DNA of 64,000 bases from positions 1,184,001-1,248,000 of the forward strand of contig OZ253553.1 in assembly GCA_965262715.1 (NCBI GenBank), in the 5' to 3' direction. This document shows, in pieces, positions 1 through 64,000 of the stretch; position 1 is the first letter of the stretch; every line of letters starts with the position of its first letter. The notes under the pieces were generated by a model. The model was not told the origin of the DNA. It saw nothing but the letters and a program-made list of their open reading frames with translations, and made no database searches. A program made the position numbers and the translations under genes. This stretch comes from Bdellovibrionales bacterium (GTDB lineage Bacteria > Bdellovibrionota > Bdellovibrionia > Bdellovibrionales > JAUICD01).

Positions 1-403
1 AGTCTTCAGTGTTTATCATGGTATTAGCATTACTTGGATTGCTTGGAACTGGCGGACCATCATAATCTGATAAATTGGTAGGTAATGTATTGCCTTGTAC
101 CCAATTACCCGGATCTTTTGTAACTAAAGCATTGAAGCCTGTTTTATATTGAACGTCACCACTTGGTGAAAAGCCTAATTGTATAAAGTTTGATGTTGAA
201 TATCCCCATTCAGAATTAAAAGCTATACTTGAAGTGTATATACCACCTAATATTAACTTAGGTTCAATTTGTCTGGCCTTCCTTTGATACCTTTGGTAGT
301 TAGGTATGGCAATACTAGTTAGTATACCTATGATGACAACTACAACCATTATCTCAGTGAGTGAAAATCCTTTTTGATTGAATCTATTTTTTACTTTTTT
401 CAT
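1..403 (-). CDS. Type IVa pilin paralog, 3'-truncated by the window edge (not in ORF track)
   Basis: Manual translation from ATG at 403: MKKVKNRFNQKG|FSLTEIMVVVVIIGILTSIAIPNYQRYQRKARQIEPK, a prepilin G|FxxxE motif; strongly similar to the N-terminus of 1640..2428. Confidence 0.9.
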   Translation of the reverse strand, partial: MKKVKNRFNQKGFSLTEIMVVVVIIGILTSIAIPNYQRYQRKARQIEPKLILGGIYTSSIAFNSEWGYSTSNFIQLGFSPSGDVQYKTGFNALVTKDPGNWVQGNTLPTNLSDYDGPPVPSNPSNANTMINTED

Positions 404-422
404 AAGCATCTACCTGTTTTAA

Positions 423-887
423 TCATAAAGAGGCTATCACTTTGCCACAGAATATATTAAATAATTGGTTGTCTATTGCTTTACATTTAAGCGGTTGATC
501 GTTTTCTAAAGTGACTTTTAAAGAGCAATTATAAACTCTATACTGCTTAAATTTGTATTTACTCGATAGATTGTTACAGACCTTCAAAATTTCTTTACCT
601 CTAAGTAGAGCACATGATTTTTGACATATATTAATAAAGGTTGCATTGTCTCCTATGGTATTTGCTTTTTCTATATAGTCTGTATTTGGTCTATAATTGG
701 CATAGAAGTAATATTGTGCAGCTTCAGTATCTTGCTTAAGATGTGTGGATAAAAACTTCTGATTTGCCTCCTGTGTATCTTTATAAAATTTAAGCCTTGC
801 ATTGTTTACAAGTAATCCTAGTAAACCAATAATAACAATTGCTAGTAAGTAAAGTAATCTTCTAGGACTTGTTTTCTTTAGTTTCAT
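423..887 (-). CDS. Hypothetical membrane-anchored protein, Cys-containing, in pilin locus
   Basis: 154 aa ORF, N-terminal hydrophobic helix, several Cys. Confidence 0.6.
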   Translation of the reverse strand: MKLKKTSPRRLLYLLAIVIIGLLGLLVNNARLKFYKDTQEANQKFLSTHLKQDTEAAQYYFYANYRPNTDYIEKANTIGDNATFINICQKSCALLRGKEILKVCNNLSSKYKFKQYRVYNCSLKVTLENDQPLKCKAIDNQLFNIFCGKVIASL

Positions 888-931
888 TTTTTATTTCCTC
901 AATAAGATCAAGAATAGAATCTCGTAGTTAT

Positions 932-1192
932 CTATTCTTTCCCCTTCTGAGTTATTTCCCATATACTTGCGTTTTTCTCGCTTAACAACTTCTTTACCTT
1001 TTCTTCTTTTTCTAATAGTCGTAATATGCTGTATGTTATCCAATTCTCATGTTCTATGTTATGGGCCCCTGTTTTTTGACTTATCTCCGCTTGTTTAAGA
1101 GGCTTTCCCTCATTCTCTAAAACACGCAATATAGCAATTTTTAGTAACTTTTCAGCAATATCAACAAGGTCCCTACTTAAATTCGACATCAT
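932..1192 (-). CDS. Small winged-helix-like DNA-binding protein
   Basis: 86 aa; AILRVLENEGKPLKQAEISQKTG...YSILRLLEKEEKV wHTH-like pattern; GGAG RBS upstream. Confidence 0.55.
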   Translation of the reverse strand: MMSNLSRDLVDIAEKLLKIAILRVLENEGKPLKQAEISQKTGAHNIEHENWITYSILRLLEKEEKVKKLLSEKNASIWEITQKGKE

Positions 1193-1339
1193 CTCACTCC
1201 TTTATTTTTCAATGTTATAATTCATTGCGTGTCATACCTTTTTACCTGTTTCATGTTTCACTTCTATTTGTTTTAAGAAACCCACGCTGTGTGAAAGGGA
1301 ATAGCCTTTAAAACAATGTGGGTAATTTAACGATTTAAT

Positions 1340-1579
1340 TTATAAACTCACTGGTTTTAATGCTTTATGTCCCTGATATTTATCTTCACAAGCTCTTATT
1401 TTCTTTTCTAGAAAATTCATTCTTTTACTTAAATGCATATCCGTCCTAGCTTGAATGCTTGACAATGCATATAGATGTGAAAAAACTTTCATGCCTAAAA
1501 TACTTCCTATGCCTAAAGAGATAGTGACAGCGATGACAAGCTCTAATAAATAAACTCTTTTAAATTTTAAGCTTGTCAT
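1340..1579 (-). CDS. Small pilin-like protein (degenerate prepilin N-terminus)
   Basis: RVYLLELVIAVTISLGIG resembles a pilin alpha-1 helix with E5 but lacks the canonical G|F. Confidence 0.4.
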   Translation of the reverse strand: MTSLKFKRVYLLELVIAVTISLGIGSILGMKVFSHLYALSSIQARTDMHLSKRMNFLEKKIRACEDKYQGHKALKPVSL

Positions 1580-1604
1580 AAAAATCCCCTTTAATTAAAA
1601 AAAT

Positions 1605-1636
1605 AAAGCCCATGTGGTTTAAGACATGGGTTTTTT
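1605..1636 (-). terminator. Intrinsic terminator downstream of the major pilin gene
   Basis: aaagcccatgt-ggtttaag-acatgggtttt hairpin flanked by A/T tracts right after the stop at 1640. Confidence 0.7.
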
Positions 1637-1639
1637 ATA

Positions 1640-2428
1640 TTAATCAACACCATTTTTAAGATTAATTAAATTTTTTGATTCATCCATGATCCATTGATCA
1701 TCTTGAGTGCCACCAATATTCCCTATTGAACCAATAGTAAAAGTAACCGTGTTTCTAGCAACATTGTTAACACCAGGCCCACTTATACCACATCCTGCAG
1801 CTGCTACTCCAGAAGGGTTTATTTTAGATGGTAGACAAGCCGGAGGAGTAGTACCTAAGGTTAAAGCACATTTTGTGTTAGCATTACCCGGCGCTTTACA
1901 TCCACCCTTAATTGTGTCTGCTTTTAGTACCACACCCTTAACATTCTTAGATGCCCCTAAAGGAACTGTGCAACCTGGAGAATTACTTCCAACAAATGTA
2001 CTAATACTACCAGGATCAGTTACTGTACAAACATGAAAAGTAGTAATATCAGCGGGAATAGATGCCTTTGGACCTGTATAACCAGGAGGTCTAGCCAGAA
2101 GATTTATATCTATACCAGCCGTACCATTGGTCCCAGTCGCACTATCAAATCCTGTTAAATACTGAATTTGACCACCTGGAGTAAATCCAATTTGTAATAA
2201 ATTCGGTGAACCTAAACCATACTCTGCTATAAAAGTTGTCTCTGCTGTGTATATACTAGCTAGCATTGTCTTTGGTTCTGTCTGCCTCGCTCTACGCTGA
2301 AACTTTTGATAATTTGGTATTGCAATCGCAGCTAAGATACCTATGATCGCCACCACAACCATCAACTCAACTAATGAAAACCCTTTTTGGTTTTTCATTT
2401 TATTATATTTTCTTAAAAACTTTTTCAT
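1640..2428 (-). CDS. pilA: Type IVa major pilin (PilA-like) with long Cys-rich variable C-terminus
   Basis: QKG|FSLVELMVVVAIIGILAAIAIPNYQKF canonical type IVa prepilin N-terminus. Confidence 0.9.
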   Translation of the reverse strand: MKKFLRKYNKMKNQKGFSLVELMVVVAIIGILAAIAIPNYQKFQRRARQTEPKTMLASIYTAETTFIAEYGLGSPNLLQIGFTPGGQIQYLTGFDSATGTNGTAGIDINLLARPPGYTGPKASIPADITTFHVCTVTDPGSISTFVGSNSPGCTVPLGASKNVKGVVLKADTIKGGCKAPGNANTKCALTLGTTPPACLPSKINPSGVAAAGCGISGPGVNNVARNTVTFTIGSIGNIGGTQDDQWIMDESKNLINLKNGVD

Positions 2429-2611
2429 GATAAGAACCCCCTATTTCATAAAAAATAAATATTGTCTAAAATAATAAATTTAAATTTCCTCTACCTTTTT
2501 TCTCTTCATCTATCTCTAGCTGCTTAAAAATTTGAAAGAAAATATGACCAAAAATATCAAAAATGTAAGTCTTCAAAGACACATCAAAAGACCAGATTCT
2601 AACTCAACTGG

Positions 2612-2639
2612 ACTGTAACTTACGTACATAAGTTACAGT
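2612..2639. repeat. 28-bp palindromic site A (11-bp arms, 6-bp core)
   Basis: actgtaactta-cgtaca-taagttacagt. Confidence 0.95.
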
Positions 2640-2718
2640 GGTGCACCCTTAAAATCATTGATGTTTTTGGTCATTTTCCCTACCAATGACCATCAATGAA
2701 AAACCCTTTCAATTAACC

Positions 2719-2745
2719 ATATCGGTATTTATTTCAATAACTTAA
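2719..2745 (-). promoter_or_regulatory. Sigma-28 (FliA)-like promoter facing pilA
   Basis: Minus strand TTAAGTTA-N11-ACCGATAT versus consensus TAAAGTTT-N11-GCCGATAA. Confidence 0.55.
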
Positions 2746-2746
2746 T

Positions 2747-2774
2747 ACTGTAACTTATGTACGTAAGTTACAGT
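2747..2774. repeat. 28-bp palindromic site B, exact reverse complement of site A
   Basis: actgtaactta-tgtacg-taagttacagt. Confidence 0.95.
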
Positions 2775-2936
2775 GCTAAGTAGTTGAAATCATTGAAGTA
2801 CTAGACTGTCTAGTCTAGTATTAAGACAACATTTAAGTTGAGAAATTTATAAAGTTGTTGCGAATTGATAAAATGTTTGTATCTAACCAAAACAACTTCT
2901 TATATTTTCATTTTAGCGAAAGAAAAACGCAAGGAA

Positions 2937-3097
2937 GTTTTCCTTAACATTATGTTAAATAAGAAGAGGTATCTGCCTTACTAAAAATAAATAGATTTTT
3001 GAGACAATGAGTATTTTATGAGAGTATTAGCCGTCATGCTCATTGTCCAAAAATGGCCAGAGGCTCGCCTCGAGAGGCCAGTTTATTTTTAGTGAAA
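2937..3097 (+). repeat. Structured repeat element, copy 1
   Basis: ttccttaacattatgttaa head; stems tactaaaaataaa/tttatttttagtg, gacaatgagtat/atgctcattgtc, tggcc...ggcca. Confidence 0.75.
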
Positions 3098-3361
3098 GCA
3101 ATTGCAGATTGATAAAACATCTGTCTCTCAACAGAACAACTTCCTCTATTTGTATCTTAATAGAATTAAAATACAACAAAAGATACCTTTAAAATAGCTA
3201 GTATATAGTAGAATAAAGTATTTTATATAATTCTGTCTCCTGAAGCATTGGCGAGAGGTCAATCAGAAGTCTGCCATAACTCTAAATTACTATCTTAGGC
3301 TAAGTTCAAATAGTAGACATGGAAATGGTTTAATTACTTTTGGATCAGCCCATGGACCGGG

Positions 3362-3410
3362 GGTGGATTCAATTCGTAAGTGCAACTCTTTTGTATTTAT
3401 AGATATTTTT
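3362..3410 (+). mobile_element. Solo IS30-family terminal repeat (left-end tip joined to right-end interior)
   Basis: ggtggattcaattcgtaagtgcaactcttttgtatttatagatattttt matches the ends of the IS30 at 5102..6439. Confidence 0.75.
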
Positions 3411-3497
3411 AAGTGCATGTTGATATTAGACTTTGTAGCATTAAAAATGCTCTGCTATCTCTCTTTGAGGGTTATTATTTAAATACTTCTTGGTAGG

Positions 3498-3923
3498 TTA
3501 AGCGGCTGTGTCAAAGTGCGACTCTATATTTAGAGATCTTAATAATTCTTGTAAAGTATTAAGTGACAAGTTTGTTTTTAAAGAAGCTTCTAATTTAGCA
3601 TAAGTTTGTTGAGTTATGCCAAGTTTTTTTGCAATTTGAGTTTGAGATAGCCTTTTTTGTTTTCTTTTTCTTTTCAAAACAATGGCTAATGATATTTGAA
3701 AATCAACCATTATTGGATAAAAATTCTTGCCCTTTCTCTGCTTAGGATAAGGGATATTAAGATTACGGTCACAACAGGAAGCCAACCATCCGTTGAGGGC
3801 TTCCGATGCATTCTCCTTTGCTTTAGTAAGAGTTTTTCCTTCAGTAAAACACCCTTCAAGTTCAGGAAAGTCAACAAGGTATGATTTATCTTTTTGTTGA
3901 GTGATACGAGTAAAATATTTCAT
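3498..3923 (-). CDS. hicB: HicB family antitoxin with C-terminal HTH
   Basis: YLVDFPELEGCFTEGKTLTKAKENASEAL HicB motif plus XRE-type HTH; overlaps hicA. Confidence 0.9.
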   Translation of the reverse strand: MKYFTRITQQKDKSYLVDFPELEGCFTEGKTLTKAKENASEALNGWLASCCDRNLNIPYPKQRKGKNFYPIMVDFQISLAIVLKRKRKQKRLSQTQIAKKLGITQQTYAKLEASLKTNLSLNTLQELLRSLNIESHFDTAA

Positions 3924-4141
3924 TTCTTTTTAATCCCTATTTTTTTTAAATCTTTCTTTTTAATCTCCGCTTCTTTTAAAATTTTGCTTTCTAATCCCTT
4001 ACCTAAGGATTTATTTCCATGGACAGGTACAGGGATTGTTTTCTTCCCTTTTGCCATAATATGGTGACTTCCTCTAGTTCTTACATGTTTCCAGTCACAT
4101 TTCTTTAACAATGCGACAATAATTCTTCCGGCTAAAGGCAT
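3920..4141 (-). CDS. hicA: HicA family mRNA interferase toxin
   Basis: RTRGSHHIM...VPVHGNKSLGKG HicA signature. Confidence 0.9.
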   Translation of the reverse strand: MPLAGRIIVALLKKCDWKHVRTRGSHHIMAKGKKTIPVPVHGNKSLGKGLESKILKEAEIKKKDLKKIGIKKK

Positions 4142-4147
4142 ATTTTT

Positions 4148-4176
4148 ATATTACAAGTTTTAATCTATATTGTCAA
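4148..4176 (-). promoter_or_regulatory. Sigma-70 promoter of hicAB
   Basis: Minus strand TTGACA-N17-TAATAT. Confidence 0.65.
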
Positions 4177-4282
4177 ATATGGAACAGCAAGTATCCAAAT
4201 AGATGAATTATCTCAGAATATCTGTTACTGAGAGTTTAATAATGAATAGAAAAAAATAAGTCATAAAGAAATTAAAAGACTA

Positions 4283-4945
4283 GTGTCAAAGGTTGTTGTT
4301 GATTGTAAAAAATTAGCAGATAACTATGTTAAAAATTGGAACCCTGTAAATAAAAAATGGCCAACAATTGAAGGAGCAGTTTATTTAAGACTTTCTGATG
4401 ACACACAAGTAGCCGTAGAACATGGATCATTGGAACAACAAATTCACATTGCCATACACGAACTACTTCTAAACATATTAAAGAAAGCAATCACTCTGCT
4501 TTAATAACATCCGGCAAGTTTAATAGTGACTTTCCATTATTGGGATTTGATATCATTAAAAATGAACATGGAGAAAGTACTGGGGTTTATAAACCAAATC
4601 GTAAGGAATTAAAGCAAGTTGAATGGATTATGAAATCTTTTCTTCATACTGATAAGTACAAAACATTGCTTAATTACTGTAAGGAAAGGAATATCAAAAA
4701 CAAAAAAAATAAAGAGCAAGAATTGATGAAAGAAAGAGATCAACTCTAGTTACTTCAAAAACAGCTTTCTAATGTACAAAGCTTTGATTTTAATGAGAAA
4801 TATCTTAAAAATATAGTCAAAGCTCTTAATTATATTCATAAAAATGACCTGGTTTCTCTTAGATCTGTCTATCATAATCTATTTCAAAAGATCATTGTTC
4901 AACCTCTGGATGAATCAAAAATACAGCTTAAATTTGTCTTCAAAG
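4283..4945 (+). pseudogene. Large serine recombinase remnant (internally deleted, with stops)
   Basis: AVYLRLSDDTQ...GSLEQQ catalytic motif; LGFD...KPNRKELKQVEWIM recombinase-domain piece; coiled-coil and LFQKIIV C-terminal piece. Confidence 0.75.
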
Positions 4946-5241
4946 TGAGCCACTTCCATCTCGACATGCTGCTATTAAACCTTGCTTGATTCCATGGCTA
5001 TGAGCTGTTCCAAAAGTTACAAGACCATTGCCAGATAAATCTAGGATAGATTGAACAGCTGCTGCATCACGTGGTGAAATTAACGATAAAATATTATTAT
5101 TCGTAACTTCAAATCGCAAGTGCAACTCTTTTGTGTTTATAGATATTTTTAAAAGTTGTATCACTTTAGGATTAATATTCCAACAAAGTTTTAATTATCA
5201 TGAAAGATTATAGTAAATTATTTAATTTGAATGAATGTATT

Positions 5242-5317
5242 TTGATGTTTATGGCAAAGTCTCGTAGTCCTCGAGCTAAAGCTCTGCGGAAGAACGATCC
5301 TTTGCCATAAACATCAA
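5242..5317. repeat. 18-bp perfect inverted repeat hairpin in the IS30 3' non-coding tail
   Basis: ttgatgtttatggcaaag ... ctttgccataaacatcaa with internal gagctaaagctc palindrome. Confidence 0.85.
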
Positions 5318-5386
5318 GCTGTCAAATAAGCATTTTCAGAAGTTATTATATATAAGTAAAATTAAATGGATAAACTATGAATAACT

Positions 5387-6340
5387 TCAGCAAACCATCT
5401 TTTGTCTATGAAACTCATTAGGAGTTAGAAAACCTAAACTCTTTCGAGGGCGATGGTTTAAAAGAGACTCAACCTTTTTTACATCCTTAGAGGTGACTTC
5501 TCTAAAATCTGTCTTCTTTGGAAAATACTGACGGATTAAACCATTCGTGTTCTCATTTAAACCTCTCTGATATGAACTGTAAGGATGTGCAAAATAAACT
5601 TTACATCCAGTATATTCACTGATCTTCTCATGACACGAAAACTCTTTACCATTATCCAAAGTCATTGTATGAACAACCTCTCCTTTAAGAGCTTTAGAAA
5701 TAGCATGAAAAACTGCCTCAGATCTCTTAGATTCTATTTTGACAATCCTCGTCTTCTTAGAACATCTATCTACCAGCGTGACTAAAGCTCCTTTATGATG
5801 TCTACCTATCATTAGATCACCTTCCCAGTCTCCTATCCGAAGCTTCTTATCTACTATCTTAGGCCTTTTATCAATGCTCACTCTATTCTTTATCTGACCC
5901 CTTTTATCAAATCTACTTGTACCATATCGCTTCTTGCGTTGCCTCTGACATCTTAAAAATTTGTAGAGATCTCCTCCTGATTGCTTATCTCCAAGAATAT
6001 GCTGATAAATACTCTCATGACTTATAGACAAACCTTCTCGTTTAAGAAAACCGGATATCTGTTCCGGACTCAAACGATCACGAAGAAACCTCTCAAGCTT
6101 ATTAATGACTTTTTGTGTTATCTTTATATGTCTATGAGAGTTTTGAAGACGATCGACTGCTTTTTCATGGGCTTGTTGAGGACGATAACCTCGCAAGCCT
6201 TTGTTACGATTCAATTCCCTATATATGGTGCTTTTATCTCGACCTACCTGAGTAGCAATTGAACTTATTGATTTTCCACTTTGCAAAAAAGCTAAAATCT
6301 GGTATCTCTCATGTTGGGTTAGATGAGTGTAATTGCTCAT
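5387..6340 (-). CDS. IS30 family DDE transposase
   Basis: N-terminal HTH; GDWEGD, TLDNGKEF, YFAHPYSSYQRGLNENTNGLIRQYFPK motifs. Confidence 0.97.
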   Translation of the reverse strand: MSNYTHLTQHERYQILAFLQSGKSISSIATQVGRDKSTIYRELNRNKGLRGYRPQQAHEKAVDRLQNSHRHIKITQKVINKLERFLRDRLSPEQISGFLKREGLSISHESIYQHILGDKQSGGDLYKFLRCQRQRKKRYGTSRFDKRGQIKNRVSIDKRPKIVDKKLRIGDWEGDLMIGRHHKGALVTLVDRCSKKTRIVKIESKRSEAVFHAISKALKGEVVHTMTLDNGKEFSCHEKISEYTGCKVYFAHPYSSYQRGLNENTNGLIRQYFPKKTDFREVTSKDVKKVESLLNHRPRKSLGFLTPNEFHRQKMVC

Positions 6341-7278
6341 GGAATACTCCTTTCATTATTTAAAGAGATTGATTAGAGTATTCCTCTAACCCGCTTTAAA
6401 TAACTATGCAAGGAGTTGCACTTGCAACTTGAATCCACCATTTACTCTTATCAACCTTCTCATGTTTAGACGAGTTATAGTAGGACCTTTTGGAAATCCA
6501 AGATTATCCAGAAAGCTTTCAAATTCACTCTCTGAAATCAGAAGACTTCTAATATTCATATCTTCCATAAAAGATAAAGTTGCTGAATATTGAGCATCTG
6601 TAACGTAAGCGTCTTTCCTAATAAGTCCTCTCAAATACTTAAATTGGCTTATATTATCAATTGTTTCTTTTTTCAAATCCTCATCATCTAATGGAAATAT
6701 TCCAACCCTATGAAAATCTTCTGGATGAGTTACTCGAGCAATGGCATAAGCCTCAAACACAAGAAAAAGTAATGGATCTGTTTTATTGGAACTTCATTCT
6801 GATGATTGATTCAAATTTGTGTTTACCCTATCTCGAGCTCTTAAATAACGATCATTTGCATTATCAATATCAGCAGTATCCGTTTCAATATGCTCAATGT
6901 CAATCCAGTCTATCTTTCCAGATTTAGCCAGTTCTGTGATTTTTTGAGCATCAGATTGCTCAGAGACAATCGTCCCTTGATAGTCTTCAAGCAATTGATT
7001 TAAATAAGCCGCAGTCTCTTCTGTTTCATAATTTCTTTCAAAAACATCCACAACTTCATTAGGCTCAATAGTTAGATGTTCTGTAAATAAAGTATATACT
7101 TGCCGATCACCTATCTGAATGACTTCAACACCTTCAATGTCTGAGTTAGAAAAAATACAAGCTTCTGTCTGAGCAAGCACTGACTGATAACTCAACAAAC
7201 TCACCATATAAAAATTTCCTAGAACTCATAGTAAATACCTCCTTTATCTTGCATGCTGTATAATATTACAAATTATAA

Positions 7279-7293
7279 GCAATATACATACCA
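7279..7293 (-). promoter_or_regulatory. Sigma-54-like promoter of the disrupted secreted-protein gene
   Basis: Minus strand TGGTATGTATATTGC (-24 GG / -12 GC). Confidence 0.5.
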
Positions 7294-7375
7294 AGTAAAT
7301 GAATGTAATAATTTTCTTAAACAAATATGATCTTATAAGTTTATAATACCTTAAGGTGCCATGAACCATAATTAC

Positions 7376-7495
7376 TTCAAAAGATCATTGTCCAACCTCT
7401 GGATGAATTAGAAATACAGCTTAAATTTGTCTTCAAAGAAGACCCTTCAATCTCTCGCATGTATGAAGACTTTTATTGTATATCGAGAAAGCTAA
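7376..7495 (+). pseudogene. Second copy of the serine recombinase 3' end
   Basis: Near-identical to 4882-4945; its continuation also matches 21077-21130. Confidence 0.7.
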
Positions 7496-7503
7496 AAAAA
7501 ATA

Positions 7504-7745
7504 TTTCCTTAACATTATGTAAAAAAAGAAGAGTATCTGTCTACTCAAAATAAACAGATGGCAAGGATAAAGTTTCCCTAACATTGTGTTAAGAAATAAG
7601 GATATCCTCCCTACTAAAATGCATTAGGCTTTCTAGGCAGTAAGCTATTTGCCGACAGCGTAAGCCTGTCGGGCTTACTGCCAGAAAGTGACCAGAGGTC
7701 AGATGCATTTTAGGGAAACAGAAGGCTGGTTTATTTTGAGTGAGA
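7504..7745 (+). repeat. Structured repeat element, nested pair (inner copy 7572..7719)
   Basis: Inner copy bounded by gtttccctaa/ttagggaaac; stems ctaaaatgcat/atgcattttag, ctttctaggcagtaagc/gcttactgccagaaag; outer stem actcaaaataaac/gtttattttgagt. Confidence 0.8.
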
Positions 7746-8192
7746 TTGGTGGACGCTGGCCTTCTATGGGCAAAAAACGTACTCAAACAGAAATATCTCA
7801 AAAATTACCTCTCAATAAGAGAAATTGCAAAGAAATTTTCGTGCTCAAAAACCAAAATCAGAGACCTGCTTTTAAAATACGAAATCCCATTAAGAAAACC
7901 TTCAAAATACCATCAAGGATATGATAGTCGCACTTATGGTAAGAAAAAGGTGAATGGTAAAACAGTAGATCACAAAAGAGAATTAAAAACCATTGAAACC
8001 ATCAAAGAGCTTTATCTCAAAGATATCAATCCGAATATGATAGCTAAAGTATTAAGCACTATGAAAATACCCACTAAACAGCAAAAAACAAGCTGGCATC
8101 ATCATACAATTATCAATCTTCTTAAAAGAGAAGGTCTTTATAAGCAAGAAAAAACCAACAAGTTAGGAGGGAATAATGGAAACATTTATTAA
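7740..8192 (+). CDS. HTH plus recombinase-domain-like small protein of an integrative element
   Basis: LSIREIAKKFSCSKTKIR HTH; YGKKKVNGKTV...IAKVLSTMKIPTK...SWHHHTIINLL resembles the LSR recombinase domain. Confidence 0.6.
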   Translation: MRLVDAGLLWAKNVLKQKYLKNYLSIREIAKKFSCSKTKIRDLLLKYEIPLRKPSKYHQGYDSRTYGKKKVNGKTVDHKRELKTIETIKELYLKDINPNMIAKVLSTMKIPTKQQKTSWHHHTIINLLKREGLYKQEKTNKLGGNNGNIY

Positions 8193-8352
8193 ATTTATTA
8201 TTATAAATACATCATTGATATTTGGATCAGGTTATTGTGCTAAGGAGCTTTTATTCAAAGTTGAAAAACTAGCTACTAATAGGATAGAAAAAGGGCTTTC
8301 ATCATCAGAGCAATTTGCTAGAAAACTCACTAACACAAGATTATCTTTCTGA
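8176..8352 (+). CDS. Small hypothetical protein (58 aa, not in ORF track)
   Basis: AGGAGG RBS then METFIKFIIINTSLIFGSGYCAKELL... Confidence 0.4.
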   Translation: METFIKFIIINTSLIFGSGYCAKELLFKVEKLATNRIEKGLSSSEQFARKLTNTRLSF

Positions 8353-8596
8353 TGATTTAAAAAATAAGAATGGCACTTATTATAATAATAAATAGAGATA
8401 GATTTGGGTTTTTATTAACTTGTATAGTGTTTTAAAAGCTCTTGTATTTTTTATATATCTTGGAAAAGTTATCGATACTATTTAATAGTTTTAAAAATTC
8501 ATTATTCATGCCCTTAACTAAGCCAATCAATACATACACATACATTAAACAGAGTTGGATATGCCTAAAAGACGGGACATTCGTTTTGTCTCTAAA

Positions 8597-8642
8597 GTTC
8601 CATCTTGTCGGTATATATTGACAAATACCTACATTTTGGAAC
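8597..8642 (+). promoter_or_regulatory. abiE promoter with inverted-repeat operator
   Basis: gttccatcttgtcggtat / atacctacattttggaac imperfect IR around TTGACA (8618-8623); AbiEi proteins autoregulate via promoter IRs. Confidence 0.5.
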
Positions 8643-8653
8643 ATTATTATTCT

Positions 8654-9253
8654 ATGGAGAGCCAGAGCCAAATAATCATAGATCTTGCTCATTCCCGTGG
8701 GCTTATCCGTCCTCGAGACCTTACTGAGCGTGGATTGCCTCGTGTTATTCTCACTCGTCTAGTACGTCAAGGGTTACTCATTCGAGTGGGAAGGGGCCTT
8801 TATGCTTTACCCAATAGACCTGTGACAGAAAATATGTCTTTAGCTGAAGTTTCTCGTAAATATCCACAAGGTATAATATGCTTGTTGTCAGCATTACGTG
8901 TACATGAACTAACCACCCAATCCCCGTTTAAAGTTTGGTTAGCTATTCCTAACAAAGCCAGATCTCCAAAAATGGAATATCCACCTCTACATATTGTGCG
9001 TTTTTCTGGAGCAGCTCTCATTGAAGGTATTGATGAACATCAGATTGAGAGTGTTTCTGTACGTATTACCAACATCGCTCGTACAGTAGCTGATTGTTTC
9101 AAGTACAGAAATAAAATTGGCCTTGATGTTGCGCTTGAGGCTTTAGAAGAAGCATGGAATAGTAAACGCACTAATATGGATGAACTTTGGCATTATGCCT
9201 CAGTATGTCGAGTAGCTAATATTATGCGTCCTTACTTAGAGAGTCTAACATGA
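8654..9253 (+). CDS. abiEi: Type IV TA antitoxin AbiEi
   Basis: wHTH (LTRLVRQGLLIRVGRGLY), IICLLSAL, ARTVADCFKYRNKIGLDVALEAL; likely start 8654 (track ORF opens at 8555). Confidence 0.9.
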   Translation: MESQSQIIIDLAHSRGLIRPRDLTERGLPRVILTRLVRQGLLIRVGRGLYALPNRPVTENMSLAEVSRKYPQGIICLLSALRVHELTTQSPFKVWLAIPNKARSPKMEYPPLHIVRFSGAALIEGIDEHQIESVSVRITNIARTVADCFKYRNKIGLDVALEALEEAWNSKRTNMDELWHYASVCRVANIMRPYLESLT

Positions 9254-10167
9254 GTGAAAGAAATATAGCTGCTTCAGTAAGGAATCGATTACTCAATCTC
9301 GCAAAAAAAACCAAACAAGACTTTAATTTACTAGTTACTAAGTATTGTATTGAACGCTTGATGTATCGTCTCAGCATTTCTGAATATGCTGAACATTTTT
9401 TGTTAAAAGGAGCTTTACTATTCGACTTATGGTTCGACATTCCTTATCGTTCCACAAGAGACGCAGATTTTCTGGGTCTTGGCTCTTCTGACTTATCAGT
9501 TATCGAAGATATTTTTAAGAAAATCTGTAATCTTAACTCTGAAGATGGAGTGATATTTAAATCTGAAACTGTAAAGGTTAAAGCCATTCGCAAAGAAGCT
9601 AACTATCCAGGGTTGCGAGTCACTTTTCTGGCAATGATTGAAAACATGAAATGTTCAATTCAAGTTGATATAGGTTTTGGAGATATAGTTACACCTAGCC
9701 CCGAGGACATTGAATATCCTACAATTCTGAATGAATTTGCAGCACCTAGATTACGAGCTTATTCATGTTATACTGTAGTTGCAGAAAAACTTGAGGCTCT
9801 AACAAAACTTGGAATAGCTAATAGTCGTATGAAAGACTACTTTGATCTATGGATTCTGTCTCGTCACACAAACTTTGACGGTAATATACTCCGCAACTCT
9901 ATTCATGCAACATTTACACGTCGAAAAACAGAGATACCCAATGAACTACCTTTTGGGTTAACTGAGGCCTTTGCTCAGGATATTCAAAAGCAGACGCAAT
10001 GGTCTGCTTTTTTACAAAAAAACTCTCTTGAATCATTATCTCTAAAAGATATTGTACACTTTCTTTCTGGCTTCTTACAGCCAGTAATCCAGTCAGCGAG
10101 TACAAGGGGCTTATTTGATTTCTTTTGGACAAATGGTGGTCCGTGGTCACCTAAATCATATAATTAA
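9250..10167 (+). CDS. abiEii: Type IV TA toxin AbiEii nucleotidyltransferase
   Basis: LLKGALL, RSTRDADF, AEKLEA, NSRMKDYFDL motifs; ATGA overlap with abiEi. Confidence 0.92.
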   Translation: MSERNIAASVRNRLLNLAKKTKQDFNLLVTKYCIERLMYRLSISEYAEHFLLKGALLFDLWFDIPYRSTRDADFLGLGSSDLSVIEDIFKKICNLNSEDGVIFKSETVKVKAIRKEANYPGLRVTFLAMIENMKCSIQVDIGFGDIVTPSPEDIEYPTILNEFAAPRLRAYSCYTVVAEKLEALTKLGIANSRMKDYFDLWILSRHTNFDGNILRNSIHATFTRRKTEIPNELPFGLTEAFAQDIQKQTQWSAFLQKNSLESLSLKDIVHFLSGFLQPVIQSASTRGLFDFFWTNGGPWSPKSYN

Positions 10168-10417
10168 ATTGACACAATCAAATTAAATTCTCTAAGATTA
10201 TCTATTTAGTGAACAATTGAAGTATTGTTTGAATAGTTACTGGCTTTAAGTCTTCAATTTTATGAATGAGATGGGTGCAACTTTGTTTGATTGAATCTCT
10301 GTCTATTAAAGTAAATGCCGTTTCATTCTACTTCAAACTCTGAGCAAATTAAAAGCACAACTTATGATTCACTCTTTTGAAAAATAACACTCGTTTAAAG
10401 CAAGAAAAAGGTTCGAA

Positions 10418-10621
10418 TTGGTGTCACTGGTGGACGCTACACCTCAATATGTAGAAAACGTGCTCAATCCACAGTTTTCAATGAAATCAACTATTTCCAT
10501 CGCATCCTCATCTATCTCTGAAAGCGTACTCAAACAAAAATATCTTAAAAATCACCTCTCAATAAGAGAAATTGCTAAGAAGTTTTCGTTCTCAAAAACC
10601 AAAGTCAGAAGCCTACTTTAA
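10418..10621 (+). pseudogene. Truncated paralog of the 7740..8192 HTH/recombinase-domain gene
   Basis: VLKQKYLKNHLSIREIAKKFSFSKTKVR near-identical to the 7740 ORF; preceded by the same tggtggacgct junction. Confidence 0.65.
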
Positions 10622-10736
10622 TAAAAGTTTCCCAATTTCTTCAGTGCTATATAGCTCAGTTGAGTTTTTTCCGATTTATTTATAAGTCAAACCACAATAA
10701 GTTTATCTTTCATCAAAAAAGCACTTTAGAGAGAAA

Positions 10737-11420
10737 ATGGTTCTAAAAAATTTGATTATATCTTTCTGTATGCTCCTTTTAATAGGAAGTTTTCATAGGC
10801 AAATGTTTGCCAAAGCAACAAACCAGCCTATAGTCCTTCAATTTCAGGTTTCTCATACAAGAAATACTAATCAAACATCTCTGATCTTTAAAAACAAGAC
10901 GGTAGAATTTGTCACAAATGTGTCTCAAATATCCAGTCAAATGCCATCATCTAGTAAAAATAACTCCATCCGTCTAGGTCATTTTCATACTCCTTTAAAT
11001 GACCGATTTGAACTTCTAAAAAAGAAGATACAAGTCTATCAAAGGCTTTTAGAAAAAAAAGGAAAAGGCATTGATTTGAGCAAGGCAATGAAAGCTACAG
11101 GTATTAATGATTTTGATATGGACCCTCATGCTCCCATCATTCGTTTGGGCATGAATGGACAAAGTATTGAAGTGAGAGAATCTAATCCTTATTTTAAATC
11201 TCTACACAGAATATTACTTGATGCTCAAAAACATAAATGGGATTGCCTGTCTTGTGCTGAGTACAAAAAGGATGGAAAAAATATCGTCAGGACTTTTAAA
11301 AAGAAAGGCCGTCAAACTGCATCAGCAGTTTTTTCTAAATCTCATTTACAATGTCTCTATTTAAACAAACGACGTATAGAATGCCTAGATCAGCAATTTG
11401 GCTTATTTGAATTGGAGTAA
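10737..11420 (+). CDS. Secreted hypothetical protein
   Basis: Signal-peptide-like N-terminus, 227 aa, Cys pairs at C-terminus. Confidence 0.65.
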   Translation: MVLKNLIISFCMLLLIGSFHRQMFAKATNQPIVLQFQVSHTRNTNQTSLIFKNKTVEFVTNVSQISSQMPSSSKNNSIRLGHFHTPLNDRFELLKKKIQVYQRLLEKKGKGIDLSKAMKATGINDFDMDPHAPIIRLGMNGQSIEVRESNPYFKSLHRILLDAQKHKWDCLSCAEYKKDGKNIVRTFKKKGRQTASAVFSKSHLQCLYLNKRRIECLDQQFGLFELE

Positions 11421-11438
11421 ATATAAAGGATTTCATTT

Positions 11439-13433
11439 ATGAAAGGTATTTTATATACAACTTGGATGATCATCCTGCTCAAGGGATCTGTCTGTTTTGG
11501 CCAAGCTATTCAAAGAGATGTATCTAATTGGCTAGTTAGTATTAAGTTAGAACCTAAACCTCCTCCTTGTTATAAAGTCAATTGCCCTGGTTATCCATAT
11601 TCTGATGGAGTTATCACATTTCAAAATGGGAAAGTAGATATTTCTGCCTTTGTGGAACGTGCAGAAACTCTGCTTCAACAGTCTGATTATCAAAATAATC
11701 TATTTTTTGAAAATTTACAACATGCTTTTAAAATATCTGTGAAAGATTTATGTCATGTTGAAACATATTCTGAAAATCAAATTCAATCTTGTGAAACTGA
11801 GTTCGAAAGATCTTTGGAGCAAGCTGAAATGCAACTCCGAGAATCACAAGTTGATCGTATTTTATTACCAAACACTTATGATCCTGTTGGACATCTTTCA
11901 GATCAAGTTGTTAGTAAGGCACATCAAAAACTCGCTTTAGATTGTTTAACTGCTTGTAGTGATACGTCTATTTCGTCCTTGCTTAGTCATGGAAACCAAG
12001 ATCAATATCAAGAAGCCGTTCGCAGGCTTTCTGAAAAAGGCCCTGATTGCCTTAAAAATGCCCTAGCTGCTTTAGGTCGACAAATTCAAACAACCAATGA
12101 AAGCAACCTTTTGCCTAACAGTTGTGAAAATGAAAGAGGCCAGCAAAGAAGGGTATGTAACAGATGGAAACATAATGAACAAATTATTATAGGAAGACTC
12201 TCAAATCTTACTGATTTGATCCTCTCTCAAACATCTTCACAAGCATTGCAATCTTTAGATACTTGTTTGGAAAATCAAACTTCTTTTTCTGCTTTAGAAG
12301 AATTTTTAAAGGACTTAGATGATGAGATGCTTTGTCGTCCTTATCAAAAAGGGGAAGAAAGATATATTTCTGTATGGCCAGGTCATTATAAACTCAAAAG
12401 AGAGGGTGATGGAAGTTATACAGTTTCTCTTGCTATCAGCTTTGCTCCGGCAGACGATTATGATAATAACAGTCATGTCCCAAAGAATCAGGTTAATTCC
12501 TATTATAAGGAAAAAACAAGAAAATGTTTAAACGAAGCCAGTTCAAAAATACAAGGTCCCAATGGAGAGCAGTTAAATATTGTGATTGAAGATGTTCATC
12601 AGGATTCTTGCCTTCCAGAAAAGCAAATTTTCATCACAGCTAAAAACGGATACACAGATACAAGCTATTATGCAGCAGATATTATTTGTCCAACCATAGC
12701 CCATGAAATTTTGCATGACCTAGGCCTTTTTGATAAATACAAAGAATCAAGCAGAGGATATTTCGTTGATGTAGAAACAGGTATGGTTTTAGAAACAGAA
12801 GATATGAAAGATTATAATATTGAAGATAGAAAAAACTTTGTGTTTCAACCCAAATTTAATTGCCGTGTGACACAAGAAGAAAGCTTCATGGCTATTCATT
12901 TAACGAGATGGAATAGATCTTTCCAAGTTTCTGGAAGAAGAGAGGATCATAATGCTTATTCGTTTTCATTGTTAGATCCTGCAGAATTTAATGCCATTTT
13001 GTATGGTAACTGTACAAAAAGAGAAGACGTTCGCATTTTAAGAGAGTGTTCCAGATTAGCATACACCACAAGTTATCTTAATAGAAGTAGTCGTGAGGAT
13101 AACTGTCCTCCTTTGAAAACAGAATGTGAACGTCAAAATGTTCAAGGAAAATCTCTAGCACAAATTCAAGCAGAAGAAAGAATTTTATCCAGACGAATAA
13201 ACTCACTGAACTCTCATATTAATAATTATAGTAGCAAATTGATGGCCTTAGAGCAAATGGATAGACAAACAAGAGTGCATGGCCCAGACTTTGAATGCAG
13301 TTACCGTAATGTTGACATACATGAATGTAAGGAATTTCTAGAATGGGGTATAAAGCAAAATACAAGAAAAAAAGACGGCTTAATACAAAGGCAAGAACGA
13401 CTATTACAGATCATGCCAAGTTCTAACCCTTAA
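11439..13433 (+). CDS. Secreted Cys-rich zincin-like metallopeptidase
   Basis: Signal peptide; TIAHEILHDLGLFDKY (HExxHxxGxxD) and a downstream SFM Met-turn-like segment. Confidence 0.65.
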   Translation: MKGILYTTWMIILLKGSVCFGQAIQRDVSNWLVSIKLEPKPPPCYKVNCPGYPYSDGVITFQNGKVDISAFVERAETLLQQSDYQNNLFFENLQHAFKISVKDLCHVETYSENQIQSCETEFERSLEQAEMQLRESQVDRILLPNTYDPVGHLSDQVVSKAHQKLALDCLTACSDTSISSLLSHGNQDQYQEAVRRLSEKGPDCLKNALAALGRQIQTTNESNLLPNSCENERGQQRRVCNRWKHNEQIIIGRLSNLTDLILSQTSSQALQSLDTCLENQTSFSALEEFLKDLDDEMLCRPYQKGEERYISVWPGHYKLKREGDGSYTVSLAISFAPADDYDNNSHVPKNQVNSYYKEKTRKCLNEASSKIQGPNGEQLNIVIEDVHQDSCLPEKQIFITAKNGYTDTSYYAADIICPTIAHEILHDLGLFDKYKESSRGYFVDVETGMVLETEDMKDYNIEDRKNFVFQPKFNCRVTQEESFMAIHLTRWNRSFQVSGRREDHNAYSFSLLDPAEFNAILYGNCTKREDVRILRECSRLAYTTSYLNRSSREDNCPPLKTECERQNVQGKSLAQIQAEERILSRRINSLNSHINNYSSKLMALEQMDRQTRVHGPDFECSYRNVDIHECKEFLEWGIKQNTRKKDGLIQRQERLLQIMPSSNP

Positions 13434-13560
13434 ACATTTCTGAAAAAATTTTCTAGATTTCACCAGAAGTGTGATATTTTATCGTAAGCCTTTATCTGCT
13501 GAGAAGTTTATTTCAGAGGATAAAAATTTCGGTATAAATTTCAGTATAAAAGGAAAGAAA

Positions 13561-13595
13561 AAAGTCGCCAGAGGCGAGATGCATTTTAGTGAGAT
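13561..13595 (+). repeat. Structured repeat element, 3' partial copy
   Basis: aaagtcgccagaggcgagatgcattttagtga identical to 21253-21284. Confidence 0.8.
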
Positions 13596-13630
13596 TGGCG
13601 GAGTAGCTGAAGTATTGGATATCTCCACTT

Positions 13631-13882
13631 ATGACTCCAGCTATGTATCTTTATTTATTACACATTTTTTTAATACTCCAGAAAAAAAACTCTAAAATTT
13701 TACGGAAACTTTATGTTGATCTTAAGCTTTCCACTCGTGATATTGAAAGACTCACCCAATTTTCATGGTCAAAAAGCTCTATTTTAAGGGCTTTAAGAGA
13801 GCACAAAATATTTACGCACGAATTTTTAAAAAAAGAGGAAGTAATAAAAATATTCATTAAAGTTATTATAGATATATCATGA
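13631..13882 (+). pseudogene. Divergent remnant of the HTH/recombinase-domain gene family
   Basis: LRKLYVDLKLSTRDIERLTQFSWSKSSILRAL resembles the HTH of the 7740 ORF; follows a tggcggag junction. Confidence 0.45.
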
Positions 13883-14026
13883 ACCAACTAAAAATAAAGA
13901 ACCAGAGGACAAAAATTGTAAGTTAAGTTATAAAAATTGTGAGTAAAGATGCCCTTTAAACCCTTATATTTTGAATTTTCAATCCTTAAAATCAATTTTA
14001 AACGTACTTTATGACATAAATGCAAT

Positions 14027-14041
14027 TGGCATAAATCTTGA
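14027..14041 (+). promoter_or_regulatory. Sigma-54-like promoter
   Basis: TGGCATAAATCTTGA upstream of 14077. Confidence 0.4.
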
Positions 14042-14076
14042 AACAATAAAAATGATTTTTACAAAAACAAGAGGAA

Positions 14077-15076
14077 ATGAAAGTTATGAAACTTTTTAGG
14101 AATACTTTGGTTTTTAGTTTATTTATTTATAGCTTTGCTTTACCTGCTTTTGCTCAAGAGGCAATAGATTTGGAATTAGCCAAACTGATGGAAGCACAAA
14201 ATGTCGGTGAATCAAACATAAGAACAAGAGAATTACATGTTTTACCCATGTCCAATGATTTGGTGTATCTTGGAGACTTTTTCAATGAAATGTATTCATT
14301 ATATAATGGTAGAGGGCGACCCCCATATGATTATGATGTGAACAATGATCGTATTATCACTTATCGTATTTATGATGTTTCTTTCTTAGCAAATGGACAG
14401 CAGAAGTCTTTGATACTTGGCATTGAAGAGAATAAGGAACATTCTTCTGCAGAAATACTTCAAAAAGTCAGAGCTATTTTGGGCAAAATGCCGGAGAGAT
14501 GGTTAAGTAAAGTGCATTTTATTAGGATAAAAAGGGAAACTAATCCTAACAGAAAACATGGTCAGTTTAAATTAACTGGAGGGGCTCCTTTTGCTTCTTC
14601 TCGTGGTTGTAATGCATGCAGCTTTTGGCAACAAATGTTTCCTCAAGTATCAAAGGGTTAGCCATACAGGTAGAAGTAGAATGGAATTTCATCATTACAA
14701 CACAATTCAAGTCAATTTCGATTATTCTCAAAGGGAATCTGCTGAGTATAGAGATCTTGTTACTAAAACAATGCAACATGAATTGGGACATTTGATTGCA
14801 AGACACTCTGAGTATGGGTATTCTAGCCAAGAGTGGTACGATGCTATCGTAAAAGATGGTACATTTACTTATGGAAATATTAGAACTTCTGAAGATGATA
14901 GACATTATGATATTGAGCAAGACTTTGCTGAAACAGTGGCTATTTACTTAACAACATATAGAGGATTTTACAATGACCCATACATCAACACGCTAGAGCC
15001 TGCAACAGACTATCGCCATCGATTTGCTATTTTGGATAGAATTATGGGCATAGATGAAATGAAGAATGCCTTATAA
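14077..15076 (+). pseudogene. Secreted zinc metallopeptidase-like gene, frameshifted (14077..14661 + 14591..15076)
   Basis: Signal peptide ending AFA; second frame has MQHELGHLIA...EQDFAE; paralog of 34170..35009. Confidence 0.7.
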
Positions 15077-15094
15077 ACGCCCATTAAAAAACTA

Positions 15095-15168
15095 GTCGAG
15101 GGGAATAGGGGAATTTCACCCCTAAACCCTCACAGAATCGTGCGTGACAGTCTCCCGTCACATGGCTC
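15095..15168 (-). ncRNA. Group II intron 3' remnant (domains V-VI)
   Basis: Minus strand GAGCCATGTGACGGGAGACTGTCACGCACGATTC (DV-like) then AGGGGTGAAATTCCCCT...CTCGAC (DVI and 3' end). Confidence 0.85.
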
Positions 15169-15320
15169 TTATCATTAAAACCCTTGCCATGACAACACAA
15201 GCTTCCGCAAGTCTCTTTAGCCATTTGCAAAACCTTCTAAACCTTCTTCTCATTCAAATTAAATAATTTACTATAATCTTTCATGATAATTAAAACTTTG
15301 TTGAAATATTAATCTTAAAA

Positions 15321-15382
15321 TGATACAACTTTTAAAAATATCTATAAACACAAAAGAGTTGCACTTGCGATTTGAAGTTACG
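15321..15382 (+). mobile_element. Solo IS30 right end
   Basis: Reverse complement of 5102-5163. Confidence 0.9.
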
Positions 15383-15419
15383 AGATCATTTATCCTAAAT
15401 AAACTTAATGAGTTAACTA

Positions 15420-16913
15420 ATGATAGAAACCATTACTTTTGCACAAAATGAACATTTAATACAAAAACCTGAAACTATAAAGAGAGAATTAGGGCAGTAT
15501 TTTACAAATCAGACAATAGCTAATTATATGGCTGAAATGATTCATCCAATAAATGCACCTATTGTTCGTATCTTAGATGCTGGAGCGGGGACAGGAATAC
15601 TCACCATTTTTTCTGCTATACACTGTTTGAAACTGGGACACAAACATATTCATGCTGTTTTATATGAAATTGATGAAGATATTTTGTCAAATCTCACAAC
15701 GAATATGAAGTACCTAACTTATATATTTAAAAAACGGGGAGGCAAATTTACTTTCAAAATTTACAATAAAGATTTTGTACTAGCTAGACCAGATAAAACT
15801 GAAAAGGCTTTCCACATATCTTCAATTAATCCTCCTTATTTTAAATATAACTCTAAAACTTCCCCTTACGCGAAGGCCACTTCTGATCTATATAAAGGAA
15901 ACCCTAACATTTACGCTTCATTTATGGCTATAGTCTCTTCCTGTCTAGCCCCTAATGGTCAAATGATTGCCATTGTTCCTCGTAGCTTTACTAATGGCCT
16001 CTATTTCAAAGGTTTTCGTCAATATATGAATCAGGTAATGAACCTAAATAAAATTCATATTTTCAGAGCAAGAAATCAGGTGTTTAAAGAGTTATCTGTA
16101 TTACAGGAAAATATCATTTGTTGTTATACCAAATGTAACCAGCAATCACATATTGAAATTTGTGCTTCTACTGGATACAAAGACTTGAAACAAATAGAAA
16201 AAAACCGATATTCAGAAAAGCAAATCATTGATAGATCCACAAAACACGAAATAATTAGGATTCCTGAAACTTCAAAAGACGCAAAAATATTAAAAACTGT
16301 GGAAAAATGGCCAACTAGCTTTCAAGAAAATGGCTATTTTATATCAACAGGACCAATCGTTGAATATCGTGCTAAAAAATATATAACCAACTCAAAGGAA
16401 AAAAAACATTCTATACCTCTATTAAAAATGCATAATATTAAAGCTTTTCAAACTAAATGGACTGGGGATAATAAAAAGGATGCTTATTTCAAATTGATTG
16501 ATGGTTATGAAAAACATATCTCTATCAATCAATTATATGTAATTTTAAAACGGTTCAGTTCAAAAGATGAAAAGCGTCGTCTTATCGCTGCAGTCCATAA
16601 CCCACAAATTATAAAAAGCAACCTACTAGCTATGGAAAATCATCTTAATTACATAGGAAGAAGAGATGGGCCATTAAGTTTATCCGAAGCTTATGGTCTT
16701 GCCACTCTTTTTAATTCTACACTTATGGATAAATATTTTCGATGTCTATCTGGTAATACACAAGTGAATGCTACAGAGATTAAATTATTAAAAATGCCAA
16801 CCAGAAAAACTATTTATCAAATAGGAGAGTTATTTCTAAAAAATATGGAAACTACTCAGAATAAAATTGACAGCATTATAGATTTCTATTTAGAAGAAAC
16901 AATAATCACATGA
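15420..16913 (+). CDS. N6-adenine DNA methyltransferase, BsuBI/PstI (Eco57I-domain) type
   Basis: [15 protein letters not shown] (motif I), NPPY (motif IV), [11 protein letters not shown]-terminal motif. Confidence 0.9.
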
Positions 16914-17863
16914 GTAAAAAAAGAAAGTTGATTCAAGCTCAAGAAATACTTAAAGCATTAGAATTACCTAAACAGCAATACAATAATCGATCTGCTTGGG
17001 TGTTTCTAGCGTTAGCTCATATACGTCCAAAAGATAAATGGCAAAATGCAAAAGCTCCTTTATTACCAACTGTGGATATTATGCAATTCATCCGTGAACA
17101 CTATGACCAAGACTACAAACCAAATACAAGAGAAACTATCCGGCGTCAAACACTTCATCAATTTGAACAAGCGAGAATAGTTGATAGAAACCGTGACAAC
17201 CCTTCTAGAGCGACTAACAGCAAGAATAATAATTATTCGCTAAACCAAGCTGTTATAGAAGTGCTAAAGAGATATCCAAACGATAATTGGAAACAAAAAA
17301 TTAAGGAATATAAGGAAGATTTGCCAAAACTCCAAAAGATATATAAGCGCATTTTAAACAAGACAAAAATTCCAGTAAGGCTTCCTAGTGGCAAGAAAAT
17401 AAAATTATCACCAGGGAAACATAATCAATTACATAAAGACATTGTAGATGAGTTTTGCTCACGCTTCATTGGAAGTTCAGGAATAATACTTTATATAGGT
17501 GATACAGCTAAAAGTCGAAATGAAGGCGGTAAATTTATGGTATTAGAAAAAAAACAATTAAAAGCTCTAGGTATTCCTACAATATTACATGAGAAACTTT
17601 CTGATCTAATAGTATATGATAAAAAAAGAAAAAGGATATTCCTTATTGAAGCTGTTACCAGCCATGGACCAATATCACCAAAAAGATATATTGAAATGGA
17701 AAAAATATTAAAAAACTGTAAGATAAAAAAAATATATGTTTCTGCCTTCCCAGACATCAATGAATTCCGCCGACACATTATGGATATAGCTTGGGAGACA
17801 GAAGTATGGATAGCAGATAATCCAGATCATATGATCCATTTTAATGGAGATCATTTTTTATGA
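16910..17863 (+). CDS. BsuBI/PstI family type II restriction endonuclease
   Basis: [55 protein letters not shown]. Confidence 0.92.
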
Positions 17864-17866
17864 ATA

Positions 17867-17917
17867 TAAAAATATCTATAAACACAAAAGGAGTTGCACT
17901 TGCAATTTGAAGTTACG
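17867..17917 (+). mobile_element. Solo IS30 right end, direct repeat of 15321..15382
   Basis: aaaatatctataaacacaaaaggagttgcacttgcaatttgaagttacg. Confidence 0.88.
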
Positions 17918-18250
17918 TATAAATATTAGAGGTTTATAAAAAAATAACTTACAAGTTTTTAAAAAGTTTCTATTTGTGAACTTATGGTTGTGTAAGACGG
18001 TTTTGAATGAGGCTTTATAAGTATTTTTTTTTATTTATGCAACAACGTCTATCAAGACCCATAAGTTCAACTAGGGATTTAGCAAAACCTTCTGTAGATC
18101 GCAATTTTAAACCAAATACATCTCTCTAACAAATTAAGGCCACTTTATAAAAACTATCTGTAGATAAGTAATAGGTATTAAAAAAAATTTTCTTCACATT
18201 CAGTTTTAAAATATAGAGAACTGAATTATTGACTTAACTTTTGCAAGGCA

Positions 18251-19456
18251 TCAATCAGACAACTCATCTCCAAAACGACTTATATAATCTTGAAATGTAA
18301 AGCCCTTTGCTTTTTGAAGATTGCCATCCTCGCAAAAATAATAAATATCTGGAAGGTTGATCCCATTAAACATGTGAGCTTTAACAAAAGCATAGCTCCC
18401 AATCTCTTTAAAGATGACCTTAGAACCTATTTTCAAAGGCTCCTTAAAACTCTGAATTCCAAAATGATCAAGTGAATATAAACAATTACAACCTGCAAGG
18501 GCATATACATGATCTCCATTTTCTTTTAAAAATTCAGGCATAATCTGAAATTCTAAAACTTCAGGTAAATGATTCACAGTAGTATCTAACAAAGCCACAT
18601 CTTGATTATCCCTCTTGAAAAGATCAATAACAGAAGTAACTAAATAACCTACTTGTTTTACTAAAGAGGCACCTGGCTCCATAAATATCTCTTCAAAGTT
18701 ATCATATTTATTTCTTATGTAACTTATCAATTTTGGAAAAATATCAATATTGTCGGACTGATCTAAATAATACCCTCCTCCTAAATTAAGCCATTTAAAT
18801 TTTTTTAAATGATCTTTTAATATAGATTCAACTTTTTTAAAAGTTTCCTCTAATTGAGAAAGATTAGAGTTCATATGAGAATTATGAATGTGAATACCTG
18901 TGATTTTCCTAGAAAGTTCAGGATGATTATCTAAAAAGTATAAAAATTTATTTAATGGAACCCCTAATTTTGGAGGCATGTTATCAGAACCATAATCATA
19001 GTTGAGGAATACCAACTCTGAGTCTAAGCGCATCCCATACTCAACATGAGGTAAAAGCTTGTCTTGAAAAGATGTTAACTGCTCAAGTGTATTGAAGCTC
19101 ATAAAATTAATATATTTATGCAAATTATTCCATTCTCTTTCTCTAATAGCAGGACTAACATATAATATGTCTTTCTTCATATTTGCTATCCCATGACGAG
19201 GCAAATCAGAGATCTGAGTTTCAAAGAGAGAGCTTACAGAAAACCCATCTATAAAAGGAATGAGGTCTCTAAGTATTGTTAAATTGGATGCTGCCTTAAC
19301 AGCATATAGAAGCTTACAGTTTGCTCGATCCATCAACTGTCTATGAACTAATGCTTTCTTCCTGAGAAGAACTCTATCAAAAACAAAAAATGGAGTAGGT
19401 AGTCCCTGTAATGGTTTATGATGAGAACCAATAAGAAAAGAGTCAAACATCCACAA
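18251..19456 (-). CDS. nspC: Carboxynorspermidine decarboxylase-like PLP enzyme (Orn/DAP/Arg decarboxylase family)
   Basis: PTPFFV, YAVKA (PLP Lys), LNLGGG, EPG, and the VKAHMFNGINLP C-terminal motif typical of NspC. Confidence 0.7.
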   Translation of the reverse strand: MWMFDSFLIGSHHKPLQGLPTPFFVFDRVLLRKKALVHRQLMDRANCKLLYAVKAASNLTILRDLIPFIDGFSVSSLFETQISDLPRHGIANMKKDILYVSPAIREREWNNLHKYINFMSFNTLEQLTSFQDKLLPHVEYGMRLDSELVFLNYDYGSDNMPPKLGVPLNKFLYFLDNHPELSRKITGIHIHNSHMNSNLSQLEETFKKVESILKDHLKKFKWLNLGGGYYLDQSDNIDIFPKLISYIRNKYDNFEEIFMEPGASLVKQVGYLVTSVIDLFKRDNQDVALLDTTVNHLPEVLEFQIMPEFLKENGDHVYALAGCNCLYSLDHFGIQSFKEPLKIGSKVIFKEIGSYAFVKAHMFNGINLPDIYYFCEDGNLQKAKGFTFQDYISRFGDELSD

Positions 19457-19612
19457 CCCTAAACATTAGATTTCAAATTATTCTTTATTTAATTATATAT
19501 TTTCCAATATTTTTGTAAAAGATACTTTGAAATCATGTTTCTTCGCGTTATTGTCAATAAGAGATTTCTAAATCATTAAACAGTTAAAATGCTATATAAA
19601 ACTATAATTTGT

Positions 19613-19810
19613 TCATTTAACTGAAATGTCAATTTTACTTTGTGCTGCTTTTAGATAGATATCAAGAGAATGATCCACAGCATCTACAATAATTTTTAAA
19701 TAATCATCCTTTGACTTGCCAAGCTGTGCCTTTTCTAAAGAATGGAGATAGGCAAGCCTATCTACTTTAAGGATAATAGCTAATGGATATCCCGTCATTA
19801 ATAAAATCAT
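19613..19810 (-). pseudogene. Fic family protein C-terminal fragment
   Basis: LLMTGYPLAII...DRLAYLHSLEKAQ is the post-motif Fic helix; the HPFxDGNGR motif is missing. Confidence 0.55.
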
Positions 19811-19823
19811 AAAGTGAAAGATT

Positions 19824-19866
19824 TACAAGGCACAGGGGTTGCCTATTGCCTATGAAAGATGCCTGA
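19824..19866 (+). repeat. Second repeat family, copy 1
   Basis: tacaaggcacaggggttgcctattgcc similar to 54815-54861 and to the reverse complement of 58094-58140. Confidence 0.7.
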
Positions 19867-19929
19867 CATAATTCTCTAATCTTTTATATACATATTCTTT
19901 AAATCTTTATGCAACAAGACCATATTGTA

Positions 19930-20931
19930 TTAGTTCTTTTCTTTTGATTGTGAACTTAAACTTTCTAGTTCCTTTATATCTGCTTGATCAGCCTTAATAG
20001 CTTCAAACATCTTTCTTTTTTGATCAAATTCTTCATATCGAGATTCTGCAAGTTTTTTTGCCACCTCTGCTTCAATCTTACCTGAATGGGTAAGCAATTC
20101 CTGTTCATTAAATTCTAAAAATGTATTAAGTTTTTCTTCCCATTGATCCATAGTTATTGTTTGACGATTTCTTGCTTGAAGTTCAGCATAGTCAAGGTAC
20201 ATGGTCACAATGTGATTGAGTTTTTCTACTTCCTTATGATCAAGATAGTTTTTAGAAATAGCTACATCAGACTTGCGAGAAATGCTTCCCTTCCAAGAAG
20301 TAAGTCCCATGTTAGGTTTTTCAGGATCACAGCGATTTTCAATAATTTCTGCATCTGTCTTGCCTGTAATAGCCCAAAGCATTTTATTTTGAACTTTTTT
20401 AAAGAAAAGTTGGGCTTTTTCACTGTCTTTGTCATAGTCAATGGCTGTGGTGTATATGTCCTTAATCTTTTGATAAAATCGCTTCTCTGATGCCCTAATA
20501 TCACGGATGCGAGCAAGCCACTCATCAAAATAATCCCATTTGTCGGCTTGTTTCAATCGTTCATCGTTCATCACAAAGCCTTTAACAAGGTATTCTTTTA
20601 AAGTGGTTGTGGCCCATTGACGAAATTGAGTGCCTCGAGGTGACCTGACCCGATAACCCACAGCTAAAATAGCATCAAGGCTATAGAAAAAAGTCTTGTA
20701 ATTTTTACCATCTAAGGCAGTTGTTAAGGATTCCTTAACAACTGAATCTTGAGATAACTCCCCATCTTCAAAAATATTTTTTAAGTGCATGCTGATATTA
20801 GGCTTTGTAGCATTAAAAAGCTCTGCCATCTCTTTTTGAGTCAACCAGACTGTGCCATCAAAGGCATGTAGTTGAATTTCGACCTTCTCATCTTGTGTTC
20901 TTAGAGGATGATCTCTCCCTTATTCATATTC
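19930..20931 (-). pseudogene. rhuM: Virulence RhuM family protein with an N-terminal frameshift (open 19930..20844)
   Basis: LTQKEMAELF, AVGYRVRSPRGTQFRQWAT, IRDIRASEKRFY; upstream GEIIL/RTQDEKVEI broken by a 1-bp loss near 20902. Confidence 0.8.
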
Positions 20932-21140
20932 ACACCTTCATCTTTTCATACAAACTTCTATTTTTTTTATTTCTTCAAGGTATTCATGCATTTTAAGATT
21001 TTATGATTTTTAACTTAGGTTTTAGCAAAAAAAGAAATTTTTAAATACTATTTTTTGAATATTTAAATATTGTGAAAAGAAGACCCTTCAAGTTCTCGCA
21101 TGTATGAGGACTTTTATTGCACATTGTGAAAAAAGATAAA

Positions 21141-21287
21141 TTTTCCCTAACATCATGTTAAAAAACGAAGCATATCTTCCCTACTAAAATGTATCTTCTT
21201 TCTAGGTAGTCAGCATTTTATTGAAGGCGTGAGCCTTCAGGCTGACTGCCAGAAAGTCGCCAGAGGCGAGATGCATTTTAGTGAAAA
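21141..21287 (+). repeat. Structured repeat element, copy abutting the tRNA-Ala CCA end
   Basis: ttttccctaacatcatgttaa...stems...ttagtgaaaa; preceded by a recombinase 3'-end homolog. Confidence 0.85.
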
Positions 21288-21363
<76 letters not shown>

Positions 21364-21494
21364 ATAACGTTTACTTATAACCCTATTATAAGACTTTGTA
21401 AAGCATAATACCATTTAGATATAAAGATATGTAGAAAAGAGAAAACTATAACCTTAATCTTAAATATATAAAGGTATAATTTAAATATTCTTAC

Positions 21495-22898
21495 TTAATC
21501 AAACTCATTATTATTGAGCTTTCTAAAATAGTCATTTGTGGCTTTTTGTACCTTAGGAAATAATAACCAAACAGCAATAAGGTTAGGAACAACCATTAAA
21601 CCATTGGCTACATCACTAAAGTTAATGATGACACTTGAAGACCAAACAGAACCTAAAACGATAAATAAACAGAATAGTATTTTATAACCCATCAAATAGA
21701 ACTCTGTATTTTTTTTATCTTTAAATAAAAAGTGAGTCACTGATTCTCCATAATACGCGTAAGTCAATGCAGTAGAATAAGCAAATAGAGTGACGATAAT
21801 AGGTAGAATATAGTTTCCAAAACCAGGAAGCGCAGAATTAAAAGCTGCAGAAGTTAAATCTACTCCCCCTACTCCTGTCATATCTTCTGACATCCAAACT
21901 CCAGACATTAAAATTACCAGAGCTGTCATAGTGCATATAATTACGGTATCAATAAAAGGTTCTAATAAGGCCACTAACCCTTCTCTGGCAGGGTATTTTG
22001 TGCTAGCTGCTGCATGAGCTATAGATGCAGTGCCAAGACCCGCTTCATTAGAAAAAGAAGCACGCCTTGCTCCTTGCTTCATCACCTCAGCAAATACGAC
22101 TCCAGTAAAACCGCCTACAGCAGCTGTGCCGTTAAAAGCATCTGATATAATTTGTGCAAAAAGGCTAGGTACTTCAGAAATATTCATAAAAATAACCAAC
22201 GAACAAGCAATAATATAAACAACACCCATAAAAGGAACCAAATAACTCGCAATCAAACCAATTCTCTTAATACCACCTATAATAACAACACCAACCAATG
22301 TGGATACTACAATACCCGTTAAAAGCTGAGGTATTCCAAAAGAAGTGTTTAAAGACTGTGCCATATAATAGCTTTGAAATAAGTTGCCCATTCCAAAAGA
22401 ACTGATCATACAAGCTATCGCAAAAAAGATGGCCAAAAACTTCCATGATGGACCCAATCCATTTATAATGTACTGCATAGGTCCACCTAAGACTTTTCCT
22501 TTGCTATCGATATCCCTGTACAAAACACCTAGGGTGCATTCAGCATATTTTGTGGCCATTCCAACAAGGCCAATCAAAATCATCCAGAATGTGGCGCCTG
22601 GTCCTCCTGTCTGAATAGCTATAGCTACACCAGCTATGTTTCCGAGACCTACAGTGCCAGATAAAGCTGCCGAAAGTGCTTGAAAATGTGTGATTTCACC
22701 AGGGTCTGTTTTCTTATCATACCTACCACTTACAATCTTTATAGCATGTAAGAATCCTTTTAATTGAATGCCCTTAAGCAATACAGAGAATAATAGACCA
22801 GATCCTACTAAAAGAATAACTAAAGGTAGGCCCCAAACATAATCAACAGCAGCTTTTAAAAATAAATCAATACTTATAGTAATGCTTTCAAATGACAA
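21495..22898 (-). CDS. Sodium:alanine (AGCS family) symporter
   Basis: GTVGLGNIAGVAIAI..GGPGA.FWM, FSNEAGLG, EPFIDT motifs. Confidence 0.95.
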   Translation of the reverse strand: MSFESITISIDLFLKAAVDYVWGLPLVILLVGSGLLFSVLLKGIQLKGFLHAIKIVSGRYDKKTDPGEITHFQALSAALSGTVGLGNIAGVAIAIQTGGPGATFWMILIGLVGMATKYAECTLGVLYRDIDSKGKVLGGPMQYIINGLGPSWKFLAIFFAIACMISSFGMGNLFQSYYMAQSLNTSFGIPQLLTGIVVSTLVGVVIIGGIKRIGLIASYLVPFMGVVYIIACSLVIFMNISEVPSLFAQIISDAFNGTAAVGGFTGVVFAEVMKQGARRASFSNEAGLGTASIAHAAASTKYPAREGLVALLEPFIDTVIICTMTALVILMSGVWMSEDMTGVGGVDLTSAAFNSALPGFGNYILPIIVTLFAYSTALTYAYYGESVTHFLFKDKKNTEFYLMGYKILFCLFIVLGSVWSSSVIINFSDVANGLMVVPNLIAVWLLFPKVQKATNDYFRKLNNNEFD

Positions 22899-23026
22899 AA
22901 TATCCTCTTTTAATTAGGAAATAGCATATTTCTGGTTATAAAAGTCAATAAATAACTTTAATTATAGCATATTGCATCACTTTTATGAGATTTATACAAG
23001 TAAATGCCACCTACTGAAAGATATGA

Positions 23027-23998
23027 CTATTTAGGTGGATTTTTTTCTTTAGTTTCGGCTTCTAAAGCTTCCTTTTTTTCTTTTTCTTGTTGAAAAAGAT
23101 GTGCAAACTTGTTCACAAATCGATTTGCTGTCTTTTCTAATTGTATAAATTCATCAGTCGCTCTGAATTTTAAGGAACTTATCTTACCTACACTCAGATC
23201 TTCTAAAAATCTCTGAAAAGCATAGATAGGTCCTGCCACTCGGTGAGAAATAGCTACACCTGAGAAAAATAAAATAACCATAAAAGCAATACTCACAAGA
23301 CAGTAGATGATAAGAAAAGTAAGAAGTATTCCTTCAAGTTCCTGGGCGGACTGTTCCAAATTGCTCGACTCTATTTCCCCAAGTGCTACTTTAAGAAAAG
23401 TGTAAGAATAAATACCCGCAATAACAGCAAAAGCACCTCCAAATAAAACCAACCGTAGGCAATAACGAAGTTGATACTTTTTATCAACCCAGTAGCTTTG
23501 CCTTAAATTGGATTCAGGCCATAAATCTTGGCCCTCTGTCACAAAGCCATAGAATATAATGATATACCCCACCCATTGCAATAGATCTGCTAAATTAAAA
23601 ATAGGAGAGTTATAAGAAAAAACCGAAACAAAAACAAAGTCAACAACATGCCCCCAGTAGATACGATCAGTGATATTACCTAAAATACCACCTAACAAAA
23701 TAGACATCCCAATTCTTAAACAAGGCACCTTTAGAGGTAAAAAAATCTGTATCACTATAAATATAAATATTAAAAATCCTCCACTTGTAGATAGAGAAAC
23801 AATACGTAATATAGGCGGCAAATTAGAAAAAAAACCAAAAATAGCTCCAGGATTATAATGCAAGGTAAATCCAATGGGGCCATAAAATTGAATGCCAGAA
23901 AAATCCAAAAACATGTATTTGGTGACTTGATCACCAAACCAAACAAGTGCCACAGGTAGTATAACTAAAAAAAACCAATCTCTCTTTTTAATGAGCAT
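23027..23998 (-). CDS. lspA: Lipoprotein signal peptidase II with a C-terminal membrane/HAMP-like extension
   Basis: DQVTK, NPGAIFG, GNITDR, VVDF, FNLAD; extra ~160 aa with two TM helices and SHRVAGPI...DEF. Confidence 0.85.
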   Translation of the reverse strand: MLIKKRDWFFLVILPVALVWFGDQVTKYMFLDFSGIQFYGPIGFTLHYNPGAIFGFFSNLPPILRIVSLSTSGGFLIFIFIVIQIFLPLKVPCLRIGMSILLGGILGNITDRIYWGHVVDFVFVSVFSYNSPIFNLADLLQWVGYIIIFYGFVTEGQDLWPESNLRQSYWVDKKYQLRYCLRLVLFGGAFAVIAGIYSYTFLKVALGEIESSNLEQSAQELEGILLTFLIIYCLVSIAFMVILFFSGVAISHRVAGPIYAFQRFLEDLSVGKISSLKFRATDEFIQLEKTANRFVNKFAHLFQQEKEKKEALEAETKEKNPPK

Positions 23999-24029
23999 AA
24001 ATCACTTTTTATTTTGTTAGAAAATAAAT

Positions 24030-25541
24030 TTAAAGTTGTTTTTTTTCTACATAAATTAAAGGCGTAAAATCTCCGTTTAAAGACGGTTGATAATTTATAA
24101 CCCGTTTATGAACAATAGATACATCTGTATGATACCATAGAGGAATAATCGGAAGATCATCTATAATAATTTCCTGTACTTTTTGATAGATGGCTTGTCT
24201 TTTTTGAAGAGTTTTTACCTGAGAACCTAATTCCAATAACTCATCTAATTCATTGTTTTTATAAAAACCTCTATTTCTACCTTTAGGAGGAATCTCTAAA
24301 GAATGAAGTGCTATTTTATAGATCTCAGGGGAAAGAACACCTACCCATGTCATCATTGCCATCTGGAAACGCCCAGCTTGAATATCTCCATAATAAGTGG
24401 CCCATTCAAAACTCTGCAGTTGAGTGTTTAACCCAGCTTTTTGAAGCTGGTTGGTAATCACCTTACCAATTTCTACAGAAGAAGACTTATTAGACGTTTT
24501 TAATAAAAGAGACGATTTCAGTTTTAACCGATTAAAAATCTCTTGAGATGCTTTTAGGTTGTATTGTAAACCTTTGATTTTTTTATGAAAAAATGGATTG
24601 TCAGGAGTTAAAAGAGACGTAGCAATTCTTCCCAGCCCAGAAAGTTTAAATTGAATAATCTCATCCCTATTAAGTGCTGTAGAAATAGCTCTTCGGACAG
24701 ACAGATTAGATAGCACTGGGTCCTTTAAGTTCAAAAGAAGATAGCTAACTTTTAATCCAGGGTATTTAAATATTTGAAAATTTGTATTGTCTGTAAATTC
24801 TTTTATTTTATGCACTGGCATCTCTGATTGAATGATGTCAAGTTCCTCTTTTAGAGCTTTGAAATAAAGAGTATTATCACTTCTAATAACTTTAAATATG
24901 ACATTTTTTACTTTAGGCACTGCAATATGATGTTGTTCTCTTGCCTTAAGTATAATTTCATTAGAAGATTGTTTTTCAATACTAAAATGGCCACTTCCTA
25001 TAAGGTGCTTAGAAAAATCGTCTTTATATTTTGTAACAATAGCTTTAGGTAGTATCTTAATGACAGAAATATCTGTAAATAAAGAAAAGGGAGCACGGAA
25101 TCTAGAAAGTATAAGCTGAACTTGAATATGACCATCCTTATTATCGACTTTGAACTCCTTAATGAAATTAAAAGCGCTTTTAAAAGGACCTTTTGTCGTA
25201 TACTCTTTCAGTGAAAAGAGGATATCCTCTTTTGTAACAGGAGACCCATTTGAGAATTTCAAGTTTTCATGTAGATCAAAGGTGTAGGTTAAGTTATTAT
25301 AAGTCCAGCTTTTTGCAGCATCATTTACAGGTTTGAGCTCTGGTCCTATACGAACAAAACAGCTAAAAAGAAGCCCCGCGATATATTGTCCATTAGCATC
25401 TGTTGTAAAGCGTGGGTCTAGTGTTTGAGGCTGGCTTGTAATTGCTACTTGTAAAGTATCTGATAAGTCTCTTGAACCTGTGCAGGAAATAAGCGCAAGG
25501 ATAAAAAAAATACATGCAAAAAAGTTTAAAAACTGGTTCAT
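24030..25541 (-). CDS. ABC transporter substrate-binding lipoprotein, family 5 (OppA/DppA-like)
   Basis: Lipobox LISC; TLDP, FSNGSPVT, IGSGHF, VRRAISTALNR, DLPIIPLW. Confidence 0.9.
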   Translation of the reverse strand: MNQFLNFFACIFFILALISCTGSRDLSDTLQVAITSQPQTLDPRFTTDANGQYIAGLLFSCFVRIGPELKPVNDAAKSWTYNNLTYTFDLHENLKFSNGSPVTKEDILFSLKEYTTKGPFKSAFNFIKEFKVDNKDGHIQVQLILSRFRAPFSLFTDISVIKILPKAIVTKYKDDFSKHLIGSGHFSIEKQSSNEIILKAREQHHIAVPKVKNVIFKVIRSDNTLYFKALKEELDIIQSEMPVHKIKEFTDNTNFQIFKYPGLKVSYLLLNLKDPVLSNLSVRRAISTALNRDEIIQFKLSGLGRIATSLLTPDNPFFHKKIKGLQYNLKASQEIFNRLKLKSSLLLKTSNKSSSVEIGKVITNQLQKAGLNTQLQSFEWATYYGDIQAGRFQMAMMTWVGVLSPEIYKIALHSLEIPPKGRNRGFYKNNELDELLELGSQVKTLQKRQAIYQKVQEIIIDDLPIIPLWYHTDVSIVHKRVINYQPSLNGDFTPLIYVEKKQL

Positions 25542-25844
25542 AGTTTAATCTTAGATATCTTAAAGTCTAGCTTTTTATTAACTATAGGTTTATTTTCAAA
25601 GTACAAACATTTTAAAGGACTTTTTTAATAAAGTCTCTTTAAAACTTTAGGAGGGCTTAAACAGAAAGAAATAATAGAGACTTAGAGTAATTAAGCCAAC
25701 TCAGTTTTAATGTGTTGAGGAGATAGATAGAAATTAAGGACCTAACTCCAAAACTTGATCTTTCATTTTTTTAGATAAATATCCGACTTATATTTAGGTA
25801 CATTCATTTAACCAATAAACAGTACTCATCAAGAGGAATAAGAA

Positions 25845-26639
25845 ATGAACAACCTAAGATGGATATTCTTATCTGTTTTTTTATTGTTTTTAAGCATTGG
25901 ACACAACAAGCTAATAGCTAATGGAAATAACGATAGAAATACACAAAGAGGAGAACTCTTTAATAATGAAAGTGAAGAGATATGTGACCAAAGGCTTGCT
26001 CACATCACTGCTGACTATGGAGGTAATTTTTATGTTTTATGTCTGGAAACAGATGAAAATAATAGAATAAAAGGTTTTCATTACAATACTTACCGTAGAA
26101 AAACCTCTGAATTTGTGAATGGCAAGGCTTATAATGAAGATGAACTGGGGCTTCATAATTGTACACCGTCCCATTTGAACAAAGTTTCTCATGAAATGCC
26201 TTTAAGAAACCAAAACTCTCAAGCCACTCTCAATAACACTAATACAGTTTCTAATCAGCTGTCCTTAAACAACGACGTCAATTTTCCCGTAGCTGGAGAT
26301 AACACTAACTTTGAGAATTGTATTTCCAATCAGACAATTGATATGGGTTCTACAATCGGTTTTAGCGCCTTATATCTTCAAACTTCACACTTTAGTGTTG
26401 ATCAAGGAGGTTATTTATATCTGACATATCTTTCTTCTCCATTTGACAGATCTTATGAAACCTTAGGTCTTCATTTATTTAAATACAACAATAACTGGAT
26501 ACTCAGTGATCTGAATAATCAAAGAATTACAGCCTTAGATGTTGACTTAAACAAGCCTTGGTATCTAATTAAAGCTTTACCCTCAGGTATAAACGACATT
26601 CGTCCTATATATGAAGAAGATCTGTCAGTAGATAAATAA
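25845..26639 (+). CDS. Secreted hypothetical protein
   Basis: Signal-peptide-like N-terminus, GAGG RBS, 264 aa. Confidence 0.7.
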   Translation: MNNLRWIFLSVFLLFLSIGHNKLIANGNNDRNTQRGELFNNESEEICDQRLAHITADYGGNFYVLCLETDENNRIKGFHYNTYRRKTSEFVNGKAYNEDELGLHNCTPSHLNKVSHEMPLRNQNSQATLNNTNTVSNQLSLNNDVNFPVAGDNTNFENCISNQTIDMGSTIGFSALYLQTSHFSVDQGGYLYLTYLSSPFDRSYETLGLHLFKYNNNWILSDLNNQRITALDVDLNKPWYLIKALPSGINDIRPIYEEDLSVDK

Positions 26640-26709
26640 ACTTCACTTTTGTTTTGTAAAATAATCATATTTTATCTGTAATATTCTCCATTTGTTGTCT
26701 TATTTAAAA

Positions 26710-27174
26710 TTAAGATAACCTGTGTTTATCTGTTAATCGAAAAACTATTGGAAAAGTACATAAAATAGCACAACCTAAATCATATATGGCGCAAAGATAG
26801 GCATACCAATTTGGCATTGTTGCTAATGAAAGTAATGTCATACCATGTAATAGGTCAACGATTGTATGAGCTATAAATCCTATAGCTAAGTACCTCAAAG
26901 CTATGCGAGGTGTTTTATTAATAATGATTATAGCAAATAATAAAAAACCAACAGCAAGAACCATGTTAAGCCCACCATTGAAATTTTTAATAATAGGATC
27001 ATCTGCTATTGCAAACCCAATATATATACTAGCAATGAGGACCAACATCATTGTAGCAAATTGAACAAGATGAAGCTCTGTCCTTAAAATGGAGACTTGA
27101 CCCTTTGCTGTGACTGTCAAAAAAGTCAATCTTATAAGATAAAAAAATAAAAAACCAAAAATTAGGAAAAACAA
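26710..27174 (-). CDS. Hypothetical integral membrane protein
   Basis: Multiple TM helices; AHTIVDLLH...PNWY..LCAIYD conserved-looking motif. Confidence 0.6.
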   Translation of the reverse strand: MFFLIFGFLFFYLIRLTFLTVTAKGQVSILRTELHLVQFATMMLVLIASIYIGFAIADDPIIKNFNGGLNMVLAVGFLLFAIIIINKTPRIALRYLAIGFIAHTIVDLLHGMTLLSLATMPNWYAYLCAIYDLGCAILCTFPIVFRLTDKHRLS

Positions 27175-27594
27175 TTTACAAACTTTATCTTAATAAAAAC
27201 CACTAGATTCTTCTTTTTTCAATATTGTCTTAACTCATCTTACGCAAACTTTATAACTTTAAGATATCTGTTGCTTGTTGATTTATCCAAGTTAAACTTT
27301 GCTTGATTACCATCTTTTTAGAATCCATGAGGCCGGAAATCTGGCAGCCTGTTTATTTTGAACTTTTCCCTAATTTTTTTCTCCCACCAAAAGGTAACCG
27401 GTTCCCGGCAACCGTATGTCTGATTGCCAAATGAAAATAAAGCTTAACAAGAGAATACAGCTTATAATTTCAATATGTTGCCTTGAAATGGCAACATATA
27501 ACTTCTAGGGTTATGAAAGTTTTTCATATTTTTATATTAGAGTTATGAAAAATTTTCATGCTGGTTATAGAAAGCTATAAAAATTTCCTGACCT

Positions 27595-28557
27595 ATGTTA
27601 ATGTATCTAGTTATTATGAAACCTTTAGAGTACCCATCTTTAATAGTCCAAGTGTTCTCTTTGACTTTTTTGAGTTCTTTATTGAAGGTGGACTCTGAGT
27701 TTCTTGAACAGGCCAGAAAGGTTTTTGCAGATCCTAATGCCTTAGAGTGGGATTCTTACCTGCAACATCAGACTCAAATAGAATACCTTAAGCGTCATCT
27801 TCCTGATAGTGTCCTATCTCAAATCACAAACATGATGTGGTCTGATTTTTATTACGGTCGAAATACGAAAGAAATAGAAGATAAACTTTTACCTCACTTG
27901 AATCGAATATCTTCGGCGGAATACCAGTTGATTCAACCTACTCGCCTCCGAGCCATATCTAGGTTTAATTTGCATTTTGAGGGGAAAGAATGGGAAGTTC
28001 AACAGGTCAAAGCTCATAACTTTGAACAAAATGATGCTCTTTCAACTGAATATCAACAAGATTTTAGAATAGAAGGGGAGCGAAGGTTCAAAGAGTTGCA
28101 TCTAGGAGACATCTCAGAAACTTTAATTAGGATTCTTCAAAGCCTAGCTTCTCTTATTCATACATACAACTCTGAGATTTTAAATCTTGAAGTTTCTGTC
28201 CATTTTATGAGAATCATTAAACGGCCTTGGAGCTCTCAAGTTGTGACAAATTCTCCAGAAGGAATTCATCAGGATGGAATGGATTTTGTTGTTCCTGCTC
28301 TTGTTATTGAAAGAGAAAATATTCAAGGAGGCCAAAATTTGATTTATGATGCCAGAGGAGTTCCTTTAAGAGAAGATGGAAATCCTAATTTTAAAGAGCA
28401 CCCTCCAAATAAAGAAATTATGTTACTTCCAGGTTATGGACTTTTACACCAGGATCAAGGCAGCCCTCTTTGGCATAAAGTCACTTCCATTGAACTTCAA
28501 GATCATTCAATAGAAGGATATCGATCTATCATTGGAATTGATTTTCAAATAAAATAG
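27595..28557 (+). CDS. 2OG-Fe(II) dioxygenase family protein
   Basis: NSPEGIHQDG (HxD), LWHKVT distal His, GYRSI Arg. Confidence 0.8.
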   Translation: MLMYLVIMKPLEYPSLIVQVFSLTFLSSLLKVDSEFLEQARKVFADPNALEWDSYLQHQTQIEYLKRHLPDSVLSQITNMMWSDFYYGRNTKEIEDKLLPHLNRISSAEYQLIQPTRLRAISRFNLHFEGKEWEVQQVKAHNFEQNDALSTEYQQDFRIEGERRFKELHLGDISETLIRILQSLASLIHTYNSEILNLEVSVHFMRIIKRPWSSQVVTNSPEGIHQDGMDFVVPALVIERENIQGGQNLIYDARGVPLREDGNPNFKEHPPNKEIMLLPGYGLLHQDQGSPLWHKVTSIELQDHSIEGYRSIIGIDFQIK

Positions 28558-29004
28558 TGCTGTTGGTTTATTTTTATGGCCAATGCCTGACACCATGTCT
28601 GACGTATTTTAGCAACTGACCCTACGCAAAATATATTTTAAAACAGAGTTTTCTAATGATTTATTTTTGTTCATACTTATTTAATGGACAAAAAAATACT
28701 TGATATTTACATCTGTATTTTTAGTATACTCTAATGTACTAAAAAAGAAAAAGTTAAAGAAGCTCTCTATTATTCTAAAATAACAAAAGCATCAAAATAT
28801 TTATTTGCATCTCCTACTATCAGAGCTGCATTTTTAGGAATAATAGGAAAAAATTCAACATTTCTAAACCACTTTGGCAAATAATGAATATATATTGTTT
28901 GTTTTATACCTGTGTTTATCTACTTTTTCTTTTGCCAATGAGTCAATCTATTCTATATAGATCAGTAGTTAAAATCTAATTACACCCTTTATAGCTGAAA
29001 TGAG

Positions 29005-30042
29005 CTAAGATAACTCTGGAAGGACAATTTTATTGTCTACACCAAAGATCATAGAAATAAGAGCAGCCCTCGTCCACATACCGTTCCTCTCCTGTCGCCA
29101 GTACATTGCGCGAGGATCATTGTCCACAGCAATGTCTAACTCCTGACAGCGTGGCAAAGGATGCATGATCACACAGTTATCACCAATAAGTCTTAGATGC
29201 TCCTCTCTAAAAAAGAAGTTCTTAATAGATGGGTCCGGCACTGTATCATCTTCGTATTCTGACTGAATACGTGTAATATAAATAGCGTCAGCCTCACTAA
29301 TAGATTTTTTAAAATCTTGTGTTTGAGTAAAGTCTATCCCTTCAGAAACAAGCAATTGATATATATCTTCCTTGATTTGATAAGCTTCAGGTGAAACAAG
29401 GAGTAAACGTACATTTTTAAATAAACAGAGAATTCGTATCAAAGAACGAGTGGTACGGCTTCTTTTAAGGTCCCCTACAAAACATATAGTCTTACCCTCA
29501 ATGTTTCCACTGCCTTTGAAACTCCTCATCAAAGTATAAATATCTAATGCTGCTTGTGTTGGGTGTTCATCAGGCCCACTACCTGCGTTAACAATCGGAA
29601 CTTTCCTAGGACTTTGATCAAGATGTTCAGCCACATTCTCACTCAAACCGGGTATAACTGAACGTATAATCATTAAATCCGCATAACTTGAAAAAGTCCG
29701 CAGAGAATCTAATGTGCTTTCTCCCTTCATTTCAGAACTTGTAGAAGGATCTCTGATTTCTAATGTCTGCATGCCTAAAATATGACACGCTGATTGAAAT
29801 GATAAGAATGTACGTGTAGAAACCTGGGTGAAATACAACATCACACGTTTTTCATTCAATAATCCTTTAAGATAAATCAACCCATCTTTAGACTTATCAA
29901 ATCGCCGAATATGATTTGTCACTCTATAAAGATACTTTAAAGTGGGTAGGTCAAACTGACTAGATTTTAAAATATGATACAAGATGGTAGCCCCTGTTAT
30001 TAAACTCCCCCTTAGATATAATATAAATATTATGGTTGTCAA
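29005..30042 (-). CDS. pyrB: Aspartate carbamoyltransferase catalytic subunit
   Basis: STRT, KGES..D, NAGSG..HPTQ, GDLK, RIQ, MHPLP. Confidence 0.9.
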   Translation of the reverse strand: MTTIIFILYLRGSLITGATILYHILKSSQFDLPTLKYLYRVTNHIRRFDKSKDGLIYLKGLLNEKRVMLYFTQVSTRTFLSFQSACHILGMQTLEIRDPSTSSEMKGESTLDSLRTFSSYADLMIIRSVIPGLSENVAEHLDQSPRKVPIVNAGSGPDEHPTQAALDIYTLMRSFKGSGNIEGKTICFVGDLKRSRTTRSLIRILCLFKNVRLLLVSPEAYQIKEDIYQLLVSEGIDFTQTQDFKKSISEADAIYITRIQSEYEDDTVPDPSIKNFFFREEHLRLIGDNCVIMHPLPRCQELDIAVDNDPRAMYWRQERNGMWTRAALISMIFGVDNKIVLPELS

Positions 30043-30081
30043 TACTTAAAAATAGCCGAATTTTAAGATAAACAAGGATTG

Positions 30082-31806
<1,725 letters not shown>

Positions 31807-31887
31807 TTAACTTTTCTCCTAAAGATTCTTATGCTCTCAAATTTTTTAAGCAATAGTCAGTAAGAGAGTAGGAAAATGCCTTATAAT

Positions 31888-32595
31888 CTAAATAATTTCA
31901 CTCTGCGCTTTAGTTAAATCCAGGTTAACACTTGCTCCCATTGCCGAAGAAATAGTTAGTTTTTTTAAATAAACTCCCTTGCTTTTATCAGGTTTGGCCT
32001 TCAAGATAGCCGCCAATATAACCAGTAAATTTTCCTTAAGCTTTTCTACCCCTAAACTCCCGCGACCGAAAGATGCATGCACAATGCCATTTTTATCAAT
32101 ACGGAAGTTTAATTTACCCTTCTTTTCTGCCGCTACAGCCTTTTTTACATCAAGTGTCACTGTACCCGTTTTAGGGTTTGGCATTAAACCCCTTGGACCT
32201 AAAATTTTTGCAACTCTAGAAACTAAAGGCATTATATCAGGTGTCGCAATAGCCCTATCAAAATCTAACCACCCTCCTTTAATTTTATCGATAAGATCTT
32301 CGTCCCCTACAAAGCTTGCACCAGCTTCTTTGGCTTCCTGCTCTTTTTCACCCTTTGCAAAAACTAAAATACGAATATCTTTCCCAAGTCCATGAGGTAA
32401 ACTTACAGCCCCCCTAACCTGCTGTTGAGATTGCTTAGGGTCCACTCCCAAATGTAAGGCCAAATCAATAGATTCATCGAATTTTACCTTATAAGGAGTG
32501 TCTACAATGATTTTTAATGCCTCTGAAATAGTGTACTTTTTTTTTTCTTCAATTTGAGCTTGTGCAGCTGTTAGCCTTTTAGAAAGTTTTGTCAT
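31888..32595 (-). CDS. rplA: 50S ribosomal protein L1
   Basis: LPHGLGK, LGPRGLMPNPKTGTVT. Confidence 0.98.
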   Translation of the reverse strand: MTKLSKRLTAAQAQIEEKKKYTISEALKIIVDTPYKVKFDESIDLALHLGVDPKQSQQQVRGAVSLPHGLGKDIRILVFAKGEKEQEAKEAGASFVGDEDLIDKIKGGWLDFDRAIATPDIMPLVSRVAKILGPRGLMPNPKTGTVTLDVKKAVAAEKKGKLNFRIDKNGIVHASFGRGSLGVEKLKENLLVILAAILKAKPDKSKGVYLKKLTISSAMGASVNLDLTKAQSEII

Positions 32596-32640
32596 AAAAA
32601 TTTATCCCTCTCTTTTTTTATTTTTTGAGTGTCTACTACT

Positions 32641-33066
32641 TTAATCTACTACTTCTATCCCCATGCTCTTGGCCGTACCCATCACTTGAGAGCTTGCGGA
32701 TTTTAAAGATAATCCATTGAGATCTGGAAGTTTTATTTTAGCGATCTTTTCAATAGTGGTTTTATTGATTTTTCCTACTTTGTCTTTTTGTGGTGTTTTA
32801 GACCCGCTTTTGAGTTGCAGTTCTTTTTTGATCAGTATAGATACAGGAGGAGTTTTTGTAATGAAAGAAAATGACCTGTCTTGATAGACCGTGATAACAA
32901 CAGGAATGAGCATATCTCCCTGTTTCTGAGTTTCTGCATTGAATTTCTTACAGAAATCCATAATATTTACACCATGTTGACCTAAAGCAGGGCCAATTGG
33001 AGGTGCTGGAGTGGCTTTTCCCGCTGGAATCTGTAGCTTTATATTACCTGTGATTTTCTTTGCCAT
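32641..33066 (-). CDS. rplK: 50S ribosomal protein L11
   Basis: [31 protein letters not shown]. Confidence 0.98.
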
Positions 33067-33670
33067 TTTTTCCCCCTATCTTATTAAAAGTACCTCTTAA
33101 TTAAATAGTTATAATGTCATTAAATTACAGCTTACTATGAGTCTATTGGTAAATACATAAATAGTTTATACCATTCTCCTCTTTTCTAGTTTTTCTAACC
33201 TTATACACAAGTTTAAGACAAATGACAAGCAATCTTCATCATATAGATGCATTTTTTATATATTTGTATAGAAACTACCTTCTGAGTATTTTTTATTTTT
33301 GGCACTGTATTTCCTAACTTGTATCAGTGCTTAAAGTTTGATAAATATATGCTTTTAACATAAGTATCAAGGTTTAATAAACACAAGCTCTTTTGTTAAA
33401 AATGACGTAAAATTGTCAATTTTATAAAATAAAAAGATTTCTCAATAAAAAGAGAGGTTTCTTAGAAGTGATTACATTATAACAATATAAACTTATTCTT
33501 CATAAATTCACCTTATATGGCCATAAGTTAGAGTTATTCTGAGATAATTTGAAAAATTTATGTCATCTAAATAAGTATTGAACCTTTTTAAGGTATATCA
33601 TACCATATTCATGTTAAGCTGATTTTTCTTTAGAATTTTAATAAACTTGCGATTTATTTAAGGATGTAAA

Positions 33671-34066
33671 ATGTATAAGATAGAAATCAATCCACGCTTT
33701 AAAGATACAGATGCCTTAGGTCATATCAATAATGCTTCTTTTATTACCTGGATAGAGGAGGCTAGGAGGCCAGTATTTGAAGAGTTTAATTCTGAACTTT
33801 CTATTGAAAAGTGGAATTTGATTATAGCAAGAGTTGAAATGGATTTTGTAGCTCAATGCTATTATGGAAAAAAGGTAGTGATTAACTCCTCTATTGAAAA
33901 AATAGGAACATCATCTCTTATCATCTATCATGATTTACTTCAGGAAAACACAAAGATTGCGCAAGGCAAGTCTATTCTTGTCCATTTTGATTATAGTAAA
34001 AACAAAAGTGTTCCCATCCCAGAAGAAATAAAGCAATCTTTAAAAAAACATCTTAAAAATTCATAA
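33671..34066 (+). CDS. Acyl-CoA thioesterase (4HBT/hot-dog fold)
   Basis: RFKDTDALGHINNA motif. Confidence 0.9.
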   Translation: MYKIEINPRFKDTDALGHINNASFITWIEEARRPVFEEFNSELSIEKWNLIIARVEMDFVAQCYYGKKVVINSSIEKIGTSSLIIYHDLLQENTKIAQGKSILVHFDYSKNKSVPIPEEIKQSLKKHLKNS

Positions 34067-34169
34067 AACCTTTCAAAAAATTTTATTGTTTTTCATTCAA
34101 AAGATGATATAAAAAAACAAAATTTTCAAAATATTACCTGTTTCACTTTTACTCTTTAAAGAAAATATT

Positions 34170-35009
34170 ATGAATTATTTGTTCAATAGAATTATACCAT
34201 TGATAGTTTTTATTTTTTCTTTTTATAACCTGCCTGTCAAATCCGAGGTTATATCACAAGAGAAAAAAGAGGTTTCTCCTGCTTCGCAAGAATGTGCAAG
34301 TGAATTAGAAGTGCTCAGGGTGCCACAGGCCTTTGAGAAAGTTGGAACAGTCAACTATATAACTCTTCCTAGGTTTTTGGAACCTTTTGATAAGCCTCAT
34401 TGGACTTATAGATACTCTATTCCTATAACTGGATCAATAAAAAATATTAATCTGTATATAGAAAGGTCCTCTGAAGGTAATCAGATTTCTCATACAATAG
34501 TGCTGGAAAGATTGACGAATGCTTTAAGTGAGCTACCAAAATATCTCTTAAATCAAATTGTGGAAATTTTTGTTATGGTTACGGATAAAGTTAAAAATGG
34601 TAAAAAAGTACGTGCTGATACTTTTGCACCACAGGGTATGAATAAACTTTACCCAGAGAGTGGTATCTATAACGAAATATAATACCCTTTATTTACAATG
34701 CGACATGAGTTAGGGCATATTATAGCAGGTGTAGTGTATGGATATGATAGTGATGGATACCCTGCTATTCCCCAAGAATGGCAGGATGCTAGATTGGCAG
34801 ATGGAAAAATTATTTCTAAATATGATAATGAGAGCATTCAAGAAGACTTTGCTGAAGCTATGAGAGTTTACCTAGAGATTCGTGGAGGTTTTGATAATCC
34901 AAGTATGGCATTTGAATATCGCTATCGCTTTAATATCTTAGATGAAGTTGTGGGAGTAAATCCTTCTTATAGAGAGCAAATAAACAGGAGAGGAAATCCA
35001 CATACTTAG
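34170..35009 (+). pseudogene. Secreted zinc metallopeptidase-like gene with an in-frame TAA at 34680
   Basis: 34170..34682 and 34698..35009 share a frame; MRHELGHIIA...QEDFAE; paralog of 14077..15076. Confidence 0.7.
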
Positions 35010-35076
35010 AGAATTCAAGTGATCTGAAAAAGTCTTAATGAAAGTTAAACAATCAATAAGTTAATAGGTACAAATA

Positions 35077-35376
35077 ATGACTAAAAAATTTAAAAATGCA
35101 AAAGATTTAAAGAGTTACTTAAAAAAGCAATATACTAAAGGTGTTTATTTTTATTCTAACGATAAACGAACAAGGGATTTTCTTAAAAAAACAGGTGTTG
35201 CTATTTGTTATATCGGGGCAGGTTTAACAGGTGCTTGGTTAGGTAGCCGTTTAGGCCCTTATGGAAGTGTTATAGGAGCAACAGTTGGTATTGTTAGTGT
35301 AGCTATAGCAACAAAACAATATGTTGAAATAAGCTTCTATCATGGGAGATTTATTTTAAAGATTGAACCAGTATGA
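35077..35376 (+). CDS. Small glycine-zipper membrane protein
   Basis: GAGLTGAWLGSRLGPYGSVIGATVG GxxxG repeats. Confidence 0.55.
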   Translation: MTKKFKNAKDLKSYLKKQYTKGVYFYSNDKRTRDFLKKTGVAICYIGAGLTGAWLGSRLGPYGSVIGATVGIVSVAIATKQYVEISFYHGRFILKIEPV

Positions 35377-35632
35377 TATGTAATCTATAGAGATATAGTA
35401 TGTAGTTTTAAGTTAAGAGCTTCTAATGAGATTTATTCTATTTTTATTTATTCTTATTTCAAGCTCTTTTATATAAGTTTATCAACTTTTAAATCCATAA
35501 TCTTTATGAAAATTTTACAAAATTGGAAAGCATTATTGTAATAACAACCAAAATATGATAAATAGACTTATACATTTACATTTTAAATAAAGATTTATTT
35601 TGATATTTAATTTTAAAAGGAGATTTCTTATT

Positions 35633-36481
35633 ATGAAAAAAATCAGTTCTAATTTAACCATTGCAGCAGGGCTTCTAACAATAACTTTGATAGCATGTTC
35701 TAAAACAACATCCCCACCTTCTAGCTCTACTGATCAAGGACAAGAAGATTCTCAATGTATAAAAGATCTTAATAATATTAAATATTTTAACTATACGACA
35801 AGTGATAAAGTTGAAAGCCTGCTTAATTTAATCGAAGATTCCAAAATAGAAATAATGGAATATAGCATGGAAATAATGAAACTAAATACTCCTAGTCATA
35901 TCAATTGTCTTTCAGGCGATGACCCAACAGAAATACCAGATAGTTGCACTACTCATCAAGACTTAACTGATTACCTTACCTCACAAAAGACAATACAACC
36001 AATATCAAGACTCAAAAACAGAGCTTATGAGACATTGATTACACAATTCGGTCTTACTTTAAATGATATTAAAAGTAGTATGAATTTTATAGAATCGATG
36101 CTAATTGAATATCAACCTGCTGTTGATCATCAAGAACAAGACTCAAAATGCTTAAATAAACTTAACAGTATTAATAGCGCTAATGATATAAATATAGATG
36201 AAATTGAGTCTCTAATAAGTTCGGTCCAAGACTTCAATGGAGAGATGATAAGGTATCATATTGATATTCTCACTCTAACAGTTAATTTATCTTACCTTAG
36301 ATGTTTTTTTACGAGAACGCAAAGTTCAAATAATTGTACTGATGAAGACTTGACTAATTATCTTATCTCACAAAGAAGAGCAAGGCCAATAATACAAGAG
36401 AAAGCAGGTGCTTATACTATGCTGATCGAACGGGTAGACTCTCATTTAAGGGACATCAGGACAAGAATACAAACCTTATAA
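35633..36481 (+). CDS. Lipoprotein with an internally duplicated Cys-containing domain
   Basis: AAGGAG RBS, lipobox LIAC; QEDSQCIKDLNNI...DLTDYLTSQK repeated as QEQDSKCLNKLNSI...DLTNYLISQR. Confidence 0.75.
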   Translation: MKKISSNLTIAAGLLTITLIACSKTTSPPSSSTDQGQEDSQCIKDLNNIKYFNYTTSDKVESLLNLIEDSKIEIMEYSMEIMKLNTPSHINCLSGDDPTEIPDSCTTHQDLTDYLTSQKTIQPISRLKNRAYETLITQFGLTLNDIKSSMNFIESMLIEYQPAVDHQEQDSKCLNKLNSINSANDINIDEIESLISSVQDFNGEMIRYHIDILTLTVNLSYLRCFFTRTQSSNNCTDEDLTNYLISQRRARPIIQEKAGAYTMLIERVDSHLRDIRTRIQTL

Positions 36482-36539
36482 GCTATATCCTTCACTGCCA
36501 TATAATAGTGTATATGTTAAATGTGTAGCGTACGTACAT

Positions 36540-36606
36540 AAAATATGGTGGTGGAGGGCTTTGTGTGGGTGCGGGGATATTTAAAGGTACAATAGAATAC
36601 TTGCTC
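36540..36606 (-). repeat. Degenerate copy of the actF 3' end (most decayed)
   Basis: Aligns by eye to 40055-40120. Confidence 0.75.
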
Positions 36607-36751
36607 ATTTCCAATTCACCTTTATAAAAATCAATTTATTATATAACAATTTATGTCAGTAAATTTTGATATTTGTGACAAAGAGGGTCATTCTCCTTTT
36701 ATTTATACGGCTTCAAATACTTTTTTTCAAACTTTCATCTCAATTGAAAAA

Positions 36752-36766
36752 TGGTATACTATTTGC
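36752..36766 (+). promoter_or_regulatory. Sigma-54-like promoter upstream of the ankyrin gene
   Basis: TGGTATACTATTTGC. Confidence 0.5.
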
Positions 36767-36933
36767 TTTCAATAAGTAGTATTGTAGTTTATGCATGTTT
36801 AATTTTACTCGTAAAAATAATGAGTTAGACATACACTTAACTTCACAAAGTATGATTTTTTTACAAAAAACCTCTAAACCTATGAAAAGTTTACAAGGTT
36901 ATAAAATATCATTTTTAAAAAAGGAGATCTTTT

Positions 36934-37437
36934 ATGAAATTTAAGCTAATATTTTTCACATTTTTATTTACTTTTATCTTTTCTCAAAATTTACTTGCTC
37001 AAACTTTAAATGAAAAAAATCAAGCTATTGATACTGCCAATGATAGTTGCCCAGCTTTATTTTATGCAGTTATAAATAAAGAGGCAGATATTGTAAGAAC
37101 TTATCTTGAAGATGGAGCAAACCCCAATAGGTCTTTAGAAAGTTGTCCTTTTTCTTCGTTCAAATTAAAATTACCATCATCTACTCTCCCTACTGGAGCT
37201 TTTTTCCGTAATCTATTTCGAGAAGATATTTTTATCGATTATCCTGAAGGCACAACATTACTTCATATAGCTGCTTACATTACTGCTTATGGAGATTATG
37301 ATATCTACAATCTACTTCTTAAGCATGAAGCTGATGATCTTGTAAGAGATGAGAATTCTAATCCACCAAACATGTTCATACTTTCAAAGGCCTGTGTATC
37401 TCCTCACAGTTTAGAAATACAAGAATGCATATTTTAG
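36934..37437 (+). CDS. Secreted ankyrin-repeat protein
   Basis: Signal peptide; ALFYAV...IVRTYLEDGANPN and GTTLLHIAA...IYNLLLKHEAD ankyrin-like repeats. Confidence 0.75.
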   Translation: MKFKLIFFTFLFTFIFSQNLLAQTLNEKNQAIDTANDSCPALFYAVINKEADIVRTYLEDGANPNRSLESCPFSSFKLKLPSSTLPTGAFFRNLFREDIFIDYPEGTTLLHIAAYITAYGDYDIYNLLLKHEADDLVRDENSNPPNMFILSKACVSPHSLEIQECIF

Positions 37438-37574
37438 AGCTTATATGTATTAAGAAAGTTGCAAGCTTAAGCTTGAATATACTTATATGCTTCAAGTTGA
37501 TGGCCGACAAATGTAATTTAGAGCAATTATAATAAAAATTCAGTTATTTATAAAAATGTCCATGCTATATATCG

Positions 37575-37739
37575 AATATGGTGGTGCAGGGCTTTGTAAG
37601 CACAAGGACCCTTTAAAGGCGCAATAGAGTGCTTACTTAAAAATGCATTACAAAGAATAAGAATAAACTTAAACTTAAACTTAAACTTAAACTTAAACCG
37701 CCTAAAAACATAGCCAGCTCAGTAAATCCAAAAATAATC
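37575..37739 (-). repeat. Degenerate copy of the actF 3' end with an (aaactt)n expansion
   Basis: Aligns to 40057-40198 including aaaccgcctaaaaacat.gccag.tcagtaaatccaaaaa. Confidence 0.85.
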
Positions 37740-37753
37740 TCTCTAATTAATTA

Positions 37754-38251
37754 TCAGCTTGCTTTTTTAAAACTCCATAACTTATTTGATGATAGATGAA
37801 ATTCTAACCATTTTACCTTTATTAACTTGTTTTCTAAAAATAATTTGTGAAGATTATCATTACAACCAGGTATCTGTTCAAGTACTAATGACCTTACAAG
37901 CCTATCAAAAATCTCTTGTATTTTTGCTTTCTCATTTTCAAGTCTTGACAGATGCTCTGCTTCATAACCAATAAGTTTTGAAAAAGTAGAAGCTGAATAA
38001 CCAAGATATTTTCTTAAAAATCTTATTTCCTTTCCTGTCAATAATTCAGTTTTCTTAACCAGATAATAGGCTATTAGTTTATGAAGTTCATCTAAATCCA
38101 TAAAATGATAATAAATCTCTCCACACTCATTGCATACACTTGTCTTTATATTATAAAGGATAACATTGTCTAAACCACATTCTTTATAACGATATTTACT
38201 GAGTGTTTTCACTTTTAGATTTTGTTTGTTTGTACATATTGAACATTTCAT
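37754..38251 (-). CDS. MqsA-like antitoxin (Zn ribbon + HTH)
   Basis: CSIC...GLDNVIL...CNECGE, LTGKEIRFLRKYLG HTH. Confidence 0.85.
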   Translation of the reverse strand: MKCSICTNKQNLKVKTLSKYRYKECGLDNVILYNIKTSVCNECGEIYYHFMDLDELHKLIAYYLVKKTELLTGKEIRFLRKYLGYSASTFSKLIGYEAEHLSRLENEKAKIQEIFDRLVRSLVLEQIPGCNDNLHKLFLENKLIKVKWLEFHLSSNKLWSFKKAS

Positions 38252-38264
38252 AATAAAGGACCTC

Positions 38265-38663
38265 TTATTTTCTTTTATCCCATGCTGTTACTATATTAAA
38301 CCCATCTCCATTTTCATGAAAGGCTAATACAACAACAATAAAACCTAACTCTAAACAATAACGGTAACGGTAACGGTAACGGTAACGGTAACGGTAACGG
38401 TAACGGTAACGGTAACGGTAACGGTAACGGTAACGGTAACGGTAACGGTAACGGTAACTACCTTTTTCTAACTCACCTTCACGAAAAATCATGGAACGCA
38501 GATTTTTCAAAACATTCCAAATATCAAAAGTTGTTAAATCATCTTGTTTCATCTCACTTAGTGCGTGCTTAGAAAAATAAATATTATTGCGATGATTCTG
38601 AACAATTTTGACGATCAACTTCCTTGCTAAATTCCTATCCACTCTTGATGTTTGATAATTCAT
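38265..38663 (-). CDS. DUF4258-like toxin with an in-frame (YR)16 expansion
   Basis: FSKHALSEMKQDDL...IVTAWDK; upstream of an MqsA-like antitoxin. Confidence 0.75.
   Translation of the reverse strand: MNYQTSRVDRNLARKLIVKIVQNHRNNIYFSKHALSEMKQDDLTTFDIWNVLKNLRSMIFREGELEKGSYRYRYRYRYRYRYRYRYRYRYRYRYRYRYRYRYCLELGFIVVVLAFHENGDGFNIVTAWDKRK
38359..38458. repeat. (TAACGG)16 microsatellite
   Basis: 16 perfect hexamer units plus TAAC. Confidence 0.97.
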
Positions 38664-38732
38664 TATTGATATAATATCAATAGTTGATTTTTTGTCAAGT
38701 CTAAATATTCAAAAGTATACTAATTTTGGTCA

Positions 38733-39002
38733 GTGAGTTTTGGTATTTGGGACAAAAATAGTCACTCTTCTTTTATTTACAATGCCTCAAATACTATTTT
38801 TTCAAGCTTTTATTCAAATTGCGAGATGGCATATAATTTGCTTTGGGAGTATGAAGCAGATAACAGCATTCTTGATGCAAATGGCAATTCACCACATATA
38901 TTAGGAGTTGGAATACCTTGTCTTACTGATCAGTTAGAAGTAGTTAGCTGTTTTTCAGGAATTGGTCAACATTTCGAACCTCCACAAAATGCCAAAAGAT
39001 AA
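38733..39002 (+). pseudogene. C-terminal remnant of an ankyrin gene paralog
   Basis: YNLLWEYEADNSILDANGNSP...C...LEVVSCF versus YNLLLKHEADDLVRDENSNPP...C...LEIQECIF; 38729-38812 also matches 36656-36738. Confidence 0.65.
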
Positions 39003-39190
39003 AACCTAGTCGAGATAAAATAATAGCAATTATTATGAATTAAGTAAAAAACTCATTTTGTCAGTGAGTTTTGATCTTTATGATAAAAATAATAATGATA
39101 ATAAGTGTAATAGAACTTTAAATCACTAATTAAATTCGTTCAACTTTCATTGAAACACAAGTTTTTACACCCATCATATTATATTGTAAA

Positions 39191-39288
39191 TCAAATGTGA
39201 TGGTGGAAGGCTTCGTGAGTGTGAGGGTCCTTTAAAGGAACAATGGATGCTTACTTAAAAAACACATTATTAAAGAATAAAAGTAAAA
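39191..39288 (-). repeat. Degenerate copy of the actF 3' end (closest to actF)
   Basis: aaatgtgatggtggaaggcttcgtgagtgtgagggtcctttaaaggaacaatggatgctt versus 40056-40117. Confidence 0.88.
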
Positions 39289-39308
39289 TTAGGTCACTTT
39301 AGCTATTT

Positions 39309-39698
39309 TTAATTAGACGGAATATGTGACTGATCTAAATAAGAAGAAATAAATTTTAAAAATATATTTTTCTGTTTTGTATTTTTTATTGATATGATAA
39401 ATTCTTTATCCTTCTTAGAGTGTTTTATTTGATCCTTTAAAATATTATAAAAACTTTCACTACTGTGACCCAATATTCTTGCAGCTTTAGCTATAAGTTC
39501 TAGATGAGGTATAATTTTGTCATTTTCAATATCACTTAAGTATTTTTTAGAAATATTTAATTTTTTGGCTAAATCACTTTGAGTGATCTCAAGTTGTTTC
39601 TTTCTTATAGCCTTTATAACACTGCCTATAGTGAGAGGTCCACATAAACTCTCTACCCATTGAATATGTTCATTAAGTGTCTTATTTACTGTAGTCAT
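39309..39698 (-). CDS. XRE/HigA-like HTH antitoxin
   Basis: ITQSDLAKKLNISKKYLSDIENDK HTH. Confidence 0.8.
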   Translation of the reverse strand: MTTVNKTLNEHIQWVESLCGPLTIGSVIKAIRKKQLEITQSDLAKKLNISKKYLSDIENDKIIPHLELIAKAARILGHSSESFYNILKDQIKHSKKDKEFIISIKNTKQKNIFLKFISSYLDQSHIPSN

Positions 39699-39719
39699 GT
39701 TTTGAAACTCTTTCTATTC

Positions 39720-39977
39720 TTATAAATCGATTATCATTATCTTCTTTTTCTTTATAAGCTCTATATATACTCGATAATATTTATTTAGTCTTAAGGCTCT
39801 ATATCCTCGCCACTTGCCTTTAAGCTGATGATCTTTGTACCCTTTAGTTTTCAGTGTTGTTATTTTGTCATTTTTTGTTTGAATATCTTTTAAAAATTTT
39901 AGATACAACCTTTTTATATCTAAAGGCAACTTCTCAAGTTGTTTTCTTATTTTCTTATCTTGTATAACGTATATCAT
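39720..39977 (-). CDS. RelE/HigB/YafQ superfamily toxin
   Basis: YKDHQLKGKWRGYRALRLNKYYRV; toxin-first arrangement. Confidence 0.8.
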   Translation of the reverse strand: MIYVIQDKKIRKQLEKLPLDIKRLYLKFLKDIQTKNDKITTLKTKGYKDHQLKGKWRGYRALRLNKYYRVYIELIKKKKIMIIDL

Positions 39978-40053
39978 ACTTTATATCTTCTCTAAAGCAA
40001 ACACCAACAATGAATTGTATGATTATTGAGCGAATTATCATAATATTTACATA

Positions 40054-41235
40054 TTAAATGTGGTGCTGGAGGGCTTCGTGAGTGCGAGGATCTTTTAAAG
40101 GAACAATTGGATGCTTGCTTAAAAAACGCATGACAAAGAATAAAAATAAACTCAAACCGCCTAAAAACATGGCCAGTTCAGTAAATCCAAAAACAATATG
40201 TCCTTCATTGAAATTAGGATAAACAAGCCAATAAATATCTACATACTGCATCACTAAAATCAAAATGGCAATAAGGCTTAACCAATCTACATTTCTCTTT
40301 GCAGCCCTTGGAAGCAGTGCCAAGAAAGGCACAATGAATTTAAAAAGCAATAAAGAGTAACTGATGGCCATCCACCCTCCATGCGCTCTATGTATAAAGA
40401 AAATAGTCTCTTCTGGAAGATTGGCATACCAAATCAACATAAACTGCGAAAAAGCAATGTAAGCAAAAAAGATAGTGAAAGCAAAAAGTAGTTTGCCTAA
40501 GTCATGAATGTGATTTTGATTGACCAAATTATCTAAAAGCCCTCTCTTCATCATCCATACTGTAAGCACAATCAAAAAGGCTAAGGCAGATTGAAAAAGT
40601 CCTGCAAAACAATACACACCAAAAATAGTGGAAAACCAATGTGGGTGTAAGCTCATCAAATAATCTACACTAAAAAGTGAATAAGAAATGGCAAAGAAAA
40701 GTAAAAACCCAATGGACCATCTTCTACTTTTATGAGTTCTATTCTCATCTCCATCCTCATCCTGCTTTAAAGAATGACCTACAATAATTTTTGCCAGTAG
40801 TATCCAGCCACCGAAAAATATCACTGTTCTGATAACGAAAAAAGGTAAATTCAAGTAAGGTTCTTTTCTCTGTAAAATAGGGTCACCCGCCACCACTTCT
40901 TCGTGCAGCCACTCAAATAAACTATCCCCTCCAAAAAGGATCAATATCAATCCCAATAAAAAAGCTATTGGTAAAAAAGAGGTCAACCCTTCAGCTATCC
41001 GACGAACTGTAACGCTCCAGCCCGCATTAACCGTATGCTGAATGGCTACAAAAAACAATCCCCCTAAAGATAAACTCACAAAATAAAAAAAGCTGGTTAA
41101 AAAAGCCGGCCAAAAAGTATAAACACGCCCTGAAATATGTAAAGCAAATGCAGTTATAGCAACTAGTAAAGAAAGAAAAATAAACCATTTTAAATAACGA
41201 GGGAAATGCATTGGCTTTGGGTTTAAAGTAGACAT
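40054..41235 (-). CDS. actF: Alternative complex III subunit ActF
   Basis: Polytopic membrane protein; AGWSVTVRRIAE, HWFSTIFG, HDLGKLLF, SQFMLIWYANLPEE. Confidence 0.9.
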   Translation of the reverse strand: MSTLNPKPMHFPRYLKWFIFLSLLVAITAFALHISGRVYTFWPAFLTSFFYFVSLSLGGLFFVAIQHTVNAGWSVTVRRIAEGLTSFLPIAFLLGLILILFGGDSLFEWLHEEVVAGDPILQRKEPYLNLPFFVIRTVIFFGGWILLAKIIVGHSLKQDEDGDENRTHKSRRWSIGFLLFFAISYSLFSVDYLMSLHPHWFSTIFGVYCFAGLFQSALAFLIVLTVWMMKRGLLDNLVNQNHIHDLGKLLFAFTIFFAYIAFSQFMLIWYANLPEETIFFIHRAHGGWMAISYSLLLFKFIVPFLALLPRAAKRNVDWLSLIAILILVMQYVDIYWLVYPNFNEGHIVFGFTELAMFLGGLSLFLFFVMRFLSKHPIVPLKDPRTHEALQHHI

Positions 41236-41241
41236 ATTTTA

Positions 41242-41877
41242 TTATCCCTCTTCCTCTTTCTTTTCACTATCATCTTTGTTTTCTTCTACCGGTGGTTGCG
41301 CCTCAGGTGTCTCTTCTTCCGCATGAGCTTGCAAGCGACGTATAAAGTGAACTAAGGCCCAACGGTCTTCTTCATTTGGAATCTGAGAAGCAAAACTACC
41401 CATAAGCCCTCTGCCTACAACAATCATGTGGTAAATACCACCATCTGCCCAATCTTTGATCTTTTGACTAGCTAAGGATGGAGGCTTTAATACAGTCTTG
41501 GCAGCTACAGGTCCATCCCCAATACCCGTTGTACCATGACAAACTCCACAATAAATATAATACATCTTTTGCCCACGCTGTAAGGTCTCAAAGTTTCCAT
41601 ATAACGGGTTAAATAATAACTGCTCAGCTTCTTCAGATGTCTTAATATCATAAGGCCTGTGCCCTTTAGGTATAGCTCCTTCAGGAGGCCTTCTCATTGC
41701 AAAAGATCCAGGTTTTTTCTCATCGTAATCCTGTGGCTCTATGGCTGGAGATTGCATCATATCTTGGATCAACTCAATTTGAGGATCTCGCTTTGAACCG
41801 CACCCACTCATTATTAATGATAAGATCATTATCACAAATAACTGCTTTTCAAGATAACTCATCTTCTTCTCACTCAA
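41242..41877 (-). CDS. actE: Alternative complex III subunit ActE (monoheme cytochrome c lipoprotein)
   Basis: Lipobox MSGC; CGVCH heme motif; DRWALVHFIR. Confidence 0.9.
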   Translation of the reverse strand: MSEKKMSYLEKQLFVIMILSLIMSGCGSKRDPQIELIQDMMQSPAIEPQDYDEKKPGSFAMRRPPEGAIPKGHRPYDIKTSEEAEQLLFNPLYGNFETLQRGQKMYYIYCGVCHGTTGIGDGPVAAKTVLKPPSLASQKIKDWADGGIYHMIVVGRGLMGSFASQIPNEEDRWALVHFIRRLQAHAEEETPEAQPPVEENKDDSEKKEEEG

Positions 41878-42329
41878 AAAGGTTTATATCTCATTAAAAT
41901 CTTGTAACTTTAAATACATCTACTAGTGACATGAATTTTTATATAGATCATACTAAAATCATATTGTTTCGATAAGCAAGTAAAATCAGCCAGAAATTGT
42001 CGGTTGTAAATAAAAAATAGTTTTTATTAGGACAATCTAAGATGTGTTTTTATCCTTGATTTCTTTAAGATTTTATACGAGAATGCCACCACAAACTATG
42101 GCAGCAGCTTTATAAATGTGAAATTATCAGAAGATTTTTTCTCTCCTTCTTAAAAATCTCTTTGGAAGAAAAGTGTAACCTATGTGCTGAAAACACACTA
42201 TAGCCTATCTGCCTAGAACGGATTTCAGCACACTCTACGAACCCTTTACAGCCTAAACAATATGACTTTCTTCTAACTCCACTTTTAAGATAAGAATACA
42301 TCGTCTTTAATCTTCTTATCCTTTATATC

Positions 42330-42701
42330 TTAAGAAGCATAAAAGCAAAGTATTTCATTGTTACCTGATTGGTTACAGGACATACCAGAATATGGATCAA
42401 AGCCTTCTGGAAACACTGTAAGATTATTAAATAGAATGACAGATGTTTGATCGTTTTTTATATGTTTTATGTTCATGACTTCTGTAAGATTTCTACCACG
42501 AAAATCATAGACGCTAGTAGTTTTATATCTTCTGACATCATTAATCAAAAAGGGAGAAGACGTGGGAGGGCCACCCCATATACCTTCATAGTGCTGTTCT
42601 GAATAATTATATCCAGAATAAGCAGATACTTTCGATACAGTAAAAATTGTCATTAATAAGCAACAAGCGGCTATACTATAAAAAACATGGCTCAGATTCA
42701 T
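42330..42701 (-). CDS. Secreted hypothetical protein inserted between actD and actE
   Basis: GGAGG RBS, signal peptide ending VSA. Confidence 0.6.
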   Translation of the reverse strand: MNLSHVFYSIAACCLLMTIFTVSKVSAYSGYNYSEQHYEGIWGGPPTSSPFLINDVRRYKTTSVYDFRGRNLTEVMNIKHIKNDQTSVILFNNLTVFPEGFDPYSGMSCNQSGNNEILCFYAS

Positions 42702-43084
42702 AAATACCTCCTTAAGTTCCAGAAAAGCCCTTTAAATAATATGTTCTTATTTCATAAAACCCTTTAAAAGTCAAGGTTCTAGCTTTTATAAGAATTTATA
42801 TGTTTTATAATTTATTTTAATGAAAAGGTATTTATTGAACGTTAACCATCTATTCATTACGTTTTGACAATAAAGAAGGTTTCTTGAAAAATATTCACGA
42901 AAACCAATTGCCGGTTTGCTTTGACTGCCAGCTTCCTAGGAAAACCAAGAACAAATTATATCTTTTCTTTTGGTTCATAACACTTTAAGGAGTTAAATTT
43001 TACGATTAGTAATGTCTTTTTATTTACTTTTTAATCGGGCAAATCAGATAGCCAGCAAATAGCACTGGTAACAAAAGCCCGCTT

Positions 43085-43654
43085 TTAGAAGTTTTGGTAG
43101 AACTCTACACCGCTAGATTTTAAACCTTCTATATGTTTTTTCGATTGCTCACCTTCATACTTAGGGTCATTTTCTGAAATATAAAGAGCAAATTTATGAC
43201 AACTCAAATCATTATTTAAAATAGGAGGGTTGATTTGAGGAAGTCTGCAAAGCAACAAAACAGCCCCAAAACTTGCTAGGCCAGCAAATAAAACTGTTAT
43301 TTCGAAAATAATAGGTACAAATGCAGGTAAAGAGAAAAAAGGCTTACCCGCAATATTTAAAGGATAATCCACAGCAGACGTCCACCACTGAAACCAAGTT
43401 GCAAAAACACAGCCTGTCAAACCTGCAAAAAAAGTAAACCAAGGAATAATAGACCGCTTTAAACCCATCACATCGTCCATACCATGAATGGGAAAAGGTG
43501 ATATAGTATCAAATTTCCTATACCCTGCTAAGTAAGTTGCCTTTGCTGCTTCTAATAAATCATCTTCACTATCAAAATAACCAACAACACCACCTGTCTT
43601 TGTAGTTTCTTTTTTTTCATCACAACAAAAAAGAGCACCTAAAAACTTCAACAT
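43085..43654 (-). CDS. actD: Alternative complex III subunit ActD (DUF3341)
   Basis: SPFPIHG, DYPLNIAGKP, PAFVPIIFEITVL. Confidence 0.9.
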   Translation of the reverse strand: MLKFLGALFCCDEKKETTKTGGVVGYFDSEDDLLEAAKATYLAGYRKFDTISPFPIHGMDDVMGLKRSIIPWFTFFAGLTGCVFATWFQWWTSAVDYPLNIAGKPFFSLPAFVPIIFEITVLFAGLASFGAVLLLCRLPQINPPILNNDLSCHKFALYISENDPKYEGEQSKKHIEGLKSSGVEFYQNF

Positions 43655-43717
43655 AATTTGTCTTTCTCCTATTTCTTCTATTTAATCCCTTTTATTTTAA
43701 TATATCTTCATAGAAGT

Positions 43718-44629
43718 TTATGAAGTTCTCTTTAATATGCTGCACAATTTTTTATCTATATTACCTAATAACTCAATATGAGGAATTTTTAAATTACTTA
43801 GGACTTTATTAAATTTTTTAAACCCATCCCTACCTCTTAACTCAACCCATTCAATATTCGACTTATCTAGCCGTTTTTTAATTTTCTCAGAAAGTTTATC
43901 AGCCACAAAAACTTCACTACCTCGTGCAAAAGCTGCATCTGCGCTTTCTGGATTTCCTTTTCCCATTAGCTTAACTTCACATTTATAATGTTTGCTATCT
44001 TTAATCAAATAAAAATCTACCTCTCTTTCAAAATCATTATCATTATCCTTTCCCCTTTTTATTTTTGACTTATAGCATTCTTTAGGAACTTCATATAACA
44101 TGCATAATGTCTGCATTAATGGCTTTTCAACTCTTTTGCCTGCCATACTCCAAAGGCCACCTCTCAATGCAGATCTCTTTACAGCTAAGGCATTTATAAC
44201 AATCAAACTTTCACTTATATTAAGATCAACACTAACACCTTTAAATTTAACGGTGAGAATTAAATCTAAATCATTTTCAGTATCAATTAATCTTTTAATA
44301 GACTGATAAATTAATTTATAATTGTCATTAGCAGCATCTATAACGATCTCTTTTGTCGAAGAATTAAACATATTATGAATAGTTTTTTTGTTTAAACCTG
44401 AATTAATAGCAATATCCTTTGTTGGTAGGCTAGGATCTAAAAATGATTTTTTATACCAATCAACTGTAATATTTTTGTTCTTTAATTTGGCACTCACGAT
44501 ATCTTTAAAAAAACTAACTGCAAATTCTAAAAATCTTAAATTAATGAGAGTAATCACTTCGATTCGATAGTCCTCACCTTTAATTAGTTTTCTAATAATG
44601 TTTCTTACAACTTCTGTTGTTATAGTCAT
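43718..44629 (-). CDS. CfrBI-family type II restriction endonuclease
   Basis: RGGLWSMAGKRVEKPL, REVDF...CEVKLMGKGNPESADA (PD-(D/E)xK). Confidence 0.8.
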   Translation of the reverse strand: MTITTEVVRNIIRKLIKGEDYRIEVITLINLRFLEFAVSFFKDIVSAKLKNKNITVDWYKKSFLDPSLPTKDIAINSGLNKKTIHNMFNSSTKEIVIDAANDNYKLIYQSIKRLIDTENDLDLILTVKFKGVSVDLNISESLIVINALAVKRSALRGGLWSMAGKRVEKPLMQTLCMLYEVPKECYKSKIKRGKDNDNDFEREVDFYLIKDSKHYKCEVKLMGKGNPESADAAFARGSEVFVADKLSEKIKKRLDKSNIEWVELRGRDGFKKFNKVLSNLKIPHIELLGNIDKKLCSILKRTS

Positions 44630-46032
44630 ATTTTTGTTTTAGTTAGAGTTATAAAACTTTTAATATCTATAACTCTCGATTTGGTTTCCTGTTTAATTTT
44701 ATTTAATAAATCAAGATTTCTTATCAGATTTTCCTTCATGCGATGTACATACTTTACTTCTTTTTCAACTAAAAAGAAATACCGGTTTAAACTGGCTGCT
44801 GAACGGCCTAATGTTCCACTTCCTGCAAAAGGATCAAATATTAAATCATTCACAAAAGAATAATACTTAATAATCCTATCACATAATTGCAAAGGAAATA
44901 CTGCACTATGAACTTTATCAAATGTGGGATCAATATACCAAATATTTGTTGTTTCATATTTACCTAACACTTTACTTTCTTCTACTTTGTTTCGATTATA
45001 TTGGTGCATGTTCCAGTCAATTAATTTATCTGTTTTTTTCCTATAAACCATTACTATTTCTGAGATAGCATTTGGTTTATAGCCTAGTGGCTTTCGATGT
45101 TGTAAAAATCCTGCATTTCTATTTTTTACACTAGCTTCTGGTTTAACCCATACAATATCATCAATGAATTCCCATCCCATTTTGACTAATAATGGATGAA
45201 TATCATAAGGAATAGGATATCTTTTACTTGCATAAGCACGGCTAAGTCTTGGAATAATAATGGGTGAAGTATTTAGAATAAAAAATCGACCTTCTTTAGT
45301 CACTCGATGTACTTGTTTAAAAACATCTTCTAAAAATTTTAAATATTCATCATAACTTTGATAAATTGAATAATCCCTCGCATTATAATAAGGTGGTGAA
45401 GTAAAAGTCAGGTGGATGGATTCATCAGGTACATATTTCAATGTTTCTATGACATCGCCTTGCACAACTGTATTTTTAAGATAGCTTAAACATTCATCGT
45501 GCTTTTTGCTATTTTTCAATCTATGTTTTGTCCCATTTATTTCTCTGCTAATGATCTCTCTAATTAATTCATTTGGATGTTCTTGCAATTCTAAAATCTT
45601 ACTTCTGACTTGAATATTACTTGAAAAAGCAAAAAGCCCTCTGATAGCTTGCATAACTACTTTTGGATCTTTATCAGATAAGAGCCTCGTTAAAAGAGGA
45701 ATAGTTTTTTCATTCCTTAGTCTTCCAATAGCAGAAACAGCTTCACGTCTAACCTCTGTACTTCCATCTTTTTGAGCAAGATGGGCAAAAGTATCAAGTA
45801 AGGAAATATCGCCAATTTTAGCAAGGTTTTTTGTAGTAAGAGATCTAATCGTTTCATTATTATGAACTAATAAATTGAGTAGTTGTTCTTTATTATATCC
45901 ACTTTTCAGTCGCCCTAACTTCTCTAATCCATAAATAATAGTGCTGTTATTTTGGTTTTGTAAAAAAGACAAAAGAGCCTTTGTGTTACCTTTTAAATCA
46001 TTAATTTGTTTTTTATTAACTGTCTGATACAT
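44626..46032 (-). CDS. HEAT-repeat / N4-N6 DNA methyltransferase fusion
   Basis: N-terminal HEAT-like repeats (EVRREAVSAIGRL, DKDPKVVMQAIRGL); TSPPY, HSAVFP, DPFAGSGT. Confidence 0.85.
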   Translation of the reverse strand: MYQTVNKKQINDLKGNTKALLSFLQNQNNSTIIYGLEKLGRLKSGYNKEQLLNLLVHNNETIRSLTTKNLAKIGDISLLDTFAHLAQKDGSTEVRREAVSAIGRLRNEKTIPLLTRLLSDKDPKVVMQAIRGLFAFSSNIQVRSKILELQEHPNELIREIISREINGTKHRLKNSKKHDECLSYLKNTVVQGDVIETLKYVPDESIHLTFTSPPYYNARDYSIYQSYDEYLKFLEDVFKQVHRVTKEGRFFILNTSPIIIPRLSRAYASKRYPIPYDIHPLLVKMGWEFIDDIVWVKPEASVKNRNAGFLQHRKPLGYKPNAISEIVMVYRKKTDKLIDWNMHQYNRNKVEESKVLGKYETTNIWYIDPTFDKVHSAVFPLQLCDRIIKYYSFVNDLIFDPFAGSGTLGRSAASLNRYFFLVEKEVKYVHRMKENLIRNLDLLNKIKQETKSRVIDIKSFITLTKTKI

Positions 46033-46107
46033 TTTAAAAACCCATTTTTATAATATACTTAACTCTTTTTTTATTTCTATAAAGATGTGTATCTTCTCGT
46101 AAGATAA

Positions 46108-46329
46108 TCATTTTTTACGATAAACTCCTGTTCTTACTTTTTCTAAAAATCCTTCTTCACAAAGAGTTCTTATAGCTCTACCAGGGTCTCTAAGTGGTTT
46201 ACCCGTTCTTTTCTTATATTCTTCTGTAGCCCAATCCGCGACTGTAGAAGTTTCTATATTCTCTTTTGGTCTTATTTCAAAAAACTCCTTAATCAATTCA
46301 GGTTGTGTAATAGTATTCGTTTTTATCAT
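46108..46329 (-). CDS. Small winged-helix protein, possibly the truncated N-terminus of a nuclease
   Basis: RDPGRAIRTLCEEGFLEKVRTGVYR wHTH ending abruptly. Confidence 0.5.
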   Translation of the reverse strand: MIKTNTITQPELIKEFFEIRPKENIETSTVADWATEEYKKRTGKPLRDPGRAIRTLCEEGFLEKVRTGVYRKK

Positions 46330-46337
46330 AACTTACC

Positions 46338-47186
46338 TTAATAAGTACTTGCTTCTTTTTTTAGTCTATCAACCGCTACTTTGCAATAAGCTTTATCCAT
46401 CTCCACTCCAATACCTTTTCTATTATACATACTAGAAGCTATCAATGTTGAACCACTGCCCATAAACGGGTCTAAAACTGTATCACCTACAAAACTAAAT
46501 AATTTTATACACCTCTTTGGCAGCTCTACTGGAAAAGCTGCTGGATGTCCTCCGGCACCTTTTTTGCTCTGCCCTGAAAAAGTCCAAACACCATTCGTCC
46601 AATCCATAAACTCCTGTCTGGTGATATCATTCTCTTTCTTTTCTTTCTTCTTCCATTGATTCTTATACAGAACAACAATGACCTCAACAGGAGCAATCAC
46701 ATAAGGGGCAGAAGCTGACATCCAAGAACCCCAAGCTGTCCTTCGAGAGATATTCCCTTCATTCCATATAATCGTAGAGTGATACTGCCATCCGACTTGC
46801 TTTGCTAAAGATGTGATATCAGCACAAACTGACTGCTGGCCTCCCTTATTTTTATCAAGAGGTATATTTAAACATAACCTCCCATCGTCTTTAGCTAAAT
46901 CATAACACTTTGTAAGCCACTTTTTTGTAAACTCCAAATAATCTTCATAAGGTAAAACATCATTGTGTAAATTATAATGGATATCTACATTGTAAGGAGG
47001 TGATGTGATCATTAAATCCACTGATGACTTTGGAAGACTTGTGATTTTAAGAATATCCTCATTGTAAATAGAAGTATGATCACACTCAAAGTAGCACTTT
47101 ATATTTTTTTTCCTTCGTCTAATGGTTTTTATATTTAAAGGATTTTCTAAAATAGCTTCCATATTTTTATTTTCCTTCTGTTTCAC
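46338..47186 (-). CDS. Beta-class N4/N6 DNA methyltransferase
   Basis: TSPPY, HPAAFP, LDPFMGSGST; alternative start at 47162. Confidence 0.92.
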   Translation of the reverse strand: MKQKENKNMEAILENPLNIKTIRRRKKNIKCYFECDHTSIYNEDILKITSLPKSSVDLMITSPPYNVDIHYNLHNDVLPYEDYLEFTKKWLTKCYDLAKDDGRLCLNIPLDKNKGGQQSVCADITSLAKQVGWQYHSTIIWNEGNISRRTAWGSWMSASAPYVIAPVEVIVVLYKNQWKKKEKKENDITRQEFMDWTNGVWTFSGQSKKGAGGHPAAFPVELPKRCIKLFSFVGDTVLDPFMGSGSTLIASSMYNRKGIGVEMDKAYCKVAVDRLKKEASTY

Positions 47187-47370
47187 TCAAAATACACCAG
47201 CCTCTCGAGGCGAACCTCTCGAGGCGAGCCTCTAAAGGCAAGCCTCTGCCTGTTTTCTAGCATTGCCTGCAAAGGCTCTGCGCCTTTGGCAAAATGGGCA
47301 ATGCCTAGAAAATATGTGCATTTTGAGTAGAAAGAATCTCCTCATTATTTAACATCATGTTAAGGAAAAT
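47180..47370 (-). repeat. Structured repeat element, copy at the actC / R-M junction
   Basis: Minus strand ttttccttaacatgatgttaa...actcaaaat...stems...attttgagtgaaac; contains a 14-bp tandem expansion (cctctcgaggcga). Confidence 0.8.
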
Positions 47371-47382
47371 ATAAAATTTCAT

Positions 47383-48720
47383 TTACTTCCCCACATGAAT
47401 CATAGGTTTAATCTCCGACATGGCCACCATAGGCAATACCCGCAAAAATAGCAAGAATAAGGTAAAGAACATTCCAAAGCTACCAATCAATACCCCAAAA
47501 TCGTAAAGTGTCATTTTAAATAAACCCCAATTGGATGGCAAAAAATCTGCATGAAGTGAAGTGACTGTGATCACATATCTTTCAAACCACATACCAATAT
47601 TTACAAAGATGCTGATAATAAACATGGCAGGAATAGATCTGCGAAAAAATTGAAACCAAAAAAACTGAGGTATGATCACATTACAGGAGACCATAATCCA
47701 ATAAGACCACCAATAAGGACCAACTGCTCTGTTAATAAAAGTAAATGTTTCATATTCCACTCCAGAATACCAAGCTATAAAAAATTCTGAAGCATACGCA
47801 TAACCCACCATTAAACCTGTTGTCATAATGATTTTGTTCATCACCTCTAAGTGATCTAAAGTCACATAATGCTTGATCTCTGGAAAACCTATACGGATCA
47901 AACACATCAGTGTGATCACCATAGCAAATCCTGAAAAAATAGCTCCAGCTACAAAATAAGGAGGAAAGATAGTTGTATGCCAGCCAGGAAGATTTGCCAC
48001 AGCAAAATCAAAAGATACAATAGAATGAACAGATAAAACAAGAGGTGTTGAAAGCCCTGCCAGCATCAAATAAGCAGACTCGTAATGCTGCCAATGGCGA
48101 TTTGTTCCCCTCCAACCTAAAGATAAGGGACCATAAATCCACCTTCTAAATTTGTTTTTTGCACGATCCCTCATTGTCGCGATGTCTGGTATCATCCCCA
48201 TATACCAAAACACAAAAGAGATGGTTAAATAAGTTGAAACTGCAAACACATCCCACTCTAAAGGAGATCTAAAGTTCACCCAAAGTGGTCCCCTTTGGTT
48301 AGGATAAGGCAAAAGCCAGTAAGCAAACCAAGGTCTTCCTGTATGAATTAATGGAAAAACTCCTGCACACATTACCGCAAATATAGTCATGGCCTCAGCC
48401 GTTCTATTAATACCTGTTCGCCACTTTTGTCGGAATAAAAATAAAATAGCAGAAATTAAAGTTCCTGCATGGCCAATACCTACCCAAAAAACAAATGTAA
48501 CAATGTCCGTTCCCCAACCTACAGGATGATTGACACCCATCAAACCCATTCCTACACCAATAATAACTCCAATAGTTATAACATATAAAACAAGTAAAAG
48601 CTTGGCAGGAATGAAAAAAGCAAACCAACCCTTACCAGGTAAAGATTCTGGAATAGAACATATATCTTTTGTGATTTGTTGATAGTTTTTATCACCAGTT
48701 ACAAGTATCTTGCGTTTCAT
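47383..48720 (-). CDS. actC: Alternative complex III subunit ActC (NrfD/PsrC family)
   Basis: [44 protein letters not shown]. Confidence 0.95.
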
Positions 48721-51700
48721 GCATGATGCCCTTCGCCATTAGACTTTAACTTCTCAGTATTTCTAATCTTGGTTTTATAACGAACCATAGGAATATTGTT
48801 ATATTCTTCTAAAACACTAAAACTCCTCTCATCAGCAAATGCTTTGTTAACTTGACTTTCAGGATCATTTACATCTCCAAATACAATGGCCTGTGTTGGA
48901 CAAGCCTCCTGACAAGCTGTTACAACATCCTCACCTTTAAATGTTCTATCTTCTCTCTTTGCGAGTATTTTGCCCTCTTTGATTCTTTGTACACAAAAAG
49001 TGCATTTTTCCATCACTCCTCGTGAACGCACAGTCACATCTGGATTGTAAGCATTTTTAAGAGAGTCTGCGACTTTAGCATAATTAAACCAATTGAACCT
49101 ACGTACCTTATAAGGACAATTGTTAGAACAATACCTCGTGCCAACACACCGATTGTAGGTCATTTGATTGAGTCCCTCTTCTCCATGTGAAGTGGCAGCG
49201 ACAGGACAAACAGCTTCACAAGATGCGTTTTCACAATGTTGGCAAAGCATAGGTTGAAAAACCACATCAGGATCATTTTCATCTCCTGTGTAATAACGGT
49301 CAATACGAATCCAATGCATCTCCCTGCCTTGAAGAATATATTTTTTTCCAACAGTTGGTACATTGTTTTCCGACTGACAAGCTACCATGCAAGCAGAACA
49401 CCCCGTGCAAGCATTCAAATCAATCGCCATCGCCCAACGATGCCCTTTGTATTCATGCTTAGGGTATAAACTAAATAACTTATGCCTGTGAATATTTACA
49501 GAAGGTGACTTTAAATAATCCTTCAAAGTGGCTTCTACCACTAATTGCCTTCCTAACATACGGTGATGGCCTTGAACACCTGCCAAAGCAGTCCATCCGT
49601 CAACTTTCTCTACAGAAACTTCTAACCCAGAAAAGACATCTTTATCTACAAAAGGATAAGCATTCACTCCTACTTTCTTACCAACTTGTCCTGCTTGCAC
49701 GCGACCATAACCTATAGCAAGTCCTACTGATTGATCGTGAGTCCCAGGAGCTATAAGAATAGGTACAATAGCTTCTGTATTTTTTAATTTCAACCTCGCA
49801 TGCTCTCCATTTTTAGTAAATCCAATCTCCTTTGCCTTGTGAGGTGATATCAAAAGGTAATTGTCCCAAACTACCTTAGTGACAGGATCTGGCAATTCCT
49901 GAAGCCAAGCGTTGTTGGCCATTTGACCATCTCCTAGTGTAGACTTAGCATAAATAGATAACTCCAATCGATCTTTACGGGTTTCAGTAGCTCTAGCTTC
50001 AGCAATATAAGATAAACTCCCTTTTCTAAATGAACGACTGGGATAGCTTCCTGATGAAGTGGTTTGATGAATAGCAAAGCCTTCATGTAAAGTCTTTACC
50101 CAAAAATTTTTAAAGTGTAATGTTCTAATACTGAGGCGACCATTTTTCATTATATCCCTATGGTAAAGTTTCCATTGGTCCTGTAAATAATCGTACCAAA
50201 TAGAGTGAGGAGATATTTCTGGTTGAGATGTTGGAGATTTTTCTTCACCTGATGGCTTAGGAAAGTAAGATGAAAGCTCTCCAGACGGATTGTCTTTTTG
50301 CCATGCTATTAAGTTCTCCTCAAGAGATCGAGTTTGATAAAGAGGACGTATAGTCGGTTGTTGGATAGAGTAAACACCTTTTAACAACTGAGCATCACCC
50401 CATGCCTCCATAGGATGTGATAAGGGAGCTACCCAATCAGAGGTAAGAGAAGTCTCATCTAAATGATGTGTTAAATAAACAATAGTTTTTGCCTTCAAAA
50501 GAGTTTGTTTAACATGAGGAAATGTATAAGTAGGGTTGATGCCAGAAATAATTAATGTTTTTATTTTGTTATTATTTAAATCTTCCTCTAAAGAGTTTAA
50601 GTCTTTATAAGAACCATTATAGGAAGTCATAGAAAAACGAGCATCAATTGTCTTGCCATCGTTTTCTAAAATTGTGTTTAAAAAGTTTGCTGCTATCTGT
50701 AATGCTTTAGCATGACGGGTTCGAGATGTAAGACCACCAGTGACAATTAGAGTTTCACCTCTTTTCTGCCAAAGATCTAAAGCAAGCTGTGAAATAATAG
50801 CAGAATCCACCCCTGCCTTTGAAGATGCAGTAGAAAAATTATTTAAAACAGAAAGAACTTCTTGATCTTGCGCAAAAGAAGAATTTTTATTTTTCACGAC
50901 TATTTCATAAATGAGAGCCATAACTACATTTAAAAATTGTGAAGGCACTGTCCTGATACGTAAATCTGCATTCGCTCCTGTCAAAGAATGTAAAGCTTCA
51001 AAAACAACTAGTTTGTTCATATCAGCATCGGCCTTACGGCCTTTAGAAAACAAATGACTGAACTTTTCAGGAGCCAACCAAGTTCCTAAAAAATCAGCCC
51101 CTATAGAAACAATGATTTTTGCCTTGTCAAAACGAAAAGAAGGTAGCACATCATCACCGAAACTTAAGTTTTGCCCTTCTATCACATCATCTGCTCCCAT
51201 AACATCACACAAATAATGTTTTGCAGAAAAATGATCTGTGAAACTTCGTATAAGCCTATTTGTTGAAGGTGAAGAAATACTACCTGTCAAAAGACCAACA
51301 GACCCTTCTTTAATAGAAGACATAACAGCTTCATCTAACTTCTCCCATGTTGTTGCTCTTGCTGGTTTGCCTCTTCCCCCCTGATGAGGTGATTGCAGTC
51401 TGTCAGGGTCATATAAATTTAAAATGTGAGCCTGAGCCTGTACAGATGTACCACTATAACCATCTGGAAAATGAGAGTTACCTTTAAGGTAAATAGGACG
51501 TCCTTCCCTCGCTTTAACAACAATACTTTGTCCCTGACCTCCAAATGTAAAAGTCGAAGAGTAATAGTTTGCAATACCTGGCTCAATCTCCTCTGGCCTA
51601 TTTGCATAAGGAACAATTTTTTCAACAGGACGGCGAATACAGCTCATAGAAGTTAAAGCCAAACTCGCACCCATTAACTTTAAAAAATCTCGCCTTTCAA

Positions 51701-51959
51701 TAGAGTCTTCCCTTATTGAAAAAGGATTTGAATAAAACTCATCATTTGCTTTTTTATCTGATGAATCCAAATTTTCTAAATTTTCCCAATAAGGCTTCGG
51801 CTGTTTAACTACCTGATTGCCAGATTGCCCGCCTACTGGACTGACGGATTGCCCGTTTGCCGGCTTGCCCGACTGCTGGGTTTTTTGAGCTTGAAACTTG
51901 TTAGTTGTTTGTTTTTCCACTTTCATTTTATCCCTCTTTAATAATGGCACGTTCCACAA
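48717..51959 (-). CDS. actB: Alternative complex III subunit ActB (molybdopterin-like + Fe-S domains, Tat signal)
   Basis: RRDFLK Tat motif; [35 protein letters not shown]. Confidence 0.95.
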
Positions 51960-52567
51960 CTTGTGGGGGCTTCTTTTAATACCTGTTCGAGGGATTCTTT
52001 CTCATCCCAATTAAAGTCATGCGCTTCTTTAGGGTCTCTATGACAATTTATACACCAACCCATAGACAAACTAGAGTGTTGATAAACCTCTTGCATCTCC
52101 TCTATTGGCCCATGGCATTTTTGACAGCTCACTCCAGCAGATACATGAGCCTGATGGTTGAACATCACAAAATCAGGTAACAAGTGGACCTTTAACCATG
52201 GAATAGAATAACCTGCATTATAAGCTTTTGTAAGTCTTTGAATAGATGGCTTATCAATAGCCACATTTTTATGACAGTTCATGCACATATTTAAACTGGG
52301 AACAGTCGCAAATCGATTATTTTCAGCTTGTACATGACAGTGCAAACAAGGTATCTGATATTTGCCAGCATGCAAAGAATGATCAAATGCTAGAGGCTGC
52401 TCTGGCTGATAACCATCATTATAACCTAGAGGGTATTCTGAACGAAAAAAACCACTAAGCAAAACCCATAAAAAGCTTAAAAGCACAAAAATTAAGACTA
52501 AGCCAATCAATAAACGAATAGAACGTAGAGCTACAGAGCTATTTCCCCCTAATACTCTTTTTAGCAT
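51938..52567 (-). CDS. actA: Alternative complex III subunit ActA (pentaheme cytochrome c)
   Basis: Five CxxCH motifs, PEQPLAFDHSLHAG. Confidence 0.95.
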   Translation of the reverse strand: MLKRVLGGNSSVALRSIRLLIGLVLIFVLLSFLWVLLSGFFRSEYPLGYNDGYQPEQPLAFDHSLHAGKYQIPCLHCHVQAENNRFATVPSLNMCMNCHKNVAIDKPSIQRLTKAYNAGYSIPWLKVHLLPDFVMFNHQAHVSAGVSCQKCHGPIEEMQEVYQHSSLSMGWCINCHRDPKEAHDFNWDEKESLEQVLKEAPTSCGTCHY

Positions 52568-52975
52568 TCCAATTTCTCCACAACTTGACTCTTAATAAGA
52601 TATTTTTACTTTTAGTATTAGTAATAAATGAACTCTATCATAAGTCAACTTAAGTTGTCATGGACCTACAAAATTTGTCAATGACTGATCGATCCCTAAC
52701 TGAAACGTATCAAGGAAATCAAAAATAGCCTCAAAATGTTCATCTAAATCGAGTTTAGCTTGTCCGCGGTAAAAATAAGCACTAGCATATTCTGGATTGA
52801 TTTCTATAGCCTTATCAAACTCATTGACGTGTTACCTCAGAATAAAAAGAAGGCCAAAATGTTTATGGATATGCTAAGCATTACAGAATTAGTAAGATGC
52901 TATGATGACCGATATGATGGTGTCAGAGACATGTTTAAAGGAAAAATAGATCATATCGCCCTATGAAGTTAAAGG

Positions 52976-54484
52976 TCATTTGGAATGAAATTTCTTGAAA
53001 AGGTCATACATTTTTCGATTACGAAATTCTAAAAACCTAGAGACATACGTCATGTCTCCTACAAACTCACCGAACTTGAAGTCTTTCAACTTCCAGTCTT
53101 CGTCATCACAAGGTTTTAATTTCAATGGAGGTGGTAGTATCCGGCACACATCACCATATATCTTAAAAGCCTTTCTTTGAAGGAGTGTGCGTAATCTGTG
53201 ATTGTGGTCCGTAGGCCTCAGAAAATCTTTTGGTACATATACGGTATTTGTAGGGCTGGTGAATAACCCAAAAAGCTTTGGATCATTTTTAAGGCCTTCA
53301 CAACCTTCTATTTCTTCTTTCCACCGGTTTTTGTTCTTGCCTGTCTTGTGGTCGAAGAGATGTGCAAGCTGGTAGCCTTCAGGCCCAAGCTTGCGAAATT
53401 CACAACCTGTGAATACAAAAGCCCATAAATGCTTTGGAAAAGTATTACCATCAGGATCAAGACAAAGGCAGTCAGGATGCTTCCTGTTTGAATTCTGACG
53501 CTCTTCATTAATACCACGTCTGACTGGAAATGTGCATGGTGAGCCATCCCACAGGTAAATATTAGGATCAACACTGCATTTTCTTAATTTATCAGACCAT
53601 TCATCTTGGTGTTTGCGGTTATCTTCAGTGATCTCATGGATGATTTGAGGATCAAGAAATCGAATAAATGGTGCTACTTCCTTTGCAAGTTTCAAGAGTG
53701 CTTTTTCATTTGGCTGTTCCCATTTTGGCCATTTCTTCTTAGTCCGGTTTTTAGATTTCTTCTTTTTATTAGCTGCCTGTTTATATATGTTCATGTTAAT
53801 GACCTGCCCAGGACCCAGTACTTCCGTACTTTCTGAAACCTTAAACTCACGATAGAGTTTCATGGCTTGTTTTAATGTTGCCGTGCCATTGCGAGTATCA
53901 CCATTAATTGGCACTTTGTGTTTCGGTTGGTTTTTATGCTTCTGATCTTGAGTAGAATATTCCAACAATTCTATCAGATTTTTTAACTTGTCTCTATTGA
54001 AATGATTGTCTAGATTACCTTCGTATTGCTCAACCCGTTTACAATTACTTATACGGCTTTTGATAGTTGTTTCTTTAAAACCTTTCTCAGTTCGCAGCCA
54101 ATTTTCAAAATGTTTCTTATTCATCTTTGATCCTTCTATTTGAACATTTGTTGGTATATGACTACAAAACTTTTTGAGAGTAGGGTTTGTCATTTCTATA
54201 CTTGACTTGACTTTTGCTTTCTTTTTGCTACTTCTAATACTTTCTTTAACAAACTCTTTGCCCCGTTCTGTGAGGGTGCAATATCTTTTGCCCCCTTGAC
54301 GAACATTCGGGGCATTAACAAGACCTTCCCCATGCAACTCATTTAATAGCTTATGAGTCTTCCAATCTTTTGACTTTGTATCTCCTATTTTTTGAGCAAG
54401 ATGCCTTTGGGTTAACTGACCCTCTTGTTGTAAAATGAAACATATTTCAATCTTTTTTAGTAAGTCTCTATAGTCTCTATACAT
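52976..54484 (-). CDS. Multi-domain protein: N-terminal wHTH, helical domain, HNH-like C-terminus (putative defence nuclease)
   Basis: LTQRHLAQKIG...CTLTERGKEF wHTH; YQLAHLFDHK...FTSPTNTVYVP HNH-like; family not confirmed. Confidence 0.55.
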   Translation of the reverse strand: MYRDYRDLLKKIEICFILQQEGQLTQRHLAQKIGDTKSKDWKTHKLLNELHGEGLVNAPNVRQGGKRYCTLTERGKEFVKESIRSSKKKAKVKSSIEMTNPTLKKFCSHIPTNVQIEGSKMNKKHFENWLRTEKGFKETTIKSRISNCKRVEQYEGNLDNHFNRDKLKNLIELLEYSTQDQKHKNQPKHKVPINGDTRNGTATLKQAMKLYREFKVSESTEVLGPGQVINMNIYKQAANKKKKSKNRTKKKWPKWEQPNEKALLKLAKEVAPFIRFLDPQIIHEITEDNRKHQDEWSDKLRKCSVDPNIYLWDGSPCTFPVRRGINEERQNSNRKHPDCLCLDPDGNTFPKHLWAFVFTGCEFRKLGPEGYQLAHLFDHKTGKNKNRWKEEIEGCEGLKNDPKLFGLFTSPTNTVYVPKDFLRPTDHNHRLRTLLQRKAFKIYGDVCRILPPPLKLKPCDDEDWKLKDFKFGEFVGDMTYVSRFLEFRNRKMYDLFKKFHSK

Positions 54485-54702
54485 ATTTATTTCTATTTTC
54501 CTATGATTAATTTGTGAACCTTAAGACTATTGTAACACAAACTTAAAGAATAAAAAAAGAGCCATTCTATGAACATAAATTTATCAAGAGCTATGATAGG
54601 TTTATAAACTCAGGCCAATGCCCTAGGAGTAAAAGATTTTTTAAGAATATTTTAATTCAACATTATTACATAAATACTGGATTTGAATCTATAGCTCTAG
54701 AA

Positions 54703-54862
54703 CCTACAGTAGGCTTTTGATCTAGTTGTGGCAAGCCACCTCAGGCTAGCGGCTCAGGAAATAAAAGATTTAAAAGAGTTTGTATTCTATACATGTATCT
54801 TATAGTTAAAATAATACAAGGCACGGGGGTTGCCTGTTGCTAGTGAGAAAGCCTACTGTAGG
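54703..54862. repeat. Second repeat family, copy 2, within a larger inverted repeat
   Basis: cctacagtaggcttt ... aaagcctactgtagg arms; includes tacaaggcacgggggttgcctgttgctagtga. Confidence 0.7.
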
Positions 54863-54909
54863 CTCTATGAAATGTTTGTGCAACAAGGCTTTTTAATCCT
54901 ATAAGAAAA

Positions 54910-54976
54910 CGTAACTTCAAATCGTAAGTGCAATGTTTTTTGATTTATAGATATTTTTTTTAAAAGTTGTATCATT
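54910..54976 (-). mobile_element. Degenerate solo IS30 right end
   Basis: cgtaacttcaaatcgtaagtgcaat...tttatagatattttt...aaaagttgtatca matches 5102-5163. Confidence 0.85.
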
Positions 54977-55045
54977 CTAATTTGTTTATGAGGAGCTTGC
55001 AAATCAGTAAAAACTCTGCGATTGATGTAAGGTCGGCCCCCTAGG

Positions 55046-56305
55046 TTATCTAGGAAATAAACCTCTCTGTAACATAGCCTTTTGAAATCTTTCGAGAGCA
55101 AGAGCTAAAGCCGCATCCCTTAAAGAGGTTTTGTCCTTTTCAGCATATTCCCATGTTCTATCAAACGCAGATGTGATAATAATTTGTAATTTATCATTAA
55201 TCTCTTCAATGCTCCAAAAATAGGAAGCAATGCCTTGAACCCATTCGAAGTAAGAAACAATCACACCTCCACCATTTGCTAAGATATCAGGTATTATATA
55301 TATGCCCTTGGAATTAAGAATGACATCAGCCTCTTTTGTCGTAGGACCATTAGCTCCTTCTACTATAACTTTTGCCTGAATATCATTCGCATTACCCTCA
55401 TGAACAACCCGATCAAGCGCAGCCAACAGTAAAGCATCGCATTTAAGTTTTAAAAGTTCTACATTAGAAATAGCTTGAACATCTGGAAAACTTGATAGAC
55501 TCCTGTACTTTTGGTAGTGTTCTATGAGCTGAGGGATATTTAAACCATTACTGTTATAAATACCACCATATTCATCACTCACTGCAACGACATTCATGTT
55601 TCTTTCAAATGCTGATAAGGCAGCCTGAGAGCCAACATTTCCAAACCCCTGAATGACTAGCTTAAGACCATCACATTTCAAACCTATCTTTTGATATAAC
55701 TTTCTCAAACAATAAATTGTCCCTAGACCAGTGGCGCTTATTCTTCCCAATGATCCTCCAATTTCAAGTGGCTTGCCAGTTACAACTCCAGGGACAGAAA
55801 AACCTTCGCGTTGAGAATAAGTGTCCATAATCCAAGCCATAATTTGCTCGTTGGTTCCTACATCAGGTGCCGGAATATCCTTATCAGGGCCCATAAATTG
55901 ATGCAATTCAGTGGCATATCTTCTTGTCAATGTTTGCAATTCAGCCCTTGACAATGCCTTAGGATCAACTGCGACACCACCCTTAGCTCCACCTAAAGGA
56001 AGACATAAAAGAGCATTTTTAAGTGACATAAGCATAGCAAGAGCTGCTACATCAGTTAAAGTCACAGAAGGATGAAAACGTATGCCACCTTTACAAGGTC
56101 CTAAAGTATGGTTATGTTGTACACGATAGCCATCGAAAACACTGACATGGTTATCATCCATACGTACAGGGATACTTATAATGATCGCCCTTTTTGGTTT
56201 GAGCAGTCGGGTCAAAATATTATTGTCAATATGAATTTTCTTTGCAACATACTCTAAGTTTTGCGCAATATCCTTATACAAGCTGCCTTCTATTATATTC
56301 TTCAT
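55046..56305 (-). CDS. gdhA: Glu/Leu/Phe/Val dehydrogenase (glutamate dehydrogenase)
   Basis: GPCKGGIRFH, GGAKGG, DIPAPDVGT, QGFGNVG, EGANGP, SYFEWVQ. Confidence 0.93.
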   Translation of the reverse strand: MKNIIEGSLYKDIAQNLEYVAKKIHIDNNILTRLLKPKRAIIISIPVRMDDNHVSVFDGYRVQHNHTLGPCKGGIRFHPSVTLTDVAALAMLMSLKNALLCLPLGGAKGGVAVDPKALSRAELQTLTRRYATELHQFMGPDKDIPAPDVGTNEQIMAWIMDTYSQREGFSVPGVVTGKPLEIGGSLGRISATGLGTIYCLRKLYQKIGLKCDGLKLVIQGFGNVGSQAALSAFERNMNVVAVSDEYGGIYNSNGLNIPQLIEHYQKYRSLSSFPDVQAISNVELLKLKCDALLLAALDRVVHEGNANDIQAKVIVEGANGPTTKEADVILNSKGIYIIPDILANGGGVIVSYFEWVQGIASYFWSIEEINDKLQIIITSAFDRTWEYAEKDKTSLRDAALALALERFQKAMLQRGLFPR

Positions 56306-56560
56306 GTCCTACCCCTAAATGTGTTCTTAAAAACTAAGCTGTCCTATCACAGCATCATAAGCCATGTCAATAAAATAGCTATATAATATGTAATAATAAA
56401 TATATTTAAAGATAAAGAAATATGTTTTTTTATATAAATAATGACATGTCTATGATTATTTATATATTTTACTTAACTAAAAATATAATAAGAAATACAT
56501 CTAAAGATACCATAAGGTGGATTATAATTAAAACCACTAAAGTTTTATTAAGAGGCCGGT

Positions 56561-58045
56561 TTGTTTAAGAAAGTTTTGATTGCCAATCGAGGAGAAATTG
56601 CATTACGTATTATCCGGGCCTGCCGCCAAATGGGTATTGTCTCAGCAGTGACCTATAGCCAAGCTGATAAAAAAAGTTTGCCTGTCTTATTAGCAGATGA
56701 AAGTTACTTTGTAGGAGACTCACCTAGTAAAGATTCCTACCTTAATATACCAAATATCATTAAAGCCATTCAAAAATCAAAAGCAGATGCTGTTCACCCT
56801 GGCTATGGATTCTTAAGTGAAAATGCAGAATTTGCAAATACTGTAGAAAAACTAAGTGTCTCCTTTATCGGTCCATCTGCTGAATCTATTGCAATGATGG
56901 GTGATAAAATCAAAGCAAGACAGGTCATGAAAGAAAAAGGTGTACCTGTAATCCCCGGCAGTGAGAAAAGTATTACAGATTTAGAAGAGATGAAATCTAT
57001 CTGCCAAAAAATTGGTTTTCCAGTGATGCTCAAGGCTGCCTTTGGCGGAGGTGGTAGAGGTATGAGGGTTGTTCATTCTCTGGAGGATCTGGAGATAAGT
57101 TACAAATCGGCAAAATTAGAAGCTGCTAATTATTTTGCCAATGATAGCATTTATGTCGAAAAATTCATAAAAAATCCCAAACACATTGAAATGCAAATTT
57201 TTGCAGATACTCATCACAATGCTGTTTGCCTCCATGAAAGAGAATGCTCCCTACAAAGACGTCATCAAAAAGTGATAGAAGAATCTCCTAGTTTGGCCTT
57301 GCCAAAAGATATTCGTCAAAAAATGAAGGATATTGTGACTAAAACCACAAAATCAATGAATTATATAGGCGCAGGCACCTTTGAGTTTATATTAGATAAT
57401 AACACAAAAGAGTTTTTCTTTATGGAAATGAATACAAGACTGCAAGTCGAACATCCTGTGACTGAAATGGTAACAGGTTTTGATCTCGTTAAAGAACAAA
57501 TCTTGGTTGCAGCTGGTAATAAATTAAGTTTTCAGCAAGAAAATATACATTCTAGTGGACATGCTATTGAAGCACGTATCTGCGGAGAAGATCCTGATAC
57601 ACATTTACCAAGTCCTGGTCAGATCAAATATTGCCATCTCCCTCAAGGGCCTTTTATAAGGGTAGATTCTTATATTGATTCAGGCTATACACTCCCAATT
57701 GACTATGATCCTATGATGGCTAAAGTTATTGCTTGGGGCAGAAATCGCACGGAAGCTATTGATCGACTTCAAAGCGCTTTGTTAGAAATAAATATCGCAG
57801 GTATAAAAACCAATATAAAAACTCTACGTTCTATTTTACAAGCTCCCCAATTTATTGATGGATCTTATACAACACAGTTTTTAGACAAACAGTTAAATAG
57901 CAATACTTCGAACTTTTTTGATGATACTATTGCTTTGATCGTTTCAGCTATTGAAGCCTATAAAGATAATAAAAAGAAATATACAAAAGAGTTGAAAATA
58001 AAGTCAAAATGGAAACTTAAAGGGAGAATGGAATCTTTAAGATAG
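56561..58045 (+). CDS. accC: Biotin carboxylase subunit (acetyl/propionyl-CoA carboxylase)
   Basis: KVLIANRGEIA, HPGYGFLSEN, GGGGRGM, ECSLQRRHQK, EMNTRLQVEHPVTE. Confidence 0.93.
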   Translation: MFKKVLIANRGEIALRIIRACRQMGIVSAVTYSQADKKSLPVLLADESYFVGDSPSKDSYLNIPNIIKAIQKSKADAVHPGYGFLSENAEFANTVEKLSVSFIGPSAESIAMMGDKIKARQVMKEKGVPVIPGSEKSITDLEEMKSICQKIGFPVMLKAAFGGGGRGMRVVHSLEDLEISYKSAKLEAANYFANDSIYVEKFIKNPKHIEMQIFADTHHNAVCLHERECSLQRRHQKVIEESPSLALPKDIRQKMKDIVTKTTKSMNYIGAGTFEFILDNNTKEFFFMEMNTRLQVEHPVTEMVTGFDLVKEQILVAAGNKLSFQQENIHSSGHAIEARICGEDPDTHLPSPGQIKYCHLPQGPFIRVDSYIDSGYTLPIDYDPMMAKVIAWGRNRTEAIDRLQSALLEINIAGIKTNIKTLRSILQAPQFIDGSYTTQFLDKQLNSNTSNFFDDTIALIVSAIEAYKDNKKKYTKELKIKSKWKLKGRMESLR

Positions 58046-58093
58046 AAGAGAATTATTATATGAATATTAAATTCAGTGATTTAGATAAGGAGA

Positions 58094-58140
58094 CTACAGC
58101 AGGCTTCTTCACTAGCAACAGGCAACCCCCGTGCCCTGTA
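58094..58140 (-). repeat. Second repeat family, copy 3
   Basis: Reverse complement closely matches 54815-54861. Confidence 0.8.
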
Positions 58141-58188
58141 CCTTATGAGTTTATGTAACAAAGTGAGTTAAGATTATAGGAAAGTGTT

Positions 58189-58737
58189 ATGTTTTTTAAA
58201 ATGCAAATAGATCATCGTATTTTTTACGTAAACATCAAAGAGTCCCAAGATGTATGGAATATCTCTATTTCAAAAGAAGAAACACAAAACATGGTCAAAA
58301 AATATCAAATTCCAAAATCTGATTATCAAAATATCAATAGAGTTATAAATCTTTTTTTCGAAAATAAATGCCATATAGTCAATATGACAAAAAATGAAAG
58401 CAACTACCTTATTGATATGAAAGGCAGTTATAAAGATGTTATTGTTGCTAATGAAGAAATTTTATTACAAAAGAAAATAAAAGGAAGTAGCTTACATGGA
58501 GAAGATCAAGTGCTCACTGCTAAAATGCCAGGTAAAATTGTAGAGGTTTTAGTTAAACCTAAGGATAAAGTAGCCATCGGTCAGCCAATTTTAATTATGG
58601 AAGCTATGAAAATGGAAAATGAAATACGAGCTGACAACAACACCTCAATTCAATCTATAAAAGTTAAAAAGGGTGAAAGTGTAGTAGCTGGAGCTGTACT
58701 TGTTGTTTTTGAAAATCAAAAGGATAAGATGAAGTGA
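58189..58737 (+). CDS. Biotin carboxyl carrier protein
   Basis: AKMPGKI...EAMKMENEI biotinylation motif. Confidence 0.92.
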
Positions 58738-60296
58738 ACCCACCTCAAAAACAAAAATCTTATTATAACCAAAAAGATTTAGAAAATTTACAATACGACT
58801 TAAATCAAACGCCTGGAGACTTTCCTTTTTTGCGTGGCATTCACCCTAATATGTATCAGGATCGTCTTTGGACAATGAGACAATATGCTGGTTTTGGCAG
58901 CGCAAGAGAGAGTAATCAGCGTTATCATTCTCTTCTAAAAAGTGGACAAACAGGCTTAAGTGTGGCTTTCGACTTGCCAACACAAATGGGTTATGACTCT
59001 GATCATACAAAAGCTCAAGGTGAAGTGGGAATGGCAGGAGTCGCCATTAGCACTCTCGAAGATATGGAAATTCTTTTAAAGGATTTGCCTCTGCAATCCA
59101 TTTCAACCTCTATGACAATTAATGCTACAGCAGGTATTTTACTTGCTTTTTACATTGCTGTTGCAAAAAAACGTAGTATACCCTTTAACCAATTAAGAGG
59201 GACTATCCAAAATGATATTCTTAAAGAGTACATTGCTAGAGGGACTTACATCTATCCTCCAAATCCTAGTTTAAGAATCATCACAGATATTTTTAAATAC
59301 TGTAAAGGTGTAAAGTGGAATACAATCAGTGTTTCTGGTTATCATATTAGAGAAGCAGGAAGCAGTGCTACTCAAGAAGTTGCCTTTACCTTAACTAATG
59401 GTATCACCTATATTCAAAAAGCCTTAGATGCAGGACTATCTATTGATGATGTCGCTCCTAATGTGAGCTTTTTCTTTAATGTTCATAATAACTTTTTAGA
59501 AGAAATTGCTAAATTTCGTGCAGCTAGAGTGCTGTGGGCAGAGATGATCAAAAAACGGTTTGCAGCTAAAAATCCTAAGTCATGGACTCTGCGATTTCAC
59601 TCACAGACAGCAGGATCAACTTTAACAGCTGCACAGCCTTACAATAATATTGTAAGAGTGGCACTGCAAGCTATGGCCAGCGTGCTTGGAGGCACTCAGA
59701 GCCTACATACCAACTCAATGGATGAAGCACTTGGAATACCTACAGACCATTCAGCTACAATTGCTCTTCGCACACAGCAAGTCATTGCCAAAGAAACAGG
59801 AGTCACTGAAGTGGCAGATCCTTTAGGAGGTTCATACTATATAGAATCTCTCACTTCAAAGCTTATAAAAGAGGCTGGTGATTTGATACAAAAGATAGAA
59901 GATTTAGGAGGTGTCATTGCATGTATTGAATCCGGCTGGATACAAAATAAAATACAGGAAGAAGCCTATAAAACACAAAGAGCACTAGAGGAAAAATCTC
60001 AAATACAAGTAGGAGTCAATGCATATAATAATAAGCAAGAAGATTTTAAACCAGAGGTTTTAAAAATTGATCCTCAAATACAAAGAGATCAGATCAGTCG
60101 TATACAAGCCTTTAAAGCAAAAAGAGATCCTCAAAAAGTAAAAAACCAATTAGAAAAAATACGCAATATCGCCAGCAGTCAAGAAAACTTAATGCCTATT
60201 TTTATAGAGTCTGTAGAAGATCATATTACCTTAGGAGAAATTTCCTCTGCATTAGAAGATGTTTTTCAAAGATATCAAGAAATTATCACTATCTGA
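58734..60296 (+). CDS. Methylmalonyl-CoA mutase, catalytic N-terminal-domain subunit
   Basis: [42 protein letters not shown]; no B12-binding domain. Confidence 0.93.
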
Positions 60297-60516
60297 TAAA
60301 ATCAAACATTGTTTTAGTCACTGGTATTAATTAAATTGTAACATATAAAAATTTCATTCATTTAAATAAATATAGTCTGTATTTTTTACAAGGTAGATAG
60401 ATATATTTATTTTTTATAGAGTTAAAAAAATGGTTAAATGGTTGATTCAACAGGTTTAGTATGTTATACATCCCATACTCATTCATTTTAGACAAGTCTT
60501 ATAACAAGGAGTCAAA

Positions 60517-61407
60517 GTGAAAAGATTCAACTTATTGATAACTATAGTATTAGTTTTACATTTTTCTACAAATACTTATGCAGACAATCAAAGTACCACC
60601 CATCAAAATAATGATAATGAATGCACTGGTGCACTTACTCAAGCGCAACAAATACATGATTGGATTATTGAAATGTACAGAAACGAAATGCTCCAAGAAA
60701 TAGACAAAAACCCACACTCAAGAATTTCACATATTAGGCCAGAAGTCACAAGAAGAGTTGCAAGAGCCTTAAGTCTCCATCAATCCATGTAACCCGTGTG
60801 GTTGAGAGAATGGACATTGTTTCGTTTGCCTTACAAAATGGTATAAGAAAAGCAGCAAGAATATTCAATAAACCTATTCCTATCATAGATCAATGGGTTG
60901 ATACTAGAATTAGCATTATTTTAAAGGGCATTATAGAAGAAGAAACAACAGAAGAACAAGCTTCTCTTCTTAAACCGTCTTATTGGTTTGTAGAATATTA
61001 TAGAACAGAGGCATCAACAAATCCAACAGATAACGCTATTCAGTCACAACTTGCTATTATAGATGAAACAGGAAAAAAGTTACGTATCAAGGAAAATGTT
61101 TTATTTACTTGGCTTGAAGATAGAGATAGGCAATTAGACCTTATGTATATTATAGCCCCAAAGGGCAAAAGAAAGCACTATATCGGAAGGCACTATATCG
61201 ATATTGGATTGGGTTCATAAATACAAAGCTGAAATTGATAAACTACAATTTCCACCACAAGAAATAATGTCTCTATTACACAGTGACAACAGAAGAAATG
61301 AGGCTATTGAACTAGCTTTAAAAAATGGTATAAAAGAAACAGCAGAACAATTAGATATCCCCTATAGCATTTTATCTCTTCTTGTTTTCGACCATGAGAA
61401 TATGTAG
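60517..61407 (+). pseudogene. Fragmented secreted protein with HTH-like repeats (60517..60792, 60798..61220, 61204..61407)
   Basis: Signal peptide; IVSFALQNGIRKAARIFNKP and AIELALKNGIKETAEQLDIPYSIL in successive frames. Confidence 0.55.
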
Positions 61408-61695
61408 AAATGAGAAGAGTAGAAAGTGGAAGAAATTCAGCTTCTCATTTTATAAGAGATGGTGTAAAAAAAGCTAATAGAATGATAGCCATACCATAGA
61501 AGAGACTGCAAGGAATTTAGGTATCCATGAACATTTTTTATTTTCTTTCCTTAACAATCCTCGATTTAGAGAAGAAACACAATCTTCTTCCCCTTGATTC
61601 ATCATCCTGAGATATGATATTCAAACAATACAGCAAAGAAGTTTCCGTGAGCTGGTTTGCTAGCTAGCCGATTGACTTAAACAAGTTTTGTATAT

Positions 61696-62352
61696 ATGAC
61701 TTGGGCATCTATAATGAACAAAATGAAACTCATCATTGTGCTGTTGGTTCTGCATGTTTCTATAACAAAGATTTATGCAAATAAAACTCTTATATCTCCT
61801 ATTGATCCAAGTAAATGTAAAGCAGCTTTATTGAAGAACAAGAAAGAACTTTCTACTCACTTCGAGGCTATAGAAAGAGAAGATGTAGATAAACTTTTAA
61901 CACTTAAAGATATGAATTGGGATTTGGAAACTAGGTATAAAAGTGTTCAGATCCATCTTTCTTATGCTGCACAAAAAAGCAAAGTTCAATCGATAAGAGT
62001 GCTAGTTTCTCAAGTAGGAGCTGATGTGAACGGCAGAGATAAAAATGGTTTGACGGCCCTCCATTATGCAGTACTCAATCCAGATATACTATCTAGAACA
62101 AACACTATTTATACCCTCGTTCAACTAGGAGCTGATATCTATACCACTGATCACTTAGGTAGAAGACCCTCAGAATATGTGCAAGGTGAAAGAGGCGCAA
62201 TTATAAATCAAGATCAAAGACACAAGGCCATTTATTTAGCCATTAAAACAAATGACCCATTAGAAGTGGCGGAATTGCTTCAAATCACTTATAATATTTT
62301 GCTTCATTTGGTCCGGAGTTTTAGGACAAGCAATGATCTACAAATACACTAA
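61696..62352 (+). CDS. Secreted ankyrin-repeat protein with a C-terminal HTH-like repeat
   Basis: GADVNGRDKNGLTALHYAV ankyrin; AIYLAIKTNDPLEVAELLQITYNIL. Confidence 0.8.
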   Translation: MTWASIMNKMKLIIVLLVLHVSITKIYANKTLISPIDPSKCKAALLKNKKELSTHFEAIEREDVDKLLTLKDMNWDLETRYKSVQIHLSYAAQKSKVQSIRVLVSQVGADVNGRDKNGLTALHYAVLNPDILSRTNTIYTLVQLGADIYTTDHLGRRPSEYVQGERGAIINQDQRHKAIYLAIKTNDPLEVAELLQITYNILLHLVRSFRTSNDLQIH

Positions 62353-62516
62353 TTTCTACAAAAGTATGTAAGTTTTTCATAGATTAATTGAAACCTAAAG
62401 ACTACATCTTATATTTTTTTTCATAAAAAAAGCAGACTTTATCTTTTATTTTCAAAATTTTATCTAATTTCTCTGAATTGTAAGATTTAAAAAAGGCCTA
62501 GAAAGGGCGGGCAGAA

Positions 62517-62744
62517 TTACTTCTTGTTAGGAATCCTTTCAATCAAACGATCAAGCCTTTCTTCAATCTTTTCTACTCTGACTTTAAGCTCATTGATTCG
62601 TTCGGGGATGTATTTATTGACAGAAGTTTCTAGTGTCCCGATTTTCTTGTACAGAAACCATCCTATTCCAATTCCTATTCCAATTCCTATTACTCCCGAT
62701 AATAAAAGGGGTTGGCCTGAAAGAAGGTTTAAAAGCTGTGTCAT
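62517..62744 (-). CDS. Small membrane-anchored coiled-coil protein
   Basis: GVIGIGIGIGIGW TM segment, INELKVRVEKIEERLDRL coiled coil. Confidence 0.5.
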   Translation of the reverse strand: MTQLLNLLSGQPLLLSGVIGIGIGIGIGWFLYKKIGTLETSVNKYIPERINELKVRVEKIEERLDRLIERIPNKK

Positions 62745-62799
62745 TAATTAAATCCTATCGCTATTTTTGATCTGCCTATAAGGTTAGCCAACCTTTCTT

Positions 62800-63042
62800 T
62801 TAAATAGTGCCATATTCTTTTTTGATGTGATTGATTATTTCTGCATACATGGGATTTTTAAGGTTTTCTGGTTTTTTTGCCTCATGGTACAAATCAACTA
62901 AGGGAAAACCCAAAAACTCTATAGGGTTAGCTAAAGCCTTCTTTATCCTATCATCATCCTGTGCCAGTGCTAATACCAAATCTTTTAGTGCTGAGTCGGA
63001 TTGTATAAGTTTTGGGACACTTTCTGTCCATATCGAAGACAT
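62800..63042 (-). CDS. Hypothetical protein
   Basis: 80 aa ORF with AAGGA RBS. Confidence 0.45.
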   Translation of the reverse strand: MSSIWTESVPKLIQSDSALKDLVLALAQDDDRIKKALANPIEFLGFPLVDLYHEAKKPENLKNPMYAEIINHIKKEYGTI

Positions 63043-63374
63043 AATATTTTCCTTTGGTTATTTGCCTGATACCTCTTAATAAAGGTTTTTTGGTAAAAAT
63101 GGATTCAATTGATGCAACCATAATTCCATCTTGTCATTAACCCTTTTACCTATCTTGAACTTTATACCTTTGTCAAACCAAAGTCACGATTTTGGCCATG
63201 GATTTATTAAAAAAGTAACTAAAAAACCCAAAAATTGCTAACACCTATAAATAAAGCATCCTTCTATTAAAAATGAGCTTGTAAATTATTCTTGATTGAT
63301 ATATAGTGGTTAATTCTAGAAAATCTATATTGGTTTTATAAGAGCTAGGATGAATTGTTTCAGGTTTATATGAG

Positions 63375-63944
63375 GTGTTTTTTATGAGACAAACTTTAAG
63401 TTTTATATTCATTTTTATATTTTATTTATCATTTATCATCACCCCTAACACATTGCATGCAATGTGTGCTGATCTGCTTTCTTCTTACCCTGAAGATGAT
63501 ACAAATGCGATTGTTGATCTTGCTTATGAAGATTACTCTCAAGATGATACAAATGCGATTGTTGATCTTGCTTATGAAGATTACTCTCAAGATGATATAA
63601 AGATAATTATTGATCTTGCTTATGACACAAGTGTAACAGAAGTTGTACGAGATTTTAATATCCCTTACCCTATAGTTCTTTCTTATATTTATGAACATGA
63701 AGTAAGGAGCACAGTAAGGCATGGAGAAAGAATAGGATATCGACTTTCATGGACTTATAAAGAAGGAGCTATTGATTTTGCAGTACAAGCGAGGGTAAAG
63801 CCAGCTGCAAACCAAATACATGTGACTTATAACACATTGATGGGGTTCATAAAAAGAAAACATGGTAGTTTCCGGGGAGCAAGACAAGCAAGAAGGCATA
63901 TAGTTCCAACTCTAGATCCAGAATATGAAGGCATTGAAAGTTAA
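63375..63944 (+). CDS. Secreted protein with a 16-aa tandem repeat and HTH-like repeats
   Basis: Signal peptide; DDTNAIVDLAYEDYSQ x2 plus a partial third; AIDFAVQARVKPAANQIHVTYNTL. Confidence 0.7.
   Translation: MFFMRQTLSFIFIFIFYLSFIITPNTLHAMCADLLSSYPEDDTNAIVDLAYEDYSQDDTNAIVDLAYEDYSQDDIKIIIDLAYDTSVTEVVRDFNIPYPIVLSYIYEHEVRSTVRHGERIGYRLSWTYKEGAIDFAVQARVKPAANQIHVTYNTLMGFIKRKHGSFRGARQARRHIVPTLDPEYEGIES
63493..63624 (+). repeat. 48-bp coding tandem repeat (two exact units, one degenerate)
   Basis: Units start at 63493, 63541 and 63589. Confidence 0.9.
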
Positions 63945-64000
63945 ATCCCGAGTTTGACAGAATTTTTCATTTAAAAGGCAAGCTTATACGTATTTATAGG

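Follow-up and report, generated by a model that had tools for sequence, protein, structure and literature searches.

A 163-bp element upstream of a type IV pilin gene is probably an invertible promoter switch that now appears to be ON; a small tyrosine recombinase acting in trans would flip its sigma-28-like promoter. The element lies in a window of 64,000 nucleotides, the whole stretch of DNA analyzed here, from a Bdellovibrionales genome (G000) assembled as a single 2.94-Mb contig of 33.6% G+C. Two 28-mers, one proximal to the gene (2612-2639) and one distal (2747-2774), are exact inverted copies with 107 bp between them. Each is a recombination-type site with 11-bp palindromic arms around a 6-bp core, a geometry of 11+6+11, and the cores (CGTACA in the proximal site and TGTACG in the distal site) are reverse complements. 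Both sites are intergenic. The first-pass annotation of this DNA had described the pair, and its arms, cores, and spacing were recovered exactly from the sequence. The chance expectation for 28-bp pairs no more than 300 bp apart, in a genome of equal composition, is about 2e-7 per genome.

The putative target is pilA (1640..2428, minus strand), which encodes a 262-aa type IV pilin with a prepilin motif; its best NCBIfam match is the Myxococcus-type PilA, below the cut-off. The inner segment (2640..2746, minus strand) contains a sigma-28-like promoter (2720..2745, minus strand), identified by consensus match only as TTAAG-N15-CCGATA, with TTAAG at 2745-2741 and CCGATA at 2725-2720. The motif points toward pilA, as first proposed, and ends 291 bp before the pilA start. 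IHF-like boxes lie on the inner (2727..2746) and outer (2775..2794) sides of the distal site, each fitting the IHF consensus at 8/9 positions. Overlap of the inner box with the -35 element suggests an origin of the promoter on the duplicated site unit. Genes of the IHF/HU family are present in the genome. A nearly invariant inner motif (2649..2670) includes the sequence aaatcattga, and a flank copy of this motif (2544..2560) is inverted relative to the inner copy in the window orientation and direct in the other modules described below. An RNA hairpin between 2544-2560 and 2658-2674 was considered and rejected, as the pairing is not kept in lipoprotein modules when inspected by eye.

On the far side of pilA, a weak terminator-like hairpin follows the 3' end (1609..1630, minus strand; two such hairpins were found against 1.3 expected). 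Beyond it is a cassette common to sister loci (2..1579, minus strand), with ORFs of 79, 86, and 154 aa and a second pilin of 209 aa that extends past the window edge. To the right of the switch, we note a HicA/HicB toxin-antitoxin pair and an ORF that by visual inspection encodes an IS30-like transposase (3498-4141 and 5387-6340). A short palindromic intergenic repeat, REP- or attC-like, occurs at about 2930-2990; it has 172 matches across the genome, including 24 that lie no more than 2.5 kb from a switch. It is also found in G001, the other genome discussed below, and some of its copies form tandem arrays with a period of about 230-260 bp.

The window element had been taken for a single pilus switch, a view that the source genome corrects, as it carries a family of 18 such modules before surface genes. 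Allowing up to 4 mismatches, we located 38 sites, of which 36 are paired into 18 modules of 163-164 bp, scattered along the chromosome, and two are solo. Every module is 5' of a surface-protein gene: eight precede pilA loci, eight precede large repeat lipoproteins that carry an FQNC motif, and two precede giant pilin-like genes (the latter two classes have no Pfam matches). The genome encodes ten pilA-like proteins, 31-86% identical to one another, and all ten of their genes sit behind a site, eight of them downstream of a paired module and the other two downstream of solo sites whose core is the palindrome TATATA. Among the 18 modules there are 11 distinct inner sequences; the middle diverges, but all 18 retain the sites, the promoter, and the accessory motifs. 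The IHF-like box outside the distal site, for instance, scores 8-9/9 against the consensus in 18/18 modules, compared with 164 of 5,000 random 20-mers. When the modules are aligned by their flanks, the inner segment runs one way in 17 and the opposite way in the window copy only, which is thus the only one of the 18 with its sigma-28-like promoter facing its gene.

Comparison with a sister locus indicates that the segment has inverted, as had been predicted. The module at C1:1,719,672-1,719,834 has the window's 163 bp at 100% identity in the inverted orientation, and its flanks are identical to those of the window over 501 bp on the left and 65 bp on the right. It is part of a pilin cassette that matches the one in the window at 96.5% identity, and the two pilins differ in the variable region. 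Since identical sequence is inverted between matching flanks, the segment has flipped at least once, and the lack of any substitution in 163 bp between the oppositely oriented loci implies that the flip was recent. These observations contradict the alternative offered in the first-pass annotation, in which the sites are two transcription-factor operators in a duplicated regulatory module and no inversion occurs. A 53-nt direct repeat with 79% identity does exist in the window orientation, and solo sites also exist (four in G000, seven in G001, and one upstream of the recombinase gene in many relatives), but operators would need no invariant, inverted spacer, and would not place the same 163 bp in both orientations between the same flanks. 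The aaatcattga sequence that had suggested such a duplication is indeed present 3' of both sites, but in the window orientation only, as 17 of the 18 modules have the inner copy the other way round. Nor are there many solo palindromes that could act as operators, with 36 of 38 sites sitting in pairs. We therefore regard the operator reading as very improbable.

Both orientations also occur in G001, between paralogous loci. This is the sole other genome of the genus that we compared, and its 51 sites form 22 pairs of 344-346 bp and seven solos. The promoter motif points toward the gene in two pairs and away in 19, with an unclear target in one; the two gene-facing modules precede a pilin cluster and an 846-aa lipoprotein. 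The closest relative of the facing pilin module by inner segment (97.2%) faces away. The sequence of the core differs between G000 and G001, having changed in both partners. Across the modules of both genomes, partner cores differ in 0 of 40 and partner arms in 36 of 40. Tyrosine recombinases require identical overlap regions, and inverted cores yield inversion, so invariant cores with diverged arms are the pattern expected of such an enzyme. Among lipoprotein modules (C1:57,158 to C1:2,739,066), the core-adjacent base on the two inner arms reads A/T, A/A, or T/T, and this variation among near-identical paralogs may be a trace left by conversion of one partner site by the other.

Sequencing-run data were available as assembled contigs only, from runs X1, X4, X6, and X8 of 17. 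In X4, a 32-base contig corresponds to the window's own junction (2610-2641) at a depth of 2.0, compared with 2.0-2.2 for long single-copy pieces. We note that this contig extends past the site by only two letters at either end, that a flipped sister module would yield the same word, and that X4 may be a source of the assembly itself. In X8, a joint of 2640 to 2747 on opposite strands, with seven differences, shows an OFF form that belongs to another strain or to a paralog. X1 and X4 had no opposite-strand joint among their assembled contigs; such contigs drop rare forms, and the absence therefore says nothing on switching. An assembly error, in which the segment was placed backwards among near-identical repeats, seems highly unlikely. 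The 36 near-identical sites could tangle assembly graphs, and no assembled contig from the four runs spans the whole window module, but the X4 contig has the window junction, within the limits just given, and G001 independently has both orientations.

The ON junction at about single-copy depth in X4 fits a stable state equally well, and could be read to mean that the switches are frozen: inversions would be rare past events, with one copy fixed ON and the others serving as silent archives diversified through duplication and gene conversion. No minority orientation is seen among the assembled contigs for this strain, and partner arms have mismatches in 14 of the 18 G000 modules. Against this, sites, promoter, and accessory motifs are conserved throughout a family with 11 inner sequences and three unrelated gene classes, the recombinase gene is intact, and the sister loci are opposite in orientation with no substitution between them. 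Frozen switches thus appear quite unlikely.

The ON assignment depends on the promoter motif, which is retained as T[TC]AAG and CCGATA at N15 spacing in 18/18 inner segments. Genome-wide, this pattern has 27 matches, of which 18 are the switches, and 25 are intergenic in a genome that is about 74% coding. Two of the non-switch matches precede FQNC lipoproteins, at 51 and 96 bp. The N15 spacing equals that of E. coli sigma-28 promoters, and a FliA gene is present in G000 with a score above the cut-off. In a study of B. bacteriovorus, attack-phase promoters are given as TTAAG-N16-CCGATA (PMC3627812); the G001 motif has this published spacing, and the G000 switches are one base shorter. In an expression table, B. 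bacteriovorus pilA is about 10-fold higher in the attack phase; it is absent from the other two supplementary files. Of 15 prepilin ORFs found by a motif scan, the window pilA is alone in having a promoter motif in its upstream 500 bp. The two pilins behind solo sites fall outside that set and have no match in the genome-wide promoter pattern scan. Counting against the assignment, the motif occurs within 500 bp upstream of none of seven unswitched pilA genes of relatives. The window pilA is the predicted expressed pilin in this assembly. A sigma-70 promoter that would instead make the majority orientation ON was sought and rejected, with no match on either strand of 2474-2845. Although flagellin was found in neither G000 nor G001, and hence no flagellin promoter served as a sigma-28 control, FliA is kept in G000.

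No tyrosine recombinase is encoded in the window, as first reported, and action in trans is consistent with where such genes lie. G000 and G001 each have two PF00589 proteins, one XerD-like of about 320 aa and one small protein of about 185 aa, with the G000 genes at C1:1,303,918 and C1:892,939. We consider the 185-aa protein the likely switch enzyme, by its association with sites only. It consists of the catalytic domain only, with a tyrosine-recombinase catalytic fold, and its residues R55, K80, H135, R138, H161, and Y170 are invariant in the best 120 of 995 homologues. FimB and FimE, at about 200 aa, have no core-binding domain; the 185-aa protein scores 35.7 and 43.5 bits against their families, for which cut-offs are 221 and 222. 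A homologue was found in 51 of 61 genomes searched. In G000, a lone site built the same way is found 153 bp beyond the 3' end of its gene, but has another core and therefore cannot partner the switches; in G001, no site occurs within about 5 kb of the small recombinase. In relatives, a single palindromic site (CTTW-N6-WAAG at its center) with an IHF-like box lies upstream of the recombinase gene in 22 of 29 loci and downstream in 0 of 29, a rule fitted on the same loci (the top 29 of 51, from other genomes), whose kin are not independent. In a separate set, nine of ten single sites adjoin a recombinase gene.

The switches could also be real and flipped by another enzyme, either a family-restricted serine resolvase or the single XerD-like protein, which we think unlikely. 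Bacteroides fragilis Mpi is a serine recombinase, and the site here is readable, as for serine invertases such as Hin and Mpi, as 13+2+13 around a central TA on which both switch cores are centered. One module has a gene for a 255-aa PF00239 serine resolvase at a distance of about 2.4 kb, and G001 encodes copies of this protein at 54-59% identity. This resolvase also occurs in G003 and G004, however, where no site was found, in G001 it is multi-copy and partly broken, and it has no site within 1.5 kb. Serine recombinase chemistry does not require all six core bases to be invariant, but all six are invariant between partners. Apart from the small protein, the only tyrosine recombinase of either genome is the XerD-like one of about 320 aa, and a solo site of G001 is located about 3 kb from its gene, but across the order it is the small tyrosine recombinase to which the site is linked. 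The XerD-like protein is the one full-length Xer-like protein in each genome; in G000 (C1:1,303,918), the first histidine of its H-x-x-R reads Q. No PF02371 (IS110/Piv-type) match was found in G000 or G001.

With the small tyrosine recombinase as the preferred enzyme, four subunits would pair the two sites, with IHF-like boxes bending the short loop of about 135 bp. Strand exchange would take place in the 6-bp core, and the inverted cores would make the product an inversion. Sigma-28 would then transcribe whichever gene the segment faces, from a switch biased to OFF. The outcome would be phase as well as antigenic variation of a pilin set with 31-86% mutual identity. A further reading, which we put forward tentatively and consider doubtful, is that only one pilin is expressed at a time, with a bias or counting mechanism leaving a single pilin locus ON. 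The genus would have taken a recombinase-plus-site unit, which in most Bdellovibrionales is single-copy near the replication terminus and may act as an additional dif-like resolver, placed a sigma-28 promoter across the IHF box of the unit, and copied the pair before every major pilin. The promoter faces the gene at one of eight pilin loci in G000 and at one of about 20 in G001. Exclusivity is nevertheless beyond the reach of two genomes, as independent switches averaging one ON, with at least one needed, would give this about one time in three.

In mode of action, the proposed system is like fimS/FimB, mpl, and RecV, and it is outside both the FimB family and XerC/D-dif. DNA inversion also varies a type IV pilin or adhesin in Moraxella Piv and R64 shufflon systems; these inversions exchange coding sequence, whereas here only a promoter flips and both sites are intergenic. 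The resemblance to fimS is in a short invertible promoter segment directly before a major pilus subunit gene, with a tyrosine recombinase (here a candidate); the IHF-like boxes inside and next to the segment, matched to a consensus only, may be a counterpart of the fimS IHF sites. In PMC8777976, E. coli fimS is a 314-bp segment with 9-bp repeats, acted on by FimB/FimE, with IHF sites beside and within it. The present switches differ in having 28-bp palindromic sites over 163 bp, a type IV pilin rather than type 1 fimbriae, a sigma-28-like promoter, and 18-22 loci per genome. Furthermore, the candidate recombinase is not adjacent to the switch and is not of the FimB/FimE family.

The closest system in logic is mpl of Mycoplasma penetrans, described second-hand in PMC8593674 and PMC3599477 as many paralogous surface genes with their own invertible promoters and one tyrosine recombinase. 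Both have many shared-site switches before surface genes; compared by these descriptions, the present case is in another phylum, concerns other genes, and has scattered modules before three unrelated gene classes. According to PMC5914908, RecV of C. difficile acts on disparate target sequences, and its flagellar switch acts after transcription initiation, while the switches described here share near-identical sites and would flip the promoter itself. Like RecV and Mpi, the candidate enzyme would serve several surface switches in trans.

The Xer-type reading in the first-pass annotation holds for the 28-bp 11+6+11 geometry, which the sites have in common with XerC/D-dif, XerS-difSL, and XerH-difH (PMC2731167). 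It does not extend to XerC/D dif sites, as both arms here are alike and unlike a XerD arm, and the sites are paired, inverted, multi-copy, and spread over the chromosome. XerS is about 356 aa, compared with 185 aa for the candidate enzyme, and the single site beside a single recombinase gene in relatives recalls xerS and xerH. We also rejected the switch sites as the chromosome dif; their two arms resemble each other but not the B. bacteriovorus dif. The published dif pattern has no exact match in G000, G001, or G002, with scattered one-mismatch matches only. A literature search, which returned mostly listings and the beginnings of abstracts, included no report of invertible promoters in Bdellovibrionales; a term search did not find Bdellovibrio in the main text of an inverton survey (PMC11602134), and the available part of PMC11318664 names only xerC, xerD, and dif.

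A genome-wide switchboard of this kind would run 18-22 surface genes from one site type. In B. bacteriovorus, the type IV pilus is required for the invasion of prey and is also a likely target of phages and of host recognition. The sites provide a testable substrate for an uncharacterised recombinase that is widespread among the genomes searched. As the recombinase also occurs in the genus that carries the B. bacteriovorus dif, its ancestral function could be studied in an organism that grows in culture. The pairing of a 185-aa recombinase and a directional site of 28 bp would, in addition, offer a compact inversion tool.

Paired arrays appear restricted in distribution. A degenerate exact pattern found more than three sites only in G000 (39) and G001 (51) among 384 genomes, a scan that would miss arrays with other arms or in fragmented assemblies. 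Collection scans gave 23 genome matches, 20 from one Bdellovibrionales bacterium record, and six metagenome matches, all single sites and one beside the recombinase. On metagenome contigs L111 and L116, the same site and IHF-like box occur in loci with no recombinase match. In relatives, the unit combines the site and the recombinase with a helix-turn-helix-like gene in divergent orientation, and the arms vary symmetrically by lineage. G023 and G009 have the switch arms, and the single site of G009 has the core of the G001 switches. The recombinase-plus-site unit is 12 kb away from the published B. bacteriovorus dif (PMC2731167) in G058 (C1:1,875,637) and G046 (C1:2,095,008). A canonical dif is retained in both genomes, and G058 also encodes two proteins of full Xer length; the unit is possibly a second terminus recombination system. 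Candidate ancestral roles are autoregulation, a second resolver, and an integration site.

Solo sites show several arrangements. Two G000 solos with the ancestral TAGTTA core (C1:218,737 and C1:892,721) are inverted and 674 kb apart; one adjoins the recombinase, and the other is 5 kb from the helix-turn-helix-like gene that partners the recombinase in relatives, as if the ancestral unit had split. The two TATATA-core solos flank 6.1 kb of cargo between divergent pilA genes (L016:3326-9475; G000 C1:1,006,325-1,012,474), at a locus with no sigma-28 motif that coincides with the GC-skew maximum. Large inversions between modules were rejected as the cause of GC-skew reversals, as flanks are not swapped between module types. 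In G001, solos in L095, L102, L103, L104, L105, and L106 are half modules, each with one site and a partial inner segment, which are possible products of recombination between modules; several adjoin secreted ankyrin-like genes.

Follow-up and report, generated by a model that had tools for sequence, protein, structure and literature searches.

The window analysed here, a stretch of 64,000 nucleotides from a Bdellovibrionales bacterium, carries at five loci a folded element of about 150 bases, which raises the question what this element is and how it spreads. An earlier note, made from the sequence alone, had taken it for an undescribed structured RNA or MITE tied to recombinase-mediated cargo acquisition.

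Copies in the window and in two genomes

The five loci of the earlier note exist: nhmmer gave six matches in the window, at these places, and none in a reversed-genome control (Table 1). The nesting of one copy in another was real, and so were the contact of one copy with a tRNA CCA and the position of one at the start of an R-M insert. The head of this last copy, E, lies 15 nt past the actC stop, and its 3' end immediately precedes the ribosome-binding site of the first R-M methylase.

Table 1. Repeat copies and neighbouring features in the 64-kb window
Feature	Position	Strand	Remark
Copy A	2939..3100	+	full length; extra 14-nt hairpin unit in short arm
Recombinase remnant	7440..7480	+	serine-recombinase gene-end remnant motif, 5' of copy B
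Copy B, outer element, 5' part	7504..7558	+	head, spacer and P1 5' strand, which pairs with outer tail 7723-7746
Leader	7559..7572	+	travels with inner copy B; same leader family 5' of copies elsewhere in the genome
Copy B, inner element	7573..7721	+	full length; 3' end joined into short-hairpin loop of outer element
Copy B, outer tail	7723..7746	+	adjoins tRNA-end-like att sequence from 7747
Small ORF	7740..8192	+	Recombinase domain (PF07508); 3' neighbour of copy B, outside the repeat
Copy C	13560..13595	+	5'-truncated tail: short hairpin and P1 3' strand; adjoins tRNA-end-like sequence at 13596
Copy D	21142..21287	+	full length; 3' end against CCA of convergent tRNA-Ala
tRNA-Ala(TGC)	21288..21363	-	boundary where copy D ends
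R-M insert	43718..47186	-	between actC and actD; two N6/N4 methylases and CfrBI-like nuclease; neighbour of copy E
Copy E	47178..47368	-	full length; extra hairpin units

The repeat is dispersed genome-wide, with 471 matches in the present genome (G000) and 1,218 in the 2.38 Mb of sequence read (188 kb left out) of the sister genome (G001); these counts, as those below, are of loci and are inflated by shared ancestry. Its share of the sequence is about 2 % in G000 and 6 % in the part of G001 that was read. The two genomes are about 68 % identical at the nucleotide level, and orthologous sites differ in the presence or absence of the repeat between G000 and the sister contigs. A copy that carries some 270 nt of additional 5' DNA is present in the sister contigs and missing from G000; the recG ribosome-binding site in G000 is replaced by a repeat tail. 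No searched genome outside the family gave a match to the repeat. Scans for its pattern in viral and metagenome contigs were negative, a blastn search against plasmids found nothing, and one against 50,697 phage records yielded two 22-nt chance matches, none of note. Four sequencing runs compared with a 19.5-kb multi-copy stretch presented no usable empty alleles: the contigs of one run were identical over long pieces, those of the others were fragments or repeat noise. No description of the repeat family was found in the open-access literature, supplements aside.

The copies avoid long open reading frames (3 of 471 in G000 and 4 of 1,218 in G001 lie inside one), sit tight on gene ends, and in some cases persist at a position where the allele itself has been exchanged. 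These habits would suit a domesticated host element, such as a terminator, an mRNA stabiliser or a nucleoid-protein site, that is spread by ordinary recombination while its fold is selected for the host function. We regard this as very unlikely in view of the lack of an orientation preference relative to flanking genes (49/41/40/29 of 159 loci), the nested, truncated and concatenated debris, the copies inside other repeats or beside CRISPR repeats, and the confinement to one family among those searched. A replication-strand bias was not clear: the ratio of 104:68 in G000 was near the gene bias of 531:404, and G001 offered no usable skew.

Genome-wide dispersal, which the earlier note had itself named as a refutation, also counts against the claimed tie to cargo acquisition, in which the repeat would belong to serine-recombinase islands and mark or drive the uptake of cargo. 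Copies B and D follow a recombinase-end motif (at about 21080-21120 for copy D), copies B and C adjoin att-like ends, and the motif was followed by a copy in three of its five matches. In G001, the actC/actD junction holds a different R-M insert, which begins with a decayed head; copies in this genome are also richer near non-conserved genes (334 of 942 versus 188 of 785), and of 11 four-helix-bundle genes, 10 are closely followed by a copy on the same strand. Only 5 of the 471 G000 matches, however, lie within 1 kb of the seven listed serine-recombinase genes or remnants, and serine-recombinase junctions account for about 1 % of the copies. The motif before copies B and D, formerly read as a serine-recombinase 3' end, is only a remnant, and the window holds no intact recombinase. 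An element-free paralogous version of the copy B junction exists near G000 position 1161545; there the motif runs in frame into a small ORF, whose window paralogue has the Recombinase domain (E 1e-5). Conserved genes of G000 lie near a copy no less often than other genes (143 of 842 versus 175 of 1,342). The large serine recombinase of G000 has no match in G001, and the small resolvase common to both hosts, also set aside as a mobiliser, has its own flanks and no element ends. Of the segments flanked by direct repeats, only 11 of 139 and 5 of 60 have elements within their repeat boundaries. As a general model, the link to recombinase islands is largely refuted and has to be seen as highly improbable.

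Fold and sequence conservation

The fold is a three-way junction, in which the closing stem P1 surrounds one long arm and one short hairpin, with an unpaired head; the stem and both arms had been recognized correctly. Compensatory changes are strong, as had been proposed: 26 of 39 base pairs are changed on both sides across copies, pairing was observed in 97.3 % of cells versus 81.4 % in shuffles, and covariation reached 0.484 versus 0.189 in shuffles and at most 0.083 in slid controls. The fold energy z-scores were -5.6 to -8.2 for three full copies and -6.7 for the first 150 nt of the longer copy E. Rfam gave no match at gathering score in the window and none over copy D at E values up to 10. 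Since covariation is strong and neither Rfam nor any IS end examined gave a match, the description as an undescribed structured element holds.

Two sequence motifs required revision. The TAACATnRTGTTAA-type head is conserved, but not as a palindrome, since T (48 %) and A (45 %) are almost equally common at the second T of TGTTAA. GNRA loops form the majority class, but the loops follow the wider rule GNNA (GNRA 75 versus GNYA 19 in G000, 275 versus 165 in G001). The DNA mini-hairpin GCGNNAGC was present in 398 of 492 G001 copies, 135 of them non-GNRA, and in its proper form in only 33 of 133 G000 copies. Parts of PMC13037366 describe GCGNNAGC as an unusually stable DNA mini-hairpin. G-U/G-T pairs are rare, with 3.5 % and 2.2 % in the two genomes. 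The loop and wobble statistics lean towards a single-stranded DNA rather than an RNA form. The 106 apparent inverted interiors in G001 were mostly head-to-reverse-tail junctions; true inversions numbered only 2 and 1 in the two genomes.

Polarity of the two ends

The new element here is the polarity of the repeat: it has an active right end and a left end unlike it. The right end is placed by its distance from the closing stem, 0 to 11 nt past P1, with an imprecise junction that often bears A/C-rich extra bases; an A/C bias of the last base was clear only in G001 (115 of 128; G000 10 of 20). The left end is loose and lies about 5 to 45 nt 5' of the near-invariant 12-nt head. Right ends coincide with convergent stop codons in 13 of 136 cases in G000 (1.5 expected) and 34 of 456 in G001 (4.1 expected), without a like pile-up of heads (4 of 136 and 2 of 456). 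They also meet the CCA of tRNA genes (5 of 34 in G000, 0.13 expected; 4 of 29 in G001, 0.36 expected), ribosome-binding sites and -35-like boxes. The associations with recombinases and R-M genes fit this general tendency, in which right ends come to lie at tRNA ends, att sites and gene signals.

Foreign tail fragments gather at the right end, and nested insertions start there. Second tails were unlike the first and lacked an upstream partner in 21 of 37 cases (G000) and 41 of 66 (G001). At the commonest junction into another copy, the target supplies the last three bases of the tail (97 of 487, G001). Tandem duplications of flank plus element are bounded by the right end; they were in excess in G000 (40 of 213 versus 1-5 in controls), with no excess in G001 (36 of 243 versus 16-26). 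Empty sites revealed small replacements or duplications of 20-31 nt. An apparent target duplication of 14-22 nt in G001 was dropped, as shuffled controls gave similar counts. The flanks contain neither a conserved target tetranucleotide nor a flank consensus.

These ends are hard to reconcile with the other half of the earlier proposal, a classical MITE moved by a resident DDE transposase. Size and copy number are MITE-like, and both hosts carry IS1634 and IS256. The supposed terminal inverted repeats of about 10 bp are a coincidence, a perfect 9-bp repeat being found in only 6 of 133 unique G000 copies and 2 of 492 in G001; covariation with the tail was seen for the inner P1 partner but not for position 6 of the head. 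A fixed target duplication is missing as well. A matching transposase is equally wanting: on inspection of the flanks by eye, the ends of IS1634, IS256, IS30, IS3, IS481 and IS1595 were unlike those of the repeat, and IS5 is absent from G001. A MITE is thus scarcely credible.

Movement and comparison with known systems

The reading that we prefer, at a probability of about 0.45, is a non-autonomous repeat that moves as folded single-stranded DNA and is joined by its 3' end through a putative enzyme. The mobile form would be the plus strand as DNA, shielded by the GCGNNAGC mini-hairpins; DNA is favoured by the frequency of GCGNNAGC, the few G-U/G-T pairs and the lack of any RT or group II intron trace in G001. 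A nick or an exonuclease stop just 3' of P1 could produce a free 3' end, and this tail is likely joined to new DNA via a few matching bases, with host replication or repair completing the event. Joining to downstream DNA would cause a deletion, to upstream DNA a duplication, to other copies tail concatemers and mosaic alleles, and to distant sites new copies. Repeated downstream events under selection may walk the right end to a stop codon, tRNA end, ribosome-binding site or -35 box; adjoining DNA is likely deleted until the next essential gene signal is reached. The head may be bound by a putative protein that fixes the left end. This reading is weakened by an A/C bias that is clear only in G001, a duplication excess confined to G000, the GNRA majority in both genomes, the scarcity of GCGNNAGC in G000 copies and the lack of a clear replication-strand bias. 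A/C-rich extensions and an end set by its distance from a stem are also compatible with RNA trimming and tailing.

A bacterial SINE-like element would pass through such an RNA, a structured transcript copied by a reverse transcriptase (RT) that takes nicks or RNA ends as primers and yields the tail concatemers by template jumping. SINEs are copied by target-primed reverse transcription; like the repeat, they are anchored at the 3' end, truncated at the 5' end and variable in duplication or deletion, with extra bases at the 3' junction. The fixed right and variable left end, the truncated copies, the A/C-rich extras and foreign tails, the tails adjoining mature tRNA 3' and 5' ends and the GNRA majority in both genomes are all consistent with this route, and G000 encodes two RTs, one of a group II intron and one retron-like. 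G001, the host richest in copies, differs in this respect: it presented no RVT_1 candidate, no tblastn match to either G000 RT and no intron remnant in 2.38 Mb, although an RT from a source outside the host may have acted. Wobble pairs are also few, non-GNRA loops many, and the pile-up of right ends at stop codons is not an RNA-end signature. We therefore consider the RNA route unlikely. A hammerhead core and a retron layout were rejected by eye.

On the DNA side, a non-autonomous HUH-type element (IS91, IS200/IS605 peel-and-paste or REPIN/RAYT), its transposase lost or unrecognised, is quite unlikely. The single-strand fold, the one active end and the capture of upstream flanks recall the one-ended transposition of IS801 in parts of PMC3189936, and the tandem units with flanks and the nested insertions recall the REPIN clusters in parts of PMC3116915. 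In G001, 76 of 77 head-to-reverse-tail junctions lie at one base, though these 76 identical ones may stem from one founder. Against such an element stand the imprecise right end, the variable target tetranucleotide and the enzyme inventory: G001 has no Y1_Tnp, neither host a Rep_trans or relaxase. G000 has one IS200-like gene. Y2_Tnp was found in none of five genomes, in a search whose control likewise had no match. IS200/IS605 elements have a conserved left target motif; TnpA(Y1) was not found in G001, nor was a TnpB, the only PF07282 matches lying in frames of 1,343 and 1,365 aa, too long for TnpB.

For a bridge-RNA reading, an IS110 recombinase was searched and found in neither G000 nor G001. 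Each host has two tyrosine recombinases, both of those in G001 far below the TIGR02249 cut-off; an integron attC reading fails because there is no integron integrase and the copies are dispersed, not in a cassette array. A mobiliser enzyme was not found, the searches of G001 giving no RT, no HUH enzyme of the Y1, Rep_trans or relaxase kind, no IS110 recombinase and no integron integrase. Other candidates were rejected: Rpn nucleases had 16 matches in an element-free genome (G003) and none of the 36 G000 genes had an upstream copy; four-helix-bundle genes had 19 matches in another genome (G004) and, among the matches listed, nearly all were on element-free contigs; an AEP primase was found in none of five genomes. 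Two Xer-like recombinases, which stay candidates, are present in both hosts and absent from two element-free small genomes. The head resembles what we take to be one arm of a dif site, but the spacing was unfit and no clear dif site was found.

To our knowledge, there has long been no good account of how small structured bacterial repeats, e.g., bcr1, move when they have no clear ends or enzyme partner. The present repeat offers hundreds of junctions whose polarity can be read, in a host without the common enzyme families that were tested, so that a few candidate proteins and the two possible intermediates, DNA and RNA, are open to direct test. If the ratchet reading is true, native terminators and ribosome-binding sites are replaced, a route to regulatory change. 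Possibly, though we are doubtful, the repeat represents a new class of mobile element that needs no transposase, integrase or RT of a known family: a structure-defined single-stranded DNA, joined at its 3' end by a host or unrecognised protein, that ratchets away intergenic DNA, carries small upstream genes and has helped to scramble the chromosome.

Among known systems, IS91/IS801 have one essential and one variable end and capture upstream flanks, to which the flank-plus-element units and carried leaders of the repeat are alike; in the same parts of PMC3189936, IS801 uses an intact right end and tetranucleotide boundaries, whereas the right end of the repeat varies by 0-11 nt and has no tetranucleotide. 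REPINs, as far as portrayed in parts of PMC3116915, are likewise hairpin-forming extragenic repeats of hundreds of copies, with flank-including tandem units and insertion in or beside existing copies. A REPIN, however, is a doublet of two inverted REP units that form one hairpin (PMC3116915), whereas the repeat is an asymmetric three-way junction with an unpaired head, and G001 has no Y1/RAYT. By description, in parts of PMC3184786, bcr1 of the Bacillus cereus group is also alike: about 155 bp, dispersed, strain-variable in position, non-autonomous and with a compensated branched fold. It is flanked by 5-bp direct repeats and reported to be transcribed (PMC3184786); the repeat has no fixed duplication and, unlike bcr1, combines an unpaired head of 40 nt with a single active end that is imprecise, forms tail concatemers and is far more numerous. 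The repeat resembles bcr1 and REPINs but departs from both in defining features: it has the branched fold of bcr1, not its 5-bp repeats. A likeness at the motif level only connects it to the priming-origin mini-hairpins of ssDNA phages treated in parts of PMC13037366, whose GCGNNAGC consensus is matched by the distal loop in the 398 G001 copies; the AA and TT forms of GCGNNAGC, reported there for phages G4 and St-1/alpha3, both occur among the G001 copies.

Distribution and fold of the element

A profile built from genome-wide matches of the repeat found 6 matches in the window and 471 in the 2.94-Mb source genome (G000), with none in the reversed genome; all five window loci lay where the earlier note had placed them. 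The exact 12-nt head, the motif of the left (5') end, occurred 305 times versus none in the reversed-genome control. Among the 260 near-full copies, 209 sequences were distinct, and the median identity to the nearest neighbour was 0.90. The sister genome (G001) contained 1,218 matches in the 2.38 of 2.57 Mb read, 668 of them near full length. Among 151 genomes of the order, a covariance model had matches in 3, these two and G004, and among 151 of the phylum in 1, the source genome itself. Matches in G004 were confined to three contigs (C1, C4, C11) that were 85-91 % identical to and colinear with the source genome, and none of its 12 other contigs had such a match within the leading 20 kb or less; the three contigs thus probably stem from a close sister and were mis-binned. 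Rfam yielded no match to the element, and viral and metagenome scans yielded 0.

Coordinates of element copies and associated features
Feature	Sequence	Position	Remarks
Copy A	window	2939..3100	
Copy B	window	7504..7746	nested
Copy C	window	13560..13595	partial
Copy D	window	21142..21287	
Copy E	window	47178..47368	minus strand
Serine recombinase-like fragments	window	4283-4962	
Overlapping ORFs	window	14077-15076	
Group II intron 3' fragment	window	15100-15170	minus strand; Rfam RF00029
R-M insert, actC/actD junction	window	43718-47186	
R-M insert, actC/actD junction	G001	728074-730137	
CRISPR-flanked copies	G000	476.7-490.7 kb	
431-bp unit array	G000	858.2-861.2 kb	
Tyrosine recombinase, 185 aa	G000	892897-893454	conserved; catalytic domain only
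Tyrosine recombinase, 185 aa	G001	2047789-2048352	conserved; catalytic domain only
Longer group II intron	G000	near 1.928-1.930 Mb	with RT ORF; other fragments present
Retron-like RT, 590 aa	G000	2650522-2652294	long N-terminal domain; adjoins tRNA-Asp; absent from G001
Related repeats (examples)	G000	189709, 238836, 999062, 1382431, 858648	

The element of ~150 bases folds as a Y-shaped three-way junction. At its 5' side it opens with a leader that is purine-rich and variable, followed by the near-invariant head and ~25-30 nt of degenerate, unpaired spacer. The 14-bp closing stem (P1) then encloses a long arm (P2), which has a bulged A and a loop on one side, and a short hairpin (P3) with an AGA loop; ~5 bases of tail complete the element at the 3' side. 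The compensatory changes described in the earlier note were borne out: in an alignment of 47 copies (39 from the sister genome, one locus entered twice), both sides changed in 26 of 39 pairs, and pairing was kept in 97.3 % of cells versus 81.4 % in shuffles, with slid controls collapsing; these figures overstate independence, as the structure was derived from this same alignment of related copies. Each helix had a few alleles, mixed among the copies in non-random combinations. Related repeats share P1 and tail, with a different interior and head, thus the model covers only part of the family. Arrays of a 7-nt repeat interleaved with truncated heads occurred throughout the sister genome, flanking a multi-copy four-helix-bundle gene.

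Terminal inverted repeats of ~10 bp and GNRA loops, both proposed earlier, did not hold up. A perfect inverted repeat was present in only 6 of 133 (G000) and 2 of 492 (G001) unique copies, and the tail base decisive for it covaried with its P1 partner, not with the head. The loops were of the form GNNA, with 75 GNRA versus 19 GNYA in the source and 275 versus 165 in the sister genome. The distal loop was GCGNNAGC in 398 of 492 sister copies, 135 of these not GNRA, and in only 33 of 133 source copies, where 64 more had the looser form RYGNNARY. Wobble pairs amounted to 3.5 % (G000) and 2.2 % (G001) of the predicted pairs, which is low for a structured RNA. According to PMC13037366, GCGNNAGC forms a mini-hairpin that is unusually stable as DNA, less so as RNA, and is located at priming sites of ssDNA phages. 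Loop and wobble statistics together lean, short of proof, towards a DNA rather than an RNA form.

Mobility and polarity

The element is mobile. Relative to the sister contigs, the source genome lacks one copy that carries ~270 nt of extra 5' DNA, an inverted pair of copies was absent at another site, and elsewhere positions were kept while the element alleles were replaced. In the source genome the ribosome-binding site upstream of recG has given way to a tail. At paralogous empty sites (56 candidates of 211, many tandem or nested and not counted as clean) the change was either a small replacement of at most ~25 nt or a 20-31-nt duplication, and no fixed target duplication was seen; a paralogous junction without the element exists for copy B. 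An array of seven identical 431-bp units, in each of which two elements accompany a 5' fragment of tRNA-Ser, is delimited by the tail of a divergent copy. Three further copies, located where the cas locus and array end, are each enclosed by a CRISPR repeat and its 24-nt duplicate, much as an oversized spacer would be. GC skew was fragmented into many segments in the source genome, and the sister genome had no GC skew; this suggests heavy rearrangement.

The right (3') end is the active end. At 13 of 136 loci in the source genome (1.5 expected) and 34 of 456 in the sister genome (4.1 expected) a convergent stop codon was no more than 10 nt away from it; heads came within 25 nt of an upstream stop at 4 of 136 and 2 of 456, respectively. 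Right ends abutted tRNA CCA ends in 5 of 34 (G000, 0.13 expected) and 4 of 29 cases (G001, 0.36 expected) and also immediately preceded ribosome-binding sites and -35-like boxes. Where upstream flank and element were repeated in tandem, the units were bounded at the tail; the excess of duplications was clear in the source genome (40 of 213 versus 1-5 in controls), but not in the sister genome (36 of 243 versus 16-26). Second tails followed 37 of 217 (G000) and 66 of 243 (G001) copies, in 21 and 41 of these cases with a different allele and without an upstream partner. Of 1,282 tail ends in the sister genome, 487 led into another copy, and at 97 of these junctions the target supplies the last three bases of the tail. 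Past the stem 0-11 nt were kept, most commonly 5-7 (75 of 165), and the extra bases were A/C-rich in the sister genome (199 of 270), less so in the source genome (30 of 46). Head-to-reverse-tail junctions of the sister genome fell on one base in 76 of 77 cases, possibly derived from one founder. Neither a preferred orientation relative to genes nor a clear replication-strand bias was found.

Recombinases and cargo

A link to recombinase-mediated cargo acquisition had been proposed from copies that follow a serine recombinase end. The motif upstream of copies B and D is probably the body end of a large serine recombinase: at the empty site it continues in frame as a small ORF, and the window paralogue of this ORF carries a Recombinase domain; 3 of 5 such motifs carried a copy. 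The general association failed, as only 5 of 471 matches lay within 1 kb of the seven recombinase genes or remnants listed. A neighbouring copy was at least as common for conserved genes as for other genes in the source genome, and less common for them in the sister genome. At the actC/actD junction the two genomes have acquired different R-M systems, and the insert of the sister genome, which starts with a decayed head, lies between 63-nt direct repeats of the actC end. A same-strand copy was located just downstream of 10 of the 11 four-helix-bundle genes in the sister genome. In view of this insert and these copies, occasional carriage of upstream genes is possible; it is not the defining trait of the family. 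Window fragments resembling a broken large serine recombinase had the N-terminal Y-x-R-x-S motif of such enzymes and no Pfam or NCBIfam match; the surrounding island also has a HicB-like gene, IS30, AbiEi/AbiEii, a BsuBI-type R-M pair and RhuM. Two window ORFs that overlap in different frames resemble a single frameshifted gene, and the second has a weak metallopeptidase match.

Candidate enzymes, proposed mechanism and known systems

No known mobiliser fits the element. Y1_Tnp, IS110, TnpB, Rep_trans, relaxase and AEP, like RVT_1, had no matches in the sister genome, and a Y2 transposase search had none in five genomes, nor in its control. Families common to both genomes are a small resolvase, IS1634, IS256, Rpn, four-helix-bundle genes, Cas1 and two Xer-like recombinases. 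The ends of the small resolvase and IS families do not match the element, Rpn is abundant in the element-free genome G003, and neither tyrosine recombinase of the sister genome is an integron integrase. The Xer-like pair is the sole candidate mobiliser whose distribution fits the small comparison set. One XerD-like gene is present alongside the 185-aa tyrosine recombinase.

The observations above establish mobility, fold and polarity. We consider the element non-autonomous and moving as a folded plus strand of DNA, at somewhat less than even odds (about 0.45), and infer a DNA intermediate, a nick, a ratchet and a head-binding protein. A free end would arise from a nick, or from an exonuclease stopping, a few bases beyond the 3' side of P1. 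This end may acquire A/C bases and would then join other DNA via 0-4 matching bases, the event being completed by host replication or repair; a putative head-bound protein would loosely set the left end. Downstream joins would delete DNA until selection halts them at an essential signal, upstream joins would give rise to duplications, and joins to other copies to tails and mosaics. A SINE-like route driven by a reverse transcriptase would account for the same junctions, but is unlikely, as no such enzyme was found in the sister genome, where RVT_1 had no match and neither the group II intron nor the retron-like RT of the source genome left a trace in the part read.

No description of the family was found in the open literature searched. 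The repeats bcr1 (PMC3184786) and REPINs (PMC3116915) are most alike to the element in size, fold and clustering, and the one-ended events of IS801 (PMC3189936) are alike in polarity, yet the element departs from each of the three in a defining feature. It is a kind of small structured bacterial repeat, unusual in its copy number, its allele mosaicism, its one active, imprecise end and its missing enzyme.
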